Below are positions 1 through 64,000 of a stretch of 64,000 bases of DNA, piece by piece. The stretch covers positions 160,001 to 224,000 of the forward strand of contig CAWAGQ010000003.1 in assembly GCA_963781585.1 (NCBI GenBank), given 5' to 3'. This stretch comes from an uncultured Gemmatimonadaceae bacterium. GTDB taxonomy: Bacteria > Gemmatimonadota > Gemmatimonadetes > Gemmatimonadales > Gemmatimonadaceae. Position 1 is the stretch's first letter. The number at the start of each line of letters is the position of its first letter. The notes under the pieces were generated by a model. It saw nothing but the letters and a program-made list of their open reading frames with translations, searched no databases and had not been told where the DNA came from. The translations under genes were made by a program, and so were the position numbers.

Positions 1-954
1 GACGATGAGGTGCTGATCCGGGTTCGCCGCGCCGGGGTCTGCGGAACCGACGTGCACATTTACGAGTGGGACGACTGGGCGCGGGGGCGCTGCAAGCCGC
101 CGTTCGTGGTGGGGCACGAGTTTGCCGGTGACGTGGTGACGGCGGGGAATCTGGTCACCGACGTCAAGGTGGGAGATCGCGTGACCGCGGAGGGTCACAT
201 CGTCTGCGGGCGTTGCCTGCTCTGTCGAACGGGGAACTCGCACGTCTGCCCGTACACGAGGATCATCGGCGTCGACCGCGACGGGTGCTTTGCCGAGTTC
301 ATCGCGATGCCGGCAATCAACGTCTGGCATCTGGATGACAGCATCTCGTACGAGGTGGGAGGCATTCACGATCCCATGGGAAATGCCTTTCACACCGCGC
401 TCACCGCCGAGATTCCGGGTGCCACGGTGCTGATCACGGGATGCGGGCCGATCGGCATCTTCGCCGCCGGTATCTGTCGGGCAGCCGGCGCCTCGCGGGT
501 GATCGCATCGGACGTCAACGATCGGCGGCTCGCCCTGGCGGAGCGAATGGGGGCGCACGATGTGGTGCACCCGGAAGCGGTGGAGGAGGCTGTGAAGCGG
601 GCGACCGCGGGACTCGGCGTGGACGTGGTGCTGGAGATGTCGGGGGTGCCCGCCGCGATCCATCAGGGCTTCGCGCTGGTGCGTGTTGGCGGTCGAGTGC
701 AGATGCTCGGCATTCCCGCGCGTCCCCTGGAATTCAATCTCGCCAACGAGATCATCTTCAAGGGACTGACAATCTACGGCGTGGTGGGCCGGCGGATGTA
801 CGAGACCTGGCACCAGATGACGCGCTTCCTGCTTTCCGGGGAGTTCGATCCCACGCCGGTCATTACGCATCGCTTCCCGCTCGAAGCCGCCGATGAAGCG
901 ATGCGGGTGATCCAGAGTGGCGAAGCGGGCAAGGTGGTATTCGAGGTCGCGTAA
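1..954 (+). CDS. tdh: L-threonine 3-dehydrogenase (5' end lies outside the window)
   Basis: Zn-dependent MDR motifs CGTDVH, GHEFAG, CGRCLLC...C and GCGPIG; lies directly before kbl; frame is open from base 1. Confidence 0.93.
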   Translation, partial: DDEVLIRVRRAGVCGTDVHIYEWDDWARGRCKPPFVVGHEFAGDVVTAGNLVTDVKVGDRVTAEGHIVCGRCLLCRTGNSHVCPYTRIIGVDRDGCFAEFIAMPAINVWHLDDSISYEVGGIHDPMGNAFHTALTAEIPGATVLITGCGPIGIFAAGICRAAGASRVIASDVNDRRLALAERMGAHDVVHPEAVEEAVKRATAGLGVDVVLEMSGVPAAIHQGFALVRVGGRVQMLGIPARPLEFNLANEIIFKGLTIYGVVGRRMYETWHQMTRFLLSGEFDPTPVITHRFPLEAADEAMRVIQSGEAGKVVFEVA

Positions 955-988
955 CTTCCACCAGTCGGCGACCAGCGGAGGTTTGATC

Positions 989-2194
989 GTGAGTCTGAAC
1001 GGGGGGTTTCGCGAAGATCTGAAGGCAAAGATCCGCCAGCTCAAGGCGGACCGTGTCTACAAGCGCCTCAACTACCTCTCCTCGCCGCAGTCGGCGCACG
1101 TAACGATGGAAGGACGGGGAGACGTGCTGATTCTGTCCTCCAACAACTATCTGGGCCTGTCGGACGAGCCGGAGGTTGTCGAGGCCGGACATGAGGGGCT
1201 GCGGAAGTACGGCGCGGGAACCGGGAGCGTCCGGTTCATCTGCGGCACGTTCGCGGTCCACCGGGAGTTGGAGCAGGCGCTGGCGCGGTTCGTGGGATGC
1301 GAGGCGTCGATGAGTTTCGTGTCATGCTGGAACGCCAACGAGGGGCTGACGCCGACGGTGCTGGAGGAAGGGGACGTGGTTCTGTCGGACGAGTTGAATC
1401 ATGCGTCCATCATCGACTCGATCCGGCTGGCGAAGTCGATAACGAAGTGCATGTCGGTGGTATTCAAGCACGGCGACATGGACGACCTGCGGGCCAAGCT
1501 GGCGGCGAATCGGGGGTCCAAGCGGAAGCTCATCTGGACCGATGGCGTGTTCTCGATGGAAGGGAGCGTGTGTCGCCTCCCCGACCTGCTCGAGATCGCA
1601 AGAGCGCACGATGCGGTGCTGGCGGTGGACGACTCGCACTCAACTGGAGTGCTGGGGAAGACGGGCCGGGGTACGGCGGAGCACTTCGGGGTGCTGGGGG
1701 AGGTGGACGTGATCACGTCGACATTGGGCAAGGCGTTAGGCGGCGCGGCGGGCGGGTTCGTGGCGGGACCGGACGTTCTCTGTGACATGCTGACGCAGCG
1801 CTCCCGTCCGCAGCTGTTCTCCAACGCCCTGCCGCCCACGGTGGCGTCGAGCGCCCTGGCCGCGGTGCGTTTCATCGAGAATCACCCGGAACGCGTGGAA
1901 CGCCTTCGCGAGAACACCCGCTACTTCCGTGCCGCCATCTCCGACGCCGGATTCAAGCCGCTTCCCGGGGAGACGCCGATCGTGCCGATCATCGTGGGCG
2001 ACACGGCGAAGGCGATCGAGATGAGCGACCTGATGCTGGGCGAGGGCATCTTCGTCACGGGGTTCGGCTATCCGGTGGTTCCGCAGGGAACCGCCCGCGT
2101 CCGGTGCCAGCTGTCGGCCGCACACACGCCCGATGACCTGGACTTCGCGGTGCGCGTATTCAAGAAGGTGGGAACGAAGCTGGGAATCGTGTAG
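989..2194 (+). CDS. kbl: Glycine C-acetyltransferase (2-amino-3-ketobutyrate CoA ligase)
   Basis: SNNYLGL, SVRFICGT, SDELNHASIID, DDSH and TLGKALGG (PLP Lys); GTG start at 989 with GGAG upstream; paired with tdh. Confidence 0.92.
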   Translation: MSLNGGFREDLKAKIRQLKADRVYKRLNYLSSPQSAHVTMEGRGDVLILSSNNYLGLSDEPEVVEAGHEGLRKYGAGTGSVRFICGTFAVHRELEQALARFVGCEASMSFVSCWNANEGLTPTVLEEGDVVLSDELNHASIIDSIRLAKSITKCMSVVFKHGDMDDLRAKLAANRGSKRKLIWTDGVFSMEGSVCRLPDLLEIARAHDAVLAVDDSHSTGVLGKTGRGTAEHFGVLGEVDVITSTLGKALGGAAGGFVAGPDVLCDMLTQRSRPQLFSNALPPTVASSALAAVRFIENHPERVERLRENTRYFRAAISDAGFKPLPGETPIVPIIVGDTAKAIEMSDLMLGEGIFVTGFGYPVVPQGTARVRCQLSAAHTPDDLDFAVRVFKKVGTKLGIV

Positions 2195-2452
2195 CCGCCC
2201 CGGCGGGCCGTCGCCCCCGGAGTGTGACGCAGGCTACAAAGGGCCTGTCAGCGGGCGTGACCACCTCGTTTGCATCCTCGTCCCTCCCATGAGCCTGCGG
2301 GGGCCGCTGGCGCCTGCCACGCGGCTCCCCCGACCTGTTCTCGTGTCGCGCCGATCGGGGCTCGCGAATCGGTGTTGCACGCGCTGCTCGACGGAGTGAC
2401 GCCCGTCCAGTGCGCACACACAACCTAACGCGCGTCATCTGAGGCTCAGCGT

Positions 2453-3121
2453 ATGCGCATGGCTTGCACGGCCGCCAAGGTATTCGCCGGTGTCGCCCTT
2501 CTCCCAGGGCTCGTGTTCGCCCAGGCGAACCGGTCGGCGAACTCGTTCAATGATTCGTGGTTCTGGGGCGTGAGCGGCGGCGTCATGCTGTTCAAGGCCG
2601 GCGTCGACCGGAGCACGCAGATCACCGCGCCCAGCGTAGGCGGCGAATGGCTCATCACGCGCACCCGCGTGGGGCTGCGGCTGTCGGTGGAACAGGCGTT
2701 CTTCAATGAACAGGCAGGCATCTTCGATCCCTCGTCGTCCGGCGGCGTGCGAGAGATCGATGTCAAGAATTGGCGCCGGTACAGCGGAGAGATCTACTTC
2801 TTCCCCGTCACCGACGGCAACCTGCGCCCGTACGCGGGCCTGGGCGTGGCGCTGAACGTCATCCAGAATTCGGTGCCCACGGGGTCGTTCTCGTCCGAGG
2901 GTCAGATGGATTCGGTGTTCGCCTCGGTCAACGAATTCAGCAGCCGCTCGTCGGCCGTCTTCACGGTGGGTGCGCAGATGGGTTTCAATCGCTCGGCCCT
3001 TTTCGTGCAGGCCAGCGCGATGCCCACCGGCGGGAACTTCCTGCTCAACCGCTCGCACTACACCTACATGGCGCAGGGCGGTATTCGTTACAACTTCGGA
3101 AACGCCATCGACAAGTTCTAG
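2453..3121 (+). CDS. Exported outer-membrane beta-barrel-like protein
   Basis: Signal peptide ending in VFA-Q; alternating aromatic beta-strands, RPYAGLG, C-terminal GGIRYNF. Confidence 0.7.
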   Translation: MRMACTAAKVFAGVALLPGLVFAQANRSANSFNDSWFWGVSGGVMLFKAGVDRSTQITAPSVGGEWLITRTRVGLRLSVEQAFFNEQAGIFDPSSSGGVREIDVKNWRRYSGEIYFFPVTDGNLRPYAGLGVALNVIQNSVPTGSFSSEGQMDSVFASVNEFSSRSSAVFTVGAQMGFNRSALFVQASAMPTGGNFLLNRSHYTYMAQGGIRYNFGNAIDKF

Positions 3122-3181
3122 CGGCGTCGGAGGGCTGCGGGTCGCCGCCACCTTCCGTCATGCGAGCGAAAAATCGAGAGG

Positions 3182-3844
3182 CTAGCGCACGCGCCCCTGC
3201 CCCGGTCCGTTCCGGACCGCGGCCGGGGCGCGTGACACATAGGGGCTCGAGCTGACGTAAAACCGCAGTGGCCAATCGGCTGCCAGCCTGATGCCGATGC
3301 GCGCAGACACTTCCACCTGCGCATCCGGGACCGGTACGCCTTCGAGAATCCGCAGCGAACCGCGCTGGAGCGGAGCACCGTTCAGGCGACCGTCGATCGC
3401 CAGGGCCGCACACAGCCTGGCCGGGCCGCTCGTGAGCTCACGATCCGGCACCGCACCGCGGCGCGCGCGCATGAGATCGAATCCGGCAAGCGGCTCGAGC
3501 GCCCTGATGAGGACCGCGCTCCCATGACCGGCTTCCCGCGTGACCGCGTTGACGCACCAATGCATGCCGTAGATGAAATAGACATAGGCCGTACCGGGAG
3601 GGCCGAACAGGGGCCGGTTCCGCCTGGTCAGCCCGACGGCGGCGTGACAGGCAGGATCGTGCGGGCCCAGATAGGCCTCGGTCTCGACGATGCGCCCGGA
3701 CGCGATACCGTCCGCTGTGCGGGATTCGAGCACGGCGCCCAGCAGGTCACGCGCCACACCCTCCGTCGCGCGGTCATAGAACGCGGGGAGAATGGGGACG
3801 GCCCTGGCGGCGCGCCGCGCACCCAGCGCGGCGCGCGCCATCAT
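3182..3844 (-). CDS. DNA-3-methyladenine glycosylase (MPG/AAG family)
   Basis: GRIVETEAY, AYVYFIYGMHWCVN, AVLIRALEP, SGPARLC, RIGI. Confidence 0.93.
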   Translation of the reverse strand: MMARAALGARRAARAVPILPAFYDRATEGVARDLLGAVLESRTADGIASGRIVETEAYLGPHDPACHAAVGLTRRNRPLFGPPGTAYVYFIYGMHWCVNAVTREAGHGSAVLIRALEPLAGFDLMRARRGAVPDRELTSGPARLCAALAIDGRLNGAPLQRGSLRILEGVPVPDAQVEVSARIGIRLAADWPLRFYVSSSPYVSRAPAAVRNGPGQGRVR

Positions 3845-5592
3845 GCGGCTGCGTCCTTCGGAGTGCTCTTCTTCGACCGGGATCGCCTGGGCTTGGACTT
3901 GGCCTTCTCCCCGGTTGCGCTCTTTGCGGCGTCGGGTCCCTCCGGCGCCGCCGCGGACTCACCCTTGGCTGCGGACGCGACTCGCGCGCGCCCCTTCCCA
4001 CCGCGGCGTGTCCTGGTACGGGGCTTCGCCCCAGCCACCGCTTCCCCTTCCACCGGTGCCGCCTCGGCGACGGCAGGCACGTCGACAACCCCCACCGAAA
4101 GCAGTTCAGGCGGCGGCGCCGACGGGCGCGCACCCGGGCGGCCACGTCCCGGGATTCCGCGGGGACCCATGCCCCGAGGGGCGGGAGCGGCTGCCGTCTG
4201 AGATGGCTGGGCGGATGCGCGAGCAGCCGCGGCCCGATTCAACTGCTCCGCCACCGGAGCTACATCCGCGGGAAGGGCAACTTCATAGTCATCCCCACGG
4301 CGACGGAGATCGATGATCTCGGCGTCGTGCGCGTCGCGGAGCACGCGAGCAAAGTTCCGTTCGCTCAGGCTCTCGCTGTCGCGGCCGAGCAAATCGAAGG
4401 CCCGCCGCCGGAGCGCCACTGCCGGCACCGAGCCGCCATCGGCGATCAGCGCCGCCGTGGTGCGGCGGAGCAGATCGAAGGCCTCCTCTCTCGTCAGGCG
4501 TTCGCCGCCGAGGCCGATCCCGTCGCTGGCTCCGGCGGACACCGCTGTTGCCGCTGGCGCCGGGGTCGAGGCTTCCGCCACTTCGGGAGCGGCCGCCGCG
4601 GCAATCGGCGGAAGGGCCGCACGCTCCTCGCGCTCACGCCCCGGCCCGCGGTCCCGTCCGCCCCGGCGTCCACGCCGGGTTCCCCGCTCCTCACGATCAC
4701 GCGGCTCGGATCCCCGTCCTCCGGGAGGCCGGTGCGATGCGGATGGTTGCGCTCCCCCACCAACGCGATGCGGATGTTCGGACGGCGCAACTTCGAGCTG
4801 GCCGTTCTCCATCTTCGTCACCTTGATGAGTCCCTGCGCCGCCGCCTCCTGACAGAACCGCGAGAACTTCGACATGCCGAGATTCTTCTCGTCGAACCCG
4901 GGGTCGATGTCCTGCATGACCTGCTTGAGGCGATCCGAGCGCATCACGTCGCCGTTCTTCACCATGCGATTGATGGCTTCGGTGACGAGCTCCCAGGGAT
5001 CCCACTTCACGACTTCATCCTCGCCAGCCTTCACCAGCCCGGCCAGGGCGTTGTAGCTGTAATACTCGTCGCAGTTCATGACCAGCAGGTCGCTCGACGA
5101 CTCCCGGATCCCGACACCGATGACGTACTTGCCGTATTCCTTGAGCTTCGTCACCAGACTGGCGAAGTCGGAATCGCCGGAGAGCAGGATGTAGGTTCCG
5201 ATTTCCGAACGCGTGAAGACCAGCTCCATGGCGTCGACCGACAGCCGGATGTCGGTCGCGTTCTTCTTCGACGTCCCATAGGCAGGCGCCATGATCATGT
5301 CGATCGACGCCTCTGCGAGCGGAACGATGTACTGGGGATAGCGGCGCCAGTCAGCGTAGGCGCGCTGCACGGCGACTTTGCCCTTGATGATTTCCGAGCC
5401 GAGGAGGTTGCGGAGTTCACCCGCCAGGTCGGAGCGGATCCCCATCGTCACGTTGTCGAAGTCGATGAGGAGGGCGGCGTTTGGTGCGTGTTGAACCGGG
5501 AGTTGGGAGAGTTGAGGTAGGGCTTGCGGACCCCGATGTATGGGGGTGACCGGCGCGCGCGATGGCGTGTGCCGTGGTAGGCGTTGGTTCAT
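3841..5592 (-). CDS. NYN (LabA/DUF88 PIN-like) domain protein with LOTUS/OST-HTH domains and a low-complexity basic tail
   Basis: LIDFDN, RAYADW, KNATDIRL, LLSGDSDF; LOTUS-like DPGFDEKNLGMSKFSRF; start taken at MNQRL (5592). Confidence 0.85.
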   Translation of the reverse strand: MNQRLPRHTPSRAPVTPIHRGPQALPQLSQLPVQHAPNAALLIDFDNVTMGIRSDLAGELRNLLGSEIIKGKVAVQRAYADWRRYPQYIVPLAEASIDMIMAPAYGTSKKNATDIRLSVDAMELVFTRSEIGTYILLSGDSDFASLVTKLKEYGKYVIGVGIRESSSDLLVMNCDEYYSYNALAGLVKAGEDEVVKWDPWELVTEAINRMVKNGDVMRSDRLKQVMQDIDPGFDEKNLGMSKFSRFCQEAAAQGLIKVTKMENGQLEVAPSEHPHRVGGGAQPSASHRPPGGRGSEPRDREERGTRRGRRGGRDRGPGREREERAALPPIAAAAAPEVAEASTPAPAATAVSAGASDGIGLGGERLTREEAFDLLRRTTAALIADGGSVPAVALRRRAFDLLGRDSESLSERNFARVLRDAHDAEIIDLRRRGDDYEVALPADVAPVAEQLNRAAAARASAQPSQTAAAPAPRGMGPRGIPGRGRPGARPSAPPPELLSVGVVDVPAVAEAAPVEGEAVAGAKPRTRTRRGGKGRARVASAAKGESAAAPEGPDAAKSATGEKAKSKPRRSRSKKSTPKDAAA

Positions 5593-5952
5593 GTCGTGTG
5601 GTGAGCTGCGGTGTGTGTTGAAAGCGCGCATCTGCGCGTCGTGCCCCGTCACACTCTCCGGCGTCACCTGCAAACGGTGGTTCCCGGGAACGTGCGACGA
5701 AGGCATGGGATCCCAGACTGGCTCCCGGCATGCCCCTCTGCGGGCCATTGTCAAACCGGGTCACCAGCCTCCGGCCGGATCCCATTCACGCTCACCGACT
5801 CCCCACGTCGTCGTGGAAACATCGATGTCGCAAAGGGTTCGAGGCTCGGCGCGACTAGCCTATCAGCTCGCTTTGCCGCTCGCGCAGGCCCCGCTGACCC
5901 GGACGGATGGAGGTTAATGTAACACGTCTCCCGCTGGCACGCACCGACCAGT

Positions 5953-6375
5953 TCAGACCCCCATCGCCTTCAGGATAACGCGCTTGGGGCGCTGCCCGTC
6001 CCATTCCCCGTAGAAGACGCGCTGCCACGGACCGAAGTCCAGACGACCGCCGGTCACCGGCACGATCACCTCATGTCCGATGGTCAGGCTGCGCAAATGC
6101 GCGGCCGCATTGTCCTCGCCGGTGCCCGAGTTGTGGCGATACCGCTCCGGATCCCATGGCGCGATTCGACTCTCCAGCCAGTCGAGTATGTCCTTCCAGA
6201 GGCCAGGTTCGTGGTCGTTCACGAACACGCTGGCGGAGATGTGCATCGCGGAGACGAGGACAAATCCCTCGGCGATCCCGGCCTCGGATCGACACTCCTC
6301 GACCGAGTCGGTGATGTCGATGATCTCCTGGCGTTTCCTGGTATTGAACGTCAGGTACGCGGTGTGAGTCTTCAT
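5953..6375 (-). CDS. yjbQ: YjbQ/UPF0047 family protein
   Basis: HISASVFVND, EDNAAAHL, LDFGPWQRVFYGEWDG. Confidence 0.88.
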   Translation of the reverse strand: MKTHTAYLTFNTRKRQEIIDITDSVEECRSEAGIAEGFVLVSAMHISASVFVNDHEPGLWKDILDWLESRIAPWDPERYRHNSGTGEDNAAAHLRSLTIGHEVIVPVTGGRLDFGPWQRVFYGEWDGQRPKRVILKAMGV

Positions 6376-6533
6376 GGCCCTCCCAGAAGGTGGCTCTTGC
6401 ATGCGGAAAACGGTTGAACCGGCCGCCTGGATCGGGAAGAGACGCTTGATTGCCGGGAGTTGACGGCGACAGTCTCGGCCGTTCTCCTCAGCCTTCCGCA
6501 GCGTATCTTGGGACCGGCTGCCCAGGGGTGTCC

Positions 6534-7793
6534 ATGTTGCGGCAACTCGCGTTTCGCAAGCGTCTCCTCGTCGTTCTTTCACTGTTTGCGCTGGTGCCTG
6601 CCATCGCGATGACGGTCGCGTGGGCAGTTGCCGTTCGCACCGTCCTGCTCAAGGTCTCGGAGAACGCGGCGTGGGAGCAGGTTGCGTCTTCCGGCGCGCG
6701 CGCGCTCGATTCGCTGCGCGGAGCACCGCTCTCGTCCGGTCAGCGCGCGGCCCTCAGAGCCCATGAGCAGAACCTGGCGCAGTCGGTCACCCAGGCGCGC
6801 CGATTCGACTTCGTGGCGGTGCGATTCGCCAGGGTGATGATAGTGGGAGCGATTGTCGGACTCGTGCTGCTGGGGGTGCTCGCGTCGCGGGTGGCCGGGC
6901 ATCTCAGCCGGCAGATGAGTCGGCCCCTGAACGAGCTGCTGGGATGGGCCGAACTGATCGCCCGGGGCGCCTCTCTTCCGGCCGAGACTCCACTGCGAGG
7001 CGCGCCGGAGTTCAAGGTGCTGCGCGAGCGCATGCGGACCATGGCAGTGGAGCTCGCCGATGGGCGGGTTCGCGCACTCGAGGCCGAGCGGCTGGGCGCC
7101 TTTCGCGAGAGCGCGCGCCGATTCGCGCACGAATTGAAGAACCCGCTCACGCCGATCCAGTTTGCGCTTGCCCGGCTCGAGCGCGAAGTCCCTCCGGAGC
7201 TTGCCGACACGGTGGACGTCCTTCGGACCGAGACCGGGCGTCTCAACGAGATGTCGAAGAATTTCTCGCAATTCGGCCGGCTGCCCGGAGGGCCGGTTTC
7301 AGAAGTGGATATCGGCGACCTGGTTCGGTACGGCGTTCGGGCAGTGGTGCCGCCCGATCTTTCCGTCTTCATCGAAGTGCCGCCGAATCCGGTCGTCGTG
7401 CGCGGGCAGCACGATGCGCTCCAGCGGGCGCTCACGAACATCCTGCTCAACGCGGTTGACGCCTGCTCGGCGTCGAGCAGCAATGGTGACGGTTCCGGGC
7501 ATCGGGGAGCGATCCACGTCACGGTGGAACTCAGTCCGTTGGGCGGCGGGGAGGGGGTCGCGATCCGGGTTCGGGACACGGGGTGCGGGATTCCGCCGGA
7601 GCGAATCGAAAGCATCTGGGATCCGTACGTGACAAGCAAGCCCGGGGGCACTGGTCTCGGGCTGGCTATCGCGCGACAGACGATCCTGGCACATCATGGG
7701 AGCGTGGCGGCCGAAAGCGCGCCCGGCAGGGGAACGGAGATTCGCCTGGTGCTCCCGGTGGCGGCCGATTCACACCTCAACGTCGAGGCATGA
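6534..7793 (+). CDS. Membrane sensor histidine kinase, NtrY-like (2 TM, HAMP, HisKA, HATPase)
   Basis: H-box FAHELKNPLTPIQ, N-box NILLNAVDA, DTGCGI, GTGLGLAI; two hydrophobic segments. Confidence 0.92.
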   Translation: MLRQLAFRKRLLVVLSLFALVPAIAMTVAWAVAVRTVLLKVSENAAWEQVASSGARALDSLRGAPLSSGQRAALRAHEQNLAQSVTQARRFDFVAVRFARVMIVGAIVGLVLLGVLASRVAGHLSRQMSRPLNELLGWAELIARGASLPAETPLRGAPEFKVLRERMRTMAVELADGRVRALEAERLGAFRESARRFAHELKNPLTPIQFALARLEREVPPELADTVDVLRTETGRLNEMSKNFSQFGRLPGGPVSEVDIGDLVRYGVRAVVPPDLSVFIEVPPNPVVVRGQHDALQRALTNILLNAVDACSASSSNGDGSGHRGAIHVTVELSPLGGGEGVAIRVRDTGCGIPPERIESIWDPYVTSKPGGTGLGLAIARQTILAHHGSVAAESAPGRGTEIRLVLPVAADSHLNVEA

Positions 7794-7797
7794 CCTG

Positions 7798-8091
7798 GTG
7801 ATCTCACCGTTCCTCGTTCCGATCGTGTTCTTCATCTCGCTGCCGGTGACCATCATCGGGGTCATGCTTGCCAGAACACATGCGCGCCGGGTGGAGCAGC
7901 GAGGCACGGGAAGGGAGCTGGGTCCAGAACTCGCGGAGCGTCTGGACCGTATGGAACAGGCCGTGGATGCGATCGCGGTGGAGGTCGAGCGCATCTCCGA
8001 GGCACAACGATTCACGACCCGGCTACTGGCGGGTCGGAGCGAATCACAGGGTCAACGCATCGAGGGGCCGTCATCCGGAGGAAACCGGTGA
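7798..8091 (+). CDS. Small single-TM coiled-coil protein, paralog 1 of 4
   Basis: GTG start just after the kinase stop; N-terminal TM followed by RLDRMEQAVDAIAVEVERISEAQRFTTRLL. Confidence 0.8.
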   Translation: MISPFLVPIVFFISLPVTIIGVMLARTHARRVEQRGTGRELGPELAERLDRMEQAVDAIAVEVERISEAQRFTTRLLAGRSESQGQRIEGPSSGGNR

Positions 8092-8372
8092 ACGAAGACA
8101 TTGTCATCCCAATCGCCGGAATGCTCATGATCATCATTCTGGCGCTGGGCGTCCCGCTGGTCGTGTCTCACGTCAGGCGGACGTCAGCCCGCGACTCAGT
8201 GCGGGGGGAGCCGCGGGACGAGGGGCGACTGGAGCGTATCGAGCAGGCGATCGATGCGATGTCGATCGAGATGGAACGTATTTCGGAGGGCCAGCGGTTC
8301 ATCACCAAGGTGCTCGCCGAGCGTTCGCCCGAGCCGGTGGCGATACCCGCCGCCACCCGCCGGAACGCGTGA
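8088..8372 (+). CDS. Small single-TM coiled-coil protein, paralog 2 of 4
   Basis: GTGA overlap with paralog 1 and GGAGG RBS; TM followed by RLERIEQAIDAMSIEMERISEGQRFITKVL. Confidence 0.85.
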   Translation: MNEDIVIPIAGMLMIIILALGVPLVVSHVRRTSARDSVRGEPRDEGRLERIEQAIDAMSIEMERISEGQRFITKVLAERSPEPVAIPAATRRNA

Positions 8373-8385
8373 ACTTCGAGGTCGC

Positions 8386-8679
8386 ATGTTGATTCAGGGC
8401 GAAGACATCGCGATGGCGGCGATCATCCTCGGCACCGCCAGCGCGACCATCATTTCCCTCGCGCGGTTCTGGTTCAAGCGCCTGGAAATACGTGACCGGG
8501 CGCGAACCGGCGCGGGCGACGTGGACGACCGACTGCTCCGCATCGAGCAGGCGGTGGACGCCATCGCGATCGAAGTCGAGCGCGTGTCGGAAGCACAGCG
8601 ATTTACCACGAAGATGCTGGCTGAAAGGCTGCCCGCGGCCGCCTTGCCAAGCGAGACATCAAGGAGAAGTCCGTCATGA
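8386..8679 (+). CDS. Small single-TM coiled-coil protein, paralog 3 of 4
   Basis: ATG at 8386 with GAGG upstream; TM followed by RLLRIEQAVDAIAIEVERVSEAQRFTTKML. Confidence 0.85.
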   Translation: MLIQGEDIAMAAIILGTASATIISLARFWFKRLEIRDRARTGAGDVDDRLLRIEQAVDAIAIEVERVSEAQRFTTKMLAERLPAAALPSETSRRSPS

Positions 8680-9299
8680 CGCAGGCCACAACCGCGCAGG
8701 CCACACCGCAGGCACCCACGCCGCCGGCGACGCCGGCGCAAACGCTCGATCAACAGATCGAGAAGACGGTCAATGACGCGGTCAACCAGGCGCTGCAGGG
8801 CGCGCAAGCCGGCGCAAACGGGGCCGAGGCGGGTCGGCTGGCAGCTCAGCGCGTGAAGGAGGCGATGGCGCGGGTGCGGGCCGAGATGGACGCGCGGGCC
8901 AACGGCGGGATTGCCGGTGTGGCGCAGGGGCCGGTGTTTCCGGCCGATGTGATCCCGCCGCAGGTCGTGGACATCACCACCGCCTTCTTCATCACCGTGG
9001 CGGTAATCGTCATCGGACTTCCGTTGGCACGGGCGATTGCACGAAGGATGGATCGCCGGGGCGCGCGGGAGGCGGTGGCACCACCACCCGAACTGGCGTC
9101 GCGGCTGGACCGGATCGAGCAGGGGATCGAGGCGATGGCGATCGAAGTGGAGCGAATCTCCGAAGGCCAGCGTTTCGCGACGCGGCTGATGTCGGAGATG
9201 CGGGGCCTGCCGGCGCCGAACCCGATGGCTGGACGAATGGCGCGCCCGGCGAACGAGGCGGAGCCGATTCCGGAACCGGCGGCCGAGCGCCGCGCCTAA
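8676..9299 (+). CDS. Single-TM coiled-coil protein with an N-terminal extension, paralog 4 of 4
   Basis: ATGA overlap and AGGAG RBS; ~100-aa Ala/Gln-rich N-terminus, then TM, then RLDRIEQGIEAMAIEVERISEGQRFATRLM. Confidence 0.85.
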   Translation: MTQATTAQATPQAPTPPATPAQTLDQQIEKTVNDAVNQALQGAQAGANGAEAGRLAAQRVKEAMARVRAEMDARANGGIAGVAQGPVFPADVIPPQVVDITTAFFITVAVIVIGLPLARAIARRMDRRGAREAVAPPPELASRLDRIEQGIEAMAIEVERISEGQRFATRLMSEMRGLPAPNPMAGRMARPANEAEPIPEPAAERRA

Positions 9300-9311
9300 C
9301 GAACTGCGGGC

Positions 9312-10709
9312 GTGGCCAGCGTTCTGATCATCGACGACGAGCCGAATATCCGGCGGATGGTCGGCGCCCTGCTGACCGCGGAAGGATACGAGGTGCGCGA
9401 CGCGCCCGACGGCGCGCGTGGTGTGGCGGTCGCGCTCGAAACGGACCCCGATGCCGCGCTGGTCGACCTGATGATGCCGGGCACCGTGGACGGCATGGGG
9501 GTGCTCTCGGCGCTGCGGGAAAGGCTCCCCGATCTGCCGATCATCATGATGAGCGGGCGTGCCGGGTTGGCGGACGCGGTGCGGGCCACCAAGCTGGGTG
9601 CGCACAATTTTCTGGAGAAGCCGTTGACGCCGGAGGGAGTGCTGCTGGCGCTTTCCTCGGCGATCGAGTTGCGACGGGCGCGCCGTGAAGCGCAGGCGCT
9701 GCGGGCCGACCTCGGCCTCTCGATCGAAATGGTCGGTGGCAGCACCGGGATGCGCCGCCTGCGCGAACTCATCGGCCGGATTGCCCCGACCGACGCGCGG
9801 GTGCTGATCTCGGGCGAGTCGGGGACGGGGAAGGAGCTGGTGGCGGTCGCGATCCACAACGGGAGTGCGCGGCGCGACCGTCCGTTCGTGCGCGTGAACT
9901 GCGCCGCCATTCCACGCGACCTGGTGGAGAGCGAGATGTTCGGTCACGAGCGGGGGAGTTTCACCGGCGCGACTGAGCGGAGGATCGGACGGTTCGAGCT
10001 GGCACATCGCGGCACGCTCCTGCTCGACGAGGTCGGCGACCTGGGACCCGAGGCGCAGGCGAAACTCCTGCGGGCGATCGAAGCACGGGAGATCGAACGC
10101 GTGGGCGGCACCAAGCCCATTCCGATCGACGTGCGTGTCATCGCCGCGACCAACAAGGACCTCCAGCGGACGGTTCGCGAGGGTGCATTTCGCGAGGACC
10201 TGCTGTTCCGTCTGAACGTGATCCCGGTGGAGGTGCTCCCGCTGCGCGAGCGCCCCGACGACATTCCCGATCTCGTCAGGCACTTCTCCGCGTTGCACCG
10301 CGTGCGGACCGGACAGGCGTTTCCCGCCTGGCAGAGCGACGCGCTCTCCGCCCTCCAGCGATACCGATGGCCGGGCAACGTGCGGGAACTGGCGAACATC
10401 GTGGAGCGGTTGGCGATCCTCCACGCCGGCCAGCCGGTGACGGCCCATCAGGTTGCGCAGGTGCTGCCGATCGAGGAATCGCCGGGCACGATGGCGCCGG
10501 CCACGCTGCCCGACCCCACCGGCCTCGAGGCGCCCCTCACCGACCTGCTCGACGAGTACGAGCGCCTGCTGATCACGCGGGCGCTCACCTCGGCGGGAGG
10601 CAACGTGGCCGAAGCGGCACGACGCCTGCGGACCGACCGGCCGAACCTCTACCGTCGAATGAAGCGCCTGGGGATCGCGCTCGAGGCGGGGATGACACAC
10701 ACGGCGTGA
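9312..10709 (+). CDS. Sigma54-dependent response regulator (NtrC/NtrX family: REC-AAA+-Fis HTH)
   Basis: IIDDE...DLMMPG receiver; GESGTGKE; ESEMFGHERGSFTGA; LLLDEVGD; WPGNVREL; C-terminal HTH GNVAEAARRL. Confidence 0.95.
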   Translation: MASVLIIDDEPNIRRMVGALLTAEGYEVRDAPDGARGVAVALETDPDAALVDLMMPGTVDGMGVLSALRERLPDLPIIMMSGRAGLADAVRATKLGAHNFLEKPLTPEGVLLALSSAIELRRARREAQALRADLGLSIEMVGGSTGMRRLRELIGRIAPTDARVLISGESGTGKELVAVAIHNGSARRDRPFVRVNCAAIPRDLVESEMFGHERGSFTGATERRIGRFELAHRGTLLLDEVGDLGPEAQAKLLRAIEAREIERVGGTKPIPIDVRVIAATNKDLQRTVREGAFREDLLFRLNVIPVEVLPLRERPDDIPDLVRHFSALHRVRTGQAFPAWQSDALSALQRYRWPGNVRELANIVERLAILHAGQPVTAHQVAQVLPIEESPGTMAPATLPDPTGLEAPLTDLLDEYERLLITRALTSAGGNVAEAARRLRTDRPNLYRRMKRLGIALEAGMTHTA

Positions 10710-10848
10710 CCTCGGCGGGGGACGCCGGCGAGTTGCCCGACGGTGCGCGTCGCCTGAACTTGTTGAGGTGCCGACCGTTCGCGCGGGGCGGCGATGGGGT
10801 ACGCATCGTGCCAGCACGCGCTGACGTCCGCTTCGACACGGAGCCGTC

Positions 10849-12603
10849 ATGCGTCGCCTAACCCTGCTCCTGCCCGCGCTGGTCGTTCCGCTCGCCGCCC
10901 CCGGGCAGGTGCCCTCGGTCCAGCGCGAGACCGTTCAGGTGGTCGAGTCCCGGAGTATCCCGCGCGACATCGCCGACGACGTGTCACGCCTGTTCAATGC
11001 CTCCTCCACAACGCGCCTCACGGGGACGCAGCAGATCGACAGCGGCCAGGTGGTTTCGCAGGACATCGCCATTCTCGACGGGTCGCTCACAATCGCCGGC
11101 CACGTCGCCGGGCGGCTGGTGGCGATCAACTCCGCGGTGGTCCTGCTGCCGGCGGCACGGATCGATCGTGACGTGACGATTCTCGGCGGTACGTTCGACT
11201 CCCGCGATCCGGACAACGTTACCGGCGACGTGCGGGTCTACGGCGATCGCGTCAACGTGACCCACGAGGACGATCGCATCGTTGTGCACGGCGACCCGGA
11301 CAGCGATCAGTGGTTCCGCCGGCACAGGCGATGGGAGACGCGCGCGTGGAGCGATCTGCGGCTGGTCTCCGCCCGAACGTACAGCCGGGTGGAAGGGCTG
11401 CCCCTCCTGCTCGGGCCGCTGTTCGGCCGCGAGTTCTCCTGGGGCCGGGTGTCAGTGGACGCACTGGGAATCATCCGGAGCGCCGACCGCTTCGACTGGA
11501 AGAGCGAGAATCTCGGGCACAGCCTGAAGACCGAGATCAGCGTCGGGAAGCGCGGCGGGATTCGCGTTGGCGGCCAGCTGTTCGACCTGGTGGATGCGGT
11601 CGAGCCCTGGCAGCTGTCGGACGCGGAGAACGGCCTTGCGTCGTTCTTTCTGCACCGTGACTATCGCGACTACTTCGATCGACATGGTGGCGCCGTCTAC
11701 AGCACGCTGTTCCTGGGGAACACCACCGATCTCACGCTGCGCTACAGCGCCGAGCGCTGGGGATCGCGTGACGCCCGCACGCCGTTCACGCTCTTTCGCC
11801 AGACGCAGGACTGGCGTCCGAATCCGCAGCTCGACGACGGCACGGTGCATCTGGTGAACCTGACGCTGCGGTACGACACGCGGAACGACGAACTCGAGCC
11901 GCGGTCGGGCTGGTACGTCAGCGCCGACTTCGAACACGGAAGTGGCCAGAGCCTGATTCCGGGACCGGCCTCCTGGGCGGCGCGCTTCGGTGCGCTGGAC
12001 CCGATCTACAATCGCGGGCTGCTGGACGTGCGACGCTACAATCGCGTCGCACCGGACGGGCAGCTCAACCTGCGATTGGTTCTGGGCGGATGGTTGGGCG
12101 GTGACGACCTCCCGCTGGAGCGTCGGTTCTCGCTGGGCGGTCCCGGCACGTTGCCCGGGTACGATTTCCGGCGGATCGAAGGGGGGACCGACTACTGGCA
12201 GTGTTCCGCACCGCCGGCCGCTCCATCCGGCCCTCCTCCGGCGGCGTATCCGGCGGGTCTTCCGGCGCAGTGCCAGCGGATCGCGCTCGCGCAAGCCGAG
12301 TACCGCGGCGTGATTCACGTGGATCCGTTAGGCATACTTGGCGAGGAGCGGGTGCGGCGGCGGAGCGGCTGGGGACGGACCGCCGAGTGGGTCGTGTTCG
12401 CGGACATGGGACGGGGTTGGCTGGTAGGCGAGCGGTTCGGAGCCCTGCGGTACGGAAGCAATGCCATCCCGCCGCTCAACACGTTTCGCGGTGATCTCGG
12501 GGTCGGGATCCGGCTCGATGACGTCGGGGTGTACGCCGCCAAGGCGCTGTCCAACTCCCACACACCGGTGAACTTCTTCGTGCGCCTTCGGCCGCGCTTC
12601 TAG
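10849..12603 (+). CDS. Exported Omp85/BamA-TamA-like beta-barrel protein with an N-terminal beta-repeat (bactofilin-like) region
   Basis: Signal peptide; YDTRN, RFSLGGPGTLPGYDF, VFADMGRGW; C-terminal FFVRLRPRF; N-terminal repeats like GSLTIAGHVAGRLVAINS. Confidence 0.7.
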   Translation: MRRLTLLLPALVVPLAAPGQVPSVQRETVQVVESRSIPRDIADDVSRLFNASSTTRLTGTQQIDSGQVVSQDIAILDGSLTIAGHVAGRLVAINSAVVLLPAARIDRDVTILGGTFDSRDPDNVTGDVRVYGDRVNVTHEDDRIVVHGDPDSDQWFRRHRRWETRAWSDLRLVSARTYSRVEGLPLLLGPLFGREFSWGRVSVDALGIIRSADRFDWKSENLGHSLKTEISVGKRGGIRVGGQLFDLVDAVEPWQLSDAENGLASFFLHRDYRDYFDRHGGAVYSTLFLGNTTDLTLRYSAERWGSRDARTPFTLFRQTQDWRPNPQLDDGTVHLVNLTLRYDTRNDELEPRSGWYVSADFEHGSGQSLIPGPASWAARFGALDPIYNRGLLDVRRYNRVAPDGQLNLRLVLGGWLGGDDLPLERRFSLGGPGTLPGYDFRRIEGGTDYWQCSAPPAAPSGPPPAAYPAGLPAQCQRIALAQAEYRGVIHVDPLGILGEERVRRRSGWGRTAEWVVFADMGRGWLVGERFGALRYGSNAIPPLNTFRGDLGVGIRLDDVGVYAAKALSNSHTPVNFFVRLRPRF

Positions 12604-12626
12604 TGACGTTCCGACTTGGCTGAGCC

Positions 12627-13265
12627 GTGCGACCGCACGTCATTCTCGCCGCCCTCCTGTTCGCGGTGCCGGCGGCCGCGCAGGGCGGCCCGAAGCTCGA
12701 GATCACACTCCCGTCGCGTGACGCCCTGGCCACCGAGGGGCCGCGCGTGCGCGCTGTGAACGTGCTGTCGGAGCCGACGGTCCGGGATCTCCTGAACAGC
12801 GGATTCCCGGCACGCCTGCATTTCCGCGTCGAGCTCTGGTCTTCGGGCGGGTTGTTCAACGCGATGCGCGAAAGCGCCGAATGGGACGTGGTGGTGAGCT
12901 ACGACGCGCTCGGCAAGCGTTATCGCCTGGTGAGGCTGAACGACGGGCATGTCGTGTCGTCGCTGCAGTTCGTGAACTTCAGCGCCGCGCTGACGGAAGC
13001 GGAGCGCCCCTATCGTGTACCCATCGCCGCGCGCCGCCAGCGCGATCGACAGTACTACAATGCCGTGCTCGACGTCGAGACGATGTCGCTGGGAGACCTC
13101 GACGAGTTGCAGCATTGGCTGCACGGTGAACTCCAACCCGCGGTACGCGGGCAGCGGAATCCCGGCACGGCGATCGGACGGGGGCTGCGCGAGTTGTTTG
13201 CGCGACTGCTGGGCGCGGATCGTCGGAGCCTGGAGATCCGGTCGCGGACGTTTCAGGTGCCGTGA
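12627..13265 (+). CDS. Exported protein, DUF4390-like
   Basis: Signal peptide; LLNSGFPARLHFRVELW...VSYDALGKRY resembles DUF4390; lies in an NtrYX-like locus. Confidence 0.55.
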   Translation: MRPHVILAALLFAVPAAAQGGPKLEITLPSRDALATEGPRVRAVNVLSEPTVRDLLNSGFPARLHFRVELWSSGGLFNAMRESAEWDVVVSYDALGKRYRLVRLNDGHVVSSLQFVNFSAALTEAERPYRVPIAARRQRDRQYYNAVLDVETMSLGDLDELQHWLHGELQPAVRGQRNPGTAIGRGLRELFARLLGADRRSLEIRSRTFQVP

Positions 13266-13277
13266 ACGACGCGAACG

Positions 13278-13880
13278 TCAGCCGCCGCGCAGGGCGCGCG
13301 GCCGGCGATGCTCGAGATCCTCGAGCTGATGCAGGACCGTCGCGCCGTAGAAGAGCCGGATGTACTTGGCCTGAATCGGCGTGAGGCGGCGAACGGCCCA
13401 GCTGAGGTGGACGAAATGGGGCTCCACCGGGTGCGCCAGAGGATGCATCCCGATCTCTTCAGGCAACTTGTTTCCCTTGCGCGTGTTGCAGGGGCTGCAC
13501 GCCGTCACCACGTTGGTCCAGTCGTTGGTCCCGCCACGCGACAGCGGCACCAGATGATCGCGGGTGAGTGACTCGCGCGGCTTGAGCTCGGCCAGCGAAC
13601 GCCCGCAGAACTGGCAGCAGTAGTGGTCCCGCGCGAAGAGGAACGTGTTGGTGACCTGGCGGCGGAAACGGCGCGGCACATGTACGAAGTTCGTGAGGCG
13701 GATGACGGCCGGCCGCGGGATCGCGAGATGCTCGGACCGGACGGGGCGTTCCCCATCGGCCTCGACAATCTGCGCCTTCCCATCGATCACCAGGCGCAGG
13801 GCGCGCTTCAGGGGAACCATGGTGAGGGGTTCAAACGACGCATTGAGCGCCAGGCAGCCGACGATCACGCGGACCTCCAC
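13278..13880 (-). CDS. HNH endonuclease (McrA-like)
   Basis: LALNASFEPL, RDHYCCQFCG, TRDHLVPLSRGG...WTNVVTACSPCNTRKG. Confidence 0.92.
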   Translation of the reverse strand: MEVRVIVGCLALNASFEPLTMVPLKRALRLVIDGKAQIVEADGERPVRSEHLAIPRPAVIRLTNFVHVPRRFRRQVTNTFLFARDHYCCQFCGRSLAELKPRESLTRDHLVPLSRGGTNDWTNVVTACSPCNTRKGNKLPEEIGMHPLAHPVEPHFVHLSWAVRRLTPIQAKYIRLFYGATVLHQLEDLEHRRPRALRGG

Positions 13881-13996
13881 CCGCTGTACCGTGTGGCTCC
13901 TCGCTCAGCGCGGACACCCACGGGAGCATTGCAGGGCAAACTATGGCACCATCCAGAGCCGTACAAGTTCCCGCTCGTCAGGCACCGTGGACGAAC

Positions 13997-14953
13997 TCAC
14001 TGTCCGGCGGCGGCTCCCACGGGCACGGGCGTCAGCCATCCGTAGCGGTCGGGAATCCTCCCCTTGGCGATACCCAGGTACCCCTCCTGCAGTTTCCGGG
14101 TAACGGGGCCGGGCTCGCCGGTGCCTACCGGGATGCGATCGACCGACCGCACCGGCGTGATCTCGGCGGCGGTGCCGCAGAAGAAGATCTCATCGGACAC
14201 GTACAGCATCTCGCGGGGCAGGTTTATCTCGCGCACCTCGTGTCCCATATCCCTGGCCAACTGGATAATCGTCTCCCGGGTGATGCCGTGGAGGATCCCG
14301 GCCGAGAGCGGTGAGGTGTACAGGACACCATCGCGCACGAGGAAGATGTTCTCACCGGTCCCTTCGGAGACGAACCCGAAGATGTCGAGGGTGATCGCCT
14401 CGAGATACCCGTCCTGCCGCGCTTCGATCTTGGAGAGCTGGGAGTTGAGGTAGTTGCCCGACGCCTTGGCGAGCGTGGGATAGGTATCAGGGGCCGCGCG
14501 ACGCCAGCTCGAGACGCAGGCGTCAGCGCCCTTGTCGAAGGCGTCACGGCCCAGGTACGTGTCCCACTTCCAGCAGATCACGTAGGTCTCCACCGGGACG
14601 CCGACCGGATAGAAGCCCATCTGCTCACCGGTTCGCATCACGATCGGCCGGATGTAGCAGTGTCGCAGTTCGTTGGCCGCCACGGTGTCGACGGTGGCCT
14701 GCACCAGATCGTCGACCGAATACTCGATGGGCATCCGGTAGATGCGGCACGAGTTGAGGAGTCTGCGCATGTGGTCGCGGAGGCGAAATACGGCACCGCC
14801 GTCGGGCGTTTCGTAGCAGCGGATCCCTTCGAAGACGCTGGACCCGTAGTGCGCCACGTGGCTGATGATGTGGATCGTGGCGTCTTCCCAGGCTACAAGC
14901 TCACCGTCACGCCAGATCTTCGCGGTACGCCCCGGGGTGCGGTCGTTGGTCAC
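13997..14953 (-). CDS. ilvE: Branched-chain amino acid aminotransferase
   Basis: HYGSSVFEGIRCY, AKASGNYLNS, SEGTGENIF, ILHGITR, GTAAEITPV. Confidence 0.95.
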   Translation of the reverse strand: MTNDRTPGRTAKIWRDGELVAWEDATIHIISHVAHYGSSVFEGIRCYETPDGGAVFRLRDHMRRLLNSCRIYRMPIEYSVDDLVQATVDTVAANELRHCYIRPIVMRTGEQMGFYPVGVPVETYVICWKWDTYLGRDAFDKGADACVSSWRRAAPDTYPTLAKASGNYLNSQLSKIEARQDGYLEAITLDIFGFVSEGTGENIFLVRDGVLYTSPLSAGILHGITRETIIQLARDMGHEVREINLPREMLYVSDEIFFCGTAAEITPVRSVDRIPVGTGEPGPVTRKLQEGYLGIAKGRIPDRYGWLTPVPVGAAAGQ

Positions 14954-15045
14954 CGTCTCCTCGCGCTGGATGGAGGAGTAAGGATAACCCGCGGCGCGCG
15001 TGACCGGCTAGGCGACGCGCACGCGCAACAGGGATGGTGATCGGG

Positions 15046-16392
15046 TCAGGCGTTTTCAGCGGCGAAGTGCTCCAGATCACGAGCGGTGTCTCGGACGACG
15101 GCAAGGTCGGATGCGGCGTCGCGGAGCAGACGTCCATCGCGGACCAGAACCTCGCCGGCGACCATCACCAGGCGAGCCACTCGTCCCGGTGCGGCGAACA
15201 CCAGCGCGCTCGCCGCCTCGAACGTGGGGGAATCGCGCAGGTCGTCCAGCGGGAACGCCGCGATGTCGGCCCCCTTGCCGACTTCGAGCGAGCCGACGCG
15301 GTCATCGAGGCCCACCGCGCGCGCCGCGCCCAGGGTCGCGAGTTCCAGCGCGTGCGTCGCGGACAGCGTGTCCGGACGCGTCAGTCGCGCGCGCTGCATC
15401 AGAATCGACAGGCGCGCCTCATCGAGCATGTCCATCCGGTTGTTGCTTGCCACCGAGTCGGTCCCCAACCCGACCCGGATCCCGGCGGCCAGGAACTCGG
15501 CGAGCGGGGCGATGCCGTGTCCGAGCTTCGCGTTCGACGCCGGGCAGTGCGCCACGGCGCACCCGGCGTCCGCGATCAGACGGATGTCCTCCCGATCCAC
15601 GCGCACGCAATGCACCAGCAGGGGGCGGGCGCGCAATGCGCCGACTCGTGCGAGGAGCCGGATGGGCGAGGCGGCGCGGGGCTCCGCGGCAATGCCGCGA
15701 GCGCGCAGAGCGTCAGCAAACGCACCGGTCGCGTCGCGCACCAGCGCTGTTTCCGCCTCGCTCTCGGCAGCATGAATGGCCATCGGCAGGGAACGGGCGA
15801 GCGCCAGATCGGTGGTGGCGGTGAATAGCGCGTCGCTGACCGAGTAGGGGGCGTGTGGCGACACGCCGGTGCACACCAGCGCGGTGTCGCCGGCGGCCAT
15901 CGCGTCCACGCGCTGGCGCAACCCGGCCATGGCCTCGTCGCACTGCTCCGCGCGCGGGCCGAAGACTTCCTGGTACACGACGCCGCGCACGCCCATCTCG
16001 CGCAGCGCCTGGTGCGGCACGCCCGACTCACTGGTGTCGGCGAACGACGTGACCCCGGACCGGAGCCCTTCCGCGATGCCCACGCGGGCCGCCGCGAGCA
16101 GCCGCTCCGGCGTGAGCACCGCCTGTCGCGCCTTCGTCAGGCGCAGGATCCAGGGGCGGAACGGCAGGTCCTCGAGAAACCCACGCATCGCGGTGAGTTC
16201 GAGGTGGGTGTGCGCGTTGACCAGGCCCGGCACCAGGATGCAGTCGCCCAGGTCGATCCGGTCACCAGCGGGCACTCCGGCGCGCGGGCCGACATACACG
16301 ATGCGCGCGTCCTCGACGGATACCGCCCCCTGCTCGATCGGTGGATGCGATACCGGGAGGACCCAGCGGGCCAGATAGGAGACCGAGGTCAG
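15046..16392 (-). CDS. Amidohydrolase (MTA/SAH-deaminase / AtzA-like family)
   Basis: PGLVNAHTHL, SPHAPYS, HAAES, HCPASNAKL, GTDSVASNN; start uncertain (possibly CTG at 16392). Confidence 0.88.
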   Translation of the reverse strand: MTSVSYLARWVLPVSHPPIEQGAVSVEDARIVYVGPRAGVPAGDRIDLGDCILVPGLVNAHTHLELTAMRGFLEDLPFRPWILRLTKARQAVLTPERLLAAARVGIAEGLRSGVTSFADTSESGVPHQALREMGVRGVVYQEVFGPRAEQCDEAMAGLRQRVDAMAAGDTALVCTGVSPHAPYSVSDALFTATTDLALARSLPMAIHAAESEAETALVRDATGAFADALRARGIAAEPRAASPIRLLARVGALRARPLLVHCVRVDREDIRLIADAGCAVAHCPASNAKLGHGIAPLAEFLAAGIRVGLGTDSVASNNRMDMLDEARLSILMQRARLTRPDTLSATHALELATLGAARAVGLDDRVGSLEVGKGADIAAFPLDDLRDSPTFEAASALVFAAPGRVARLVMVAGEVLVRDGRLLRDAASDLAVVRDTARDLEHFAAENA

Positions 16393-18653
16393 AAGCCGGA
16401 GGTCGGAGGGCGGCGGCGGCGGGGAATGGCGAAGGGATTGGGGACTCCTCGAGGCGCCGGCCGCTTCGACGAATCGCCGGCGACGGTTCCGGCCGACCCC
16501 TGCAGACCGAAGGCGGCACGGGGCGGGATGGAAAACGGATTCGCGTCCGTGCAGAACCGATGGGGCTCGGTGCCAAGGAGGAAATATTCCGTGTACGAAT
16601 GCTCCAGACAGGCCGGCGTGGCGAGCAGTCCCGTTTGCGAGTCGATGTCGCGCGCGACCACCGAAGCCGGCATCGGCCAGTCCGGGGGGGCCGGTTTCCG
16701 CCGGTACGTCTCGAGCATGAAGGCGGTGTACGCGGGTGCAGCCAGCCGGCCACCCTGCGCGTTGACCATGATCTTCCTCGGTTTGTCGAACCCCATCCAG
16801 ACACCGGCCACCAGATCGGCCGTGTATCCGATGTACCACACGTCCGCGCCGTCGTTGGTGGTCCCGGTCTTGCCGCCGGAGGGTACGCGGAAACCGGCGC
16901 TCCAGACGCTGGCCGAGGCCGTCCCGCGGAGCACCACGTCCTTCATCATGCTCACCATGATCCACGCCTCGGACGGCGTGAGCACGACGGTGGACCTCGC
17001 GCTCGGCTGCCAGAGCAGGTTGCCCTCCTGATCCTCGACCCGGACGATCCCGTTAGGCTCGGTGCGCGTGCCAAGGTTCGCGAAGGTGGTGTAGGCCCCC
17101 ACCAGGTCCAGCGGGTAGACCTCGGCCGATCCGATGTGGATGGACGGATAGGGCGGAATGGGCGTACTGATGCCGAAGCGGCGCGCCTCGTCGACTACCG
17201 CCTGCTCACCGAGTTCCATGCCCAGCCTGATGGCGATCAGGTTGCGAGACATGTAGAGGCCCTGACGCATGGTCATCGGGCCCTCGAACTTGTTGTCGTA
17301 GTTCTGCGGGGTCCACAGCGATCCGTCCACCTGGGGCACGCTGATCGGCGCGTCGTCGATGAGCATCGACGGGGGCCGGCCGCTCTGGATCGCGGTCGAA
17401 TACACGATCGGCTTGAACGTGGAGCCGGGCTGGCGCATCGCCTGGGTGGCGCGATTGAACTTGGAATCGTCGTAGTCCCGGCCCCCCACCATCGCTCGTA
17501 CCGCGCCATCGCGCGGGTCGATCGCCACGAACGCCCCCTGCAGGTACGGCGACTCGGTGTCGAGATTCTCGTCGCGCACGCCGCGCGCGATGTACTGCTC
17601 ATACGTGAGATGCCGGTACGGACCCGACTTCCCTCCCTCAATCGCCCGGAGCTGATTCTCCAGTGCCCGTTCCGCCGCCGACTGCATGTCGAGATCGAGG
17701 GTGGTATACACTTTCAGACCCTGATCGTAGAGGCGATCACCGAACCGATCGTGGAGCTGCTGACGGACCCACTCGACGAAATACGGCGCGACCTCTCCCG
17801 ATTCGATGCGCCGCGCGAGGTGGAGCGGATAGGCCTTGGCCAGGCTGGCTGCCGACGAACTGACCTCGCCCTCACGCCGCATCAGCTCAATGATGGTGTT
17901 GCGGCGCTGGACGGCCCGCACCGGATAGCGGCGCGGATTGTATCGACCCGGGGCCTTGGGAAGCGCCGCCAGCGTCGCCGCCTCGGCAAGATTCAGATCG
18001 CGTACCGACTTGCCGAAATAGCGCTGGGCCGCCGTCTCGACGCCGTAGGCGCCGCTGCCGAGGTTGATCTGGTTCAGGTACAGCTCGAGAATCCGGTCCT
18101 TCGAGTAGCGGCGTTCGATGTCGCTTGCAACCCGGACCTCCTTCAGCTTGCGGACCAGCGACTTGAAGATCAGGGCCAGGGAGGACGAACGCTTCTCGCG
18201 CGAGATCTGCTCGGGGAAGACATTGCGCGCGAGCTGCATGGTGATGGTCGAGAAGCCCTGCTCGAACGAACGCGCGAGGAGGTCGCGCGCGGCCGCTCCG
18301 GGAATGCGCCAGAGGTCGACGCCGTGGTGCTGGTAGAAGCGCTTGTCCTCGATGGAAACGAAGGCGTCACTCACGACCCGCGGAATGGAATCGAGCGGCA
18401 CGAGCGTGCGCCGTTCCAGGCCAAGCTCACCCAGGAACCGGCCGTCCACGGCGTACAGGCGCGCGGTCTCGCGCGGCGAGTACTGCTCGAGCACGCCAAT
18501 GGAGGGGCACCGGTTCCCCTGGCACACCAGACTCCAGGCGGCGAGCGGAAGGGCCAGCGCGAACCCGGCGCCGAACGCCGCCGCGAACCCGAGCGCGCGC
18601 GTTAGGCCCGCATGACGGCGGACAAAGCGGTTCTGAAGGAATTCCGAGAACAT
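16389..18653 (-). CDS. Class A penicillin-binding protein (PBP1A family)
   Basis: Transglycosylase motifs EDKRFYQHHG, GFSTITMQLARN, RKLKE; transpeptidase motifs STFK, SRN, KTG. Confidence 0.95.
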   Translation of the reverse strand: MFSEFLQNRFVRRHAGLTRALGFAAAFGAGFALALPLAAWSLVCQGNRCPSIGVLEQYSPRETARLYAVDGRFLGELGLERRTLVPLDSIPRVVSDAFVSIEDKRFYQHHGVDLWRIPGAAARDLLARSFEQGFSTITMQLARNVFPEQISREKRSSSLALIFKSLVRKLKEVRVASDIERRYSKDRILELYLNQINLGSGAYGVETAAQRYFGKSVRDLNLAEAATLAALPKAPGRYNPRRYPVRAVQRRNTIIELMRREGEVSSSAASLAKAYPLHLARRIESGEVAPYFVEWVRQQLHDRFGDRLYDQGLKVYTTLDLDMQSAAERALENQLRAIEGGKSGPYRHLTYEQYIARGVRDENLDTESPYLQGAFVAIDPRDGAVRAMVGGRDYDDSKFNRATQAMRQPGSTFKPIVYSTAIQSGRPPSMLIDDAPISVPQVDGSLWTPQNYDNKFEGPMTMRQGLYMSRNLIAIRLGMELGEQAVVDEARRFGISTPIPPYPSIHIGSAEVYPLDLVGAYTTFANLGTRTEPNGIVRVEDQEGNLLWQPSARSTVVLTPSEAWIMVSMMKDVVLRGTASASVWSAGFRVPSGGKTGTTNDGADVWYIGYTADLVAGVWMGFDKPRKIMVNAQGGRLAAPAYTAFMLETYRRKPAPPDWPMPASVVARDIDSQTGLLATPACLEHSYTEYFLLGTEPHRFCTDANPFSIPPRAAFGLQGSAGTVAGDSSKRPAPRGVPNPFAIPRRRRPPTSGF

Positions 18654-18805
18654 GGACCAGGGTTGCGGACACGGGAGGCACCGGGCCCGCCGTGATGGAC
18701 CATTGTAAGGTTATCGGGCCACGCCGGCGTGAGCAACGAACCAGTGACGACGCCTCACGCACGCAGGCGATGTCATCGGTGCGGCGCCCGGCTATCTTGG
18801 TGCGC

Positions 18806-20110
18806 ATGCACCACCCGACCTTCCTGGACGAGCTCCGCTGGCGGGGCCTTCTTCACCAGTGCACCGAGGGCGCCGGGGAGGCGCTGACGCGCGGTCCGGT
18901 GGCCGGATATTGTGGGTTCGATCCGACCGCTCCGAGTCTGCACGTCGGCAGCCTGATTCCGGTGATGGGACTCGTGCACCTGCAACGTGCCGGCCACATT
19001 CCGGTGGTGCTGGTGGGTGGCGGCACCGGGTTGATCGGCGACCCGAGCGGTAAACCGAACGAGCGCCCACTGGCCGATCCGGCCGTCACCGAAGCGAATG
19101 CCGAAGGGGTGCGCGCCCAGCTCGCCCGCTTCGTGGATTTCAGCGGCCCCAATGCAGCCCGCTTGCGGGATAATCGCGACTGGCTGCAACCCCTCGGGGC
19201 GATCGAGTTCCTGCGCGATGTGGGAAAGCACTTCAGCGTCAACGCGATGCTGGCCAAGGAGTCGGTGCGGACACGACTCGAGGCCGGCATCTCGTTCACG
19301 GAATTCGCCTACATGCTGCTCCAGTCGTATGACTTCCTGGAGCTTTACCGCCGCGACGGTGTGACCCTGCAGATCGGCGGAAGCGATCAATGGGGCAACA
19401 TCACCATGGGCGTGGACCTCGTGCGGCGCACCGCAGCGGCCGAGGTTCACGGCGTCACGCTGCCGCTGATCACCCGCGCCGACGGATCCAAGTTCGGCAA
19501 GACGGAGAGCGGCAACGTGTGGCTGGACCGGCGCCTGACGCGCCCGTACGGCATGTACCAGTTCTGGGTCAATACCGACGACCGCGACGTGGGCCGATAT
19601 CTGCGCTGGTTCACCCTCCTGGAACACGACGAGATCGAGGCGCTGGAGCACGCGGCGACCGAGCGCCCGGAAACGCGCGAGGCGCAGGCCGCGCTGGCGC
19701 TCGACGTCACCGCACGGGTTCACGGAGACGAGGACGCGCGAACCGCGCGCGATGCCTCCCGCGTTCTGTTCGATCGCACCGCCGATCCCCGCTCCTTCCC
19801 GGCGGAGGTGTTCGCGGTGTTGCGTGACGAGATTCCGTTCAAGCGCCTGGAGACGGTGGCGCTCCCCACCGGGGCCGGCGGCACCTCTCTGTCGGTCCTC
19901 GACGCGTTGGTGGAAACCGGACTCGCCAAATCGAAGGGCGACGCACGCCGCCTGTTCCAGCAGGGCGCCGTCTCCGTCAACGGCCGGCGACTTGCCAGGG
20001 ACGAGCATTTTGTCGCCGGCGCCGAGGCCCTGGCGGGGTCGTACTTCCTGATCCGCAAGGGAGCGCGCGAGATGGCGCTGGTGGAGATCGCGCGGGAAGC
20101 GCAACACTGA
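18806..20110 (+). CDS. tyrS: Tyrosine--tRNA ligase
   Basis: YCGFDPTAPSLHVG (HIGH), GGSDQWGNI, KFGKT (KMSKS), C-terminal S4 domain. Confidence 0.97.
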   Translation: MHHPTFLDELRWRGLLHQCTEGAGEALTRGPVAGYCGFDPTAPSLHVGSLIPVMGLVHLQRAGHIPVVLVGGGTGLIGDPSGKPNERPLADPAVTEANAEGVRAQLARFVDFSGPNAARLRDNRDWLQPLGAIEFLRDVGKHFSVNAMLAKESVRTRLEAGISFTEFAYMLLQSYDFLELYRRDGVTLQIGGSDQWGNITMGVDLVRRTAAAEVHGVTLPLITRADGSKFGKTESGNVWLDRRLTRPYGMYQFWVNTDDRDVGRYLRWFTLLEHDEIEALEHAATERPETREAQAALALDVTARVHGDEDARTARDASRVLFDRTADPRSFPAEVFAVLRDEIPFKRLETVALPTGAGGTSLSVLDALVETGLAKSKGDARRLFQQGAVSVNGRRLARDEHFVAGAEALAGSYFLIRKGAREMALVEIAREAQH

Positions 20111-20185
20111 GAACGCCCGCGCTGAGCGCTGAATTCGGACCGCGAAGGCGGAACCGCTGAATGCGGACCGCCCCCGGTGGCCCGC

Positions 20186-21364
20186 CTAGCCCGCGAGCAC
20201 ATCCAGCGCCCGCTCGACCTCCTGCTCCGACGTATAGAAATGGGGAGAGAGGCGGATGGCGCCTTCGCGGAGTGAATGCACCACACCGTGCTGCTCCAGG
20301 CGGCGTGAGGCAGCAACCGGGTCGGCGGGCGCCACCGAGACAACGCCGGCGCGACGCGATCGCTCCGCCGGCGTTACCAGCCTCACGCCCCGCTGCCGCC
20401 CGGTCCAGGCCACGATCTGTCCGGCGCGTTCCGCAACCAGGGCGTGAACCCGCGGCAGGCCTACCTCGAAGAACAGCTCCAGCGAGGCGTTCATTCCGGC
20501 GAAATCCTGAAACGGCAGCGTGATCACCTCGAACTTTCGCGCATCCTCGAGATAGCTCAGGTCGTAGTCGCAGAGCCGGGTAAAGTCGAGCGAGTTGCGC
20601 ACCGCCATCCACCCCACGTCGTGTGGCTCGAAGCGATCCACCAGCTCGCGCCGCACGTAGAGAAACCCGGCGCCCCACGGCGAGAGGAGCCATTTCTGGG
20701 CACCGCACGCGAGGAAGTCGATTCCGCACTCGTGGACGTCGAGCGGCGCCGTACCGACGCCCTGAATCGCATCCACCACGAAGTAGATGTCCCGCTCGCG
20801 GCACGCCGCCCCCAGTCGGGCGAGGTCCAGGCGGAGTCCCGTCTCGAACGACACCCACGCCACCGTCAGGACGCGCACCCGGGGATCGTCGAGTGCGCGC
20901 AGGAGGGCTGCCTCATCGGCGAGCCGGTCGTGGCACGGTACGCGCCGATAGCTGATCCCGCGCTCGCGTTCCAGCGCCATCCAGGGATACACGTTGGCGG
21001 GAAACTCCCGGTCGCTCGAAACGACCACATCGCCGGCCCGCAGGGGGAGCACGCGGGCGGCGAGGTTGAGCCCGTAGGTCGTGTTGACCATGAGGGCGAT
21101 CTCGTCCGGCGTCGCGCCGACCAGCCGGGCGCACAGCTCGCGCGAGCGCGTGAGCACGCCGAACTGGTCCTCGTGAGTGAGGCGCCACGGTTCACTGCGG
21201 CGGCGCTCGAACACATCCGTGGCGCGCGTGGAGCGCGCGGGAAGCGGGCCGGTGCTCGCGTGATTGAGGAAAATGACGTCGTCGCGCAACGTCCAAGGAA
21301 ACTCGCTGGCGCGCAGACGGTCCAGCCAGTCGCGTGCGCGCGGATCGGCTGACGATGCGCTCAT
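20186..21364 (-). CDS. Class V PLP aminotransferase (cysteine desulfurase-like)
   Basis: FLNHASTGP, NTTYG, VVDAIQGVG, GAQKWL, IRLSPHFY. Confidence 0.88.
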   Translation of the reverse strand: MSASSADPRARDWLDRLRASEFPWTLRDDVIFLNHASTGPLPARSTRATDVFERRRSEPWRLTHEDQFGVLTRSRELCARLVGATPDEIALMVNTTYGLNLAARVLPLRAGDVVVSSDREFPANVYPWMALERERGISYRRVPCHDRLADEAALLRALDDPRVRVLTVAWVSFETGLRLDLARLGAACRERDIYFVVDAIQGVGTAPLDVHECGIDFLACGAQKWLLSPWGAGFLYVRRELVDRFEPHDVGWMAVRNSLDFTRLCDYDLSYLEDARKFEVITLPFQDFAGMNASLELFFEVGLPRVHALVAERAGQIVAWTGRQRGVRLVTPAERSRRAGVVSVAPADPVAASRRLEQHGVVHSLREGAIRLSPHFYTSEQEVERALDVLAG

Positions 21365-22311
21365 GGCACGGCTCCGAGCCTCGTGGCGAAGCGCGCCGGA
21401 TCGCGCAGCTCGGCCGGAGTATCCGGCGGCTGGCGCTTCCAGCGCCGGTGATGCCAGAAATACTGCTCGGGATAGCGTCGCACCCAGGACTCCAGGATCG
21501 CCGTGTAGCGCGCGACCACAGTGTCCACGTCCGCGTCGCGATCCCCGGTCGATGCCAGCGGCACGGGAGCGACCAGAAACCGGTAGCGGCCGTCACCCTC
21601 GCGCACTGCTGCGGCAGAAAAGACCGGCACCTCCGACCGGATGGCGAAGACCGCCGGGCCGCGAGGCGTCTTGGCCGGCCGCCCGAAGAACGGCACGAAG
21701 GTTGACGCGAGTCCCAGCACGCCCTGATCGGCCACGAAGGCCACGGCATGCCCCTCGCGGAGCGCGCGCGGCGTGCGCTTCACGGCATCCGCGTCGCGAA
21801 TGACGCGCATGCCACTCCGCTCGCGCGTCCGCGTCAGGTACTGGTCGAACAGTGGATTGTTCATGCGGCGCGTGATGGCCTCAATCGGGATTCCGCGGGC
21901 CGCCACGTATGCACCCGCCAACTCCCAGTTGCCAAGGTGACCGGTGATGAGAATCACGCCGCGTCCGGCGGCGTGGGCGCGCAGGACCGCGTCGAATCCG
22001 TCGGCCCCGCTGAACAGCTGGAGTATCTCCTCGCGGTCCAGCGAGGGGAGCAGAGCTGTTTCCACGGCGACCCGGCCGAGGTGGGCGTAGGCGCCTCGCG
22101 CGAGCCTGCGCACGCCGCGCTCGTCGACACCCGGGAAGGCGGCCGCGATCTGGCGCAGGACCACCGTCCGCCGGATTCCCAGCGGCGCGTACCCGATCAT
22201 CCCGGTGAGTTCACCGACACGCCGCGCCGCGGCGAGCGGGACGGCGCCGAGGAGCCCCACCGCGGCACGGACTGCGCCGTACTCCGCGCGATGAGCAAGC
22301 GACACCCTCAC
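21361..22311 (-). CDS. Lipid A late acyltransferase (LpxL/HtrB family)
   Basis: TGHLGNWE, VADQ, VPFFG, YPEQYFWHHRRWK. Confidence 0.9.
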   Translation of the reverse strand: MRVSLAHRAEYGAVRAAVGLLGAVPLAAARRVGELTGMIGYAPLGIRRTVVLRQIAAAFPGVDERGVRRLARGAYAHLGRVAVETALLPSLDREEILQLFSGADGFDAVLRAHAAGRGVILITGHLGNWELAGAYVAARGIPIEAITRRMNNPLFDQYLTRTRERSGMRVIRDADAVKRTPRALREGHAVAFVADQGVLGLASTFVPFFGRPAKTPRGPAVFAIRSEVPVFSAAAVREGDGRYRFLVAPVPLASTGDRDADVDTVVARYTAILESWVRRYPEQYFWHHRRWKRQPPDTPAELRDPARFATRLGAVP

Positions 22312-22360
22312 GGCCCCGTTTCTCCCGGCGCGCCGGCACGGCGATCAGCGAGCCTGGCGG

Positions 22361-23542
22361 TCACGTGTGCCCTCCTCCCTGGGCAGCGTCGCGCGCGAAC
22401 GCGAGCGTATCGCGCGCGACGCGGTCCCAGTTGAAGTACTCCTCCACCGCCAGCCGGGCGCAGGCGCCGAATCGGCGACGGAGCGTCTCATCGTGCAGGA
22501 ACGTGCGCACGGCTCCGGCGACGGCGTCCGCATCGGTCGACGGCACAACCAGCCCCGTTTCCCCGTCGCGAACCGCGGAGCGCACGCCGCCCGAGTCGCC
22601 CGCCACCGAGGGCACGCCGCTGGCCGCCGCTTCCACGAAGGAGATGCCGAAGCCTTCGGCATCGATCGCCTGCTCCACCCGCGATGGACCGACGTACACG
22701 GTACTGGTTGCGTATGCGTCGGCCAGTTCATGGTCGCTCAACCGGCCCGCCAGCACCAGGCGATCGGACACGCCAAGCTCGCGCGCGAGGCGCGCCAGGC
22801 GTGAGCCATCGGGCCCTTCGCCAACCACGACGTAGCGCAGTGCCGGGAACTCGGGGGCCAGCTTGGCCAGGGCCCGGATGGCTACATCCTGTCCCTTGTG
22901 GGGCACCAGACGCGCCACCGTGATCATCACCGGCCGCGTACCTAACGAGAAGCGCCGGCGCAGGGCTCCGGTGTCGCACCGCGGCGCGAACTGCGCCGGA
23001 TCGGTCCCCAACGGAATGGCCCGGACCGGCGGCCTCCGCGTGAGACCCAGACGGCCCATCACGTCGCGCGCCAGTTCCGCCGTCCAGGCCGAAATCGCGA
23101 CCACGCCGCAGGCGCCGCCGAATATCCAGCGAGCCGCTCGGCGTTTCATCGGGCTCCGCATCTTCAGGTCGCGCTCCTTGAGAAGATCGCCGCCGTTGAC
23201 ATAGAGCACATAGGGTCGCCGCACACGGGCTCGCGCCAGCCACACCACGTAGCCGCAGGGCCGGATGTTGCCGCAGTGCACCAGGTCGACCCCGCGCAGG
23301 ACATCGGACGCCAGCGACGCCGCCCAGCGAACCTGGTTGGTGAACCGATTGGCGTGGCCGAACGGGAAGCGCTGTCGGTGGATGACGTACGGTTCGTGCG
23401 TGTCGAAGGCGTCGTCTTCCCGAAGGGCAACGGTGGACACAATGAGTTCGTCAGGCGCGAATCGCCGGCAGAGCTCCACGTGGCGTCGCGCCATACCCCC
23501 AAGGTCGGGACCGAAGTCCTGCGTGACGAAGAGGTGTTTCAC
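22361..23542 (-). CDS. Glycosyltransferase family 4
   Basis: TVARLVPHKG, EGFGISFVEAAASGVP; GTG start at VKHLFVTQDF. Confidence 0.9.
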   Translation of the reverse strand: MKHLFVTQDFGPDLGGMARRHVELCRRFAPDELIVSTVALREDDAFDTHEPYVIHRQRFPFGHANRFTNQVRWAASLASDVLRGVDLVHCGNIRPCGYVVWLARARVRRPYVLYVNGGDLLKERDLKMRSPMKRRAARWIFGGACGVVAISAWTAELARDVMGRLGLTRRPPVRAIPLGTDPAQFAPRCDTGALRRRFSLGTRPVMITVARLVPHKGQDVAIRALAKLAPEFPALRYVVVGEGPDGSRLARLARELGVSDRLVLAGRLSDHELADAYATSTVYVGPSRVEQAIDAEGFGISFVEAAASGVPSVAGDSGGVRSAVRDGETGLVVPSTDADAVAGAVRTFLHDETLRRRFGACARLAVEEYFNWDRVARDTLAFARDAAQGGGHT

Positions 23543-23556
23543 GAAGTGCCCGGCCC

Positions 23557-24345
23557 TCAACCGGCCGCGGAGCCGGCGCGCTCGCCCCGGCCCAACGCCC
23601 ACAGATGTGCATATTTGGCGGCGACACTCACCGACGCGAGGACCGCGAGGACCACGCCATGCCCCCCGTCGCGCCAGCCGCCACGGACCAGGTAGGTCGA
23701 GACGAAACGCGCCGGCGGCTTGAGCAGCACCATCCAGATGCGTCCCCGGCGACCGCCGGCGTGGTGCTGGCGTGCCCAATCGCGGCTGTATCGTGTGAGC
23801 TTCTCGAAGTACTCGTCCAGGGAGGTGTACGGTTCGTGCCGCAATGGCTGCTCGAGCAGACCGACCGGCCCGTTGGTGACGACGTGCTCGTGTACCGGAC
23901 GTTCATCGTAGCGCAGGCTGCGCCGGAAGAGGCGCACGGGGTTGTCGCTCGAGGCGCCCCAGCCACCGTGGCGGATCACGCGTCCGAAAAAGACGTTCTC
24001 CCGCGGCACCCGAAACGCCTCCGGGGAACCGGCCGCCGCCACGCAGCGGCGCACCGCGGCGCCCAGCGCGGGCGACGCGCGCTCGTCGGCGTCGAGCACC
24101 AGCACCCAGTCCTGCGACGCTCGCGCAATGGCGGCGTTGCGTTGCGCGCCGATGGACCGGAACGGATGACTGAACACCTGCGCGCCGGCGTCGCGTGCCC
24201 GAGCCACCGTATCGTCAGCCGAGTCGTTCTCGACAACCAGGATCTGGGCGGCCCAGTCGACGCTGCGCAGGCAGTCAGTGATCTGCCGGCCCTCGTTGCG
24301 CGCCGCGATCACGACCGAGACCGGGACCGGGTCGCCAGAAGTCAC
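23557..24345 (-). CDS. Glycosyltransferase family 2 (WaaE/KdtX-like)
   Basis: SVVIAARNE, WVLVLDADE, VHEH. Confidence 0.9.
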   Translation of the reverse strand: MTSGDPVPVSVVIAARNEGRQITDCLRSVDWAAQILVVENDSADDTVARARDAGAQVFSHPFRSIGAQRNAAIARASQDWVLVLDADERASPALGAAVRRCVAAAGSPEAFRVPRENVFFGRVIRHGGWGASSDNPVRLFRRSLRYDERPVHEHVVTNGPVGLLEQPLRHEPYTSLDEYFEKLTRYSRDWARQHHAGGRRGRIWMVLLKPPARFVSTYLVRGGWRDGGHGVVLAVLASVSVAAKYAHLWALGRGERAGSAAG

Positions 24346-25406
24346 CGGCTCACCGTGGCCCGCTCGTGCGCCACACGGGCCGCCTGCTCGAATCCGTTGG
24401 CCAGGTCGCGCTCAGTGAACTCCCGCGCGGCGCGGTCACGGGCGGCGCGACCCGCCCGCATCAGTCGCGCGGGATGCGCGGCGTACCGCGCCAGGGTGGC
24501 CGCCAGGACCGGCGGTTGCAACGCCGGGAAGAGCTCACCATGCACGCCCGACGTGATGAATCGCTCGGTCACCTGCGTTCGCGGAGCGAACACCGGCAGG
24601 GATCGCGCCATGCCGGCCAAACACCCGAACGCTGCCTCGTCGCCATCGGCCGTGACCCAGACGACATCGCACGAGCGCAGCAGATCGTCCTCGCCGTGAC
24701 GGATCTCGACCATCGGCGCGATCCGCAGCGCCGCCGCCTGGAGCCGCAGGTCATCCACGGGAAGGCCCGTCCCGCCAAGCGCCAGGTGCACCCGAGGATG
24801 ACGCTCGGCGAGCAGGGCCACCGTCCGCAGCACGTTGAGCACGTGCGGCCGGGCCGCCGGGGACGCGATACACGCCAGCCGCGGCGCGCCACGATCGGTG
24901 ACGGAAGCGAGTACGCGCGGCCCGGTCGGCGACTCGATTCCCAGGTCACCGCGGACGACTTCGGTGCGCGGCCAGGTAACGCCGTCGGGGGGAGCGGTGC
25001 CGGTGAACAGGAACGTCCCGGGCGCGAAGCGCCTGGCGAGGCGCGTGCGCCACCCGGTGACCGGCAGGTCGCCGGCCGCGAGCCGCCGCACCACGGCGCC
25101 GCGTCCGGCCAGGCGCACGGCGACCGACGCGGCCAGATCATCCCGCTCGTTATGCACGAACACGGCGTCGAGGAACCGGTCGCGCACTACCCGCCGCAGG
25201 TCACGAATCCGACCGGCGAGGGTCGGGGCGGGCCGGACCGGTTCGGTCTCCCACCCGCGGTCGCGGCAGCGGCTTTCCAGCGGGGACCCGGCCGGACAGG
25301 CGACGGTGACGTCGTATCCGCGAGCCACGAGCACCCGGGCCGCGGCAAAGAACGCGCGCGCCCTCCCCGACCATCCTGTGGACGCATCGTGCAGGAGGAG
25401 GCGCAT
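24342..25406 (-). CDS. GT-B fold glycosyltransferase (family 4-like, divergent)
   Basis: N-terminal WSG...ARGYDVTVAC; lies in the LPS operon; C-terminal EAAFG motif is weak. Confidence 0.65.
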   Translation of the reverse strand: MRLLLHDASTGWSGRARAFFAAARVLVARGYDVTVACPAGSPLESRCRDRGWETEPVRPAPTLAGRIRDLRRVVRDRFLDAVFVHNERDDLAASVAVRLAGRGAVVRRLAAGDLPVTGWRTRLARRFAPGTFLFTGTAPPDGVTWPRTEVVRGDLGIESPTGPRVLASVTDRGAPRLACIASPAARPHVLNVLRTVALLAERHPRVHLALGGTGLPVDDLRLQAAALRIAPMVEIRHGEDDLLRSCDVVWVTADGDEAAFGCLAGMARSLPVFAPRTQVTERFITSGVHGELFPALQPPVLAATLARYAAHPARLMRAGRAARDRAAREFTERDLANGFEQAARVAHERATVSR

Positions 25407-25462
25407 GTCCTATCGATCGGGATCCGGCGACCGCGCCTCGGAGTCGTCTCGCACGATCCTCT

Positions 25463-27265
25463 TCACGCGCCGACGCCCACCTCGCGACGGCCCGTCTGCA
25501 GGGCGTGAAGGCGCGCATACAGGCCATCGCGGGCCATAAGCTGATCGTGGGTTCCGCGATCCACGATGCGCCCGCGGTCGAGAACCAGGATCTGCGTCGC
25601 GTTGCCAACCGTCGACAGGCGATGCGCGATGACGAACACCGTGCGCCCGGCGAGCAGGCGGTCCACGGCCTCCTGAACGAGCCGTTCGGACTCGGTGTCG
25701 AGCGCCGACGTCGCTTCGTCGAGGATGAGGATCGGCGGGTCGATGAGCAGCGCCCGGGCGATCGCGATCCGCTGGCGCTGTCCGCCCGAAAGCCGCGTGC
25801 CGCGCTCGCCCAGCAGGGTTTCGTATCCGTCCGGGAGCTCGAGAATGAATTCGTGCGCGTTGGCCGCGCGCGCGGCACGTGTGACCTGTTCGTCGGTGTA
25901 CCTGGTGCCGGAGCCGTAGGCGATGTTGTTGCGCACCGAATCGTTGAAGACGACGGTGTCCTGATTCACGATCCCGGTCAGGGCGCGGAGCGAGGCGAGG
26001 CGGATCTCGCGGGTGTCGACGCCGTCGAACAGGATGCGGCCGCGGCTCGGCGTGAAGAACCGCGGGATGAGATCCACCAGGGTGCTCTTCCCCGCTCCGC
26101 TCGGCCCGACCAGGGCGATCACGTCGCCCCGGCGCGCGCGGAAGGAGACGTCGGAGAGCACCGGTTCGTCGTCGTATGCGAAGGTGACGTGCTCGAACTC
26201 GATGCTCTCGGTCAGCGCCGTCAGCGTCCGACTGCCCTGATCGGTCGCATATTCGGTTGGCGTGTCGAGCACCTCGAACACCCGCTCCGCCGCGGCCATG
26301 GATTGCTGAGCCACCGTGGGGACCTGTGAGAGCTGCTTCAGCGGCTGCAGCATGCGCAGCACCAGGGCGAGAAATGCGATCAGCATCGCGCCAGAGATGG
26401 CCTGCGCCATGACCTCCCGAGCGCCGAGGAGCAGGATCGTTACGGCGATCGCGGTGCCGACCGTTTCGGTGATAGGCTGGGCGAGAAACGAGATGCGTGT
26501 CACGCGGACCATCCCCTTCGAGTAACGATCGCTCGCCACGCGGAATCGTCCCTCTTCGTACGACTCGCCGCTGAACGACTTCACCAGCCGGATGCCGCTC
26601 ACGCCCTCCTGCACGACCGCCGTCATGTCGCCGAACTGATTCGACAGGCGACGGTGACCCTTTCGCAACCGTCGCAGCAGGGGCTGAAGCAGCGCAATGA
26701 GCAGGGGGGCGATGATCAGCGAAAGCATCGCCAGACGCCAGGAGATCACGAACAGGGCAACAATCGTCGTCACCACCATCGCCGCGCTCTGGAGCGACCG
26801 GGTGACCGATTCGGTGATCATCTGCTTGGTCTGCGTGGTGTCGCTGAGCACCCGCGCCAGAATCTGCCCGGTCTTCATGCGCGTGAAGTACGGCAGCGGC
26901 AGCCGCTGCAGGTGCGCATAGAGGGCATTCCGCAGATCGCGGGTCACGAACTCCTGGAGGGACGCGCCAAACTGACCGCTCAGCCAGACGAACACGTTCT
27001 TCACCGTGACCGCCACGAGGATCACCACGACCACGTTGCGCAGGGACCCCATCGCGTCGGCCGGATTGAGAAACGCGCCGATGAGTCGCTGCTGGAGTTC
27101 CGTGATGCGGACGACCGGCGTCGGCTCGTTGAACAGCGCGCTCAGAAACGGAATGAGCAGGGTGAAGCTGAAGACGTCGAGCACGGCCGCCAGGAGGTTG
27201 CAGACGATCGTTCCCACCATGCGCCACCAGTGGGGGCGGAGGAAGGTCAGCAGGCGCCGGTACAC
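25463..27265 (-). CDS. msbA: ABC exporter, fused TMD-NBD, MsbA-like
   Basis: GPSGAGKST, LSGGQRQR, ILDEATSALD, IAHRLST; next to lipid A/LPS genes. Confidence 0.8.
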   Translation of the reverse strand: MYRRLLTFLRPHWWRMVGTIVCNLLAAVLDVFSFTLLIPFLSALFNEPTPVVRITELQQRLIGAFLNPADAMGSLRNVVVVILVAVTVKNVFVWLSGQFGASLQEFVTRDLRNALYAHLQRLPLPYFTRMKTGQILARVLSDTTQTKQMITESVTRSLQSAAMVVTTIVALFVISWRLAMLSLIIAPLLIALLQPLLRRLRKGHRRLSNQFGDMTAVVQEGVSGIRLVKSFSGESYEEGRFRVASDRYSKGMVRVTRISFLAQPITETVGTAIAVTILLLGAREVMAQAISGAMLIAFLALVLRMLQPLKQLSQVPTVAQQSMAAAERVFEVLDTPTEYATDQGSRTLTALTESIEFEHVTFAYDDEPVLSDVSFRARRGDVIALVGPSGAGKSTLVDLIPRFFTPSRGRILFDGVDTREIRLASLRALTGIVNQDTVVFNDSVRNNIAYGSGTRYTDEQVTRAARAANAHEFILELPDGYETLLGERGTRLSGGQRQRIAIARALLIDPPILILDEATSALDTESERLVQEAVDRLLAGRTVFVIAHRLSTVGNATQILVLDRGRIVDRGTHDQLMARDGLYARLHALQTGRREVGVGA

Positions 27266-27270
27266 GGGGA

Positions 27271-28878
27271 CTAGTGTGGAGCGCCGGGCGATGGATGGGG
27301 CGTCAGCAGCGCCAGCGGCACGATGCACTCCTCGGGCGTGACCCCTCCGTGGAGGAACGATCCGCGATAGCGGCTCTGGTACTCCCGCAACTTCGTGGGA
27401 TAGACGAAGAACACCCCGTCCACGGCGAGCAGCGTATTGGCGCCGAGCCCGCGGCGCGGGAGCCGCAGCGTGTCTTCGTTCGGGAACAGGAGCGCCAGTT
27501 CGGCGCGCTCGGCCCGCAGGTCCTCGCCGAACTTGTAGCGCAGGTTCGACGTCGCATCCCGCTTGGCGTAGACGGTGGCCGGGGTGGAGCAATGAATGGA
27601 CCCGTGGTCGCTGGTCAGCAGCACCGTGATCCCGCGTCGGGCCGCCTCGCGCAGAACGCCCAGCAGCGGGGACCGCTGAAACCACTGCAGCGTGAGCTGG
27701 CGCAACGCGATCTCGTCGCGCGCCACTTCGTAGAGGATGGCGCTCTCGCTGCGTCCATGCGTGAGGAGATCGACGAAGTTGAAGACGAACGCGCTCACTC
27801 CGTCGTGCCCGATCACGCTCCCAAGCCGACGCTCCAGATCGTCCGAATCGGCGGGCGACGAGATCTTCTCGTAACGAACGGGTGCCTGAACGCCGAGTTC
27901 CGCGAGTTGCGCCTCGAGCAACTGCCGTTCGTGCGCATTCAGGGTCTCATCGTCGCGCTCGCCCCACCAGTCGGGGAACCGCGCGGCGATCTCCCCCGGA
28001 AACAGCCCACTGAAGAGGGCGTTCCGGGCGTACGGCGTGGCCGTGGGAAGAACCGCGAACTGATGCGTCGTTTCCACCACGAACAGGCTGGTCAGCGCGC
28101 TTTCCAGCACCCGCCACTGATCCAGTCGCAGGCAGTCGACCACGATCAGGACGACGTTGCCGTCACGCCGCAGGACCGGCAGCAGAAACTCGCTCACCAC
28201 GTCGATCGACAACGGCGGCCGCGCGCCCTCCAGCTCGCGCAGCCAGCGCGGGTACTCGGCGAACATGAACGCCGCGAATTCGCGATGCATGTCGGGATAG
28301 AGACCCCGCAGCGACTCGTACAGGCCCATCTCCCCCGCTTCGGCCAGCTCGATGTCCCAGCGCACCAGCTCATCGTAGCGCTCCACCCAGCCACGCCAGT
28401 CCAGCACCCGGTCGCGTTCGAGCTCGATGGCGCGAAAGCGGTCCACGAACGAGCGGGCGAGGGCCTGCCGGCGAATCCGCGGCCCCTCGAGAATCCGTGT
28501 CACCACCGACAGGACCTGTCGCGGATTGACCGGCTTGACCAGATAGTCGCTGACCTCGGTGCCTAACGCCTCGCGGAGCACCGCGTCGTCCTCGCTCTTG
28601 GTGACCATCACCACCGGCAGCGCCGGCGCGATCTCCCGCATTTCGCGATAGGCGTCCAGCCCGCGCCTGCCGGGCATCTGCTCGTCGAGCAGCAGCACGT
28701 CGTACGTGTGCCGACGCAGCATCTCGATGGCGTCGTCGGCGTTGGTGGCGACCGCCACGTCGAAACCCCTGTCGGAGAGGAACAGCCGATGCGGCTCGAG
28801 GAGTTCCGCTTCGTCGTCCACCCACAACAGCGACTTGGGCGGGTGCCCGACCTTCGTCGCGAGCCGGGAGAGGGGCAT
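27271..28878 (-). CDS. PorX-like response regulator: receiver plus PglZ/alkaline-phosphatase domain
   Basis: LWVDDE...LLDEQMPG...YLVKPVNPRQ; PglZ motifs VVDCLRLDQW, LPTATPYARNALFSG, DLLTH, TSDHG, FLHGG. Confidence 0.88.
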   Translation of the reverse strand: MPLSRLATKVGHPPKSLLWVDDEAELLEPHRLFLSDRGFDVAVATNADDAIEMLRRHTYDVLLLDEQMPGRRGLDAYREMREIAPALPVVMVTKSEDDAVLREALGTEVSDYLVKPVNPRQVLSVVTRILEGPRIRRQALARSFVDRFRAIELERDRVLDWRGWVERYDELVRWDIELAEAGEMGLYESLRGLYPDMHREFAAFMFAEYPRWLRELEGARPPLSIDVVSEFLLPVLRRDGNVVLIVVDCLRLDQWRVLESALTSLFVVETTHQFAVLPTATPYARNALFSGLFPGEIAARFPDWWGERDDETLNAHERQLLEAQLAELGVQAPVRYEKISSPADSDDLERRLGSVIGHDGVSAFVFNFVDLLTHGRSESAILYEVARDEIALRQLTLQWFQRSPLLGVLREAARRGITVLLTSDHGSIHCSTPATVYAKRDATSNLRYKFGEDLRAERAELALLFPNEDTLRLPRRGLGANTLLAVDGVFFVYPTKLREYQSRYRGSFLHGGVTPEECIVPLALLTPHPSPGAPH

Positions 28879-29068
28879 GTCTCCGAATGTAGTTGTCGCG
28901 GTTGGCTTTGCCGAGTGCGGCGGGCGGGTCGCCGGCGCCGGGCGTCGTTCCCCACCGGAGCGCGCCGGGCTCCGACACCGTGCCTTGGCCGCGCGCGCGC
29001 GAATCCGCGCCAGAAGAGCGCGACCCCGGCGGACTCGCGACCGGGGCCGCGGAAGTAGATTGTCGGCC

Positions 29069-29470
29069 ATGCGTTCGCTGCCGCCGTACGCGCTCGCCGT
29101 CCCCGAGTTTCGCTTTCGCGCGCTTGCCGCAGTGGCGGGACGCGCAAGCCTGGGCGGCGCGCGGGAGCTCGTGATCGGTGTGCTGCTCGGCGCACGCCTG
29201 ACCGATGGAGTGGTCGGTGAATACCCGCTTCCACTGTCCGTTCGGCAGCAACGTGCGGCCGCGGCGCGCATATGGCTCGGCTCCCTCGCCCTGCCTCCTC
29301 CCACCAGGGCGACCTTGCTGCGACTGCTCGACGCGACCGCCACCAACGACCGGCGCGCGCTCTCCGAGACGTTCGATGCCCTGCTTGCCCTCGCGTCTCC
29401 GGCACTCGACGGGCCATCGCGCAACGAACTGCGACGCGTGTCGGGGACCGTGGTCGTGGAATCAGCATGA
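29069..29470 (+). CDS. Hypothetical helical protein, coupled to the DnaB-like gene
   Basis: ATG at 29069 after a TAGATT -10 box; ATGA overlap with the next gene. Confidence 0.7.
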   Translation: MRSLPPYALAVPEFRFRALAAVAGRASLGGARELVIGVLLGARLTDGVVGEYPLPLSVRQQRAAAARIWLGSLALPPPTRATLLRLLDATATNDRRALSETFDALLALASPALDGPSRNELRRVSGTVVVESA

Positions 29471-30351
29471 CCAACGAAGCGAATCGCGAACAGAGGGCCG
29501 GCCGCACCGCGGCTGGCGCATCCGGTCGCCGCTCCGACACTTCGGTGCTGGTGCGATCCGTGCTCGACGGGAAGCTGATCGGCGACCGGGTTCAAACCGG
29601 GTTTCCGGGGCTCGACACGCTGCTCGGCGGCGGCATCCGTCGCGGAGACGTGGTGGTCCTGGGGGGTGACGCGGGAGTGGGAAAGTCCGCACTCGCTCTC
29701 GCGATCGCCCGACGCGCCGCGGCGCTGGGGCATTCGGTGGGATTCCTCTCCGGGGAAATGTCCCCCGAGCGCGTCGCCGAACGCCTGCTGGCGCTTGAGG
29801 GGCGGGTCAGGGTGGACGACCTGCGTCGGTCGCCCCTGGAGGACGCGACCCATTCCGCCGTGGCTGCGGTGGCCCTGCCGCTCCGCGAACGGGCGCCAGT
29901 CCTGGCCACGATGTCCGACGCCGGCGTCGCGGGTGTGTCGGACTTTCTCGTGGATTACCTGGGCATGGAACTGGTGGTCGTGGATCCGGTGCAGTTTCTG
30001 GCGAATGGCCAGAGCTCGCTGGACGACCAGTTGGCAGGCATTGCACGCGGGCTCAAGGAGCTGGCATTGCGTCGCGCCGTAGCTGTGCTGGCCGTGACGC
30101 ATTTTGGCCGAAGCGTACGCGAGCGGTCCGACCCGCGCCCCGTGCTGGAGGACTTTGGCGGACACGGCGGCATCCGTCAGCAGGCGGACGTGGTCCTTGG
30201 GCTGTTTCGCGAGGAGCTGTATCTCCCCTCACCGCATGTAGAGGGCGCCACCGAACTGCACGTGCTGAAGAACCGGAACGGACCCCGCGGCTTCGTCGAT
30301 CTGTACTTCTACAAGCAGTGGTTGCGTTTCGAAGATGTGATGGAGGAATAG
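29467..30351 (+). CDS. DnaB-like helicase C-terminal (RecA-fold) domain protein lacking the N-terminal domain
   Basis: TGFPGLDTLLGG, GDAGVGKS, FLSGEM, VVVDPVQ, ADVVLGLFR, LKNRNGP. Confidence 0.85.
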   Translation: MTNEANREQRAGRTAAGASGRRSDTSVLVRSVLDGKLIGDRVQTGFPGLDTLLGGGIRRGDVVVLGGDAGVGKSALALAIARRAAALGHSVGFLSGEMSPERVAERLLALEGRVRVDDLRRSPLEDATHSAVAAVALPLRERAPVLATMSDAGVAGVSDFLVDYLGMELVVVDPVQFLANGQSSLDDQLAGIARGLKELALRRAVAVLAVTHFGRSVRERSDPRPVLEDFGGHGGIRQQADVVLGLFREELYLPSPHVEGATELHVLKNRNGPRGFVDLYFYKQWLRFEDVMEE

Positions 30352-30391
30352 GCCAAAGGCCAGAGGTTGGTGCTCGGAGAGCAGCTCGGAA

Positions 30392-31402
30392 ATGATTCGT
30401 CGCGCCTTCATCGTATTCGCATCGCTGGCCGGACTGGCAACGGGCGCGTGTGCGCCGTCGCCTGCGCCGCCCGGCCCGGCACGTGTGCCGGCCCCGACTC
30501 CGGCTCCGGTACCGGTACAGCCGGCGCCGCCAGTGGTCGTCATGCCGGCCGAGGGCCGAATCGACGTCGGCGCGGCCGGCGCCCTGTGGTACCAGGTCGC
30601 CGGATCCGCCCGTGACACAGTGCTCGTGCCGTTAGGCCTCTACCTGCGTTCCGCGCTCGCACCGCTCGCGAGGTCGCACACCCTCATCTTCTACGACCCG
30701 CGACACCGCGGCCGCTCCGACTCGTACGCCGACACCACCCTGTCCACGCTCGACAACGACGTACGCGACCTCGAATCGGTCCGTGCGGCGTTCCGGATCT
30801 CCCGGGCCGCGATCATCGGGTTCTCCCATTTTGCCGCCGTCGCCGTGGCGTACGCCGCCCAGAATCCGGACCACGTCTCGCGACTCGTCCTGCTGAGCCC
30901 GATCGAACCGACGGACAGCCTTGCCACCGCGTTTGCGCCGCCCGATCGTCGCGCACGGATCGACACGACCGCCGCCCGCCGCCTGCTCAAGATGCGCGCC
31001 GCCGGCCGGGACACGCTGGCGTCGCCGGAATATTGCGAGGCATACTGGCGAGTGAACGCACCGCTGTTCGTGGGCGACACGCTGCACGCCGGACGGCTGG
31101 TGCCGACCTGGTGCCAGTTCGCCAACGAGTCGCCGCGTCGCATGGGTGACCAGATCGCGCGGGAGATGGCATCGTTAGGCGCCGGCTACGATCTGTCGCG
31201 CCTGGCGGCGCGCGTGGCCGCGCCTGCCCTGGTGATCGGCGGAGGCGCCGACCTCATCGTCAACCCGGCGAGTGCCGCGGCGTGGGCACGGCGCATTCCC
31301 GGCGCGCACGCCCTCACGGTGCCGGGCGCGGGGCACTTCCTCTGGCTGGACGATCCAACAGAGGTACTGAACGCGATCGATGGTTTTCTCCGGGGTGGGT
31401 GA
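30392..31402 (+). CDS. Alpha/beta hydrolase, probable lipoprotein
   Basis: Lipobox ATGAC, Pro-rich linker, YDPRHRGRS, GFSHF elbow, GGADL, GAGHF. Confidence 0.8.
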   Translation: MIRRAFIVFASLAGLATGACAPSPAPPGPARVPAPTPAPVPVQPAPPVVVMPAEGRIDVGAAGALWYQVAGSARDTVLVPLGLYLRSALAPLARSHTLIFYDPRHRGRSDSYADTTLSTLDNDVRDLESVRAAFRISRAAIIGFSHFAAVAVAYAAQNPDHVSRLVLLSPIEPTDSLATAFAPPDRRARIDTTAARRLLKMRAAGRDTLASPEYCEAYWRVNAPLFVGDTLHAGRLVPTWCQFANESPRRMGDQIAREMASLGAGYDLSRLAARVAAPALVIGGGADLIVNPASAAAWARRIPGAHALTVPGAGHFLWLDDPTEVLNAIDGFLRGG

Positions 31403-31682
31403 GACGGCGGCGGATCGTCGGCTCCCGATCCGTGCGGGCGCCCCGATGAACTCCGGTGACTCGAGCGTCCGACGCGGTGGAGGTGAGTCCGAGCCATGAA
31501 CGCGTCGCCCAGGGGGCCGTCGGGCCGTATATTTTCTCAAGCGGTTGGCTATCGGTCAGCTATCGGCGGTCAGCGGTTCTGGGTTGAGTGATGTGTCGTC
31601 ATGCGCCATGAACTGCTTCCTCTGACCTCCAAGCTCTGACCTCCGACCTCCAGTCTACGACATCCGAATCTGAGCAGCACTC

Positions 31683-32432
31683 ATGGCCGGTCACAGCAAG
31701 TGGAAGCAGATCAAGCACTACAAGGCAGCTGCCGACGCCAAGCGTGGTGCGCTCTTCACCAAACTCATCCGCGAAATCACCGTAGCCGCCAAGTCCGGCG
31801 GCGGTGATCCGACCGGGAATCCCAGGTTGCGCACAGCGATCGACGCAGCGAAGGCGGCGTCGATGCCCAAGGACAACATTGAGCGCGCCATCAAGAAGGG
31901 GACCGGAGAGCTCGAGGGTGTCGAGTATTCCGAGATCGTGTACGAGGGCTTCGGGCCGGGAGGCGTGGCGCTGATGATCCAGGCCGTCACGGACAACCCG
32001 AACCGGACGGTGGCCGATGTGCGCCACCGCCTGTCGCGCGGCGGCGGCAACATGGGAAGTGCCAACTCGGTCGCCTGGATGTTCGAGCGCAAGGGCCAGC
32101 TGTATATCGACGCCGCCCAGTTCGACGAGGATCGCACACTCGAGGCGGCGCTCGAGGCCGGAGCGACCGATTTCTCCACTGAAGAAGGACAGTACGTGGT
32201 GAGTACCGACGTGCCCTCCTTTCACGCCGTCAAGGCGGCGCTCGAGGAAAAGGGCATTGCCCCTTCGCAGTCCGAGATCGCCTGGATACCCCGCCAGACC
32301 GTGCGCGTGGAAGGCACCGAGGCGGAAGCCGTCCTGCGACTGATCGAATCGCTGGACGAGCTGGACGATGTCCAGAAGGTCGACGCAAACTTCGACATTG
32401 ACGCGGACGTGATGGCGGGGATCCGGGGATAG
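31683..32432 (+). CDS. yebC: YebC/PmpR family protein
   Basis: MAGHSKW, GNPRLR, MPKDNIERAI, YEGFGPGG. Confidence 0.96.
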   Translation: MAGHSKWKQIKHYKAAADAKRGALFTKLIREITVAAKSGGGDPTGNPRLRTAIDAAKAASMPKDNIERAIKKGTGELEGVEYSEIVYEGFGPGGVALMIQAVTDNPNRTVADVRHRLSRGGGNMGSANSVAWMFERKGQLYIDAAQFDEDRTLEAALEAGATDFSTEEGQYVVSTDVPSFHAVKAALEEKGIAPSQSEIAWIPRQTVRVEGTEAEAVLRLIESLDELDDVQKVDANFDIDADVMAGIRG

Positions 32433-32479
32433 GATGACCACGCTCTTTCCCCGGTGCTGATGACCCGTCCTGGACGTAC

Positions 32480-33109
32480 GTGATCGTCCTCGGCATCGAC
32501 CCCGGAACCGCCGTGACCGGCTTTGGCGTCGTCTCGGCCGGGGATGCGGAGCCGGCGCATCAGAGACCGGCGGCGGCCCGCATGCGACTGGTGGAGTGTG
32601 GGGTGATCCGCACCCGCGCGGGTGACGCCCTGGCGTCGCGTCTTCGCGACATCTACGACGGTGTCGGGGAATTGATCGCGCGGCACCACCCCGACTTCCT
32701 GGCGGTGGAAGACGTGTTCTATGCGCGGAACGTGCGCACGACACTGGTGCTGGGCCACGCGCGCGGTGTAGTGCTGCTGGCCGGCGTCGAGGCGGGCGTT
32801 CCAATCCGCGAATACCCTCCCGCCGAGATCAAGAAGGCGGTCGTGGGTACCGGCGCGGCGACCAAGGACCAGGTGCAGTTCATGCTCACCCGCCTGCTGC
32901 ACTTGCGCTCAGCGCCACAACCGGCGGACGCGGCCGACGGCGTTGCCGCCGCGCTGACCTGCGTGATGACCGCGCATCTGGAGCGGGTCCGCGAGGCCGC
33001 CGCCGGCATGCGCGGCACGACCGGAGGCGGTTCGAGGAGTGTCGGTCGCACCTCTGCGCCGGGAAAGACCACAGGCGATCGGCGGCCGAACGGATCGGGG
33101 CGCCGATGA
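32480..33109 (+). CDS. ruvC: Holliday junction resolvase
   Basis: LGIDPG, AVEDVF, LGHARGV, KDQV, DAADG. Confidence 0.95.
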   Translation: MIVLGIDPGTAVTGFGVVSAGDAEPAHQRPAAARMRLVECGVIRTRAGDALASRLRDIYDGVGELIARHHPDFLAVEDVFYARNVRTTLVLGHARGVVLLAGVEAGVPIREYPPAEIKKAVVGTGAATKDQVQFMLTRLLHLRSAPQPADAADGVAAALTCVMTAHLERVREAAAGMRGTTGGGSRSVGRTSAPGKTTGDRRPNGSGRR

Positions 33110-33705
33110 TCTCCCAGGTCACCGGGCGGCTGATCGCGAAGGACGTGGATCGCGTCGAGGTCGCCACATCGGGAGGCGTAGCGTACGAGCTGGCGGTTCC
33201 CCTGAGTACGTTCGAACGCCTCCCGGCCGCCGGCCAGCAGATCACGCTGTTCACCGATCTGGTGGTGCGCGACGACGAGTGGTTGCTGTACGGTTTTGGA
33301 ACGCTGCTGGAGCGTCGGGTCTTCCGGCGGCTCCGTGGCGCCACCGGCGTGGGTCCGGCCCTCGCGTTAGGCATGCTGTCGCGGTTCGCCGCCGACCGGC
33401 TGGTGCGTGCCATTCGCGAGCGCGACGTGGCGGTGCTGCAGACCGTGCCGCGGGTGGGCCGCAAGAAAGCGCAGCAGCTGGTGCTCGACCTGGCGGACAA
33501 GCTGGACGACTTGCTGGAAGACGAAGGCGTCGTGCCGCGGACCGGGGGGTCGGCTGCCGACGACGCGATGCGCGCCCTGGTGTCGCTGGGGTATTCGGGC
33601 GTGGAAGCGGAGAAGGCGGTGCACGCGGCCCTGGACGGCGTGGACGGCATCCCCAGCGTGCCGAACCTCATTCGCGCAGCGCTGGCGAAGGTGGGCCGGG
33701 GCTGA
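33106..33705 (+). CDS. ruvA: Holliday junction branch migration protein
   Basis: GGVAYE, LYGF, GVGPALAL, ALVSLGY. Confidence 0.93.
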   Translation: MISQVTGRLIAKDVDRVEVATSGGVAYELAVPLSTFERLPAAGQQITLFTDLVVRDDEWLLYGFGTLLERRVFRRLRGATGVGPALALGMLSRFAADRLVRAIRERDVAVLQTVPRVGRKKAQQLVLDLADKLDDLLEDEGVVPRTGGSAADDAMRALVSLGYSGVEAEKAVHAALDGVDGIPSVPNLIRAALAKVGRG

Positions 33706-33775
33706 GCAACGCCCGGCGCGATTGCCCCCGCCCTGCCCGCCGGTTCTATTCGACTCTCCCGGAGCCATTCCCGTC

Positions 33776-34930
33776 ATGCCTGCCGCCCGAACTGCCACCT
33801 TCACCGAGTCCGTCATCCGCGAGATGACGCGCGTCGCCCATCAGCACGGCGCGATCAATCTGGCGCAGGGCTTTCCCGACTTCGCGATGCCGTCGCCCAT
33901 GAAGGACGCGGCCAGCGCCGCCATCCATGGCGACGTCAATCAGTACGCCATCACCTGGGGAACGCCGGCGCTGCGGCTCGCGATCGCGGACAAGTACCGA
34001 CGGTGGTACGACTTCACCGTGAATACCGAGACCGAGATCACGGTGACCTGCGGCGCCACCGAAGCGATGGCGTCGGTTTTTCTCGCGCTGGTCGATCCCG
34101 GCGACGAAGTCATCATCTTCGAGCCGTTCTACGAGAACTACGGGCCCGACGCCGTCCTCGCCGGTGCCAGGCCCGTGTTCGTGCCGCTCGAACCGCCCAC
34201 CTGGCGCTTCGACCCGGACGAGCTGCGTCGCGCCTTCTCGCCCCGCACGCGCGCGATCATCGTCAACACGCCGCATAACCCCACGGGTCGGGTCTTCACG
34301 CGCGACGAGATGGCGCTGATAGCCGGACTCTGCGTCGAACACGACGTCTGGGCGTTCACCGACGAGATCTACGAGCACATCCGGTACGCGGGCAATCATC
34401 ATCTGCTGGCCGCGTTTCCGGGAATGCGGGAGCGGACGGTGACGATATCGGGGCTGTCCAAGACCTTCAGCTGCACGGGATGGCGGCTGGGTTACGCCAT
34501 CGCACCGCCGCGGGAAACGGTGGCCATTCGCAAGGTGCACGACTTCCTGACCGTGGGCGCACCAGCTCCGCTGCAGGAGGCGGGGGCCGTGGGGATGGCG
34601 TTCGGTCCGGACTACTACAACCGCCTGGCGCAGGAGTATCGGGAGCGGCGCGAGATCCTGTGCGGCGCGCTGCGAGAGGCCGGATTCGTCTTTACGGTGC
34701 CCGAAGGCGCGTACTATGTACTGGCGGATTTCTCCAGCCTGAGCAGCGTGGACGATCGTGAGTTCGGGCTCTGGCTGGCGCGGGATATCGGCGTGGCGAC
34801 CGTTCCCGGGTCGAGCTTCCACGCCACCGAGGGCCGCGGCAGCCGGTTTGCGCGGTTTGCGTTCTGCAAGAAGCGGGAGACGCTGGAGGCCGCCGCCGAG
34901 CGGCTGCTGAGAGTCAGATCGCTCGTCTAG
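33776..34930 (+). CDS. Class I/II PLP aminotransferase (YbdL-like)
   Basis: AINLAQGFPD, NTPHNPTG, DEIY, SKTFSCTGWRLG. Confidence 0.9.
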   Translation: MPAARTATFTESVIREMTRVAHQHGAINLAQGFPDFAMPSPMKDAASAAIHGDVNQYAITWGTPALRLAIADKYRRWYDFTVNTETEITVTCGATEAMASVFLALVDPGDEVIIFEPFYENYGPDAVLAGARPVFVPLEPPTWRFDPDELRRAFSPRTRAIIVNTPHNPTGRVFTRDEMALIAGLCVEHDVWAFTDEIYEHIRYAGNHHLLAAFPGMRERTVTISGLSKTFSCTGWRLGYAIAPPRETVAIRKVHDFLTVGAPAPLQEAGAVGMAFGPDYYNRLAQEYRERREILCGALREAGFVFTVPEGAYYVLADFSSLSSVDDREFGLWLARDIGVATVPGSSFHATEGRGSRFARFAFCKKRETLEAAAERLLRVRSLV

Positions 34931-34982
34931 ACGGCCGCGCCCGGAGGCAGGCGCGCCGTGAGGCAGGCGCGGCTTGGGGCCG

Positions 34983-36893
34983 TCAGGATGCCGCGTTGCG
35001 CTTCCGGCTGCGCGGCGCGCGTGCCGCGGACAGCCCGTCGTGCGGGACGAGCACCCGGGTCACGAAATCCTCGGCGCTCATGGGGTATGCGAACAAGTAG
35101 CCCTGCCCCAGGGTGCAGCCCAGGGCACGCAGGCCGTCGCGCTGGTTGGCGCGCTCGATCCCCTCGGCCACGGTCTCGATTCCCAGCGTCTTGCCTAACG
35201 CAATGATCGCGCGCGCCAGCACCGGATCTTCGTCTTCGTTCCCCACCGCGTCGACAAAGGTGCGGTCGATCTTCAGCATGTCGATCGGAAACTGCTGCAG
35301 ATAGCCGAGCGACGAATAGCCGGTCCCGAAGTCGTCGATGGCCAGATTCAGCCCGAGCGCCTTGAGCGAGCGCAGTTTGTCCAGCGTGCTGTGCGATCGC
35401 TGCATCAGCACGCTCTCGGTGATCTCGAGGGTGAGGGCCCACGGTTCGAGGCGGGAATCCTCCAGCGCGCTCCGGACGTCGTCCACCAGGGACGGATCCT
35501 GGAAATGGCGTCCCGAGAGGTTGACGCTCATCTGCATCAGGCGCGCGGCCGGATTCCGGGAGCGCCATTCGCGCGCCCGCTCGCAGGCCTCGCGCAGCAC
35601 GGCGCGGCCGATCGGAATGATCAGCCCCGTTTCCTCGGCGACCTCGACGAACTTGGCCGGAGCCACGATCCCGCGCTCGGGATCGTGCCACCGGACCAGC
35701 GCTTCGGCGCCGTAGATCTCGCCGGAGTTGAGGTTGATGATCGGCTGGTATTCCACCTGGAAGTTCTGCTGGGCCACCGCCGCCCGCAGGTCGGCCTCGA
35801 GCTCGAGCCGCTCCATGACCAGCTGGTGCATCTCGCGCTCGTAGATCGCATAGTGCCCCTTGTGGCGCGCCTTGGCGAAGTACATCGCCAGGTCGGCGTT
35901 CCGGAGCACGTCGCCGGGAGTGTCGCCTAACGACACGGCGGCGATGCCGATGCTGACGCTGATGAACACGTCGCGGCCTCGCACCCGGAACGGCGCCCGC
36001 AGCGCCTGGGCGATCCGCTCGGCGGCCACCTCCACGTCGGCCAGGGTGTCCACGTCCTCCAGCAGGACCGCGAATTCGTCTCCGCCCAGGCGGGCGATCG
36101 TGTCGGCGGGCCGCACGCAGCCGGTGAGTCGGCCCGCGGCCGCCAGGAGCAGCTCGTCGCCCACCGCGTGTCCGAGGGAGTCGTTGACCTTCTTGAAGTC
36201 GTCCAGGTCGAGGAACAGCACCGATGCCGGATGCTTCCCGCGCGGCGCACGTGCCACCGCGTGCCCCACCCGATTCAGGAACAGCGCCCGGTTCGCCAGT
36301 CGCGTCAACTCGTCGTGAAAGGCCTGGTGGGTGAGCCGGGCCTGGAGCGTGCGACGCTCGGAGATGTCGCGCGCGTTCACCACGATCCCGCCCACCATGG
36401 GTTCGGCCGTCAGGTTGGTTCCGATGTTCTCGGTCCACAGCGCGACGCCATCGGGCCGCACCAGACGCCACTCCTCCACCAGCGACGTCGCGGCCTCGAC
36501 CTTCTGCAGCTGCGCGAAGAACCGCTGCGCCGCCTCGCGATCGTCGGCGTGCACGAGCTCGATCAGCCGCCTTCCCTGGAGCTCATCGGCATCGATCCCC
36601 AGTACCTGCCGCGCGGTCGGACTGGCGTAGCGCACTACGGTCTCCGCGTCGCTGATCAGAATCACGTCCGACGAGTTCTGCACGAGTGACCGGAATCGGG
36701 CTTCACTGGCCGCCAGGGTGATCACGTCGTCGCGCACCGAAGCCACCCGACGCACCAGCGCCAGGAGCACTATCGCCACGAGGATGAACGCCAGTGACGT
36801 GAGCAGGTTCTGTGACTGCGGGCGCAGCAGGTAGAGCACGCACGCCGACCCGACGACGATGGCCGCACCCCATCCCTCGGGAAGCCGCGCCAT
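34983..36893 (-). CDS. Membrane PAS-GGDEF-EAL c-di-GMP enzyme
   Basis: 2 TM, PAS, RPAD I-site, GGDEF, EAL, DDFGTGYSSL; start uncertain. Confidence 0.92.
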   Translation of the reverse strand: MARLPEGWGAAIVVGSACVLYLLRPQSQNLLTSLAFILVAIVLLALVRRVASVRDDVITLAASEARFRSLVQNSSDVILISDAETVVRYASPTARQVLGIDADELQGRRLIELVHADDREAAQRFFAQLQKVEAATSLVEEWRLVRPDGVALWTENIGTNLTAEPMVGGIVVNARDISERRTLQARLTHQAFHDELTRLANRALFLNRVGHAVARAPRGKHPASVLFLDLDDFKKVNDSLGHAVGDELLLAAAGRLTGCVRPADTIARLGGDEFAVLLEDVDTLADVEVAAERIAQALRAPFRVRGRDVFISVSIGIAAVSLGDTPGDVLRNADLAMYFAKARHKGHYAIYEREMHQLVMERLELEADLRAAVAQQNFQVEYQPIINLNSGEIYGAEALVRWHDPERGIVAPAKFVEVAEETGLIIPIGRAVLREACERAREWRSRNPAARLMQMSVNLSGRHFQDPSLVDDVRSALEDSRLEPWALTLEITESVLMQRSHSTLDKLRSLKALGLNLAIDDFGTGYSSLGYLQQFPIDMLKIDRTFVDAVGNEDEDPVLARAIIALGKTLGIETVAEGIERANQRDGLRALGCTLGQGYLFAYPMSAEDFVTRVLVPHDGLSAARAPRSRKRNAAS

Positions 36894-37332
36894 GATCCCA
36901 CGCGCCGACTGCGGGACCGGCGTTCGCCTGGGAAACGACCGGGGGTAGCGACGCAGCTGGCCGCGCGCACGGGCGATCAGGCGCGCGAGCCACCAGCGAA
37001 GCGGGCGGCGGTTCTCTCGCGGAGTGGTGCGATCCACGCGTCGGGTTGGGACGTTGGGAGCCGAAAGTGACCCGCGCCCGACGGAGGGCTGGCGCTGGAG
37101 TCGGCCAGAATACGGGAGATGCGCCACTCTTCGAAAGTGACGCGCACACCCACTCCGGAACGACGCGCGGGAGCACCCGTGGTCACAGGGAGCCGCGCTC
37201 GTATTCGGCAAATCTTCGGGATATATTTCCGGCTTGGTTGGATGCGGCATGGGCTGCCGGAACGGTCGTACTGGGCCGCCCGGCTGGCCGCTTTGCACCG
37301 GTGTCCCGAGCATCGTCCCTACCACGTCGCTG

Positions 37333-38364
37333 ATGCCCCCCTCCGAGATCACCACACCAGCCGAACTCCCCGAGGAAGGCGCCGTGGAGCTGTCCCTCCG
37401 GCCACAGCGGCTGGCGGAGTTCATCGGCCAGACCAAGGTGAAGGAGGCCCTCCGCATCTACATCGAGGCCGCGCGAGCCCGGCGCGAACCCCTCGACCAT
37501 GCGCTCTTCTTCGGTCCGGCCGGACTGGGGAAGACGACCCTGGCCGAGCTGATCGCCCGGGAGCTGGGCGTGAACATTCGCGGCACGTCCGGTCCCGCGC
37601 TCGAGAAGCCGGCCGACCTGGTGGGGACACTCACCAACCTGCGCGAGGGCGACATCCTCTTTATCGACGAGATCCACCGGCTGCGCTCGGTGATCGAGGA
37701 GTTCCTGTACCCTGCGATGGAGGACTATCGCATCGACATCAGGCTCTCCGAGGGACCGAAGGCACAGACGATCACGATGCCGATCGAGCGGTTCACACTC
37801 ATCGGCGCGACGACCAGGCTCGGATTGCTCACCCCGCCGATGCGCGGGCGATTCGGCATCGTGGAACGACTCAACTACTATCCGGCCGAGGACCTCGAGC
37901 TGATCGTGAAGCGCACTGCGGAGGTGCTGAAGGTCGGCATCGACTCGGAAGGCATGACCGAGATCGCCAAACGGTCGCGCGGCACACCGCGCATCGCCAA
38001 CCGGTTGCTGCGGCGGGTGCGGGACTACGCCCAGGTGCGCGCCGATGGGCGGATCACGCGGGAGGTGGCGAACCAGGCGCTGCAGCTGCTCGACGTGGAC
38101 CACTTCGGGCTCGACGACATGGATGCGCGCATTCTCCGGATCATCATCGAGAAGTTCGGCGGCGGCCCGGTGGGTGTCGGCGCCATCGCCTCGGCCATCG
38201 CCGAGGATGCCGACACCATCGAGGAGGTGTACGAGCCGTTCCTGGTGCAGAACGGGTTTCTGCAGCGCACGCCGCGCGGCCGCGTGGCCACGGCGCTCGC
38301 GTACCGCCATTTCGGCTTCGAGGCGCCGGTGCGCGCGGAGCAGGAGTCGCTGTTCGACGCCTGA
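37333..38364 (+). CDS. ruvB: Holliday junction DNA helicase
   Basis: [42 protein letters not shown]. Confidence 0.97.
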
Positions 38365-38373
38365 AGGGCGCCC

Positions 38374-39414
38374 TTGACCCACGGATTCCGCACCGCCGAC
38401 TACGAGTACGCGCTCCCCACCGGCCGGATCGCCCAGAAGCCTAACGAGCGGCGCGATCGGAGCCGCCTGCTGGTCGTCGATCGCGAAACCGGGAGGCTCG
38501 AACACCGGGTGTTCGCCGAGCTTCCGGATCTGGTCCCGCCCGGCGACGCGCTGGTGCTCAACACCACCCGCGTGCGGCGCGCCCGTCTCCTCGGCCGGCG
38601 CGGTTCGGGCGCCCCGGCGGAAGTCCTGCTGCTTCGCGCCACCGGCGAGGAAAAGCAGTTCGAGGCGCTGGTGCACCCGGGCGGAAAGCTCCGGCCCGGG
38701 CGCGTGGTCCATGTCGCACCCGGTCTGGACGTGATCATCGAGCGGACCACCGCTCGTCGCACCCGCATCGTGCGGCTGCAGACGACGCTGTCGGCCGACG
38801 CGGCGATCGAGCAGTTCGGCCATGTGCCGCTGCCGCCGTATATCGCGCGCGACGACACCGCCGACGATGACGCCCGGTATCAGACCGTGTACGCGCGGGA
38901 GCCGGGGTCGGCCGCCGCGCCCACCGCCGGTCTGCATTTCACTCGTGAGCTGCTCGAGGACCTCGAGCGTCGCGGCGTACGGCGCGTCGACGTCGTGCTG
39001 CACGTCGGCGCGGGGACGTTCAAGCCGGTGGAGCACGACGATCCGGCACAGCACGTCATGCACGAGGAGTGGTACGACGTACGTGACGACGCCGTGGCGC
39101 GACTGGAAGCCACCCGCGCGGCGGGCGGCAGGATCTGGGCCGTGGGCACCACATCGGCCCGCACGCTGGAGACGATCGCCGGCGAGGGCGGTCGCTGGCA
39201 TTCCGGCGCGGGGGAAACTCGACTCTTCATCCGGCCTCCGTACCGATGGCGCGCCGTGGACAGGCTGATCACCAACTTCCATCTTCCGCGCTCCACGCTG
39301 CTCATGCTGGTGGCGGCGTTCGCCGGCTACGAGCTTACCATGGAAGCGTACCGCGTCGCGCTCGATTCGGGGTATCGGTTCTACTCCTACGGCGACGCCA
39401 TGGCGATTCTCTGA
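38374..39414 (+). CDS. queA: S-adenosylmethionine:tRNA ribosyltransferase-isomerase
   Basis: PLPPYI, YQTVYA, AAPTAGLHF, TNFHLPRSTL, YRFYSYGDAM. Confidence 0.97.
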   Translation: MTHGFRTADYEYALPTGRIAQKPNERRDRSRLLVVDRETGRLEHRVFAELPDLVPPGDALVLNTTRVRRARLLGRRGSGAPAEVLLLRATGEEKQFEALVHPGGKLRPGRVVHVAPGLDVIIERTTARRTRIVRLQTTLSADAAIEQFGHVPLPPYIARDDTADDDARYQTVYAREPGSAAAPTAGLHFTRELLEDLERRGVRRVDVVLHVGAGTFKPVEHDDPAQHVMHEEWYDVRDDAVARLEATRAAGGRIWAVGTTSARTLETIAGEGGRWHSGAGETRLFIRPPYRWRAVDRLITNFHLPRSTLLMLVAAFAGYELTMEAYRVALDSGYRFYSYGDAMAIL

Positions 39415-39442
39415 CCGCGCGCGGCACCCACGGCCTGACGAC

Positions 39443-40636
39443 ATGACCACGGCTGTCCGCTTCGACGTCATGAGCACGGACGGCGCGGCGCGCGCCGGCC
39501 GGCTCGACACGCCCCATGGCGCGGTCGAGACCCCGGCGTTCATGCCGGTCGGGACGCTCGCCACCGTCAAGGCCCTCGATCCCACCGACCTTCGCGACGC
39601 GGGCGTCCGTGTCGTGCTCGCCAACGCGTACCATCTGCACCTCCGGCCCGGTGATGAACTCATCGCCACCCTCGGTGGCCTGCACCGATTCATGGCCTGG
39701 GACGGTCCCGTGCTCACCGACTCCGGCGGCTTCCAGGTCTTCTCGCTGGAGGGACTCCGTCGGGTGGACGAGGACGGGGTGGAATTCCAGAGTCACATCG
39801 ACGGCTCGTCCCGACGATTCACCCCCGAGCTGGTGATGCGCATTCAGCGCAACCTGGGCGCCGACATCGTCATGCAGTTCGATCACGTCATTCCCGGTCA
39901 GGCCGATGCGAGCCGCGCCCGGGACGCGAGCGAGCGGAGCATCCGCTGGCTGGTGCGCTGCCTGGCCGAATTCGAGCGCCTGCAGAAGGACGCGGCGGGG
40001 CTTCCCGCCGCGACGTCCGGATCACCTTCAGCCGAGCGGCTGCTTTCGCAGAGCCTGTTTCCCATTATCCAGGGCGGCATTCACGGAGATCTGCGCCTGG
40101 AGGCTGCGCGATCGATCACCGGCATGGCGGACTGGCCCGGCTACGGCATCGGCGGCCTCTCAGTGGGCGAGTCGAAGCCGGACATGTACGCGGTGCTCGA
40201 CCTGCTGGCCCGCGACCTCCCCCCGTCGCGACCGCGGTACCTGATGGGCGTCGGATTCCCCGAGGACCTGGTCGAGGGAATCCGTCGGGGGATGGACCTG
40301 TTCGACTGCGTGGCGCCAACTCGCATGGGGCGGAACGGCACCGCGTTCACCAGCGACGGTCGCATCAACGTGAAGCGGGCCGAGTTCCGCGCTGACGAGC
40401 GACCCCTGGATATGGACTGCTCATGCGCGTCGTGCCGGCGCTTCACGCGGGCGTATCTCCGGCACCTGTACGTCTCGGACGAACTCCTCGGGCTGCGCCT
40501 CCTCTCCCTGCACAATGTACATTTCCTGATCGCGCTCAGCCGCGAAGCGGCGAGCGCGATTCACGATGGCACGTTCGACGCCTGGGCCCGCGCCCGGCTC
40601 GAACGTCTCGCTTCCGGACCAGTCCTCACACCATGA
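39443..40636 (+). CDS. tgt: Queuine tRNA-ribosyltransferase
   Basis: TPAFMPVGT, TDSGGFQVFSL, PRYLMGVG, Zn site CxCxxC...H. Confidence 0.97.
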   Translation: MTTAVRFDVMSTDGAARAGRLDTPHGAVETPAFMPVGTLATVKALDPTDLRDAGVRVVLANAYHLHLRPGDELIATLGGLHRFMAWDGPVLTDSGGFQVFSLEGLRRVDEDGVEFQSHIDGSSRRFTPELVMRIQRNLGADIVMQFDHVIPGQADASRARDASERSIRWLVRCLAEFERLQKDAAGLPAATSGSPSAERLLSQSLFPIIQGGIHGDLRLEAARSITGMADWPGYGIGGLSVGESKPDMYAVLDLLARDLPPSRPRYLMGVGFPEDLVEGIRRGMDLFDCVAPTRMGRNGTAFTSDGRINVKRAEFRADERPLDMDCSCASCRRFTRAYLRHLYVSDELLGLRLLSLHNVHFLIALSREAASAIHDGTFDAWARARLERLASGPVLTP

Positions 40637-41004
40637 TGTGGCCAACCTATCCCGCTCTGCTTCTGCTTCAGGCCGCCGGCGGCGGCATCTCGATGATCGG
40701 CTTCGTGCTCGAAATGGGAGCGATCGCCGCCATCTTCTACTTCCTGATGATTCGGCCTCAGCAGAAACAGCGAAAGACGCATGAGGAGCGGCTCCGCAAT
40801 CTGCGAAAGGGCGATCATATCGTGACCACCGGCGGTATTATCGGCGAGGTTGTGCATGTGAAGGAAACGGTCAAGGACGGCGCTCCGCAGCGCACGATGG
40901 AGGATCCGGTGACCATCAAGTCGGGCGACACCCGGGTGATCGTGGAACGCGGTCGCATTGCGCGGGTCGCCGGCAGTGCCTCCACTTCCAGTCCCGACAC
41001 GTGA
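40633..41004 (+). CDS. yajC: Preprotein translocase subunit YajC
   Basis: FYFLMIRPQQK, LRKGDHIVTTGGIIG. Confidence 0.93.
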   Translation: MMWPTYPALLLLQAAGGGISMIGFVLEMGAIAAIFYFLMIRPQQKQRKTHEERLRNLRKGDHIVTTGGIIGEVVHVKETVKDGAPQRTMEDPVTIKSGDTRVIVERGRIARVAGSASTSSPDT

Positions 41005-41579
41005 GCCTGCTCGACATTCACGTCCTGGGCTCGCCCGTGCTGCGCTCCGAGACGACGCTCGTCTCGGAGGTGGGGGCCGATTTTCAGCGCCTCGTCGACG
41101 ACATGTTTGAGACGATGTACGCGGCGCAGGGAATTGGCCTGGCCGCGCCCCAGGTGGGTCGCGGCGCGCGGGTGGCCATCGTGGACGTCGAAAACAACCC
41201 ACTGGTGCTCGTGAACCCCGAGGTCGTCCTGGGGGAGGGCACCGATCGGGCGGAGGAGGGATGCCTTTCGATTCCCGACATCTACGGCGAGGTGGAACGC
41301 GCGGAGCGCGTGACCGTGCGTGCGCTCGACCGGAAGGGCCAGGAGTTCACGATCGACGCGGCCGGGCTGCTGGCACGCGCGATTCAGCACGAGATCGACC
41401 ACCTGCATGGGAAGCTCTTCATCGACTACCTCAGCTTCCTCAAACGGCGCGCGGCCTTGTCGAAATGGGACTCGATGAAAGAACAGTATCCGGCGCTGAT
41501 CCGCCGGATCGTGGTCCCGGAGACCTCGCGCGCCTCGTCGCACCGTTCCGCCGGCGGCATCGGAGACGAGGTGCTGTAG
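41001..41579 (+). CDS. def: Peptide deformylase
   Basis: GIGLAAPQVG, EGCLSIP, QHEIDHL. Confidence 0.97.
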   Translation: MSLLDIHVLGSPVLRSETTLVSEVGADFQRLVDDMFETMYAAQGIGLAAPQVGRGARVAIVDVENNPLVLVNPEVVLGEGTDRAEEGCLSIPDIYGEVERAERVTVRALDRKGQEFTIDAAGLLARAIQHEIDHLHGKLFIDYLSFLKRRAALSKWDSMKEQYPALIRRIVVPETSRASSHRSAGGIGDEVL

Positions 41580-41580
41580 G

Positions 41581-42513
41581 ATGCGCGTCCTCTTCTGGGG
41601 GACGCCCGACTTCGCCGCCCCGGCGCTGCGCGCATTGATCGGCGAAGGGTACGACGTCGTCGGCGTCGTAACCCGGCCGGATCGGCCGCAGGGGCGCCAC
41701 CGCAGTGTGCCCGCACCACCGCCGGTGAAGGAAATCGCTGTTGCCGAGGAGATCCCCGTGCTGCAGCCTGAACGGCCGCGCGGTGACGAGTTCCTGCGGG
41801 CGATCCGCGACCTCCAGCCCGACGTGTCGGTGGTGATCGCGTACGGGCACCTGCTGCCGGTCGATGCCATCGACCTGCCGACCCTGGCGACGGTGAACCT
41901 GCACGCTTCGCTCCTGCCCCGGTGGCGTGGCGCGGCACCCATCCAGGCCGCCATCCTCGAGGGTGACGCCGAGACCGGGATCTCGGTGATGCGCATGGTG
42001 GAGCAGCTCGATGCCGGTCCGGTGCTGCTTCAGGCCCCGACGCCGATTGTCGAGGACGAGACCTTCGGAGAGCTCCATCTGCGCCTCTCGGAGCTGGGGG
42101 CTCTGGCGGTGGTGGAGGCGCTGGCGCTGCTGGCGTTAGGCGATGCACCCGAGCACGCGCAGGACGAGGCGCGCGCGACCTACGCGCCGAAGATCGGTCG
42201 CGAGCAGACCCGCATCGACTGGACGCGCCCGGCCGAGCGGATAGCGCGGGTGGTGCGCGCGTTCGACCCGGCTCCCGGCGCATTCAGCACACTCCGGGGC
42301 GCCGACGTGAAGCTCTTCGGCGCCCGGGTCGCGTCCGACGCCCGCGGCGATCCGGGCGAGGTGCTCGAGGTCGATGAGTCGGGGTTGCTGGTGGCCTGCG
42401 GCACATCGGCAGTGCGGCTCGGCTACGCCCAGCCATCCGGGCGGCGCCGTCTGGCCGGGCTGGACTGGGCCCAGGGACGGGGGGTGTTCGTGGGAGACCG
42501 GTTTGGCGCGTAA
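41581..42513 (+). CDS. fmt: Methionyl-tRNA formyltransferase
   Basis: GTPDFA, NLHASLLPRWRGAAPI, LDAG. Confidence 0.97.
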   Translation: MRVLFWGTPDFAAPALRALIGEGYDVVGVVTRPDRPQGRHRSVPAPPPVKEIAVAEEIPVLQPERPRGDEFLRAIRDLQPDVSVVIAYGHLLPVDAIDLPTLATVNLHASLLPRWRGAAPIQAAILEGDAETGISVMRMVEQLDAGPVLLQAPTPIVEDETFGELHLRLSELGALAVVEALALLALGDAPEHAQDEARATYAPKIGREQTRIDWTRPAERIARVVRAFDPAPGAFSTLRGADVKLFGARVASDARGDPGEVLEVDESGLLVACGTSAVRLGYAQPSGRRRLAGLDWAQGRGVFVGDRFGA

Positions 42514-42546
42514 CCGCGCGCGATCGGCGGCGCTATTTTGCGTGGT

Positions 42547-43914
42547 ATGATGCCGCCCGATGTCTCCGCCGCGCCGGACGCAACCCTGGGGCGCGGCGGA
42601 CTCACCGACACGCGCGTCGCCGCCGCCGACATTCTCGCCGATCTCCGCAGCGGCACGCTGCTCGACGCCGCGCTCGACCGCCGCGTGGACACACTCGAAG
42701 CGCGCGACCGCCGATTCGTGCAGGAGCTCGTGTACGGCACGCTGCGCCAGCGGAGCGCCCTCGACGCCGTGCTCACCACGCGCGTACGCGGCGGCCTGGT
42801 GCGGCTCGATGCCGACCTGGTGGACGTACTCCGCCTTGGCACGTATCAGCTGCTGCAGATGGGCAGCGTTCCCGCGTACGCGGCGATCGCGCAGAGTGTG
42901 GAGCTGGCCAAGAGGCGCCATGGCATCGGCGCCAGTCGCCTGGCAAACGCCGTCCTGCGCAGGGTCGATCGCGAGCGCGCCGAGCTGGCCGGGGCGACAC
43001 TCGGTGAGAACGACGATCCGGTCGACTCCCTGGCGCTGCGGTACTCACATCCCCGGTGGCTGGTGGCGCGGTGGGTGGCGCGGTGGGGCGCCGTCGAAAC
43101 GGAAGGACTGCTGGCGTTCAACAACGAGGAGGCGCCGCTGGTGGTACGTCCCTGTGGCGTGAGCCGCGAACAGCTGCAGGCCCAGCTGGAGCTGAGTGGC
43201 GTGCGTACCGCCGACGTGCCCCTGGTACCGGACAGCCTCCGTCTCGAGAACGCGGGAGGCCTCACCCAGCTCGGGGCTTTTCGCCAGGGCCTCTTCTTCG
43301 TGCAGGATCCCGGGGCCACGCTGGTGACTCGTTATGCATCCTTCCGGTCGGCGACGGTGGTGGCCGACCTGTGCGCGGCACCGGGCGGCAAGGCGGTGGA
43401 GCTCGGACGCGAGGCGTCCCTGGTGGTCGCCTCCGACCGGTCACTCCCCCGGCTCGCGCGCATGCGCGCCAATCTCGCGCGGCTCGGCGCCAGCCACATC
43501 GCACTGGTGGCGATGGACGCGCGGGCGCTCGCTCTGGCGCCGGTCCCGGCGGTCCTGCTCGACGTGCCCTGCACCGGGACCGGGACGTTCCGGCGACATC
43601 CCGATGCCCGATGGCGGCTGCGTATCTCCGACCTCGCCGTGCTCGCCGCCATGCAGCAAACGATGCTCCGCGCGGCCGCCGACGCCGTGCAGCCGGGAGG
43701 ATTGCTGGTCTACAGCACCTGCTCCCTGGAGCCCGAGGAGAACGACGCCCAGATCGATGGGTTCCTCGAGGATCACACCGGGTGGAATCTCGAGCCCCCG
43801 CCCGCGGATGCGGTTCCCGACGATCTGCTCGACGTCGGACGGCTGCGAATCCTTCCGCAGCGTCAGCGTGTGGACGGTGCCTTCGCGGCGCGTTTGCGAC
43901 GGGCGGCCGCATAA
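42547..43914 (+). CDS. rsmB: 16S rRNA m5C967 methyltransferase (NusB-like N-terminus)
   Basis: SHPRW, VQD, DLCAAPGGK, DVPCTGTG, YSTCS; follows def-fmt. Confidence 0.93.
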   Translation: MMPPDVSAAPDATLGRGGLTDTRVAAADILADLRSGTLLDAALDRRVDTLEARDRRFVQELVYGTLRQRSALDAVLTTRVRGGLVRLDADLVDVLRLGTYQLLQMGSVPAYAAIAQSVELAKRRHGIGASRLANAVLRRVDRERAELAGATLGENDDPVDSLALRYSHPRWLVARWVARWGAVETEGLLAFNNEEAPLVVRPCGVSREQLQAQLELSGVRTADVPLVPDSLRLENAGGLTQLGAFRQGLFFVQDPGATLVTRYASFRSATVVADLCAAPGGKAVELGREASLVVASDRSLPRLARMRANLARLGASHIALVAMDARALALAPVPAVLLDVPCTGTGTFRRHPDARWRLRISDLAVLAAMQQTMLRAAADAVQPGGLLVYSTCSLEPEENDAQIDGFLEDHTGWNLEPPPADAVPDDLLDVGRLRILPQRQRVDGAFAARLRRAAA

Positions 43915-44651
43915 TGGCGCGATCCGGACGCGCCGCGGGGAATGGGCGCCTCCTGATTCATCTCGGCCTGGCGTCGATGGGCTTCCTCGTCGCATGGCTG
44001 CTTGTTGCGTTCGTCATTTTCCCCGATGAGGGGCCGCCGGACGCCGTGCTCGTTCCGGCGGTGGTCGGGTTGCCTTACGCGGACGCGTCGCAACGGCTCA
44101 CCGCCGCGGGACTCAAGGCCTCGCAAGGCGAGTCGCGGCTGAGCGGTGAAGCGCCCAAATCAACCGTCCTGGCCCAGACGCCCGTGGGCGGATCGCGCGC
44201 TCAGCGAGGCGACCAGGTGACGCTCGATGTGAGCGCCGGACAGCAGCGAGCGACCATCCCCGAGCTGGTCGGCAAGGGGCGATCCGCCGCCGACCGGGCC
44301 CTGCGTGCAGCGGGACTGACCATGGGACAGGTCACCGAACGTCCGGACGCGCAGGCACGGGGAACGGTGCTGGCCTTGACTCCTTCGCCAGGACAGGTGG
44401 TGCCGGCGGGGACAGCAGTGGATCTGGTGGTCAGCTCCGGTCCGGCGCAGCTCACCATGCCCGATCTGGTCGGCCGCGACCTGATCGATGCGCGCAGCAC
44501 GATCGAACAGCTCGGGTTGACGATCGGGGCCGTGCATTACGATTCCTCCAGCACGCGTTCCGCAGGCCGGGTGCTCGAGCAGTCCCCGACTGCGGGATCA
44601 TCCGTGGCTCCTGGAGCAGCCGTCACCCTTCTCGTGTCGGGGACCTCGTGA
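43914..44651 (+). CDS. PASTA-domain membrane protein (3 PASTA repeats)
   Basis: N-terminal TM; repeats starting VPAVVG, IPELVG and MPDLVG and ending V.L.VS. Confidence 0.88.
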   Translation: MARSGRAAGNGRLLIHLGLASMGFLVAWLLVAFVIFPDEGPPDAVLVPAVVGLPYADASQRLTAAGLKASQGESRLSGEAPKSTVLAQTPVGGSRAQRGDQVTLDVSAGQQRATIPELVGKGRSAADRALRAAGLTMGQVTERPDAQARGTVLALTPSPGQVVPAGTAVDLVVSSGPAQLTMPDLVGRDLIDARSTIEQLGLTIGAVHYDSSSTRSAGRVLEQSPTAGSSVAPGAAVTLLVSGTS

Positions 44652-45313
44652 CCGTTCGTATCGTGCCGTCCGTGCTGAGCGCCGACTTCGCGCGTCTGGG
44701 CGACGAGATCGCCATGTGTGAGGCCGCCGGTGCGGACTGGATCCACGTTGACGTGATGGACGGCCGGTTCGTACCGAACCTCACGTACGGCGCGAAGGTC
44801 ATCGAGACCATCCGGCGCCTCACGCCCCTTCCCCTGGACATCCACCTGATGGTCGTGGAGCCGGAGCGGTACTTCGACGACTTCGCGCGGGCGGGGGCGA
44901 GCGGCCTGACGCTGCACCAGGAGGCGGCGCCCCACCTCCACCGCCAGCTCCAGCACATCCGCGAGCTGGGGTGCAGGGCCGGCGTGGCCATCAATCCGTC
45001 GACCCCCGTCGGGACGCTGCAGGAGGTGGTGGGCATGGTGGATCTGGTCCTCGTGATGACGGTCAATCCCGGGTTCGGCGGCCAGAGTTTCATCGAGGCT
45101 TCGGTGGACAAGATCCGGCGGGCCCGCGCCATGCTCGACCAGGCGGGAAGCGGTGCCGCCCTCGAGGTGGACGGCGGGATCGCGCGGGACACAATAGCGC
45201 GCTGCTGGCGGGCCGGCGCCGATACCTTCGTGGCTGGTCACTCCATCTTCGCGGCACCGGATCCGGGGGGAGAGATTGTGGCGCTGAGACGACTGTGCAT
45301 GGAGGCCGTATGA
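44648..45313 (+). CDS. rpe: Ribulose-phosphate 3-epimerase
   Basis: PSVLSADF, HVDVMDGRFVPN, MTVNPGFGGQ, VDGG. Confidence 0.97.
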   Translation: MTVRIVPSVLSADFARLGDEIAMCEAAGADWIHVDVMDGRFVPNLTYGAKVIETIRRLTPLPLDIHLMVVEPERYFDDFARAGASGLTLHQEAAPHLHRQLQHIRELGCRAGVAINPSTPVGTLQEVVGMVDLVLVMTVNPGFGGQSFIEASVDKIRRARAMLDQAGSGAALEVDGGIARDTIARCWRAGADTFVAGHSIFAAPDPGGEIVALRRLCMEAV

Positions 45314-45915
45314 GGGACGCTGTACGCCGCGCGGGAGGCACTCGACGCGCGCTGGGGGCCGCGCGGACCCTGGTCGTGACGGTTCTGGCGCTGGCAGGGG
45401 TCGCCGGCATTCTACTGATGAGGCGGTCGCCCGACGCGGCGGCGCGGATGATCACGGTGGGCTCGACGGCTCCGGATTTCCTCGCCAAGACGCTCGACTC
45501 GGTGCCGAAGACCCGTAGCCTGGCCGACTATCGCGGCCAGGTGGTGCTGCTGAATCTGTGGGCGTCGTGGTGCGAGCCATGCCGGGTCGAGATGCCGAGC
45601 ATCGAGGCGCTGTACCGGCAGTTCGGACCGCACGGCCTCAAGGTGGTCGCGGTGGCCACCGACGATCCGGGGTTCGAGGATCGCGTGCGGTCGTTCGTGG
45701 CGCGCTACGGCCTCACCTTCGACGTCCTGAGCGAGGGATCCGGCAGGATCGAGCAGTCCTATCAGTCGTTAGGCATTCCATCCACCTTCCTGATCGGACG
45801 CGACGGGATGATCCGCAAGCGGGTCACCGGGGCCTCCGACTGGAGTTCTCCCGCCAACCAGGCGCTGGTGTCGCAACTGCTCGGCATCCCACTGCCCTCC
45901 GCCGGCGGATCATGA
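45310..45915 (+). CDS. TlpA/ResA family thiol-disulfide oxidoreductase
   Basis: TM anchor, NLWASWCEPCRVEMP, GIPST. Confidence 0.92.
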   Translation: MRDAVRRAGGTRRALGAARTLVVTVLALAGVAGILLMRRSPDAAARMITVGSTAPDFLAKTLDSVPKTRSLADYRGQVVLLNLWASWCEPCRVEMPSIEALYRQFGPHGLKVVAVATDDPGFEDRVRSFVARYGLTFDVLSEGSGRIEQSYQSLGIPSTFLIGRDGMIRKRVTGASDWSSPANQALVSQLLGIPLPSAGGS

Positions 45916-46994
45916 CCGTCGTGCTGGGAGTGGAGACGTCGTGCGACGAGACCTCCGCGGCGGTGGTGGCCGGCTGCGGCGACGAGGTGACGCAGCGTTC
46001 GCTGGTGATCCTGTCGCAGGACGTTCACCGCGTATTCGGCGGCGTGGTTCCCGAGATCGCATCGCGGGCGCATCTCACGGCGATCGTTCCGGTGGTCGGG
46101 CGCGCGCTCGCCGATGCCGGCGCGTCGCTCGATGACGTGGACGTGGTGGCGGTGACGAACGGTCCCGGACTGGTGGGAGCGCTGCTGGTGGGTTTGAGTT
46201 TCGCGAAAGCGATGGCGTTCGCGCGGGGCAAGCGACTGATCGGGGTGCACCACATGGAGGGCCACCTGTTCGCCCAGTCGCTCGAGCACGCCGACGCCGT
46301 TCCCCCGTTCACCGCGCTCCTCGTTTCGGGCGGGCACACGATGCTGATCGACGCCCCGGCGTGGGGGACCTATCGCCTGCTGGGAGCGACGCGGGACGAC
46401 GCCGCCGGCGAGGCGTTCGACAAGGTCGCCAAGCTGCTGGGCCTGCCCTATCCCGGCGGCCGGCCGGTCGAGCGCCTGGCGCGCGACGGCGATCCGCGCC
46501 GGTTCCACTTCGCGCGCCCGATGCTCCGACGCAGCCAGGCACCCGGGGACGACGATTACTACGACGTATCGTTCAGCGGCCTCAAGACCGCGGTGCTGCA
46601 TGCGGTGCGCGGGTCGCCCGATCCGGAGGGCGATCGGCCGCACCTGGCGCGCGGCTTTCAGGACGCCCTGATCGAGACGCTGGTGGAGAAGACCTACCGT
46701 GCGGCCGCCCGGTTCGGGCGACGACGGGTGGTCCTGGGCGGCGGCGTGGCCTGCAACGGTGCGCTGGCCGACGCGATGCGCGAGCGACTGTCCTCGTTAG
46801 GCGCCGAGCTGTTCGCGCCGAGTCCGCGGCTGGCCACCGATAACGCGGCGATGATCGCCCGCGCCGGCCTGTTTCGCGCCGAAGCCGGCGCCCGCGACGG
46901 CTGGGATCTGAACGCCTATGCCAGCCTCCCGCTCCCCGGCCTGGTCCAGGACCGGCACCCCGGTCGTCGCATCAGGAAGATGGCTGCCGGGTAG
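45912..46994 (+). CDS. tsaD: tRNA N6-adenosine threonylcarbamoyltransferase
   Basis: GVETSCDET, GGVVPEIASRAH, HHMEGH, SGGHT, TDNAAMIA. Confidence 0.97.
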   Translation: MTVVLGVETSCDETSAAVVAGCGDEVTQRSLVILSQDVHRVFGGVVPEIASRAHLTAIVPVVGRALADAGASLDDVDVVAVTNGPGLVGALLVGLSFAKAMAFARGKRLIGVHHMEGHLFAQSLEHADAVPPFTALLVSGGHTMLIDAPAWGTYRLLGATRDDAAGEAFDKVAKLLGLPYPGGRPVERLARDGDPRRFHFARPMLRRSQAPGDDDYYDVSFSGLKTAVLHAVRGSPDPEGDRPHLARGFQDALIETLVEKTYRAAARFGRRRVVLGGGVACNGALADAMRERLSSLGAELFAPSPRLATDNAAMIARAGLFRAEAGARDGWDLNAYASLPLPGLVQDRHPGRRIRKMAAG

Positions 46995-47071
46995 CAGAAA
47001 ACGCGGTGCCGAGGCGCCCGCCACCTGGCCGCCGCCTGCGCCCCTCGCAAACCCCTTACCCGTCGCGGCAC

Positions 47072-47926
47072 ATGCCCATCATTCACCATCCGCTCGAGAT
47101 CCACATCGGTCCGCTTCCCCTCACCGGGTTCGGTATCGCGGTAATGCTCGCGTTCGTGCTCTCGAATTTCATCGCCGAGCGGGTACTGGAGCGGCGCGGC
47201 CATCCGGATTCGGCCCGGGCCATCCCCGATCTCATCATCGCCTGCATCGTGGGGACGCTGATCGGCGGCAAGCTGTACTACGCAGGCATCGTGACGCACA
47301 ACTGGCATGATCTCTTCGGGCGCGCAGGGTTCGTGTTCTGGGGAGGGTTCACCGGTTCAGTGCTGGCAAGCTGGTTGTACATCTGGTACAAGAAGCTCTC
47401 CTTCGTCCGGTTTGCCGACGTCGCGGGCATCTGCATCGCGGCCGGCTACTCGGTGGGGCGCACCGGATGCTGGGCGGTGGGCGACGACTACGGCCGCCCA
47501 TGGAACGGCCCGCTGGCCGTGCTGTTCCCCAACGGATCGCCGCCGTCCACCGCCGAGAACATGCGACAACTGTTTCACCTGCCGGTGCCGGCCGGGGTCG
47601 CGAGCGACACCGTGCTGTCGGTCTACCCGACGCAGCTGCTGGAAGTGGCGCTCGGGTTCGTGATGTTTCTCGTCCTGTGGCGCTACCGCGACCACCGACA
47701 TGCGGAGGGGTGGCTCTTCGGGCTGTGGGCGGTCCTGGCCGGCCTGGAGCGCTTCGCGGTCGAATTCCTGCGCGCCAAGGACGATCGTTTTCTCGGGACC
47801 CTGACTCTGGCCCAGGCAATCGCGCTGGCGGTGACGGTGATCGGCGCCCTGGTGATGTACTGGCGCTGGAACACCGGTCCCGCGCGACCCGGGATCCGCC
47901 CGCTCCCGGCCCACCAGGCTCGTTAG
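47072..47926 (+). CDS. lgt: Prolipoprotein diacylglyceryl transferase
   Basis: Multi-TM; GRTGCWAVGDDYG, YPTQLLE, RFAVEFLR. Confidence 0.9.
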   Translation: MPIIHHPLEIHIGPLPLTGFGIAVMLAFVLSNFIAERVLERRGHPDSARAIPDLIIACIVGTLIGGKLYYAGIVTHNWHDLFGRAGFVFWGGFTGSVLASWLYIWYKKLSFVRFADVAGICIAAGYSVGRTGCWAVGDDYGRPWNGPLAVLFPNGSPPSTAENMRQLFHLPVPAGVASDTVLSVYPTQLLEVALGFVMFLVLWRYRDHRHAEGWLFGLWAVLAGLERFAVEFLRAKDDRFLGTLTLAQAIALAVTVIGALVMYWRWNTGPARPGIRPLPAHQAR

Positions 47927-48013
47927 GCTCCCGCGTGTGCCCGGTCCGGCGGCGACCGCGGGGCCAGTCGCCGACGCCCGGCCGTCGTCAACCCCGGAGG
48001 GTGGACGGGCTGC

Positions 48014-50308
48014 TCAGGTGCGACGGTCGGACGACGGGACGGGTCCCACCCGCTCGGCGGCCTCGATGGCCTGCTCCAGTTCCTCGAGGCGCCGTTCCAG
48101 ATGCGCCATGCGCTGGCCCAACTGCTCCACCCGGGGTCCCAGTACGGAAGCTCGTTCCACCGCGCGAGGCGCAGCGGCGTCGGCCGGAGCCATCGGCAGC
48201 GCGACCGACCGGCGCGGCCAGAACGTCCTGAGCAGCGCAAACACGAACAGCGCCACCAGCACGACCTGCGCGAGCAGCGTCTCGACGGTCGCGAAGACCC
48301 CCATCTTCTCGGCCTGGGGCCAACCCGGCAGCACCGTCCAGGAGACGATGTTGGCCTCCTGCAGCTCGTGAATGCCCTTCCCCACGAACACGAACGCCAG
48401 GTAGTACAGGAGCGCGCTGGTCACCGCAAAGAACGGTCTCAGCGGGATCCGCACGCCGTACCGATAGAAGAGGGTGAAGACCACCACCAGCCCGGCCGCG
48501 CCGGCGAGCAGTCCGAGTGCGATTGCCAGGCCGTGACCACCGGCGTCCTGAAAGAGCGCCTGGTAGAAGAGGGCCGTCTCCGCGCCTTCACGATACACCG
48601 CCAGGAACGCCACGAATGCCAGCGTCTTCCCGCCGCCGCGTTCCAGCGCCGCGGTCACCTTGTCGCGGATGAACTGCTGCCAGCGGGCGGCTTCGACCTT
48701 GGAGATGAGCCAGTAGCTCACCGAGAACAACACGGCGACCGCCACCAGCATGGTGATGCCTTCGATGATCTCGCGGCTGGCGGGAATGGCGCTGAGGAGG
48801 GTCGCCAGCACCACCGCCGTGAGCAGACTCGCGCCCAGCCCGCCCAGCACGCCGGCCCAGATCGATTTCAGCCGCTCCCGATGCCCGGTCTTCAGCAGGA
48901 ATGCCACGATCGCGCCGATCACCAGGATGGCCTCGAAGCCTTCGCGAAGAATGATCAGCAGCGACTGGAGAAAGGCCCCCCACCGACCAGCGGTCGGCTC
49001 GTTGAGCGCGACGATGTCGGGCAGCCGCTCCTGGATGATGTTTCGCGACGCTTCTGCCTGACGCGGGTCATTGCCGTTGATCGCTCCACGGAAGTCCGCG
49101 AAGTGACTCTCGAGCGAGCCGACCAGCCCCGGATTGCGCGCGCGGGCCGGGGTCTCCAGCGGTTCGAACGCGATGTAGGCATCGAACGCGCGGTCACTGG
49201 CCTCGCCGCGCCGTCCCGCGCGCGCGGCTTCCAGCGCCTCGTCCAGTATCGCCAGGACTTTCCGGGCGGTCAGGGCCGGCTCGGACGATTGCGCGGCTGC
49301 CGGGGGAGCCTGCACGTCGTTGAGCGCCAGGGTCCGGATGTACGCGACAATCCGGCTGATGTCGGCCTCGCCGAGGTCGCGCGAGGGGGGCATTGCCGTT
49401 CCGGCGATGCCCCGCCGCACGACCTCGGCGATCTGACCGTCGCTGCGCTCGGCCTGCCAGGCGAACGAGGACAGTTCGATCGGGAGACGCGAGAGCGCCG
49501 CGCTCAGCGTGCCGTTCGACCCGCCGGCGGCGCCGTGGCACTCGGCGCACTGCCGGACGTACAGTCCCTGCCCTTCAGCCCGCGGCGCGGGGGCCCGCAG
49601 GGACACCGCGTACTCAACGACATCCCACCGTTGATCGGGCGTCAGATCGGGCGCGAAGCTCACCATCGCGGTGCCGGCAACCCCGACCGACACGATGCGG
49701 AACATCATCGCCGGCGTCACGTCGCGCATCGCCGACGCGCTGCCTAACGCGGGCGGTGGCGTGGACGTGGTGTGGGCCATCGGGCCGTCGCCCTGACCGT
49801 GCATGCCGTGGCAGCTCGCGCAACGCGCCTCGAAGGTCCGCTGCCCGGCCGCCAGATCCACCGGCCGCGAGGGGAGGTCGAGCGCCGCTTCGGCGCCCAG
49901 CGACTCCATGATCAGCCGCACGAACGGCGCCAGGGCCGCCGGCGGCACACGCCGCGCGGTCAGCGCCGACAGCGAGTCGAGACCCGCGCGCGCCGAGTCC
50001 GCCCTATTGCCGCTGAGTCGCCCGGCCGACTCCCTGGCATCCCTGAGAAACGCGATCGCTTCCCGGTACTCGGTCGCCGAGATCAGCCGGCCCGCGGAAT
50101 CGACGCCCTTGGCGTATTCCTCCACCGCCACCCCGGCGATGTAGGCGACACGCTTCGCCGGACGATCCTGCGCCGCCGCCACGCGCACCAGGACGAGGAA
50201 CATCGGCAACCCGCGCACCAGGGCCATTCCGGCGCGCGACTGCCTCCACCGGTGCATCCTTCCGGGTCCGGCCGTCGGCCGCTGAGCGGGTGCTGCGTTC
50301 CAGGGCAT
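48014..50308 (-). CDS. Cytochrome c-FTR1 iron/lead permease fusion (PbrT-like)
   Basis: Two heme motifs CASCH and CAECH; FTR1 motifs LREGFEA and YREGAET; start uncertain (50308, 50257 or 50227). Confidence 0.88.
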   Translation of the reverse strand: MPWNAAPAQRPTAGPGRMHRWRQSRAGMALVRGLPMFLVLVRVAAAQDRPAKRVAYIAGVAVEEYAKGVDSAGRLISATEYREAIAFLRDARESAGRLSGNRADSARAGLDSLSALTARRVPPAALAPFVRLIMESLGAEAALDLPSRPVDLAAGQRTFEARCASCHGMHGQGDGPMAHTTSTPPPALGSASAMRDVTPAMMFRIVSVGVAGTAMVSFAPDLTPDQRWDVVEYAVSLRAPAPRAEGQGLYVRQCAECHGAAGGSNGTLSAALSRLPIELSSFAWQAERSDGQIAEVVRRGIAGTAMPPSRDLGEADISRIVAYIRTLALNDVQAPPAAAQSSEPALTARKVLAILDEALEAARAGRRGEASDRAFDAYIAFEPLETPARARNPGLVGSLESHFADFRGAINGNDPRQAEASRNIIQERLPDIVALNEPTAGRWGAFLQSLLIILREGFEAILVIGAIVAFLLKTGHRERLKSIWAGVLGGLGASLLTAVVLATLLSAIPASREIIEGITMLVAVAVLFSVSYWLISKVEAARWQQFIRDKVTAALERGGGKTLAFVAFLAVYREGAETALFYQALFQDAGGHGLAIALGLLAGAAGLVVVFTLFYRYGVRIPLRPFFAVTSALLYYLAFVFVGKGIHELQEANIVSWTVLPGWPQAEKMGVFATVETLLAQVVLVALFVFALLRTFWPRRSVALPMAPADAAAPRAVERASVLGPRVEQLGQRMAHLERRLEELEQAIEAAERVGPVPSSDRRT

Positions 50309-50421
50309 CGCCCGCCAATCTAGCGCGCGTCCGACACCCTCGGCCAAGGCCTGCACCCGGCACGCTTCGCCGGTGTCGCAGGCCAACAACGCCCGGGAGC
50401 CCGGCGGGCCCGGCGTTTCCG

Positions 50422-50805
50422 TCATCTGATTTCCAGCACCACCACCGCGGCCGCGACCGCGTCAGCATGGGTCAGCGACACCCAGATCCGCGCGACACCC
50501 ATCTCCCGCGCACGGCTCGCGGCCCGGGCATGACAGCGAATGGATGGCCGGCCAGCCTCGTCGACCTGAACTTCGATCTCGCGCCACCCGATCGCCCGCG
50601 CCGCGTCGCTGCCGCTCAGCGCCTTGAACGCGGCTTCCTTGGCGGCGATCCGGACGGCGTAGTGTCGTTCGGGAACGGCTCTGCCGTCGCAGTACTGCCG
50701 CTCGGACTCGGTGAACAGGCGTTCGAGTCCGCGCCCGCCGTGTCGGGCGATCAGGGCGCGCACGCGCCCGATGTCCACCGCGTCGATCCCCACGCCGCCG
50801 ATCAC
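50422..50805 (-). CDS. acpS: Holo-[acyl-carrier-protein] synthase
   Basis: GVGIDAVD, FTESE, AAKEAAFKAL, VSLTH. Confidence 0.93.
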   Translation of the reverse strand: MIGGVGIDAVDIGRVRALIARHGGRGLERLFTESERQYCDGRAVPERHYAVRIAAKEAAFKALSGSDAARAIGWREIEVQVDEAGRPSIRCHARAASRAREMGVARIWVSLTHADAVAAAVVVLEIR

Positions 50806-51611
50806 CGGTGACCCCCCAGCAGCAGCGCGCCTGACGAGACGAGGAGCGCCAGGCCGGCGCTCCGCCGCCACCACCGTCCGCGGGTGCCCGTGCCACGGAC
50901 CGGCGGCAGGAGATCCACCGCCGCGCTCCAACTCCGGTCGGCGGCGACAAACACCGCCGTCACGTGGGCAACCCAGGCGCGCCACGCCACGAATCCCTGC
51001 TCGTCAGGCGCCGACCGGGCACGAGCGGTTGTTGCCTCGAGTGCACGCAACCGCGTGAACACTGCCGCAGCCGCGTCCGTGAGTTGGGCCTCGAGGGCGC
51101 GACGGTCGGGTGCGCGGTCCGGACATCGCTCGGCAGCGAGCGCCGCGATGACCTGCGACAGACGCTCGGACAGCGCCGGGGCCTGGAAGGCGTCGAGGCG
51201 GCGGTCGAAGTCCGTCTCCTCTTCCAGTCGGCGCCGGGCCTGCAACAGCGGTGCGAAGAACCGCGACTGGGCGTCGCGATCCCCGCCCCTTCGCGAGCCC
51301 AGGACCCGAAGCCCACGCGTGAACTCGGGCAACGGACAGGCACGCGCCACGATCGCCACCCAGGCGCGATCGAGCGCCTGCACTCCCTCGAGTTCCACGG
51401 TGCCATCTAGCCCGTGCAGTGTCAGGACGCCCTTGCGCCACACCGCCCCCGACAGCGCCGGGTACTCCTCGCGCGCCGTCGCGCCACCGTCGGTTACGAC
51501 TTCGATCGTCCGATCGCGGAGGCGCAGCACGCCCCGGCCCGAGAGGGCCGCGTCGCGCCAGGTGCCGCTCACGCGCCGCAGCGCGAACTCGCTCCCGGCG
51601 TCAGGCATCAT
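50802..51611 (-). CDS. Hypothetical protein
   Basis: Open frame overlapping both the CYTH gene and acpS (GTGA); no recognised motif. Confidence 0.6.
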   Translation of the reverse strand: MMPDAGSEFALRRVSGTWRDAALSGRGVLRLRDRTIEVVTDGGATAREEYPALSGAVWRKGVLTLHGLDGTVELEGVQALDRAWVAIVARACPLPEFTRGLRVLGSRRGGDRDAQSRFFAPLLQARRRLEEETDFDRRLDAFQAPALSERLSQVIAALAAERCPDRAPDRRALEAQLTDAAAAVFTRLRALEATTARARSAPDEQGFVAWRAWVAHVTAVFVAADRSWSAAVDLLPPVRGTGTRGRWWRRSAGLALLVSSGALLLGGHR

Positions 51612-52194
51612 CCCGAGAGTAGCGATACTCGCCGCGCGCCTCACGATCGCTGACGGCGGCACGCTGGCCGGTGCGGGACTCATACCGCGCGACGAATGCC
51701 GCGAGACGATCCGCGGTGAAGTGCGATCGTGGAATGCCGAGGACGGCAATGGCGCGTTCGATCGCATCGGGCTCACCTTCGACCTCGACCAGCGCGTCCA
51801 TCCGCGGGAACCGCTCGAAGCGCACGGTCACGCCGTCGAGCGCGAAGACCCGGATATCGCGATCGATCTCCCGCGACACCACCAGCCCCAGTCCCTCGAG
51901 AATGGCGGTCATGGCCGCCGCATCGGCCACCGCCACGCTTGTCTCATCGCGACGCTTGAATCCGCCTTCGTAGCTGGCCGGCCCCTTCCAGTCGAGAGCG
52001 GCGGCGGTGGATCCATCGCATCGCGTTACCCGGACGCGCAGTACCAGATCCCGGCGCAGCAGCGCGCGGTCCGGAGTGTCGAAGCGGCGATCCTCGAGTC
52101 GCCCCGCGAGGATCGGAGTCGCCCCGGCACGCAGCAGCCGCTCCGTGCACGGCGCCTCGTCAGGCACCACGCTCTTGAGCTCGATCTCACGCAT
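51601..52194 (-). CDS. CYTH domain protein (class IV adenylate cyclase-like)
   Basis: N-terminal EIELK motif, FDT, LRVR, WKGP, VEVE. Confidence 0.88.
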   Translation of the reverse strand: MREIELKSVVPDEAPCTERLLRAGATPILAGRLEDRRFDTPDRALLRRDLVLRVRVTRCDGSTAAALDWKGPASYEGGFKRRDETSVAVADAAAMTAILEGLGLVVSREIDRDIRVFALDGVTVRFERFPRMDALVEVEGEPDAIERAIAVLGIPRSHFTADRLAAFVARYESRTGQRAAVSDREARGEYRYSRDDA

Positions 52195-52897
52195 CGAAGA
52201 TCGCTCGCGTCACGGCCGCGGTGTCGCGGAGATCGGGGAACACCGCCCACGGCCGGTGGATCGCCAGTTCCTCCACGCGGTAGCGGCCGGTGGCCACCGC
52301 GATTGCGCGCGCACCCAACCCCCGTCCGCAGGCGATATCGGCGGGCGTGTCGCCGATGATCACCAGCGAAGCGCCGGGCAGGTCGAGCCCGAGGAGTTCG
52401 CGCGCGCGGCGTTGCGCGACCGCCGGCAATTCCTCGCGTACTTCGTGATCCGATCCGTACGCGCAGATCGTGAAACCAGCCGCGTCGACGCCCACCGCGG
52501 CGAGCTTTCGCGCCGCACCGTGCTCCAGGTTGCCGGTGAGGAGCCCCAGGACGCAGTCGCCGCGCCCGCGGAGCGCGGCGAGCAGGTCGGCGACACCATC
52601 GAGCAGACGTACCGTCGTGTGCGGTGCGGTCAGTTCGCGATCCAGGTACGACAGGTATTCCGCGATCACGCGCGGCATGGCGCGATTGATCGCGTCGTCG
52701 TCATGTCCCTCGTCCCTCATCAACTCGCGCACGATCTGCGGATCCGTCTTGCCGTCGAAGCGATAGGCGCGATTTCCCGACGAGCCGAAGACGGCGAGCA
52801 GTGCGGCGTCCATGGCGCGCCGCCCTGCCCCGTCGCTCCAGAGCAGCGTGCCGTCGATGTCGAACAGAACGAGCCTCGGATGCGTTCGAGGAGTCAT
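52187..52897 (-). CDS. HAD-family hydrolase
   Basis: LFDIDGTL, LLTGN, IGDTPADI. Confidence 0.9.
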   Translation of the reverse strand: MTPRTHPRLVLFDIDGTLLWSDGAGRRAMDAALLAVFGSSGNRAYRFDGKTDPQIVRELMRDEGHDDDAINRAMPRVIAEYLSYLDRELTAPHTTVRLLDGVADLLAALRGRGDCVLGLLTGNLEHGAARKLAAVGVDAAGFTICAYGSDHEVREELPAVAQRRARELLGLDLPGASLVIIGDTPADIACGRGLGARAIAVATGRYRVEELAIHRPWAVFPDLRDTAAVTRAIFDA

Positions 52898-53838
52898 GGC
52901 GCTTCCGGCTCGTGGGTCGACGTGCGCGCCAGCAGAAGGCCACTGGTGATGAAGGCGGCGCCGGCGAGCTGCCAGCGCGACGGCAGTTCGCGGAGGAACG
53001 CCCACGCCACCGCCATGGCCAGGATCGGCTGGAGGTTGCTGTACATCGATGTGCGCGTGGGTCCGATGATCCGCACGCCGCGATACCAGAACAGATAGGC
53101 GAGCACCAGCGCTCCGGCGCTGGAATACAGCAGCGCGCCATACACTCCCCGCGGCAGGACGCGCCACGGCGTGGACGCCATCGCCGGTACCGCCGCGACG
53201 ACGCTCAACATGGCTCCCCCCAGCATCGTGTATCCCCCGATCTGCAGCCCCGCGATGCGCTCCGAGAACGGCTTCACGAGAATCGAGTAGTACGCCCAGG
53301 CTACCGCACCTCCCAGCACCAGAAGACCGCCGAAGAGGCTGTCGGTCCCCGCCGTGCTTCCCGCCGTTCCCGCAACCACGAACAGCACGCCCATGAGCTG
53401 GAGCGCGATGCCGCTCCACGCGCGCGCCCGCAGGCGTTCCTTGCCCAGCAGCCGTCCGAGGATGGCGACCAGCGCTGGTCCCGATGCGAGGATCAGTGCG
53501 GTGGTCGCCACTCGGGTCCGGGAGACGCCGATGATGAACAGGAGTTGATAGACGCCGTTGCCGAGCGTCCCCAGCAGAATCAGCGTCCAGGCGTCGCGAC
53601 GGGTGATCGGCTTGAGTCGCATGGCTCGCGCGATCAGCAGCTGCAGGGCGGCTGCCACCGAGATGCGGACGCCGTTGAAGGCGAGCGGGGCGACCAGTTG
53701 CGTGCCGTATTTCAGCACGGAAAAGTTCACGGCCCAGATGAGGGCCATGAGCAGCAACAGGGCATCGGTGTGCCACGGGTGAACGCGCGTGCCCGCCGCG
53801 GGTCCCGGCAATGGCGCGCTCTGCGCCGTGGTGGCCAT
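52894..53838 (-). CDS. DMT/EamA family transporter
   Basis: About 10 TM; IWAVNFSVLK, LGKE, GPTRTS. Confidence 0.9.
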   Translation of the reverse strand: MATTAQSAPLPGPAAGTRVHPWHTDALLLLMALIWAVNFSVLKYGTQLVAPLAFNGVRISVAAALQLLIARAMRLKPITRRDAWTLILLGTLGNGVYQLLFIIGVSRTRVATTALILASGPALVAILGRLLGKERLRARAWSGIALQLMGVLFVVAGTAGSTAGTDSLFGGLLVLGGAVAWAYYSILVKPFSERIAGLQIGGYTMLGGAMLSVVAAVPAMASTPWRVLPRGVYGALLYSSAGALVLAYLFWYRGVRIIGPTRTSMYSNLQPILAMAVAWAFLRELPSRWQLAGAAFITSGLLLARTSTHEPEAP

Positions 53839-54011
53839 GCTGGAAGTTAGGCGTCCGACAAATTCGACGGCAGCGTCGACCGCGGTTTCTGCCGGCGCCC
53901 GAGCCAGCTGCTTCCCGGTCCTTGCGCAGGCCGCCGACTCACGCAGTCGAGCGCGCGTGCGATCGGACCGGAGCAATCGCCGAGCCCCGCGGCCGGCGCT
54001 ACCTTGCAGCC

Positions 54012-54434
54012 ATGCATGTCTCTTTTGCGCTGTTCGCCGACGCGGCCAATCTCTCTCAGGAAGGGAAGCTGAACGTGCTCGGCGTCTTCGACGCGGTGCA
54101 GGTGGGCACGCTGCCCGCGGTGCACCCGCGCGCCAACCTGGTGGTGCGGCTCAAGGGCTCCCGGCTCGACATTGGCAAGCACTCGGTGACGCTGAAGTGG
54201 ATCAATCCATCCGGGGTCGAGCTCTGGAACTCGATCGGCGAAATCGAGGTGGCCACGCCGCCTCCCACCGTCTCCGAAATGGACTTTCCGCTCATTGCGT
54301 CGATCGACCTTCCACTCGACCAGTCCGGCGCCTACGTGATGCAGATCGTCCTCGACAACCAGCCGCGTGCCGACGTGCAGCTCCAGGTCCGCACCAACGC
54401 CCAGATGATGCCGGCGAGTCCGCTGGTGAGCTGA
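54012..54434 (+). CDS. Conserved hypothetical beta-sandwich protein (DUF6941-like)
   Basis: FADAAN...GKLNVLGVFD pattern. Confidence 0.65.
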   Translation: MHVSFALFADAANLSQEGKLNVLGVFDAVQVGTLPAVHPRANLVVRLKGSRLDIGKHSVTLKWINPSGVELWNSIGEIEVATPPPTVSEMDFPLIASIDLPLDQSGAYVMQIVLDNQPRADVQLQVRTNAQMMPASPLVS

Positions 54435-54448
54435 CCGCCGCCTAACGA

Positions 54449-54472
54449 CCCGCCGGGAGCAATCCCGGCGGG
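54449..54472. terminator. GC-rich hairpin between convergent genes (probable bidirectional terminator)
   Basis: Perfect 10-bp stem CCCGCCGGGA/TCCCGGCGGG with a GCAA loop; no U-tract. Confidence 0.55.
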
Positions 54473-54509
54473 CCGTGGCTCAGGTGGTTGGTGCGGGGCC
54501 CCCCGATGC

Positions 54510-57500
54510 TCAGCGCTTCTTCGGGTTCCGGACCTCCTCCCGCTGGCCGAACGGCGAGCCACTGTCGTCGCCGCCGCTCGCGCGCTCAACCCGCAACAGC
54601 TGCCTGTAGGTGTTGCCGCCGGCCTTGAGCGTGACCAGGTAGTCGCCAGTGTTCACCGCCGACGCTCCTCCGCCACCGAAGCCGCCACCACGTCCCCCAC
54701 CACCGCCACCGGTGAACGCGGCCAACACCGCGCCGAGTGGGTTGCCGCGACCTCCGAAGCCGCCGCCGCCTCTGCCGCTCGGCACCCCACCGGGACTGAG
54801 CAGCTGCGCGAGTGCTTCGGCGCCACCCGGGAAGTCGGCGTATGGATCGGCGGCACCGGCGCCACCGCGCCCTCCGCCCCCGCCGCGCGCACCCGCCGGT
54901 CCGCCCTCAGCCGGACGCGGATTCCACACGCCGGGTTGCCCCCCGCCTCCCCGCCCTCCGCCCCCACCACCACCGCGCCCTCGTCCGAAGGCCGCGAACG
55001 CACCGGCACCGCCCGTCAACGTCTGCCTCATCCGATCCAGAGATGCCTTCGGGACGGAGCCGGCCTTTTCCACCGAGTCGAACACGACGTCGATGCGGCG
55101 CGCGAGATTCGCGCTGTCACGCCGCTGCGATGGAGATAGCTCCGGCCGCGGCGGCGGCGGTCCGCGGAAATCCCACGTCACGCGATGCAACCCCGGGTTC
55201 GCCGGTCCGTTGAGCGTGGTCACCGTGTCCCCCTTCGCGTCGGTGATTACGAGCTCCACCTGCGGCCCGCCACCGCGGCCACCGCGACCACCCGCCGGCG
55301 CTGCCGCCGGACCAGCGGCGGCCGCCATCCCACCCGTAATGCGATACACGATCTCGGCACCGTACTGCGGGCTCGACACCGACCAGAAACTCTGCGCCGT
55401 GCCGTTACCCGACTCGCCCATCGCCACGCCTTGCCCGTACTCGTAGGCGGTGCCGGGCGAGAACAGGTGAACGTTCTCGGCGATGACCTTGGCGTTGTCG
55501 GGGCCGGCCATCTGCTCGAGCGGAGCAATATCCACGATCCAGAAGCTGCGTCCGTGCGTGGCCGCGATCAGTTCGCGGTCGCGCGGATGAATCTGCAGGT
55601 CGTACACCGGCACCGTGGGCATACCAGGCATGAAGCGCTGCCACGCCTTTCCGCGGTTCAGCGACACGTACACGGCACGCGACGTACCCAGGAACAGCAG
55701 GTCGCGGTTGTGTTGATCCTCGCGAATCACGTGCACGTAGTCGGCCGGGCTCTCGGTCGGCAGATCGTTCCGGATCGACGTGAACGTCTTGCCGCCGTCG
55801 GTGGTCACGTAGACGTACGGCGTGAAGTCGTTGTTGCGATGGTTCTCGAACGAGATGTAGAACGTGAGCGAGTCGAAGTGCGAGGGTTCGATGCGGCTCA
55901 CGTAGATATCTCCGGCCGCGAGTCCGGCGAACCGGCTCACCGGAATCTGATCCCACGTGGTTCCGTCGCTCTTCGTTACCCATACGTTGCCGTCGTCGGT
56001 GCCGGCGTAGAGGTACCCGGCGCGCACCGGCGATTCCGCCAGCGACACTACCGTGCCGTAGGTCTCGGCCCCGGTGGCGTCACGCGTGATGCCGCCCGTG
56101 TAGACCATGCTCGTGTCGATCTTCCCCATCTGCTTCTTGGAGAGGTCGGGGGAGATCGAAAACAGGTTGTCGCCGCGCTGGGTCGACTTGAGCACGTGGT
56201 TGCCGCCGATGTAGAACACGTCGGGATTGTGCGGCGACAGGAAGTACGGCGTCTCCCAGTTGAAGCGCATCTCGCCTTCCACCGAGTCGGCTTTCTGCCG
56301 TGACCGAAGCTCGGTGATGTGCGCCTGCTGTTCCCTGGTCACCGGGCGCGTGGTGTCGCCGCGCACGAAGTACAGCGAGTCCTCGAACATCAGGTACTCC
56401 GGACGCCAGTTCGGCTTCACCAGCCCTGAACGCTCGCCGGTGCGGAGGTTGAGTCGCGACACGTTGCCGCCCTGCGACTCGCCCCACACGATCCACGGCT
56501 CGCTGGGATGCTGGGCCGTGTAGAAGCCGTCGCCTCCGGAAATGGTGAACCAGTAGTTGTTGGTGATCGGACCGTTCTTGCGACGGCTCGGCCCGCACCA
56601 GGCACCGTTGTCCTGTGCCCCGCCGCAGATGTTGTACGGAATCTCGTAGTCGTAGCTCACGTCGTAGAACTGGCCGATCGGAATGTTCATCGGATACCAG
56701 AAGTTCCCGCCGCCGTCGAACGTGATGGCGATCCCGCCATCGTTGCCGATGATGAAGTGGTCGGGATCACCCGGGTCGATCCAGAAGGCGTGGGTGTCGA
56801 CGTGCACGTCCTGCGCGGCCGTGCGGGCCGTCTTGCCACCGTCATAGGAGAACAGCACCGGCGTGGACGAGAACCAGACGTGCTCGGAGTTCCGCGGATC
56901 GACCCGCACCTGCGAGTAATAGAAGGGACGGGTGTCGGCGTCGTTCATCTTCTCCCACGTCTTCCCGCCGTCGGTAGTGCGATAGAGGCCGGTCTTGAGC
57001 TGCTGCCGCTCCTGCCCGGCCTTCGGCTTGGGGTTGGGGAGCGAATCGGCTTCAACCTCGGCGTACACGATGTCGGTGTTGCCGGGGAAGATGGAGAAGC
57101 TGATGCGTCCCTTCTGCGTCTCGGGGAATCCGCCGCCCTTGATCTCGGTCCAGCTGGCGCCGCCGTCAGTGGACTTGAAGAGCGCCGAACCCGGCCCTCC
57201 GCTGGTGAGGAAGTATGGTCCACGCACCCGCTGCCAGGCCGAGGCCCAGACCACGTTGGGGTTCCTGGGGTCGAGGCCCACGTCGATGAAACCCGCCTTG
57301 TCACTCACGAACTTGATCTGCTTCCAGGTCTGGCCGCCGTCTTCGGTCTTGTAGAGGCCCCGTTCCGGATTCGCCTTCCACGCCGCGCCTAACGCGGCGA
57401 CGTAGACGATGTTGGGATTGGTGGGATGCACCACGATGCGGCCGATGTGCTGGGTCTTCTCGAGCCCCATCAGCTTCCAGGTGATGCCGCCGTCGGTGGA

Positions 57501-57878
57501 CTTGTAGATGCCGGCGCCCGGCTCGATGGTGTTGCGCGAATTCTGCTCCCCGGTTCCGGCCCACACCTGCATCGTGTCGCTGGGGGCGATCGCCAGCGCG
57601 CCCATCGCTACCACGGGTTCGTTCTCGAAAACCGGGCGGAAGGTCACACCGCCGTTCATGGTCTTCCAGATGCCCCCGCCAGCGGCGGCCACGAAGAACG
57701 TCTTGGACGGGAATGGAATGCCGGCGACGTCGGCCACGCGCCCCATGAACACGGCGGGCCCGACGGTTCGCCATCGAAAACCGGCAAGCGTGACGGAGTC
57801 GAGGGTTTGCGCACTGAGCGCAGTCGACGTGGCCACGCCAGCGGCGGCCACGAATCGAATGAGAGTGGTTGGTCGCAT
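54510..57878 (-). CDS. Exported VPS10/BNR (Asp-box) beta-propeller protein with a Gly/Arg-rich C-terminal region
   Basis: Signal peptide; many S/TxDGGxTW Asp-boxes; ATHGRS; GGRGG tracts. Confidence 0.88.
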   Translation of the reverse strand: MRPTTLIRFVAAAGVATSTALSAQTLDSVTLAGFRWRTVGPAVFMGRVADVAGIPFPSKTFFVAAAGGGIWKTMNGGVTFRPVFENEPVVAMGALAIAPSDTMQVWAGTGEQNSRNTIEPGAGIYKSTDGGITWKLMGLEKTQHIGRIVVHPTNPNIVYVAALGAAWKANPERGLYKTEDGGQTWKQIKFVSDKAGFIDVGLDPRNPNVVWASAWQRVRGPYFLTSGGPGSALFKSTDGGASWTEIKGGGFPETQKGRISFSIFPGNTDIVYAEVEADSLPNPKPKAGQERQQLKTGLYRTTDGGKTWEKMNDADTRPFYYSQVRVDPRNSEHVWFSSTPVLFSYDGGKTARTAAQDVHVDTHAFWIDPGDPDHFIIGNDGGIAITFDGGGNFWYPMNIPIGQFYDVSYDYEIPYNICGGAQDNGAWCGPSRRKNGPITNNYWFTISGGDGFYTAQHPSEPWIVWGESQGGNVSRLNLRTGERSGLVKPNWRPEYLMFEDSLYFVRGDTTRPVTREQQAHITELRSRQKADSVEGEMRFNWETPYFLSPHNPDVFYIGGNHVLKSTQRGDNLFSISPDLSKKQMGKIDTSMVYTGGITRDATGAETYGTVVSLAESPVRAGYLYAGTDDGNVWVTKSDGTTWDQIPVSRFAGLAAGDIYVSRIEPSHFDSLTFYISFENHRNNDFTPYVYVTTDGGKTFTSIRNDLPTESPADYVHVIREDQHNRDLLFLGTSRAVYVSLNRGKAWQRFMPGMPTVPVYDLQIHPRDRELIAATHGRSFWIVDIAPLEQMAGPDNAKVIAENVHLFSPGTAYEYGQGVAMGESGNGTAQSFWSVSSPQYGAEIVYRITGGMAAAAGPAAAPAGGRGGRGGGPQVELVITDAKGDTVTTLNGPANPGLHRVTWDFRGPPPPRPELSPSQRRDSANLARRIDVVFDSVEKAGSVPKASLDRMRQTLTGGAGAFAAFGRGRGGGGGGGRGGGGQPGVWNPRPAEGGPAGARGGGGGRGGAGAADPYADFPGGAEALAQLLSPGGVPSGRGGGGFGGRGNPLGAVLAAFTGGGGGGRGGGFGGGGASAVNTGDYLVTLKAGGNTYRQLLRVERASGGDDSGSPFGQREEVRNPKKR

Positions 57879-57991
57879 AAGGCCCGAGCAGCGTGCGAAG
57901 AGGCAGGTGCCCGCTCAGCGCGTGCGGCGCCGGCGGAGGGAAAGGGGCAGCGGCGGCCGGACATCCGTGTTTCCGGTCCGGAAATGCGCCC

Positions 57992-58895
57992 TCAATGGTA
58001 GGCTACGCCCCCGGTTGCGCCAGTGTTGAGCTGATGGCGCCGACGGCTGCTACGCCGCAGCCGCGCCGGCGAGCCCGGGAACGGCCAGGGCGGTTCCCTG
58101 ACCCGCAAACTTTCGGGCTGCACCGCGAACGCGATCGCACGTTCGGACATTTCGCTGTCCGAGAGTGCGGCACTCATCCGCGCGGGGCTTTGTCCGACCA
58201 CCCTTTGACACTCGGATCGTAGTCTCCTGCCCAGGGGATCCTGCAGCAGGAGTGCCACGGACTTCACTGAACTCCCCTGGAAGCGCGATCATCTGGTAAG
58301 CAAGCACCACATGCGCCGCGCACAGCACCCTGTGGGCACCACGCAAGCCGGCGCGATGGAGCTCGCGCGCGAGGGTGCGCCGGGAACGGCCTGCCGCCGT
58401 GGCGACAGCATCCGGATCCGCACACTCCGTCGCGTCGAGAAAGAGTGCGCGCAGCGTTTCTCGCAGGGACGGGTCCAGGCGCTCCAGCGTCTCCCGCAGC
58501 TGGGTCAGCAGCCCCTGAAGGAAGCTCGCGGCGGCGACCTCTGCGACCAGGCGCGAGAGATCGGCTCGTGCATCGTCTACGCCGACGACGACGAAACGTA
58601 CCATATCTCGTGCGAGCAGCTCACGGCAACGCTGAACACCGTTCGTCGAGGAGTAGACGACCACGGGAAAATTGGCGATCGATGTCAGGGTGCCGCGCAC
58701 CACTGGCCATGTGGCGTTGACCTGGGCCGATGGCAGGCGGAGGAATGGATCAATCACCGCAACATCGAATGGACGCCGGTGCAGGATCGCGACCAATTCG
58801 TCCCAGGTGTGCGCGGCAGTTGCGACGTGCGGGCCGCGAATTGCGGCGCCGAGGCGCGCCGATTCCGTGTCGTCCAGGTACGTCAGCAAGCGCAT
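57992..58895 (-). pseudogene. Receiver-like/AraC-type HTH regulator with a +1 frameshift (pseudogene or sequencing error)
   Basis: First HTH VATAAGRSRRTLARELHRAGL; removing one G from the G4 run at 58274-58277 joins it to PGSSVKSVALLL...RLRSECQRVVGQSP, a second HTH-like segment. Confidence 0.6.
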
Positions 58896-59341
58896 TGCAA
58901 GAGCTTCTCCCGACAGCGGCTGCTCCGTCCCGCGGGGAACCTGGGACGCGAAGCGCCACGCTCGCGCGTGCACGCAGCCTCAAGAGTACGTCGGCCGCAT
59001 GTCTCCCCTACATGCCACGAACCGGCTTCGCAACATCGCGCAGGGATGGCGCTCGCGTCACATGGTACCAGCGGAGTCGAGATGCCCCGGGGAGTGGACG
59101 GAGTTCGCTCGACTTGGCTGGATCTGACCGGTGTTGGCCGGATTTGGTCGATGTGTGGGAAATGCGGTCGCACGTATCTTGGGTTCCTCTCGCTGGCGCT
59201 CCCACGGGCGATGGTCCCAAACATTCAGCGAGGGGATGGCCGACAGTAGCGTCCGTAGAGCACTGCAGGGGCGGTCAAGAAGAGAGGTCGGCACACGGAC
59301 CTCTGACACGCGGCTTCCTGCATCATCTCGGGGGAACTCTC

Positions 59342-61101
59342 ATGCAGCTGATCAATCATAGCGACCTTGGCCCGCGTCATCTGGCCGTTCCCAACGCAGA
59401 AGGTTCAGGCCCATCGGGTCCGACCGCTGCAAATGTCACTTCGCGCCCGGCCGCCCAACCAATGCCAGGAACCGAGCCGCGGACGATTGACGTGACCTGG
59501 GTAGGGCCGCATTCCGGCGACGCCCCCTGGCGCGTCCCATGGGCACGCCGAAGCATGCTCCCCGCACTCGCGCTCGTCGCGCTGGCATGCGCGGACGTCA
59601 GCGAGAGTCCGATAGCGCCCCGGAACACCGTCGCATCGACCAGCCTGGCGGAAGCAACGTCCCCAGGAACGATTGCAGGGTCCTACATGGTTCGACTTGG
59701 ACCCGAAGTTTCCGGATGTCACCGTGCGAGCAGGTGATCTTGTTCGCTTGACGAATGGCGTACTGGGTGGAGCATGGGGTCGGCGTGTCCGAGGCTTTTC
59801 TCTTCACAATATCTCGGCCCAGGCAGCAGAGCTTCTCAGGTCGAGTCCAGGCGTCCTCTCGGTCGAGCCCCTTCGCTGGATGGCTGTAACTGGCTCCCAG
59901 TCCCTTCCGTCAGGAGGGCAGGCGGGCCCTCTGTGGGCGCTCGATCGCACTGACCACCATGGCAGCTATTCGTACGACGCGAGTTTCAGCTATACCAACG
60001 ATGGCGACAGTGTGCATGTCTACGTCGTGGACACAGGCGTAAGGGGTGGGCACAGCGAGTTCACCGGCCGCATCGGAAATGGCACGTGCATCGTTTCGTA
60101 CTACATCCTCGGCGTCTTTCAGTACCACGTTTCCTGTAGCCAGACGATAGACCCCATTGGCCACGGTACAGCCGTAGCGTCGGCGGCCGCTGGGAGCACG
60201 TACGGTATCGCCAAGAGCGCGATAATTCACCCGGTACGAGTTGCAAACACGGGGGGAGACATGGCGGAGGACGACGTGATCGATGGCCTCGAGTGGATCG
60301 CGTCCAACGCACAGTTTCCCGCCGTCGTCAACGTCAGCATCGCGAAGGGCGATTCGGCGGACGCCGGCAGTTTTGGTGTTCGCGACGCAATCGACGACGT
60401 GTTGGACCAGGGCATTCTGGTTTTCAAGGCGGCAGGCAACTGGAATGAAGACGCTTTCAACGACCGCTCCAATCGCGCTTCGGGATCTGTCGTAGTGGGC
60501 GGAGTTGACCCTTCCGACACCCGAGCATCGTTCAGTTCGTATGGATCGACGGTTGGACTTATGGGACCCGCCGTCGACATGCTTCTCGCGGGGAGTGGCA
60601 GCAATTCGGACTCCGGCTACTGGAGCGGCACTTCCTTCGCCACCCCAATGGCCGCTGGTGTCGCCGCGACCCTTCTGCAAGGCTACCACGGCATGAGTCG
60701 CACTGACCTCAAGAACTGGCTGCTCAGCAACGCTTCGCCGGTAACCGTCGGCGATGGGCACTCGGTTGCCAACCTGATACTGTTCTCCAACATGACGTTG
60801 CCATCGCCTCCGCCTCCGGCCCTCAGCGTCACGATCCTCGGGTCCAGCACCGTTCCTCCCAATTACTCGCAGTGCTGCTTCAGCGCCACCGTGTCGGGCG
60901 GCAACGGGAACAACGACTACGCTTGGACGAAAAACGGTTCCTCGGTGGGATCCAATTCTCCCGACCTTTACGTGTCCACGGGAAACCTCCGACTTCACAC
61001 TCGCGCTTACCGTGTCGGAGACTGGATTCTCGAACGGGAACACCTCTCGGTCGATTACCGTGTCCGCAGAGGCGCCGGGGGGTGCTTGCGATGTCTTCTA
61101 G
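59342..61101 (+). pseudogene. S8 subtilase lipoprotein (I9 prodomain, catalytic domain, PKD-like tail) split by two +1 frameshifts
   Basis: Lipobox-like LALVALAC; catalytic VVDTG, GHGTAVAS, AAGN, GTSFATP; frameshifts near 59709-59711 (TTT) and 60983-60985 (AAA); corrected tail TGTSDFTLALTVSE...ACDVF stops at 61101. Confidence 0.75.
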
Positions 61102-61170
61102 GCGAGCGCGCTGGGTGCGACGGCCCTTCGGTGCAGTCGATCCGGCCGGTCAGTCCGGCACGAAGGCTCC

Positions 61171-61734
61171 ATGAGGACCCCTCGAAGGCTTTGCTCTTCG
61201 TCAGGCCGGGGGCAAAATGCGAGTGCAGGCTCTTCCGGCTATGCCTCGCAGAAGCCACTCGTGCACAGGGCCTGCCCTCGCTGTAGCGTGGCGGTCGTGA
61301 CTTTCGCATGCGGCCTGATCCTGATGAGCGCTTGTCAGCCCGAACACCCCCTGTGCGCGCCCGATATCGTCTTCGTGGATCCGTTGATCACAATAACCGG
61401 TGCGAGGAACGCGGTTACGCAGACCGCCCTGGGCGAGATACGAATTGCCAACATCATGTTCAAAGGCAGTCCGTGGCCAATTTCTCAATTGCCCCATCTG
61501 GTTCGGGGACCGGAGGGTTGGGACGGGGTAACCGTCGACGGTTCACAACTGCGATGTACGCCCCGGTGCGCCTTTGGCGTCGACGAAGGCGCGTATCAGT
61601 TCACGTTTCGAGCAGACGGGTATCGCGACACGGTGGTAATCCTTGACGCCGCGTACTCGTCGCGGCAAGGAGGCTGCCATTTGAGGCTCGCGAAGGGCGA
61701 TTCTCTCTTCGTCACGCTTTCGCCGGTGCCGTAG
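61171..61734 (+). CDS. Hypothetical Cys-rich lipoprotein with a PEGA/Ig-like C-terminus
   Basis: LILMSAC lipobox-like; GAYQFTFRADGYRD; true start probably later (GTG ~61288). Confidence 0.6.
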   Translation: MRTPRRLCSSSGRGQNASAGSSGYASQKPLVHRACPRCSVAVVTFACGLILMSACQPEHPLCAPDIVFVDPLITITGARNAVTQTALGEIRIANIMFKGSPWPISQLPHLVRGPEGWDGVTVDGSQLRCTPRCAFGVDEGAYQFTFRADGYRDTVVILDAAYSSRQGGCHLRLAKGDSLFVTLSPVP

Positions 61735-61807
61735 CGCCGGGAGCATTTCGGAAGCAGTCGCGCGTCTCCCGATGGCATGGGGTGGTTGGGTCGGTCCAGG
61801 CCTGCCG

Positions 61808-62782
61808 CTACGCCGCCGCCGGGTCAGCGAGCCCCGGAATCCCATCGCGACCCACCGCCAGCCGCACCGCGCGTTCGATCGCCATCTCCAGCGCGCTCAC
61901 CGCCAACACTTCAACCTGGACCAGCGGCGCGGACGGCCCTTCGTGCGCACACAGCGCAAACACGATGTCGCCGTCGTAGCTCGTTCCCGCGGGCGTGATG
62001 CGACGATACAGAGCCGCTGCGCTCGCCGTCGCGAGCTGCTGAACCTCCAGGCGCGACAGCGCGGCGTTCGTCACCACCACCGCCAGCGTCGTGTTCGCGG
62101 ACGCCGCCTCGGCGCCGCGCAACCGGGGAGCGCCCCGCGCCAACAGACGCGACGCATCCAGGAACCCGCCATCCGGAGCCCGGGCGCCGGCGAGAATCTG
62201 CCCCCGGGCATCCCGCACGTCGCCGACCGCGTTCACCACCGCCACTGCGCCCACAATAATCTCGTCCGTCCGCTCCACCCAGCAGCCAACGCCCCCCTTC
62301 ATCGCACGTTCCACTCCCGCCGCCTTGCCGACCGTGGCGCCGGTGCCGGCACCCACGCTCCCCTCGGCAATCCCGGCCGCTCGGCCGTCCTCGCAGGCTT
62401 GGTACGCCATGTCCGCTGTGGGACGCGCATCGAATCGGCCCAGGGGGCCCAGGTCGAAGATCGCCGCCGTGGGCACCAGAGGCACGACACCGCCTCCAAT
62501 CGGGTATCCGCGCCCGCGCTCCTCCATCCAGCGCATCACCCCGGCCGCCGCGTCCAGTCCGTATGCCGAACCGCCGGTGAGAAGAATCGCGTCGATGCGG
62601 TCCGTGAGGTTGGCCGGCGAGGCTACCGCAAGCTCGCGCGTGGCCGTGGCGCGCCCCACCACGGCCGATCCTCCGCGAAAATGGCCGGTCTCACGCCGGA
62701 TGACGGTGAGTCCCGTTGCGCCGGCGGGGTTCGTGGCGTGCCCCACCACCACGCCCAGCGGCGTGAAATCCACTCCGGTCAC
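61808..62782 (-). CDS. P1 / DmpA-like peptidase (peptidase S58 family)
   Basis: TGLTV, TGGSAYGL, GSVGAGTGA, KGGVG, NAVGDV, ANTT, DGDIVF. Confidence 0.9.
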   Translation of the reverse strand: MTGVDFTPLGVVVGHATNPAGATGLTVIRRETGHFRGGSAVVGRATATRELAVASPANLTDRIDAILLTGGSAYGLDAAAGVMRWMEERGRGYPIGGGVVPLVPTAAIFDLGPLGRFDARPTADMAYQACEDGRAAGIAEGSVGAGTGATVGKAAGVERAMKGGVGCWVERTDEIIVGAVAVVNAVGDVRDARGQILAGARAPDGGFLDASRLLARGAPRLRGAEAASANTTLAVVVTNAALSRLEVQQLATASAAALYRRITPAGTSYDGDIVFALCAHEGPSAPLVQVEVLAVSALEMAIERAVRLAVGRDGIPGLADPAAA

Positions 62783-62976
62783 ATGGCTCCGGGCCGCGTC
62801 ACACCCGTCGCCGCCAGCCCCTCCTCCTGGCACTTCCGGCAATAGCGAACGCCGCGCATCGAACACATCAGACAGATGAACGTGCCGCACCCGTCGCAGG
62901 GATAGCCCTCGGAGGCACGCTCCTCGTTGCCGCAGGCGCGACAAACCATCGCGTCGTGTTCGTGTAGCTTGCTCAT
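62779..62976 (-). CDS. Small zinc-finger protein (4 x CxxC)
   Basis: CRAC, CDGC, CLMC and CRKC in 65 aa; AGAGGA RBS; GTGA overlap with the peptidase. Confidence 0.75.
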   Translation of the reverse strand: MSKLHEHDAMVCRACGNEERASEGYPCDGCGTFICLMCSMRGVRYCRKCQEEGLAATGVTRPGAM

Positions 62977-63118
62977 GAGATCATCCTCTGCAGTCCGGGA
63001 CACCAGGTCCCCGAATGTCCGGTGATATGGCCCTCACGAAGTACCCGAGAACGGCCCGACCGCCATGCGTGCGCACCGCGGAATCTTACGTGGCGCGCCG
63101 GCGCGTCGAAACAGCGCT

Positions 63119-64000
63119 TCATGTCGTGCTCTGCTCCGTCACCGCCCCTTCCGGTACCTCGTCGAAGGTGACGATCACGCCGCGATCCAGGTGAGGCGCG
63201 GCGGTGAGGTGAAGCCACCGGCCCGTCCCCGGGATCTGCACCGTGCCGCGCACCATGGTGCCCTCGCGCAGCGCGCGTTCGATGGGCCGGTCATCGTTAG
63301 GCGATGGGATCGCGCCGACGATCGCCTCGTAGAACGTCCGGCCGGCGAGTTCGCGCGGCTCGGTGTCAAGGGCGAGCTGGCGCGCCCGCTCATTATGTCG
63401 CACGATCCGCCCGGCATCATCCACGATCACCATCCCCACCCCGATCGCTTCGAACGTCGAGGTCCAGGCGCGCGACGCCTCGCTCAGCTCCTCGAACAGG
63501 CGCGCATTCACAATCGCCACCGCCACCTGATCGGCCAGCCGCTGCAGCACCCGCGCGTCCTCGCCGCCGAAATCGTCGGCCCGGTTGAAGAGCATGAGCG
63601 CGCCGAGCACTCCCCGGGAAGTCGACAGGGGCGCCACGATCATCTTCTCCACCGGGGCGAACCGCAGCGCCGGACGATACGTCCCTGGATCGCCCGACAC
63701 GTCGTTGGAGATGATCGTCGTCCCTTCGAGCACCGCGCGTCCGGCAATGCTGCCCGCCAGCGGGATGTGGACGCCGGAAAGCAGGTCCGCCATGCCCACC
63801 GCAGCCACGATGTGCAGATACTTTCCTTCGCGCAGTCCCACACACGCGCCGTCGCTGCGCAACAGTCCGGTGGCGTGACGAAGAATGAGGCGCACCACCT
63901 CGCCCATCCGCAGCGACGCGCTCACCGCCCGGGCCGCGTCCGCCAGCGCCTCGATCTGGCGGCGCTCGCGTTCGCTCTCGGCGAACAGCTGCGCGTTGCT
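63119..64000 (-). CDS. GAF/PAS sensory protein (5' end outside the window)
   Basis: GAF domain (APL...GAL...F...D..VL..LADQVAVAIVNARLF) followed by a PAS-like segment, then stop; frame is open to the window end. Confidence 0.85.
   Translation of the reverse strand, partial: SNAQLFAESERERRQIEALADAARAVSASLRMGEVVRLILRHATGLLRSDGACVGLREGKYLHIVAAVGMADLLSGVHIPLAGSIAGRAVLEGTTIISNDVSGDPGTYRPALRFAPVEKMIVAPLSTSRGVLGALMLFNRADDFGGEDARVLQRLADQVAVAIVNARLFEELSEASRAWTSTFEAIGVGMVIVDDAGRIVRHNERARQLALDTEPRELAGRTFYEAIVGAIPSPNDDRPIERALREGTMVRGTVQIPGTGRWLHLTAAPHLDRGVIVTFDEVPEGAVTEQSTT

Follow-up and report, generated by a model that had tools for sequence, protein, structure and literature searches.

Which process places the same octamer, CGTTAGGC, in gene after gene of an uncultured Gemmatimonadaceae bacterium? 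A sequence-only reading of the window (the whole stretch of 64,000 nucleotides that was analysed) had reported 20 exact copies, 12 as CGTTAGGC and 8 as GCCTAACG, and our recount agrees in number and position. In 100 dinucleotide-preserving shuffles of the window the mean was 0.95 copies and the maximum 4, none of the 100 reaching 20. The same reading had counted four single-mismatch copies, which has to be corrected: there are 43, about as many as chance gives (exact and single-mismatch sites together number 63, compared to 43.5 in the shuffles), and the figure of four probably denotes the 4 of these 43 that retain the GTTAGG core. Its remark that nearly all TTAG/CTAA tetramers sit in the motif is accurate (20 of 24), and 13 of the 14 TTA codons in the ORF calls of the window lie inside it.

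Abundance of CGTTAGGC in the window and in the source genome

The exact copies in the window are the following.

1734..1741, plus strand: sense, GCG-TTA-GGC (A-L-G), class I/II aminotransferase ORF 917-2191
9294..9301, minus strand: GCC-TAA-CG on the plus strand, containing the TAA stop of ORF 8676-9296 (no Pfam family)
12326..12333, plus strand: sense, CCG-TTA-GGC (P-L-G), Omp85-family ORF 10849-12600
17051..17058, plus strand: antisense to PBP1A ORF 16392-18653(-), GAG-CCT-AAC-GGG (E-P-N-G)
18600..18607, plus strand: antisense to PBP1A ORF 16392-18653(-), GGC-CTA-ACG (G-L-T)
28561..28568, minus strand: sense, GCG-TTA-GGC, response-regulator/PglZ (PorX-like) ORF 27274-28878(-)
30630..30637, plus strand: sense, CCG-TTA-GGC, alpha/beta hydrolase ORF 30533-31399
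31173..31180, plus strand: sense, TCG-TTA-GGC, alpha/beta hydrolase ORF 30533-31399
33365..33372, plus strand: sense, GCG-TTA-GGC, ruvA (33106-33702)
35193..35200, minus strand: sense, GCG-TTA-GGC, PAS-GGDEF-EAL ORF 34986-37037(-)
35925..35932, minus strand: sense, TCG-TTA-GGC, PAS-GGDEF-EAL ORF 34986-37037(-)
38439..38446, minus strand: antisense to queA (38374-39411,+), AAG-CCT-AAC-GAG (K-P-N-E)
42134..42141, plus strand: sense, GCG-TTA-GGC, fmt (41581-42510)
45767..45774, plus strand: sense, TCG-TTA-GGC, AhpC/TSA-redoxin (TlpA-like) ORF 45295-45912
46795..46802, plus strand: sense, TCG-TTA-GGC, tsaD (45912-46991)
47921..47928, plus strand: CGT-TAG-GC, containing the TAG stop of lgt (47072-47923)
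49742..49749, minus strand: sense, GCG-TTA-GGC, cytochrome c/FTR1 ORF 48017-50257(-)
54440..54447, minus strand: spacer of convergent ORFs 54012-54431(+) and 54513-57878(-)
57387..57394, minus strand: sense, GCG-TTA-GGC, Sortilin/BNR-repeat ORF 54513-57878(-)
63295..63302, plus strand: antisense (CCT-AAC frame) to ORF 63122-64498(-), which extends past the window end

By reading, 13 are xCG-TTA-GGC (A/S/P-L-G), three are antisense CCT-AAC (in PBP1A, queA and the ORF at 63122), one is CTA-ACG (PBP1A), two overlap stop codons (9294 and the end of lgt at 47921) and one is intergenic (54440).

The source genome (G000, 5.7 Mb) carries 724 + 718 = 1442 copies on its two strands, compared to 217, 89, 44 and 51 expected under Markov models of orders 0 to 3. 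CGTTAGGC is by far its most over-represented octamer (z ~194), with an excess of 28-33x over Markov expectation, and the excess in a 284-kb sample of the relative G009 is 49x. A codon-preserving shuffle of 4738 ORF calls of G000 gave 49.8 +- 5.5 copies (20 shuffles, largest 64) against 1154 observed, and 767 of the 1437 TTA codons of this genome lie in the motif. Genome counts matching such a shuffle, or TTA codons equally common outside the motif, had been named beforehand as outcomes that would speak against the motif; with these two counts neither of them refutes it, and the over-representation of CGTTAGGC is confirmed as real.

Descent of the copies from a short mobile element, as its relics, or their emergence as a side effect of codon or composition bias has only the abundance in its favour. 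Markov orders 0-3 and the codon shuffle fall short by more than 20-fold, CGTTAGGC uses the rarest leucine codons, and the similarity of flanks expected of relics is absent: the flanks share no consensus (no position exceeds 0.07 bit relative to same-frame controls) and show a weak preference for D-CGTTAGGC-R. The nulls and the flank comparison refute this explanation, which retains a negligible probability.

Frames, strands and positional specificity

In G000, each of the four stop-free frames shows an 8-52x enrichment relative to the codon shuffle, intergenic DNA holds 189 copies compared to 14 expected, and 70 of the 1418 TAG and 44 of the 374 TAA stop codons lie inside the motif. With stops and intergenic DNA enriched along with every stop-free frame, the earlier claim of selection or generation at the DNA level stands. 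Density is similar across genes, intergenic DNA, all 17 contigs and the Gemmatirosa megaplasmids. Occupancy of synonymously reachable sites in G000 amounts to 15% for [ASPT]LG and 24% for antisense PN[VADEG], and peptide availability therefore accounts for the 70:30 bias towards sense. Leading-strand genes have 70.2% of their copies in sense and lagging-strand genes 70.9%, at equal density, and with gene strand controlled no replication-strand polarity was found in G000, in line with the previous description of the motif as non-palindromic and not strand-polarised. CGTTAGGC acts at the level of double-stranded DNA, not at the protein level.

The lack of polarity bears on a Chi-like signal, to which a helicase-nuclease on DNA ends would respond, protecting own or incoming DNA and triggering recombination. 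In its length and in its density (1 per 4 kb) the octamer is similar to E. coli Chi, and a drive in which incoming fragments survive better would produce footprints identical to those of uptake bias. Like CGTTAGGC, Chi and the KOPS/SRS signals are over-represented octamers that recur about once per few kb; CGTTAGGC is set apart by its lack of replication polarity and its far larger excess, the excess of Chi lying far below 28-49x. Moreover, neither RecBCD nor a clear AddAB was found with CGTTAGGC: RecC occurs in 1 of 31 genomes, which is not G000, and the sole PD-(D/E)XK match in G000 is weak (31 bits, in a 557-aa open frame) and not an AddAB pair. The Chi-like signal, one of the options raised earlier, loses support on these grounds and is left with a very slim chance.

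Specificity was mapped by one-letter variants. In G000 only four are raised, C1T (5x), T4C (2.7x), G6T (4.8x) and C8T (7.8x), and the same four are raised in the G009 sample (13x, 2x, 6.6x and 25x, respectively), where C8G (10x), C8A (5x) and C1A/C1G (about 4x) are added. Positions 1, 4, 6 and 8 accept change, and G2, T3, A5 and G7 do not. Double combinations of tolerated changes are at background level, and the non-tolerated one-letter neighbours of CGTTAGGC are mildly under-represented (0.6-0.9x Markov expectation). Published uptake sequences (USS and DUS) drop with mismatches as steeply, with 183x/2x/0.2 and 392x/4.8x given in the available portion of PMC1939737.

Maintenance, spacing and candidate processes

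Conservation at orthologous positions, proposed earlier as a check, was found to exceed that of control words. Between G000 and its relative G001, 63 of 79 and 63 of 75 copies are kept at orthologous sites, and between contigs C5 and C8 74 of 89 and 74 of 92 at corresponding sites, an overall retention of 80-84% compared to 43% and 41% for all 8-mers and 30-55% for control words. Flank identity around shared copies (0.886) equals the average (0.883) closely, and the value for flanks of shared control words is 0.916, so CGTTAGGC itself is maintained, independently of flanks that evolve at the average rate. Flank identity at shared copies gives no sign of recent exchange; a dip in flank identity around gained or lost copies is present in only one of two comparisons.

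Copies also avoid each other. In G000, gaps below 100 bp number 8 (35.7 +- 5.9 expected) and gaps below 500 bp 68 (173 +- 12 expected), the avoidance ranges over ~500 bp, and none of 300 simulations under a null that puts copies on real coding contexts gave so few short gaps. Repulsion in G009 reaches to ~200 bp, followed by an excess at 300-800 bp, and the Gemmatirosa plasmids (100 kb) have a spacing CV of 0.76. According to the accessible parts of PMC1939737 and PMC2397512, USS are evenly spaced and the spacing of DUS agrees with how large conversion fragments are. The higher the GC3 of a gene, the higher its occupancy: the lowest 5% of genes stand at 1.6% and the top decile at 26.6%, a steady 17-fold climb, as would be expected if GC3 and occupancy both follow recombination or residence time. 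CGTTAGGC itself reduces GC3, opposite to this trend.

A sequence-specific repair or methylation-linked conversion bias that changes near-matches to CGTTAGGC independently of uptake, the older idea for HIP1 and very-short-patch repair, would affect all frames and both strands and agrees with the mild deficit of the non-tolerated neighbours. 5mC is poorly detected by PacBio RS. The published PacBio methylome of Gemmatirosa, whose two megaplasmids are motif-rich, covers 6mA, leaving 5mC outside its scope, and lists only RGATCY, ATGCAC and CCAGN7TCA (PMC3974934), none of which overlaps CGTTAGGC. Of 31 genomes, four were found to have Vsr, namely G000 and three that are motif-poor; it was not found in the rich G001, G005, G009, G014, G015 and G030; C5-methylase, in 4 of 31, is likewise unrelated to motif richness. 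A context-free process does not predict repulsion between copies, and the step from CTG/CTC to TTA takes two changes, neither intermediate being enriched. The methylation-driven option of the sequence-only reading is weakened accordingly, and we regard such a bias as improbable.

The tolerance profile, the same in two genomes, resembles protein recognition. Taken with the under-dispersed spacing, the similar density across genes, intergenic DNA, contigs and megaplasmids and the conservation independent of flanks, it would fit a site of an abundant architectural protein (nucleoid-associated, condensin-loading or similar) kept for chromosome organisation. We consider this unlikely, though less so than a conversion bias. 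Selection spread over thousands of sites would act only very weakly on each; nevertheless rare codons are used at 15-52% of usable contexts and PN dipeptides were seemingly added in G009; moreover, the 17-fold GC3 rise is without reason in this model, no candidate protein was found, and most relatives lack CGTTAGGC.

The same word at different pressure is found in the relatives. About eight Gemmatimonadales lineages, separate on a three-gene tree, are extremely rich in the identical CGTTAGGC, at up to 1.25 per kb and with the same tolerated variants; rich genomes have hundreds to thousands of copies on both strands. The two megaplasmids of the cultured Gemmatirosa kalamazoonensis are rich in it as well. 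None of 135 genomes searched from other orders is rich in it, and most relatives do without it. No alternative word or dialect was found in four of five motif-poor relatives sampled, and the fifth, G291, has only a local hairpin repeat. Among lineages sharing the identical word the density range is 30-fold; motif pressure is graded and specificity single. The four coding contexts free of stops (xLG, PN, xLT and VR) are 23-52% occupied in the G009 sample, and its PN[VADEG] contexts number 82 compared to 48 in orthologous parts of G000, a gain that matches the coevolution of proteome and uptake sequence described in the available text of PMC2817400.

In cassette arrays of motif-poor relatives (G019:C3, G021:C43 and G021:C95, the last with 24 copies in 20 kb, 23 on one strand), CGTTAGGC is also identical to the R' core of the attC sites plus the C before it, and it fits the GTTRRRY core as given in the accessible part of PMC3053210. 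Bottom-strand hairpins of -32 to -38 kcal/mol formed at 5 of 7 attC sites folded, and the R'' arm GCCTAACA reads TGTTAGGC, an enriched one-letter variant, in reverse complement. An integron integrase or relative that binds or nicks G/TTAGGC sites chromosome-wide could thus keep the motif; integron integrases are frequent in the order, 18 of 31 genomes scoring above the family cut-off, and a fixed core would explain the identical word in separate lineages. However, richness in the motif is not tied to an integrase: none was found in the rich G005 and G015, G009 holds broken pieces only, and many poor genomes have one. That G005 is rich suggests that CGTTAGGC is kept without integrase. The tolerated T4C breaks the GTT triplet, only 14 of the 1442 G000 copies have an inverse core 30-150 nt upstream, the other 1428 lying singly inside genes, no cassette array stands beside the G000 integrase, and copies sit in frame within conserved housekeeping genes with no junction scars. 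Of the integron link noted in the sequence-only reading, the GTTRRRY match is genuine, and the tie to integrase presence and attC-like context fails; we hold an integrase-based origin highly improbable.

Uptake-sequence reading and known systems

A pattern of this kind is otherwise known mainly from uptake sequences, by which a few bacteria recognise the DNA of their own kind. CGTTAGGC may, on a tentative reading, be a DUS/USS-like tag of self-DNA for uptake or transformation, spread by recombination-coupled drive. Of the mechanisms proposed at the outset, an uptake-sequence-like one would fit best. A sequence-preferring step would act on incoming DNA in natural transformation, most likely binding of CGTTAGGC at the type IV pilus/ComEA uptake machinery or, alternatively, a later acceptance step. 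Uptake and recombination would thereby favour fragments with CGTTAGGC; homologous replacement would then amount to biased gene conversion (molecular drive), which would write CGTTAGGC where coding permits and preserve existing copies, and a second copy on one fragment would bring little gain. The enrichment at the DNA level, its conservation, spacing, one-letter tolerance and lineage distribution, and the presence of uptake genes are observed; competence, CGTTAGGC-biased uptake or integration and the identity of the reading protein are what we infer.

G000 encodes a ComEA(HHH_3)-PilB-PilT cluster (C14:143982-147884), a GspH/FimT-like minor-pilin operon (C12:2138-5104), two secretins, ComEC, DprA and RecA. 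ComEA-like genes, a PilB orthologue and GspH-like pilins are present in rich and poor relatives alike, so the uptake genes do not separate the two groups. No candidate reader for CGTTAGGC was identified among the proteins, and a literature search returned no paper on competence or biased uptake in any Gemmatimonadota.

Several observations run against the uptake model. Uptake systems of independent origin should have different words, like DUS and USS; to account for one identical word in about eight lineages, the model has to invoke horizontal transfer or a reader inherited from an ancestor. Nor does it explain why CGTTAGGC coincides with the attC core. The largest motif-free stretch (38.7 kb) consists of core genes including alaS, recX, recA and ftsK and is not foreign DNA, and the IS- and integrase-rich stretch C7:158-198 kb carries 14 copies, without depletion.

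DUS of Neisseriaceae and USS of Pasteurellaceae are likewise short non-palindromic words in hundreds to thousands of copies on two strands. As far as the available text of PMC1939737 and PMC2397512 describes them, they too use the cheapest coding frames, intergenic DNA and gene ends, fall off steeply with mismatches at unequal positional tolerance, and combine orthologous stability with more-even-than-chance spacing and lineage restriction. CGTTAGGC differs in being known from sequence alone, with no ComP-like reader identified; in its hosts, Gemmatimonadota of soil with 63-74% G+C instead of Proteobacteria; in being one word over a 30-fold density range, without dialects in the five poor relatives sampled; in having few inverted pairs at terminators (only 3 gaps below 50 bp); and in its absence from the recA region of G000. 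The cyanobacterial HIP1 (GCGATCGC) shares the octamer length, very high copy number, orthologous conservation, quasi-periodic distribution and patchy phylogeny. HIP1 differs in being a palindrome with two methyltransferases and a methylation-dependent effect on transformation, whereas CGTTAGGC is not a palindrome, is absent from the Gemmatirosa 6mA motifs and is not tracked by C5-methylases. As a further point for the uptake reading, the function of HIP1, the other hyperabundant octamer family, formerly obscure, is now tied to transformation and type IV pilus genes in the accessible part of PMC13756078.

Over-representation of the octamer at the DNA level

The window contains 20 exact copies of the octamer CGTTAGGC, 12 on the + strand and 8 on the - strand, in the number and at the positions given by the sequence-only reading, compared to a mean of 0.95 and a maximum of 4 copies in 100 dinucleotide-preserving shuffles. 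The 4 single-mismatch copies that it listed were an undercount: 43 are present, which is the chance level, and 4 of these 43 keep GTTAGG. In the complete assembly G000 (5.72 Mb, 17 contigs), in which the window is C3:160001-224000, the word occurs 1442 times (724 on one strand, 718 on the other), where Markov models of order 0 to 3 predict 217, 89, 44 and 51 copies. It is the top over-represented octamer by a wide margin (z ~194), with a density of 0.19-0.34 copies per kb across all 17 contigs. The next unrelated octamer in the ranking, AGGCCAAA, is found 331 times (28 expected); with TTTGGCCT, AAAGGCCA, CCTTTGGC and GGCCAAAG it makes up a second over-represented word family, which is probably part of a longer dispersed repeat.

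A home-made caller based on GC3 and codon likelihood yielded 4738 ORFs covering 87.5% of G000. These hold 1154 copies, compared to 49.8 ± 5.5 after within-ORF synonymous codon shuffling (n=20, largest value 64), and 767 of their 1437 TTA codons fall inside the word. The genome-wide excess survives both the Markov nulls and the codon-preserving shuffle; the counts do not match such a shuffle and TTA codons are not equally common outside the word, the two outcomes that the sequence-only reading had named as contradicting it.

Within the window, 13 copies are read as xCG-TTA-GGC, 3 as antisense CCT-AAC and 1 as CTA-ACG, while 2 provide stop codons (TAA at 9294 and the TAG of lgt at 47921) and 1 is intergenic. 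The word comprises 13 of the 14 TTA codons and 20 of the 24 TTAG/CTAA tetramers, "nearly every" one as had been noted. Throughout G000, the four stop-free frames contain 767, 279, 70 and 38 copies, against 14.7, 24.2, 3.6 and 4.7 by codon shuffle; 189 copies lie outside called ORFs (14 expected), and the word supplies 70 of 1418 TAG and 44 of 374 TAA stops. It occupies 15% of the [ASPT]-L-G tripeptides and 24% of the P-N-[VADEG] contexts, and just 2.7% and 1.0% of the contexts needing two rare codons. As this per-context occupancy indicates, the 70:30 excess on the coding strand arises because peptide availability differs, and not from a strand-specific process. Along genes the copies show an even distribution (0.23 per kb), and they reach 0.39, 0.26 and 0.20 per kb in convergent, tandem and divergent spacers, respectively. 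With every stop-free frame, stops and intergenic DNA enriched, the word is a double-strand signal at the DNA level, as claimed from the window, and not at the protein level. The gene described there as PorX-like (window 27274-28878) indeed encodes a response-regulator receiver fused to a PglZ domain.

At no flank position do the G000 copies deviate by more than 0.07 bit from same-frame control words, and they show a weak avoidance of C directly upstream and a weak preference for a purine directly downstream. This comparison revealed no extended consensus, and a mobile-element origin is therefore ruled out. Raw strand counts in strongly GC-skewed 50-kb windows do show a 57:43 skew (193:144 and 124:153), yet this reflects gene orientation, since leading- and lagging-strand genes have the same sense fraction (70.2% and 70.9%) and density (0.234 and 0.241 copies per kb). 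A replication polarity resembling that of Chi or KOPS was thus rejected, and the word is not strand-polarised, as originally stated. Chi, moreover, shows an orientation bias with replication that is missing here and needs RecBCD/AddAB, whereas the RecC family was found in 1 of 31 close genomes, G000 not included, and the PD-(D/E)XK nuclease domain gave one 31-bit match in G000.

Recognition profile, maintenance and spacing

One-letter variants of the word occur in G000 at 0.3-8x expectation, and just four of them are raised: TGTTAGGC (C1T, 5x), CGTCAGGC (T4C, 2.7x; 1211 copies compared to 415 by codon shuffle), CGTTATGC (G6T, 4.8x) and CGTTAGGT (C8T, 7.8x). Pairs of tolerated changes combined are at background level (~1x). 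A 284-kb sample of the rich relative G009 contains 341 copies (1.2 per kb, 49x expectation) and has the same profile, with 13x, 2x, 6.6x and 25x for these four variants and no tolerance of changes at G2, T3, A5 and G7, which looks like a single recognition surface common to both genomes. One exact short word in strong excess, with a steep drop upon mismatch, is likewise what characterizes the uptake sequences of Neisseriaceae (DUS) and Pasteurellaceae (USS); for USS, PMC1939737 gives a fall-off with mismatches of 183x/2x/0.2.

Conservation at orthologous positions, suggested earlier as a check, was evident in two comparisons. Over 316 kb aligned with G001, a member of the same genus (~88% identity), the word is kept at 63 of 79 G000 sites and 63 of 75 G001 sites, compared to 43% for all 8-mers and 23-55% for control words. 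Two G000 contigs outside the window, C5 (446 kb) and C8 (434 kb), are syntenic over ~356 kb at ~88% identity, which suggests that the assembly (contamination 7.2%) combines parts of two related genomes; the density of the word is the same on both contigs. Of the 89 copies in one aligned contig and the 92 in the other, 74 are shared, where 8-mers in general reach 41%, which brings overall retention to 80-84% compared to 41-43%. Flank identity at shared copies is close to the alignment average (0.886 vs 0.883 and 0.883 vs 0.875), whereas flanks of shared control words are more conserved than average (0.916 and 0.910). The maintained unit is the word itself and not its flanks, and its stability at orthologous positions between related species is another property of DUS and USS.

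At sites that differ between genomes, the genome lacking the word often has one of its tolerated variants (CGTTAGGT, CGTCAGGC or CGTTATGC). Genomes poor in the word spell the same peptides with CTG or CTC, e.g. as CGCTGGGC or CGCTCGGC, so that a new copy requires at least two synonymous changes; neither single-change intermediate is enriched. No hitch-hiking signal of recent exchange marks the shared copies, around which identity is flat; near copies gained or lost, identity dips in only one of the two comparisons.

Spacing in G000 looks exponential overall (CV 1.0) with a strong deficit of close pairs. When the observed copy numbers were scattered over real coding contexts and non-coding positions in 300 simulations, the 8 gaps observed below 100 bp stood against 35.7 ± 5.9 expected, with 20 vs 72 below 200 bp, 68 vs 173 below 500 bp and 211 vs 327 below 1000 bp. 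None of the 300 simulations was as low as these counts, and gaps of 1-4 kb are in excess. In G009, repulsion extends to ~200 bp with an excess at 300-800 bp (CV 0.87), and 100 kb of Gemmatirosa plasmids give a CV of 0.76. Such mutual avoidance would come from a process acting on fragments as units, and not from a context-free mutational bias. USS are evenly spaced (Karlin, as cited in PMC1939737), and DUS spacing equals conversion-fragment size according to PMC2397512.

In the parts of G009 aligned to G000 proteins, occupancy rises to 33% (xLG), 52% (PN), 35% (xLT) and 23% (VR), and 16 of 51 G000 sites are copies in G009 as well. There are 82 PN[VADEG] contexts in these parts of G009 compared to 48 in the aligned parts of G000, which hints that pressure for the word reshapes protein sequence in G009; this distortion was seen just for G009 vs G000, the samples of G000 vs poor genomes being too small and not independent. 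Proteome accommodation of uptake sequences is reported in PMC2817400.

Occupancy of usable contexts in G000 increases with GC3, from 1.6% in the lowest 5% of ORFs, bins that may include false ORFs from our caller, over 5.7%, 10.8%, 19.3% and 24.5% to 26.6% in the top decile. Since the word lowers GC3 and uses rare codons, this gradient is neither compositional nor what expression-linked codon bias would give; a dependence on recombination (biased gene conversion) or on residence time would fit it. Depletion in islands, which had been proposed as a check, was not borne out and was rejected: the largest gaps lie in core DNA, and an IS-rich region of G000 is not depleted. The longest word-free gap, 38.7 kb at C4:866743-905435, contains the core genes alaS, recX, recA, ftsK, accC, a pilT-like gene, hutU, hutH, lptD and tatC, and another spans the arg/gidA/parA region; given their few usable contexts, the largest gaps are not clearly significant.

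Distribution among relatives, candidate readers and the attC core

Among 31 close genomes, seven are rich, with at least 100 copies per Mb (G000 with 252, G009 with 1247, and G001, G005, G014, G015 and G030), two are intermediate and the rest lie below the count of the reversed control word. Of 401 Gemmatimonadota genomes, 17 have at least 100 copies per Mb. The family of the window contributes 13 of these (out of 95 genomes) and a second family the other 4 (out of 166), which all belong to genus g75. None of the 135 genomes of other orders and classes comes up to this density. These scans included the unpublished genomes G008, G077, G116, G195 and G446, which were motif-poor where counted and enter as tallies only.

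A FastTree tree of RuvB, QueA and Tgt (present in 62, 45 and 35 genomes, respectively) was built for 63 genomes chosen to cover the rich ones and a spread of poor ones, leaving out G008. Richness is clustered on it, with 9 parsimony changes compared to a mean of 19 and a minimum of 13 in 500 label shuffles, and nine of the ten members of the clade that includes G000 (support 0.91) are rich. The trait still falls in about eight lineages, genus g75 of family f2 and genus g25 of family f3 among them, and the number of origins is uncertain because the deep branches of this small three-gene tree are weak. Samples of 80 kb from the poor relatives G003, G087, G029 and G020 yielded no "dialect" words of their own, while the same test on 80 kb of G000 recovered the word. 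A fifth poor relative, G291, has no word of its own and just a local hairpin repeat. Its four loci in C1:1580001-1660000 (L148-L151) carry inverted pairs ~100 nt apart, consisting of tandem heptads GACGTTR followed by ...ACAAACCTCGAGGCCAG; the heptad fits GTTRRRY, and the pairs are a REP- or MITE-like intergenic hairpin family.

Co-occurrence with ComEA, a methyltransferase or a tyrosine recombinase had been put forward as a check. Of the seven families tried across the 31 genomes (integron integrase, ComEA, GspH/FimT-like pilin, PilB, Vsr, RecC and C5-methylase), none has a presence/absence pattern that fits richness. G000 encodes ComEA (HHH_3), PilB, PilT, an operon of GspH/FimT-like minor pilins, other pilins, two secretins, ComEC, DprA and RecA. 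At C14:143982-147884 (L159), the ComEA-like gene lies directly upstream of the genes for PilB (MshEN + T2SSE) and a PilT-like ATPase, and the ComEA-PilB adjacency recurs in relatives of three families, e.g. G003, G029 and G020. Since poor relatives have ComEA, PilB and GspH-like pilin genes just as well, the competence machinery is taken as necessary and not discriminating.

A methylation-driven motif, for which the cyanobacterial octamer HIP1 is the model, found as little agreement. HIP1 is a palindrome, whereas the word is not (CGTTAGGC, reverse complement GCCTAACG), as the sequence-only reading had seen, and sites of the HIP1 type are methylated by cognate orphan methyltransferases. In the SMRT methylome of Gemmatirosa kalamazoonensis only RGATCY, ATGCAC and CCAGN7TCA are methylated (PMC3974934); this means that the word is no 6mA site in this species, a result that does not extend to 5mC. 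C5-methylase and Vsr each occur in 4 of the 31 genomes without tracking the word, three of the Vsr carriers being poor. In G000, a C5-cytosine methylase adjoins a Vsr endonuclease (C7:477177-478451), a Dcm-Vsr pair also found in the motif-poor G007.

The match to the integron core, likewise pointed out from the window, holds in part. In poor relatives, the few copies are clustered on single contigs, on one strand and every 500-630 bp, and these clusters are integron cassette arrays:

Integron cassette arrays containing the word in poor relatives
G021:C95:1-20000 (L001), 23 of 24 copies on one strand, R' cores of ~90-nt attC sites
G019:C3:1-9000 (L002), cassette array
G021:C43 (L003), cassette array

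The array copies are the R' core (G/TTAGGC, preceded by C) of ~90-nt attC sites with the inverse core GCCTAACA, in agreement with the rule (core GTTRRRY, inverse core RYYYAAC) in PMC3053210. Bottom-strand hairpins of -32 to -38 kcal/mol were obtained for 5 of the 7 sites folded, and clusters in G021, G019 and G029 show the full attC anatomy of inverse core, core, hairpin and same-strand array. The arrays of G021 and G019 are large and chromosomal, with cassettes mostly of 480-760 bp. The dispersed copies of G000, on the other hand, are not attC sites: an inverse core lies 30-150 nt upstream of just 14 of the 1442, hairpin scans found no cassette array beside the G000 integrase (C7:185885-186829), and the tolerated T4C change breaks the GTT of the core. 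Nor does the integrase follow richness, as it is present (TIGR02249, over cut-off) in 18 of the 31 genomes, many of them poor, whereas none was found in the rich G005 and G015 and only broken pieces in G009. The word is nevertheless identical letter for letter to the attC core, and the chance that an octamer contains a GTTRRRY match is ~0.4%. In C7:158001-198000 (L156, L157), the G000 integrase is flanked by an IS21 element and two identical modules, each consisting of a 301-aa tyrosine recombinase and an IS91-family Y2 transposase; a third recombinase copy is on C13.

A candidate uptake sequence in Gemmatimonadota

We tentatively favour, with slightly less than even confidence, a recombination-coupled drive through biased uptake or acceptance of DNA, in which the word would have a function like that of DUS and USS, because its anatomy matches theirs point by point: mismatch fall-off, unequal positions, even spacing, orthologous stability, proteome accommodation, occurrence in both orientations and in coding as well as non-coding DNA, absence of replication polarity and, at the level of genes, an encoded natural competence machinery. 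The main weaknesses of this uptake reading are that none of the seven families discriminates rich from poor genomes, that several lineages share an identical word, and that this reading does not account for the integron identity. A more specific version, which we consider very improbable, would have as reader a system for DNA entry or acceptance with a specificity matching the universal attC core, so that these bacteria would prefer to import cassette-site DNA and their own replicons would become saturated as a by-product of the drive. If true, such a reader would couple natural transformation to cassette capture and explain the convergence of separate lineages on one octamer. Whether transformation and cassette capture are linked is a testable question raised by the identity of the word with the integron core.

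To our knowledge, Neisseriaceae and Pasteurellaceae are the only families for which a sequence bias in DNA uptake has been established, and one is now suspected for cyanobacterial HIP1. With a third or fourth system sharing this genomic anatomy, such tags would be a recurrent solution instead of a proteobacterial oddity. For HIP1, an attribution to transformation is made in PMC13756078 (see also the preprints bioRxiv 2024.09.10.611283 and 2025.10.24.684340). In the main texts of the literature we found no report on competence or abundant words in Gemmatimonadota and none of CGTTAGGC/GCCTAACG as a word; no publication joining Gemmatimonad* with "uptake sequence" was found, and the Gemmatirosa genome paper (PMC3974934) does not mention the word. 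What is new here is a hyperabundant genomic tag in a new phylum, together with a culturable test organism.

Gemmatimonadota are an abundant, poorly studied soil phylum, which the word may help to make genetically tractable, and it could mark genomes for binning and for spotting foreign DNA. One fixed word at ~35 to 1250 copies per Mb in related lineages moreover forms a natural dose series for models of molecular drive, and since close relatives lack the abundance, a phylogenetic-profile hunt for the reader protein is possible. Uptake, binding and methylation tests are directly possible as well, since a type strain in culture, Gemmatirosa kalamazoonensis KBS708, has two megaplasmids on which the word reaches 0.7-0.8 per kb, with 40 copies in 50 kb of one (0.8 expected) and 34 in 50 kb of the other (0.5 expected).

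Follow-up and report, generated by a model that had tools for sequence, protein, structure and literature searches.

Tandem single-span membrane proteins in a Gemmatimonadaceae kinase operon as candidate PspB-like partners of PspA

Four consecutive small genes lying between the genes of a sensor histidine kinase and of a sigma54-dependent response regulator in an uncultured Gemmatimonadaceae bacterium belong, by profile comparison, to a large, unnamed protein family of the class Gemmatimonadia. We favor the explanation, at a probability of roughly 0.55, that this family comprises PspB-like membrane partners of PspA, which in Gemmatimonadaceae moved into another operon. Modulation of the adjoining kinase is less likely. 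The window analysed is a 64,000-nucleotide stretch of contig CAWAGQ010000003.1; coordinates refer to this stretch, and all features given with such coordinates lie on its forward (+) strand.

The four paralogs and their common helix

Paralog 1 (7798..8091) encodes 97 aa, with one transmembrane (TM) segment followed by a helix read as cytoplasmic, and carries the shared motif at ~7933-8037. It is followed by paralog 2 (8088..8372, 94 aa; motif ~8220-8324), paralog 3 (8386..8679, 97 aa; motif ~8524-8628), and the longer paralog 4 (8676..9299, 207 aa; TM 97-115; motif ~9096-9200), which has a poorly conserved, Ala/Gln/Pro-rich N-terminal extension of ~95 aa. The genes are tightly packed within the operon, with gaps of 4, 13 and 12 bases and two 4-base overlaps (GTGA, 8088-8091; ATGA, 8676-8679). 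As the original prediction had stated, all four open reading frames are present, and each encodes a single hydrophobic segment (Kyte-Doolittle 19-mer 2.07-2.64; n=4); the motifs, the overlaps, and the GSFTGA loop of the regulator that it quoted are likewise correct on re-reading of the sequence. Each protein contains no Lys or Arg in the 15 residues ahead of the TM and 3-6 in the 15 behind it; therefore, the C-terminus is read as cytoplasmic, and an N-out topology is predicted. The helix common to the four proteins spans 35 residues, with 20-26 identities (57-74%) between pairs. In the predicted structure of paralog 3 (residues 1-86), helices are formed by residues 3-40 and 43-81 (mean pLDDT 87.2, pTM 0.42).

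An HMM of the motif finds eight matches at E 2.8e-6 or better in the six frames of the genome, and the next has an E of 1.8; the motif is therefore not a chance pattern. Four of these copies lie outside the kinase operon, in three other places of the same genome. Relative to a same-genus genome, the four motifs differ by 0, 1, 0 and 1 amino-acid changes and by 5, 7, 10 and 5 synonymous changes. Between paralogs, about half of the codons for identical residues differ (9-15 of 20-26), and the duplications are therefore old. Thus, the earlier view of a selected motif and no recent duplication is supported, and recent tandem duplication or gene conversion is ruled out by the codon comparison. Position-specific paralog subfamilies also recur across genera. 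The original prediction did not recognise the motif as a named family, and in Pfam neither the four proteins nor alignments of 57 and 56 family members produce a match that passes the cut-off. The best match to a solved structure (E 0.0066 over 22 positions) was judged to be chance.

Genomic homes of the family and its loss together with pspA

The pspA-adjacent arrays of other Gemmatimonadota, whose helix has the form ERxDFxERLL, belong to the same family as the four paralogs according to profile comparison. HHalign of the Gemmatimonadaceae members (57 rows) against the pspA-adjacent members (56 rows) gives a probability of 97.1 and an E of 6e-11 over 70 columns, with a score of 53 versus 17.5 or less in 60 register-keeping column shuffles. 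An HMM built from the pspA-adjacent genes only ranks paralog 4 (E 8.1e-7) and then paralog 1 (E 1.4e-5) at the top of the genome. The paralogs of the window differ from these arrays in a diverged motif (ERISEGQRF type) and in their genomic home. The genome's own pspA lies ~143 kb from the array on the same contig and follows a CesT_Tir_1 gene (PF22550, E 2.1e-19).

The positions of the family in Gemmatimonadaceae (f1), two sister families (f2, f3) and four more distant families (f4-f7) are complementary. Between kinase and regulator, it is present in 31/37 f1 loci (1-4 copies), in 0/12 f2/f3 loci and in 0/1 f5 loci; the two genes adjoin directly in all 12 f2/f3 loci, and the insert is absent from 6/37 f1 loci. 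(G023 and G072, in which kinase and regulator are not spanned, are excluded from this count, and a second, 14-bit match in G004 is not counted as a copy.) Upstream of pspA, the family occurs in 14/14 f2/f3 loci with 2-10 copies and in 0/32 f1 loci; the f2/f3 count carries some circularity, as these very genes went into the profile. One copy precedes pspA in 5/5 f5/f6 loci, and none does in seven f4/f7 loci. In f2, f3, f4 and f7, another location is also conserved: a copy flanked by bshC and murJ, which has no link to pspA. The f1 copies could derive from it; the family tree (34 f1 rows used, two rows left out) is unrooted.

Within Gemmatimonadaceae the family is present in 213/221 genomes. Copy numbers run from 1 to 13 per genome, and up to 18 in the sister families, and the profile matches 4141 clusters at 50% identity. 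It is also found in 12/12 genomes from other orders of the class, every one with PspA, and in 0/15 genomes from other classes, of which one has PspA above cut-off. Many copies lie away from the kinase operon among unrelated neighbors; a scan of 60 proteins beside solo copies revealed no common family beyond pairs or common transporters.

This distribution bears directly on the proposal of the original prediction, in which the four proteins form a hetero-oligomer in the membrane that senses for, or modulates, the two-component system alone; its site of action would be the TM/HAMP region of the kinase. The location between kinase and regulator is indeed conserved in Gemmatimonadaceae, and accessory proteins are known from NtrYX-type systems, PlrP with its DUF4390 domain being one (PMC13001219). 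However, the location is lineage-specific. Sister families have the family at pspA rather than at the kinase, the operon occurs without the insert in all of their loci and in some f1 loci, and the many scattered copies lie among unrelated neighbors. In addition, the kinase operon already contains a candidate accessory protein of the DUF4390 type. The kinase remains in 7/8 Gemmatimonadaceae genomes that lack the family, and family loss coincides with kinase loss in 1/8 (Fisher 0.17) versus 5/8 for loss of PspA. A dedicated modulator is thus weakly supported at best, and we consider it very unlikely.

The Psp-like part of the original prediction fares better, given the homologues directly ahead of CesT-pspA in other families and the loss of the family along with pspA. 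Among the 221 Gemmatimonadaceae genomes, 8 are without the family, 10 are without PspA, and 5 are without both (0.36 expected). These five are 97-100% complete, represent three genera, and all retain the kinase; one still contains a motif remnant of only 37 codons. The Fisher value of 3e-6 for this co-loss is overstated, because the five genomes amount to about three independent events, and the co-loss is confounded by streamlining, as four of the five are the smallest genomes of the sample (1.8-2.4 Mb). Five further genomes, 94-96% complete, keep the family with PspA not found.

An alternative explanation is that the proteins are membrane protectors or adaptors independent of PspA, whose helix would serve self-assembly or another partner, such as a CesT-like chaperone or an envelope-synthesis protein like MurJ. 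In that case, proximity to pspA would reflect shared stress regulation, and co-loss would reflect genome streamlining. Several observations fit: 4 of the five co-loss genomes have lost HSP20 as well (Band 7 is above cut-off in 3/5), three genomes (G018, G108, G182) keep PspA without a detectable family member, and the bshC-murJ copy is conserved away from pspA. There is also precedent, since PspB and PspC guard against mislocalised secretins without PspA (PMC5596341). However, congeners typically carry 3-7 scattered copies, and the pspA-less genomes have none of them left, which requires several deletions. Moreover, other small genomes (G233, G112, G199 and G200; 2.5-2.7 Mb) retain both family and PspA. 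Finally, the family persists with PspA but without CesT in G098 and, at the pspA locus, in G012, G017, G025, G027 and G029; therefore, CesT is not a required partner. We consider independence from PspA unlikely.

The host operon and its regulator

The kinase (6534..7793, 419 aa) contains two TM segments (11-29 and 98-116) that enclose a short periplasmic part of ~68 residues, a weak HAMP (E 0.06), HisKA and HATPase_c. Kinases of NtrYX systems are built from PDC, HAMP and PAS domains. The term "NtrY-like" used in the original prediction applies only loosely: a domain profile search finds no PAS match, the periplasmic part is short, where an NtrY-type kinase carries a PDC (PMC13001219), and no NCBIfam cut-off is reached. 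A kinase orthologue is present in 216/221 Gemmatimonadaceae genomes. The regulator (9312..10709, 465 aa) has a receiver, an AAA+ domain and a Fis HTH. It scores 405 bits with NtrC and 395.9 bits (versus 600) with NtrX (NF051870), both below cut-off, and it is not of the PspF type, given its receiver domain and a TIGR02974 score of 266 bits versus a cut-off of 444.

A putative sigma54 -24/-12 promoter (GG-N10-GC, 10798..10811) lies ~50 bases ahead of a gene for an Omp85-superfamily outer-membrane protein (10849..12603, 584 aa), assigned by PF01103 (E 5.6e-10) and synteny. The next gene encodes a PlrP-like DUF4390 protein (12627..13265, 212 aa; PF14334, E 9.2e-10), which is found in 38/41 relatives; its synteny is conserved. 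The pattern GGYAY-N6-TGC occurs in 30/92 orthologous upstream regions, compared with a mean of 1.1 and a maximum of 5 in shuffles and with 0-1 at wrong spacings, and rpoN is present. The regulator probably acts through this conserved site to drive expression of the omp85 and DUF4390 genes downstream. A scan for sigma70 promoters and terminators over 6200-13400 found none. The presence of kinase, NtrC-type regulator and DUF4390 gene in one cluster resembles NtrYX/PlrSR with PlrP (PMC13001219); unlike that system, DUF4390 here stands behind the Omp85 gene and the sigma54 site, and an array of small TM proteins is inserted.

Could the array serve both PspA and the kinase? A link to PspA would then have been kept while the proteins also became connected with the kinase, so that damage of the inner membrane would act, through the regulator, on omp85-DUF4390 expression, in effect a Psp circuit with a phosphorelay in place of PspF. 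The tight packing with kinase and regulator, the short periplasmic part of the kinase, the recurrence of position-specific subfamilies, and the outer-membrane nature of the likely regulator target are consistent with such a dual role. So is retention of the array in most f1 loci; of the 80 named loci that match best, 77 lie next to the kinase or the regulator, in a set skewed toward the paralogs of the window itself. However, 18/49 spanning loci of the order have an intact kinase operon that lacks the insert, and the array is lost along with pspA though the kinase remains. In addition, the sigma54 pattern is found ahead of CesT in 0/20, ahead of uvrA in 0/11 and ahead of pspA in 1/19 cases, the last not beyond background. 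This dual role is quite unlikely in our estimate. The idea of the regulator as a substitute for PspF is unsupported, because there is no positional sigma54 signal ahead of CesT, array starts or solo copies; nor is there one ahead of the kinase.

Comparison with PspB and PspC and the proposed role

PspB consists of an N-terminal TM helix and a cytoplasmic helical domain (PMC11237479). The family matches this plan (PF06667/TIGR02976) in hydropathy, charge bias and the paralog 3 model, with the N-terminal extension of paralog 4 as an exception. Like the family, PspB of proteobacterial pspABC operons is ~75-100 aa long, has homologues adjoining pspA, and is duplicated in operons. For the pspA-adjacent subfamily, the end of the helix can be matched visually to that of E. 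coli PspB, and HHalign aligns it to Sphingomonas PspB. Unlike PspB, however, the family has a coiled coil about one heptad longer, a motif of its own, and many copies per genome; unlike pspABC, its loci contain neither PspC nor PspF, and its f1 genes are detached from pspA.

Direct matches to PspB are weak, and none of the members passes the curated cut-off. Paralog 1 misses the TIGR02976 cut-off (E 0.024; 14.9 versus 51.7 bits), PF06667 is above cut-off in 0/5 genomes, and 4/56 sister-array members match it (best E 7e-4). PspB is still the commonest NCBIfam match among family members (6/57, best E 0.0094), and among named Atlas clusters it lies closest to each of the two subfamilies (0.76 and 0.77; leads only). 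HHalign against a shallow PspB profile (30 rows, Neff 2.5) gives 26% and 46%, the latter in the wrong register, with scores of 23-25 versus shuffle maxima of 22-23.

In Yersinia, PspB and PspC form an inner-membrane complex in which the cytoplasmic domain of PspC binds PspA (PMC5596341). The C-terminal domain of PspC (TIGR02978), like the family, forms a coiled coil in the cytoplasm whose last part is a conserved helix. However, the family lacks the PspC N-terminal domain, and TIGR02978 is weak in 2/57 members (best E 0.084), leaving a match of the motif to the PspC C-terminus unsupported. PspC itself (PF04024) is not found in this genome and occurs in only 7/41 relatives. Classical PspFABC systems combine a PspF-type activator with a sigma54 promoter at pspA, and neither was found here. 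The CesT_Tir_1-pspA pair of this genome does resemble the CesT/Tir-PspA dyad operons of Ravi et al. 2024 (PMC11237479); in the sister families, the arrays stand ahead of the same dyad. The dyad partners named in the covered part of that paper (band-7/flotillin, YqiJ, spermine synthase, ATP-grasp and TPM) do not include the Gemmatimonadia family, and the string "Gemmat" is absent from its main text and one supplement file. Literature searches in a library with few subscription papers returned no description of the family and nothing pairing Gemmatimonadota with PspA; the Gemmatimonas phage-shock papers are unrelated.

In the PspA-partner model, each protein would be anchored by a single N-out TM segment. 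Basic residues next to the membrane would follow, then a linker, and last a cytoplasmic coiled-coil helix whose end is conserved. The proteins would act as membrane anchors or sensors in membrane repair by PspA, the bacterial ESCRT-III, oligomerising via the coiled coil and using the helix end to recruit or regulate PspA. They would thereby stand in for PspB/PspC, both of which are mostly missing from this lineage. The ancestral arrangement would be the one beside CesT-pspA, from which the Gemmatimonadaceae genes left. The array of 0-4 copies between kinase and regulator would then share transcription with its host operon, and its protein partner would still be PspA. A complex prediction for PspA (1-205) and paralog 3 (20-86) scored 0.01 versus a mark of 0.32 and speaks neither for nor against binding. 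Partnership with PspA alone does not explain retention in the kinase operon at 31/37 loci. At its most speculative, the dual role would make Gemmatimonadaceae a case in which a kinase-sigma54 operon took in the membrane-sensor genes of PspA and became functionally connected with them. Such a Psp circuit would work without PspF or PspC: a variable set of TM-coiled-coil paralogs would sense inner-membrane damage, recruit PspA through the conserved helix, and signal by phosphorelay to outer-membrane (Omp85) genes, a scheme we hold to be quite unlikely.

To our knowledge, the recruitment of PspA/ESCRT-III to damaged membrane is poorly known outside Proteobacteria, Firmicutes and Actinobacteria. 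The family provides a concrete candidate for a PspA adaptor, whose short conserved helix is testable as a peptide, and the conserved sigma54 site provides a first candidate target for an unnamed two-component system. These genes also illustrate that operon position can mislead, as they reside in the operon of a kinase but follow the presence and loss of a pspA to which they are not linked.

Four small membrane proteins and their relatives

Between the kinase gene (6534-7793, +) and the sigma54 regulator gene (9312-10709, +) lie four small genes, paralogs 1-4 (7798-8091, 8088-8372, 8386-8679 and 8676-9299, +). Re-reading of the sequence recovers the four ORFs of the original prediction with their overlaps, single transmembrane (TM) segments and quoted motifs; for the family, no Pfam or NCBIfam model scores over its cut-off. 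An AlphaFold2 model of paralog 3 consists of two long helices (3-40 and 43-81). Any two of the motifs have 20-26 of 35 residues in common. When used against the genome, a motif HMM finds eight copies at E 2.8e-6 or better and nothing else below E 1.8; four copies are within the window and four are at three other loci, where the neighbors are unrelated. Compared with a same-genus genome, the motifs have 2 residue changes in total, beside 27 that are synonymous. Where two paralogs carry the same residue, its codon differs in about half of the cases. Thus, judged by these substitutions, paralogs 1-4 are real, old, and selected genes.

A protein search returned 596 relatives, unnamed except for one stray label and, where an organism is given, mostly from Gemmatimonadaceae (f1). 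A profile built from 57 members matched 4141 clusters at E 0.001, and the best 80 named genome loci are Gemmatimonadota MAGs wherever a taxon is stated. The family is present in 213 of 221 f1 genomes, at 1-13 copies each; several tallies (copy number, PspA, kinase, PspC) include three unpublished genomes (G008, G230, G285), all carrying family, PspA and kinase; none of the conclusions depends solely on these three. In other classes the family was not found in any of 15 genomes, one of which has PspA over cut-off, in a PspF-PspA-type locus. In some solo copies of ~200 aa, the TM segment is preceded by a long coiled-coil hairpin at the N-terminus (in the window's genome, contigs C4, L001:7708-8322, and C13, L003:7710-8372; also L016, L059-L061 and L063). 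A signal peptide is not evident in these copies, and by the charge rule the hairpin would face the periplasm.

The family matches PspB in size and topology, and its pspA-adjacent homologues match it in position. Of 18950 NCBIfam models, PspB is also the one most often weakly matched (by 6 of 57 members), and it is the nearest named Atlas cluster. However, the family misses the PspB cut-offs and a profile comparison with PspB stays at shuffle level, so that these proteins may be said to work like PspB, by analogy, rather than to be PspB. A search for PspC was positive in 7 of 41 relatives and negative in the window's genome. The CesT-PspA dyad and PspB duplicates are described by Ravi et al. 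(PMC11237479), whose text passages and one supplement file hold no mention of Gemmatimonadota or of the family. In Sphingomonas, three small, unnamed genes of the TM-coiled-coil type come after a pspABC operon (L116:5391-6271), a parallel multi-copy arrangement in Alphaproteobacteria.

Arrays beside pspA and a proposed change of position

The first lead to pspA was a weak match in a genome of sister family f2, within three small genes immediately 5' of a CesT-like gene and pspA. All 14 pspA loci of the sister families f2 and f3 have an array of 2-10 TM-coiled-coil genes, and all five from the more distant f5 and f6 have a single copy; by locus mapping, no copy accompanies pspA in f4/f7 (7 of 7 loci) or in f1 (32 of 32). 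The f1 and pspA-adjacent subfamilies align in HHalign at 97.1% (E 6e-11, 70 columns) with a score of 53 (shuffles reach no more than 17.5), and an HMM of the pspA-array genes ranks paralogs 4 and 1 first in the window's genome. These profile comparisons show the subfamilies to be homologous. Single copies from f6 reach 33-38 bits on the f1 profile versus 17-29 bits on the f2/f3 profile. The window's genome has another, distant PspA-like gene, which shares an operon with genes for a substrate-binding protein and an ABC transporter (contig C14:71499-72149, L111; also in G001, G002 and G009).

In an unrooted tree, the 34 sampled f1 rows fall on one side of one branch (SH-aLRT 94, not starred). 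The most parsimonious account on the given taxonomy puts the location beside pspA first; f1 would have lost that location and acquired the one in the kinase operon. One further member of the wider family is kept between bshC and murJ in f2, f3, f4 and f7 (L051:6780-7061; L053-L055; L247-L253). This copy, apparently absent from the window's genome, where just ~125 bases separate the matches to bshC and murJ (C4), could be the actual donor of the f1 copies.

The host operon

The operon of kinase, sigma54 regulator, Omp85 and DUF4390 is conserved across the order. At loci picked by DUF4390 or Omp85 (part of the first set also by a motif match on the same contig), 1-4 family copies stand between the kinase and regulator genes in 31 of 37 f1 cases, and that interval has no copy in 12 of 12 from f2/f3. 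A sigma54-type site lies ~50 bases upstream of omp85 in 30 of 92 loci (shuffles, 1.1), by a pattern refined on an earlier, overlapping set of upstream regions; as controls, the pattern with an incorrect spacing gave 0-1, and the upstream regions of eight other classes of gene gave 0-1. The window's putative promoter (10798-10811, +) lies before the Omp85 gene; the site, conserved across the order, has NTGC, not TTGC, as its -12 element. Since this site is conserved and rpoN is present in the window's genome, the regulator probably drives omp85-DUF4390, whether the array is present or not. The DUF4390 partner recalls NtrYX/PlrSR, as portrayed in passages of PMC13001219, but the host system falls below model cut-offs, and Pfam/NCBIfam models find no PAS domain. 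The operon is flanked on the opposite strand by genes for two highly conserved proteins, with 70-90% core identity across the order: an NYN-domain protein whose tail is long and of low complexity (3841-5445), and a small protein in whose sequence an HNH-like motif can be read (13278-13868).

PspA or kinase as partner

Among the 221 f1 genomes, the family was not found in 8, PspA in 10, and the kinase in 5. Family and PspA are jointly absent from five (0.36 expected; related genomes are not independent), family and kinase from one. The five (G113, G115, G225, G280, G295) represent three genera, are 97-100% complete, and retain the kinase; in none of them does a family copy precede the regulator. 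CesT_Tir_1 was not found in them by a search that detected it in 3 of 5 further genomes. In G280 the family is reduced to a 37-codon remnant (L241:1495-1608), in which just the end of the motif is left. In G225 (L245), the regulator match starts at residue 135, ~290 bases past the end of the kinase match, and its receiver domain may be truncated.

With roughly 55% probability, the family proteins serve PspA as membrane anchors or sensors, and they are predicted to bind it. Several points speak against PspA as the partner: four of the five genomes are the smallest, and HSP20 is also mostly missing from them; in three genomes PspA is present and the family was not found, and five less complete ones have the family with PspA not found. 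A function independent of PspA, with co-loss through genome streamlining, is the leading alternative, if an unlikely one. The place between kinase and regulator would suit the dedicated kinase modulator of the original prediction; this is the least probable reading. Dual wiring, to PspA and to the kinase, is slightly less doubtful. If the proteins do anchor PspA, the TM helix would sit in the inner membrane, the coiled coil would serve self- or hetero-assembly, and the conserved helix end would be the docking face for PspA, by analogy with the PspBC complex, which under stress binds PspA through its cytoplasmic domain according to passages of PMC5596341. The array would borrow the transcription of an envelope-related operon. 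What the window adds is a relocated, diverged subfamily, a complementary distribution, co-loss with pspA, and a probable sigma54 target.
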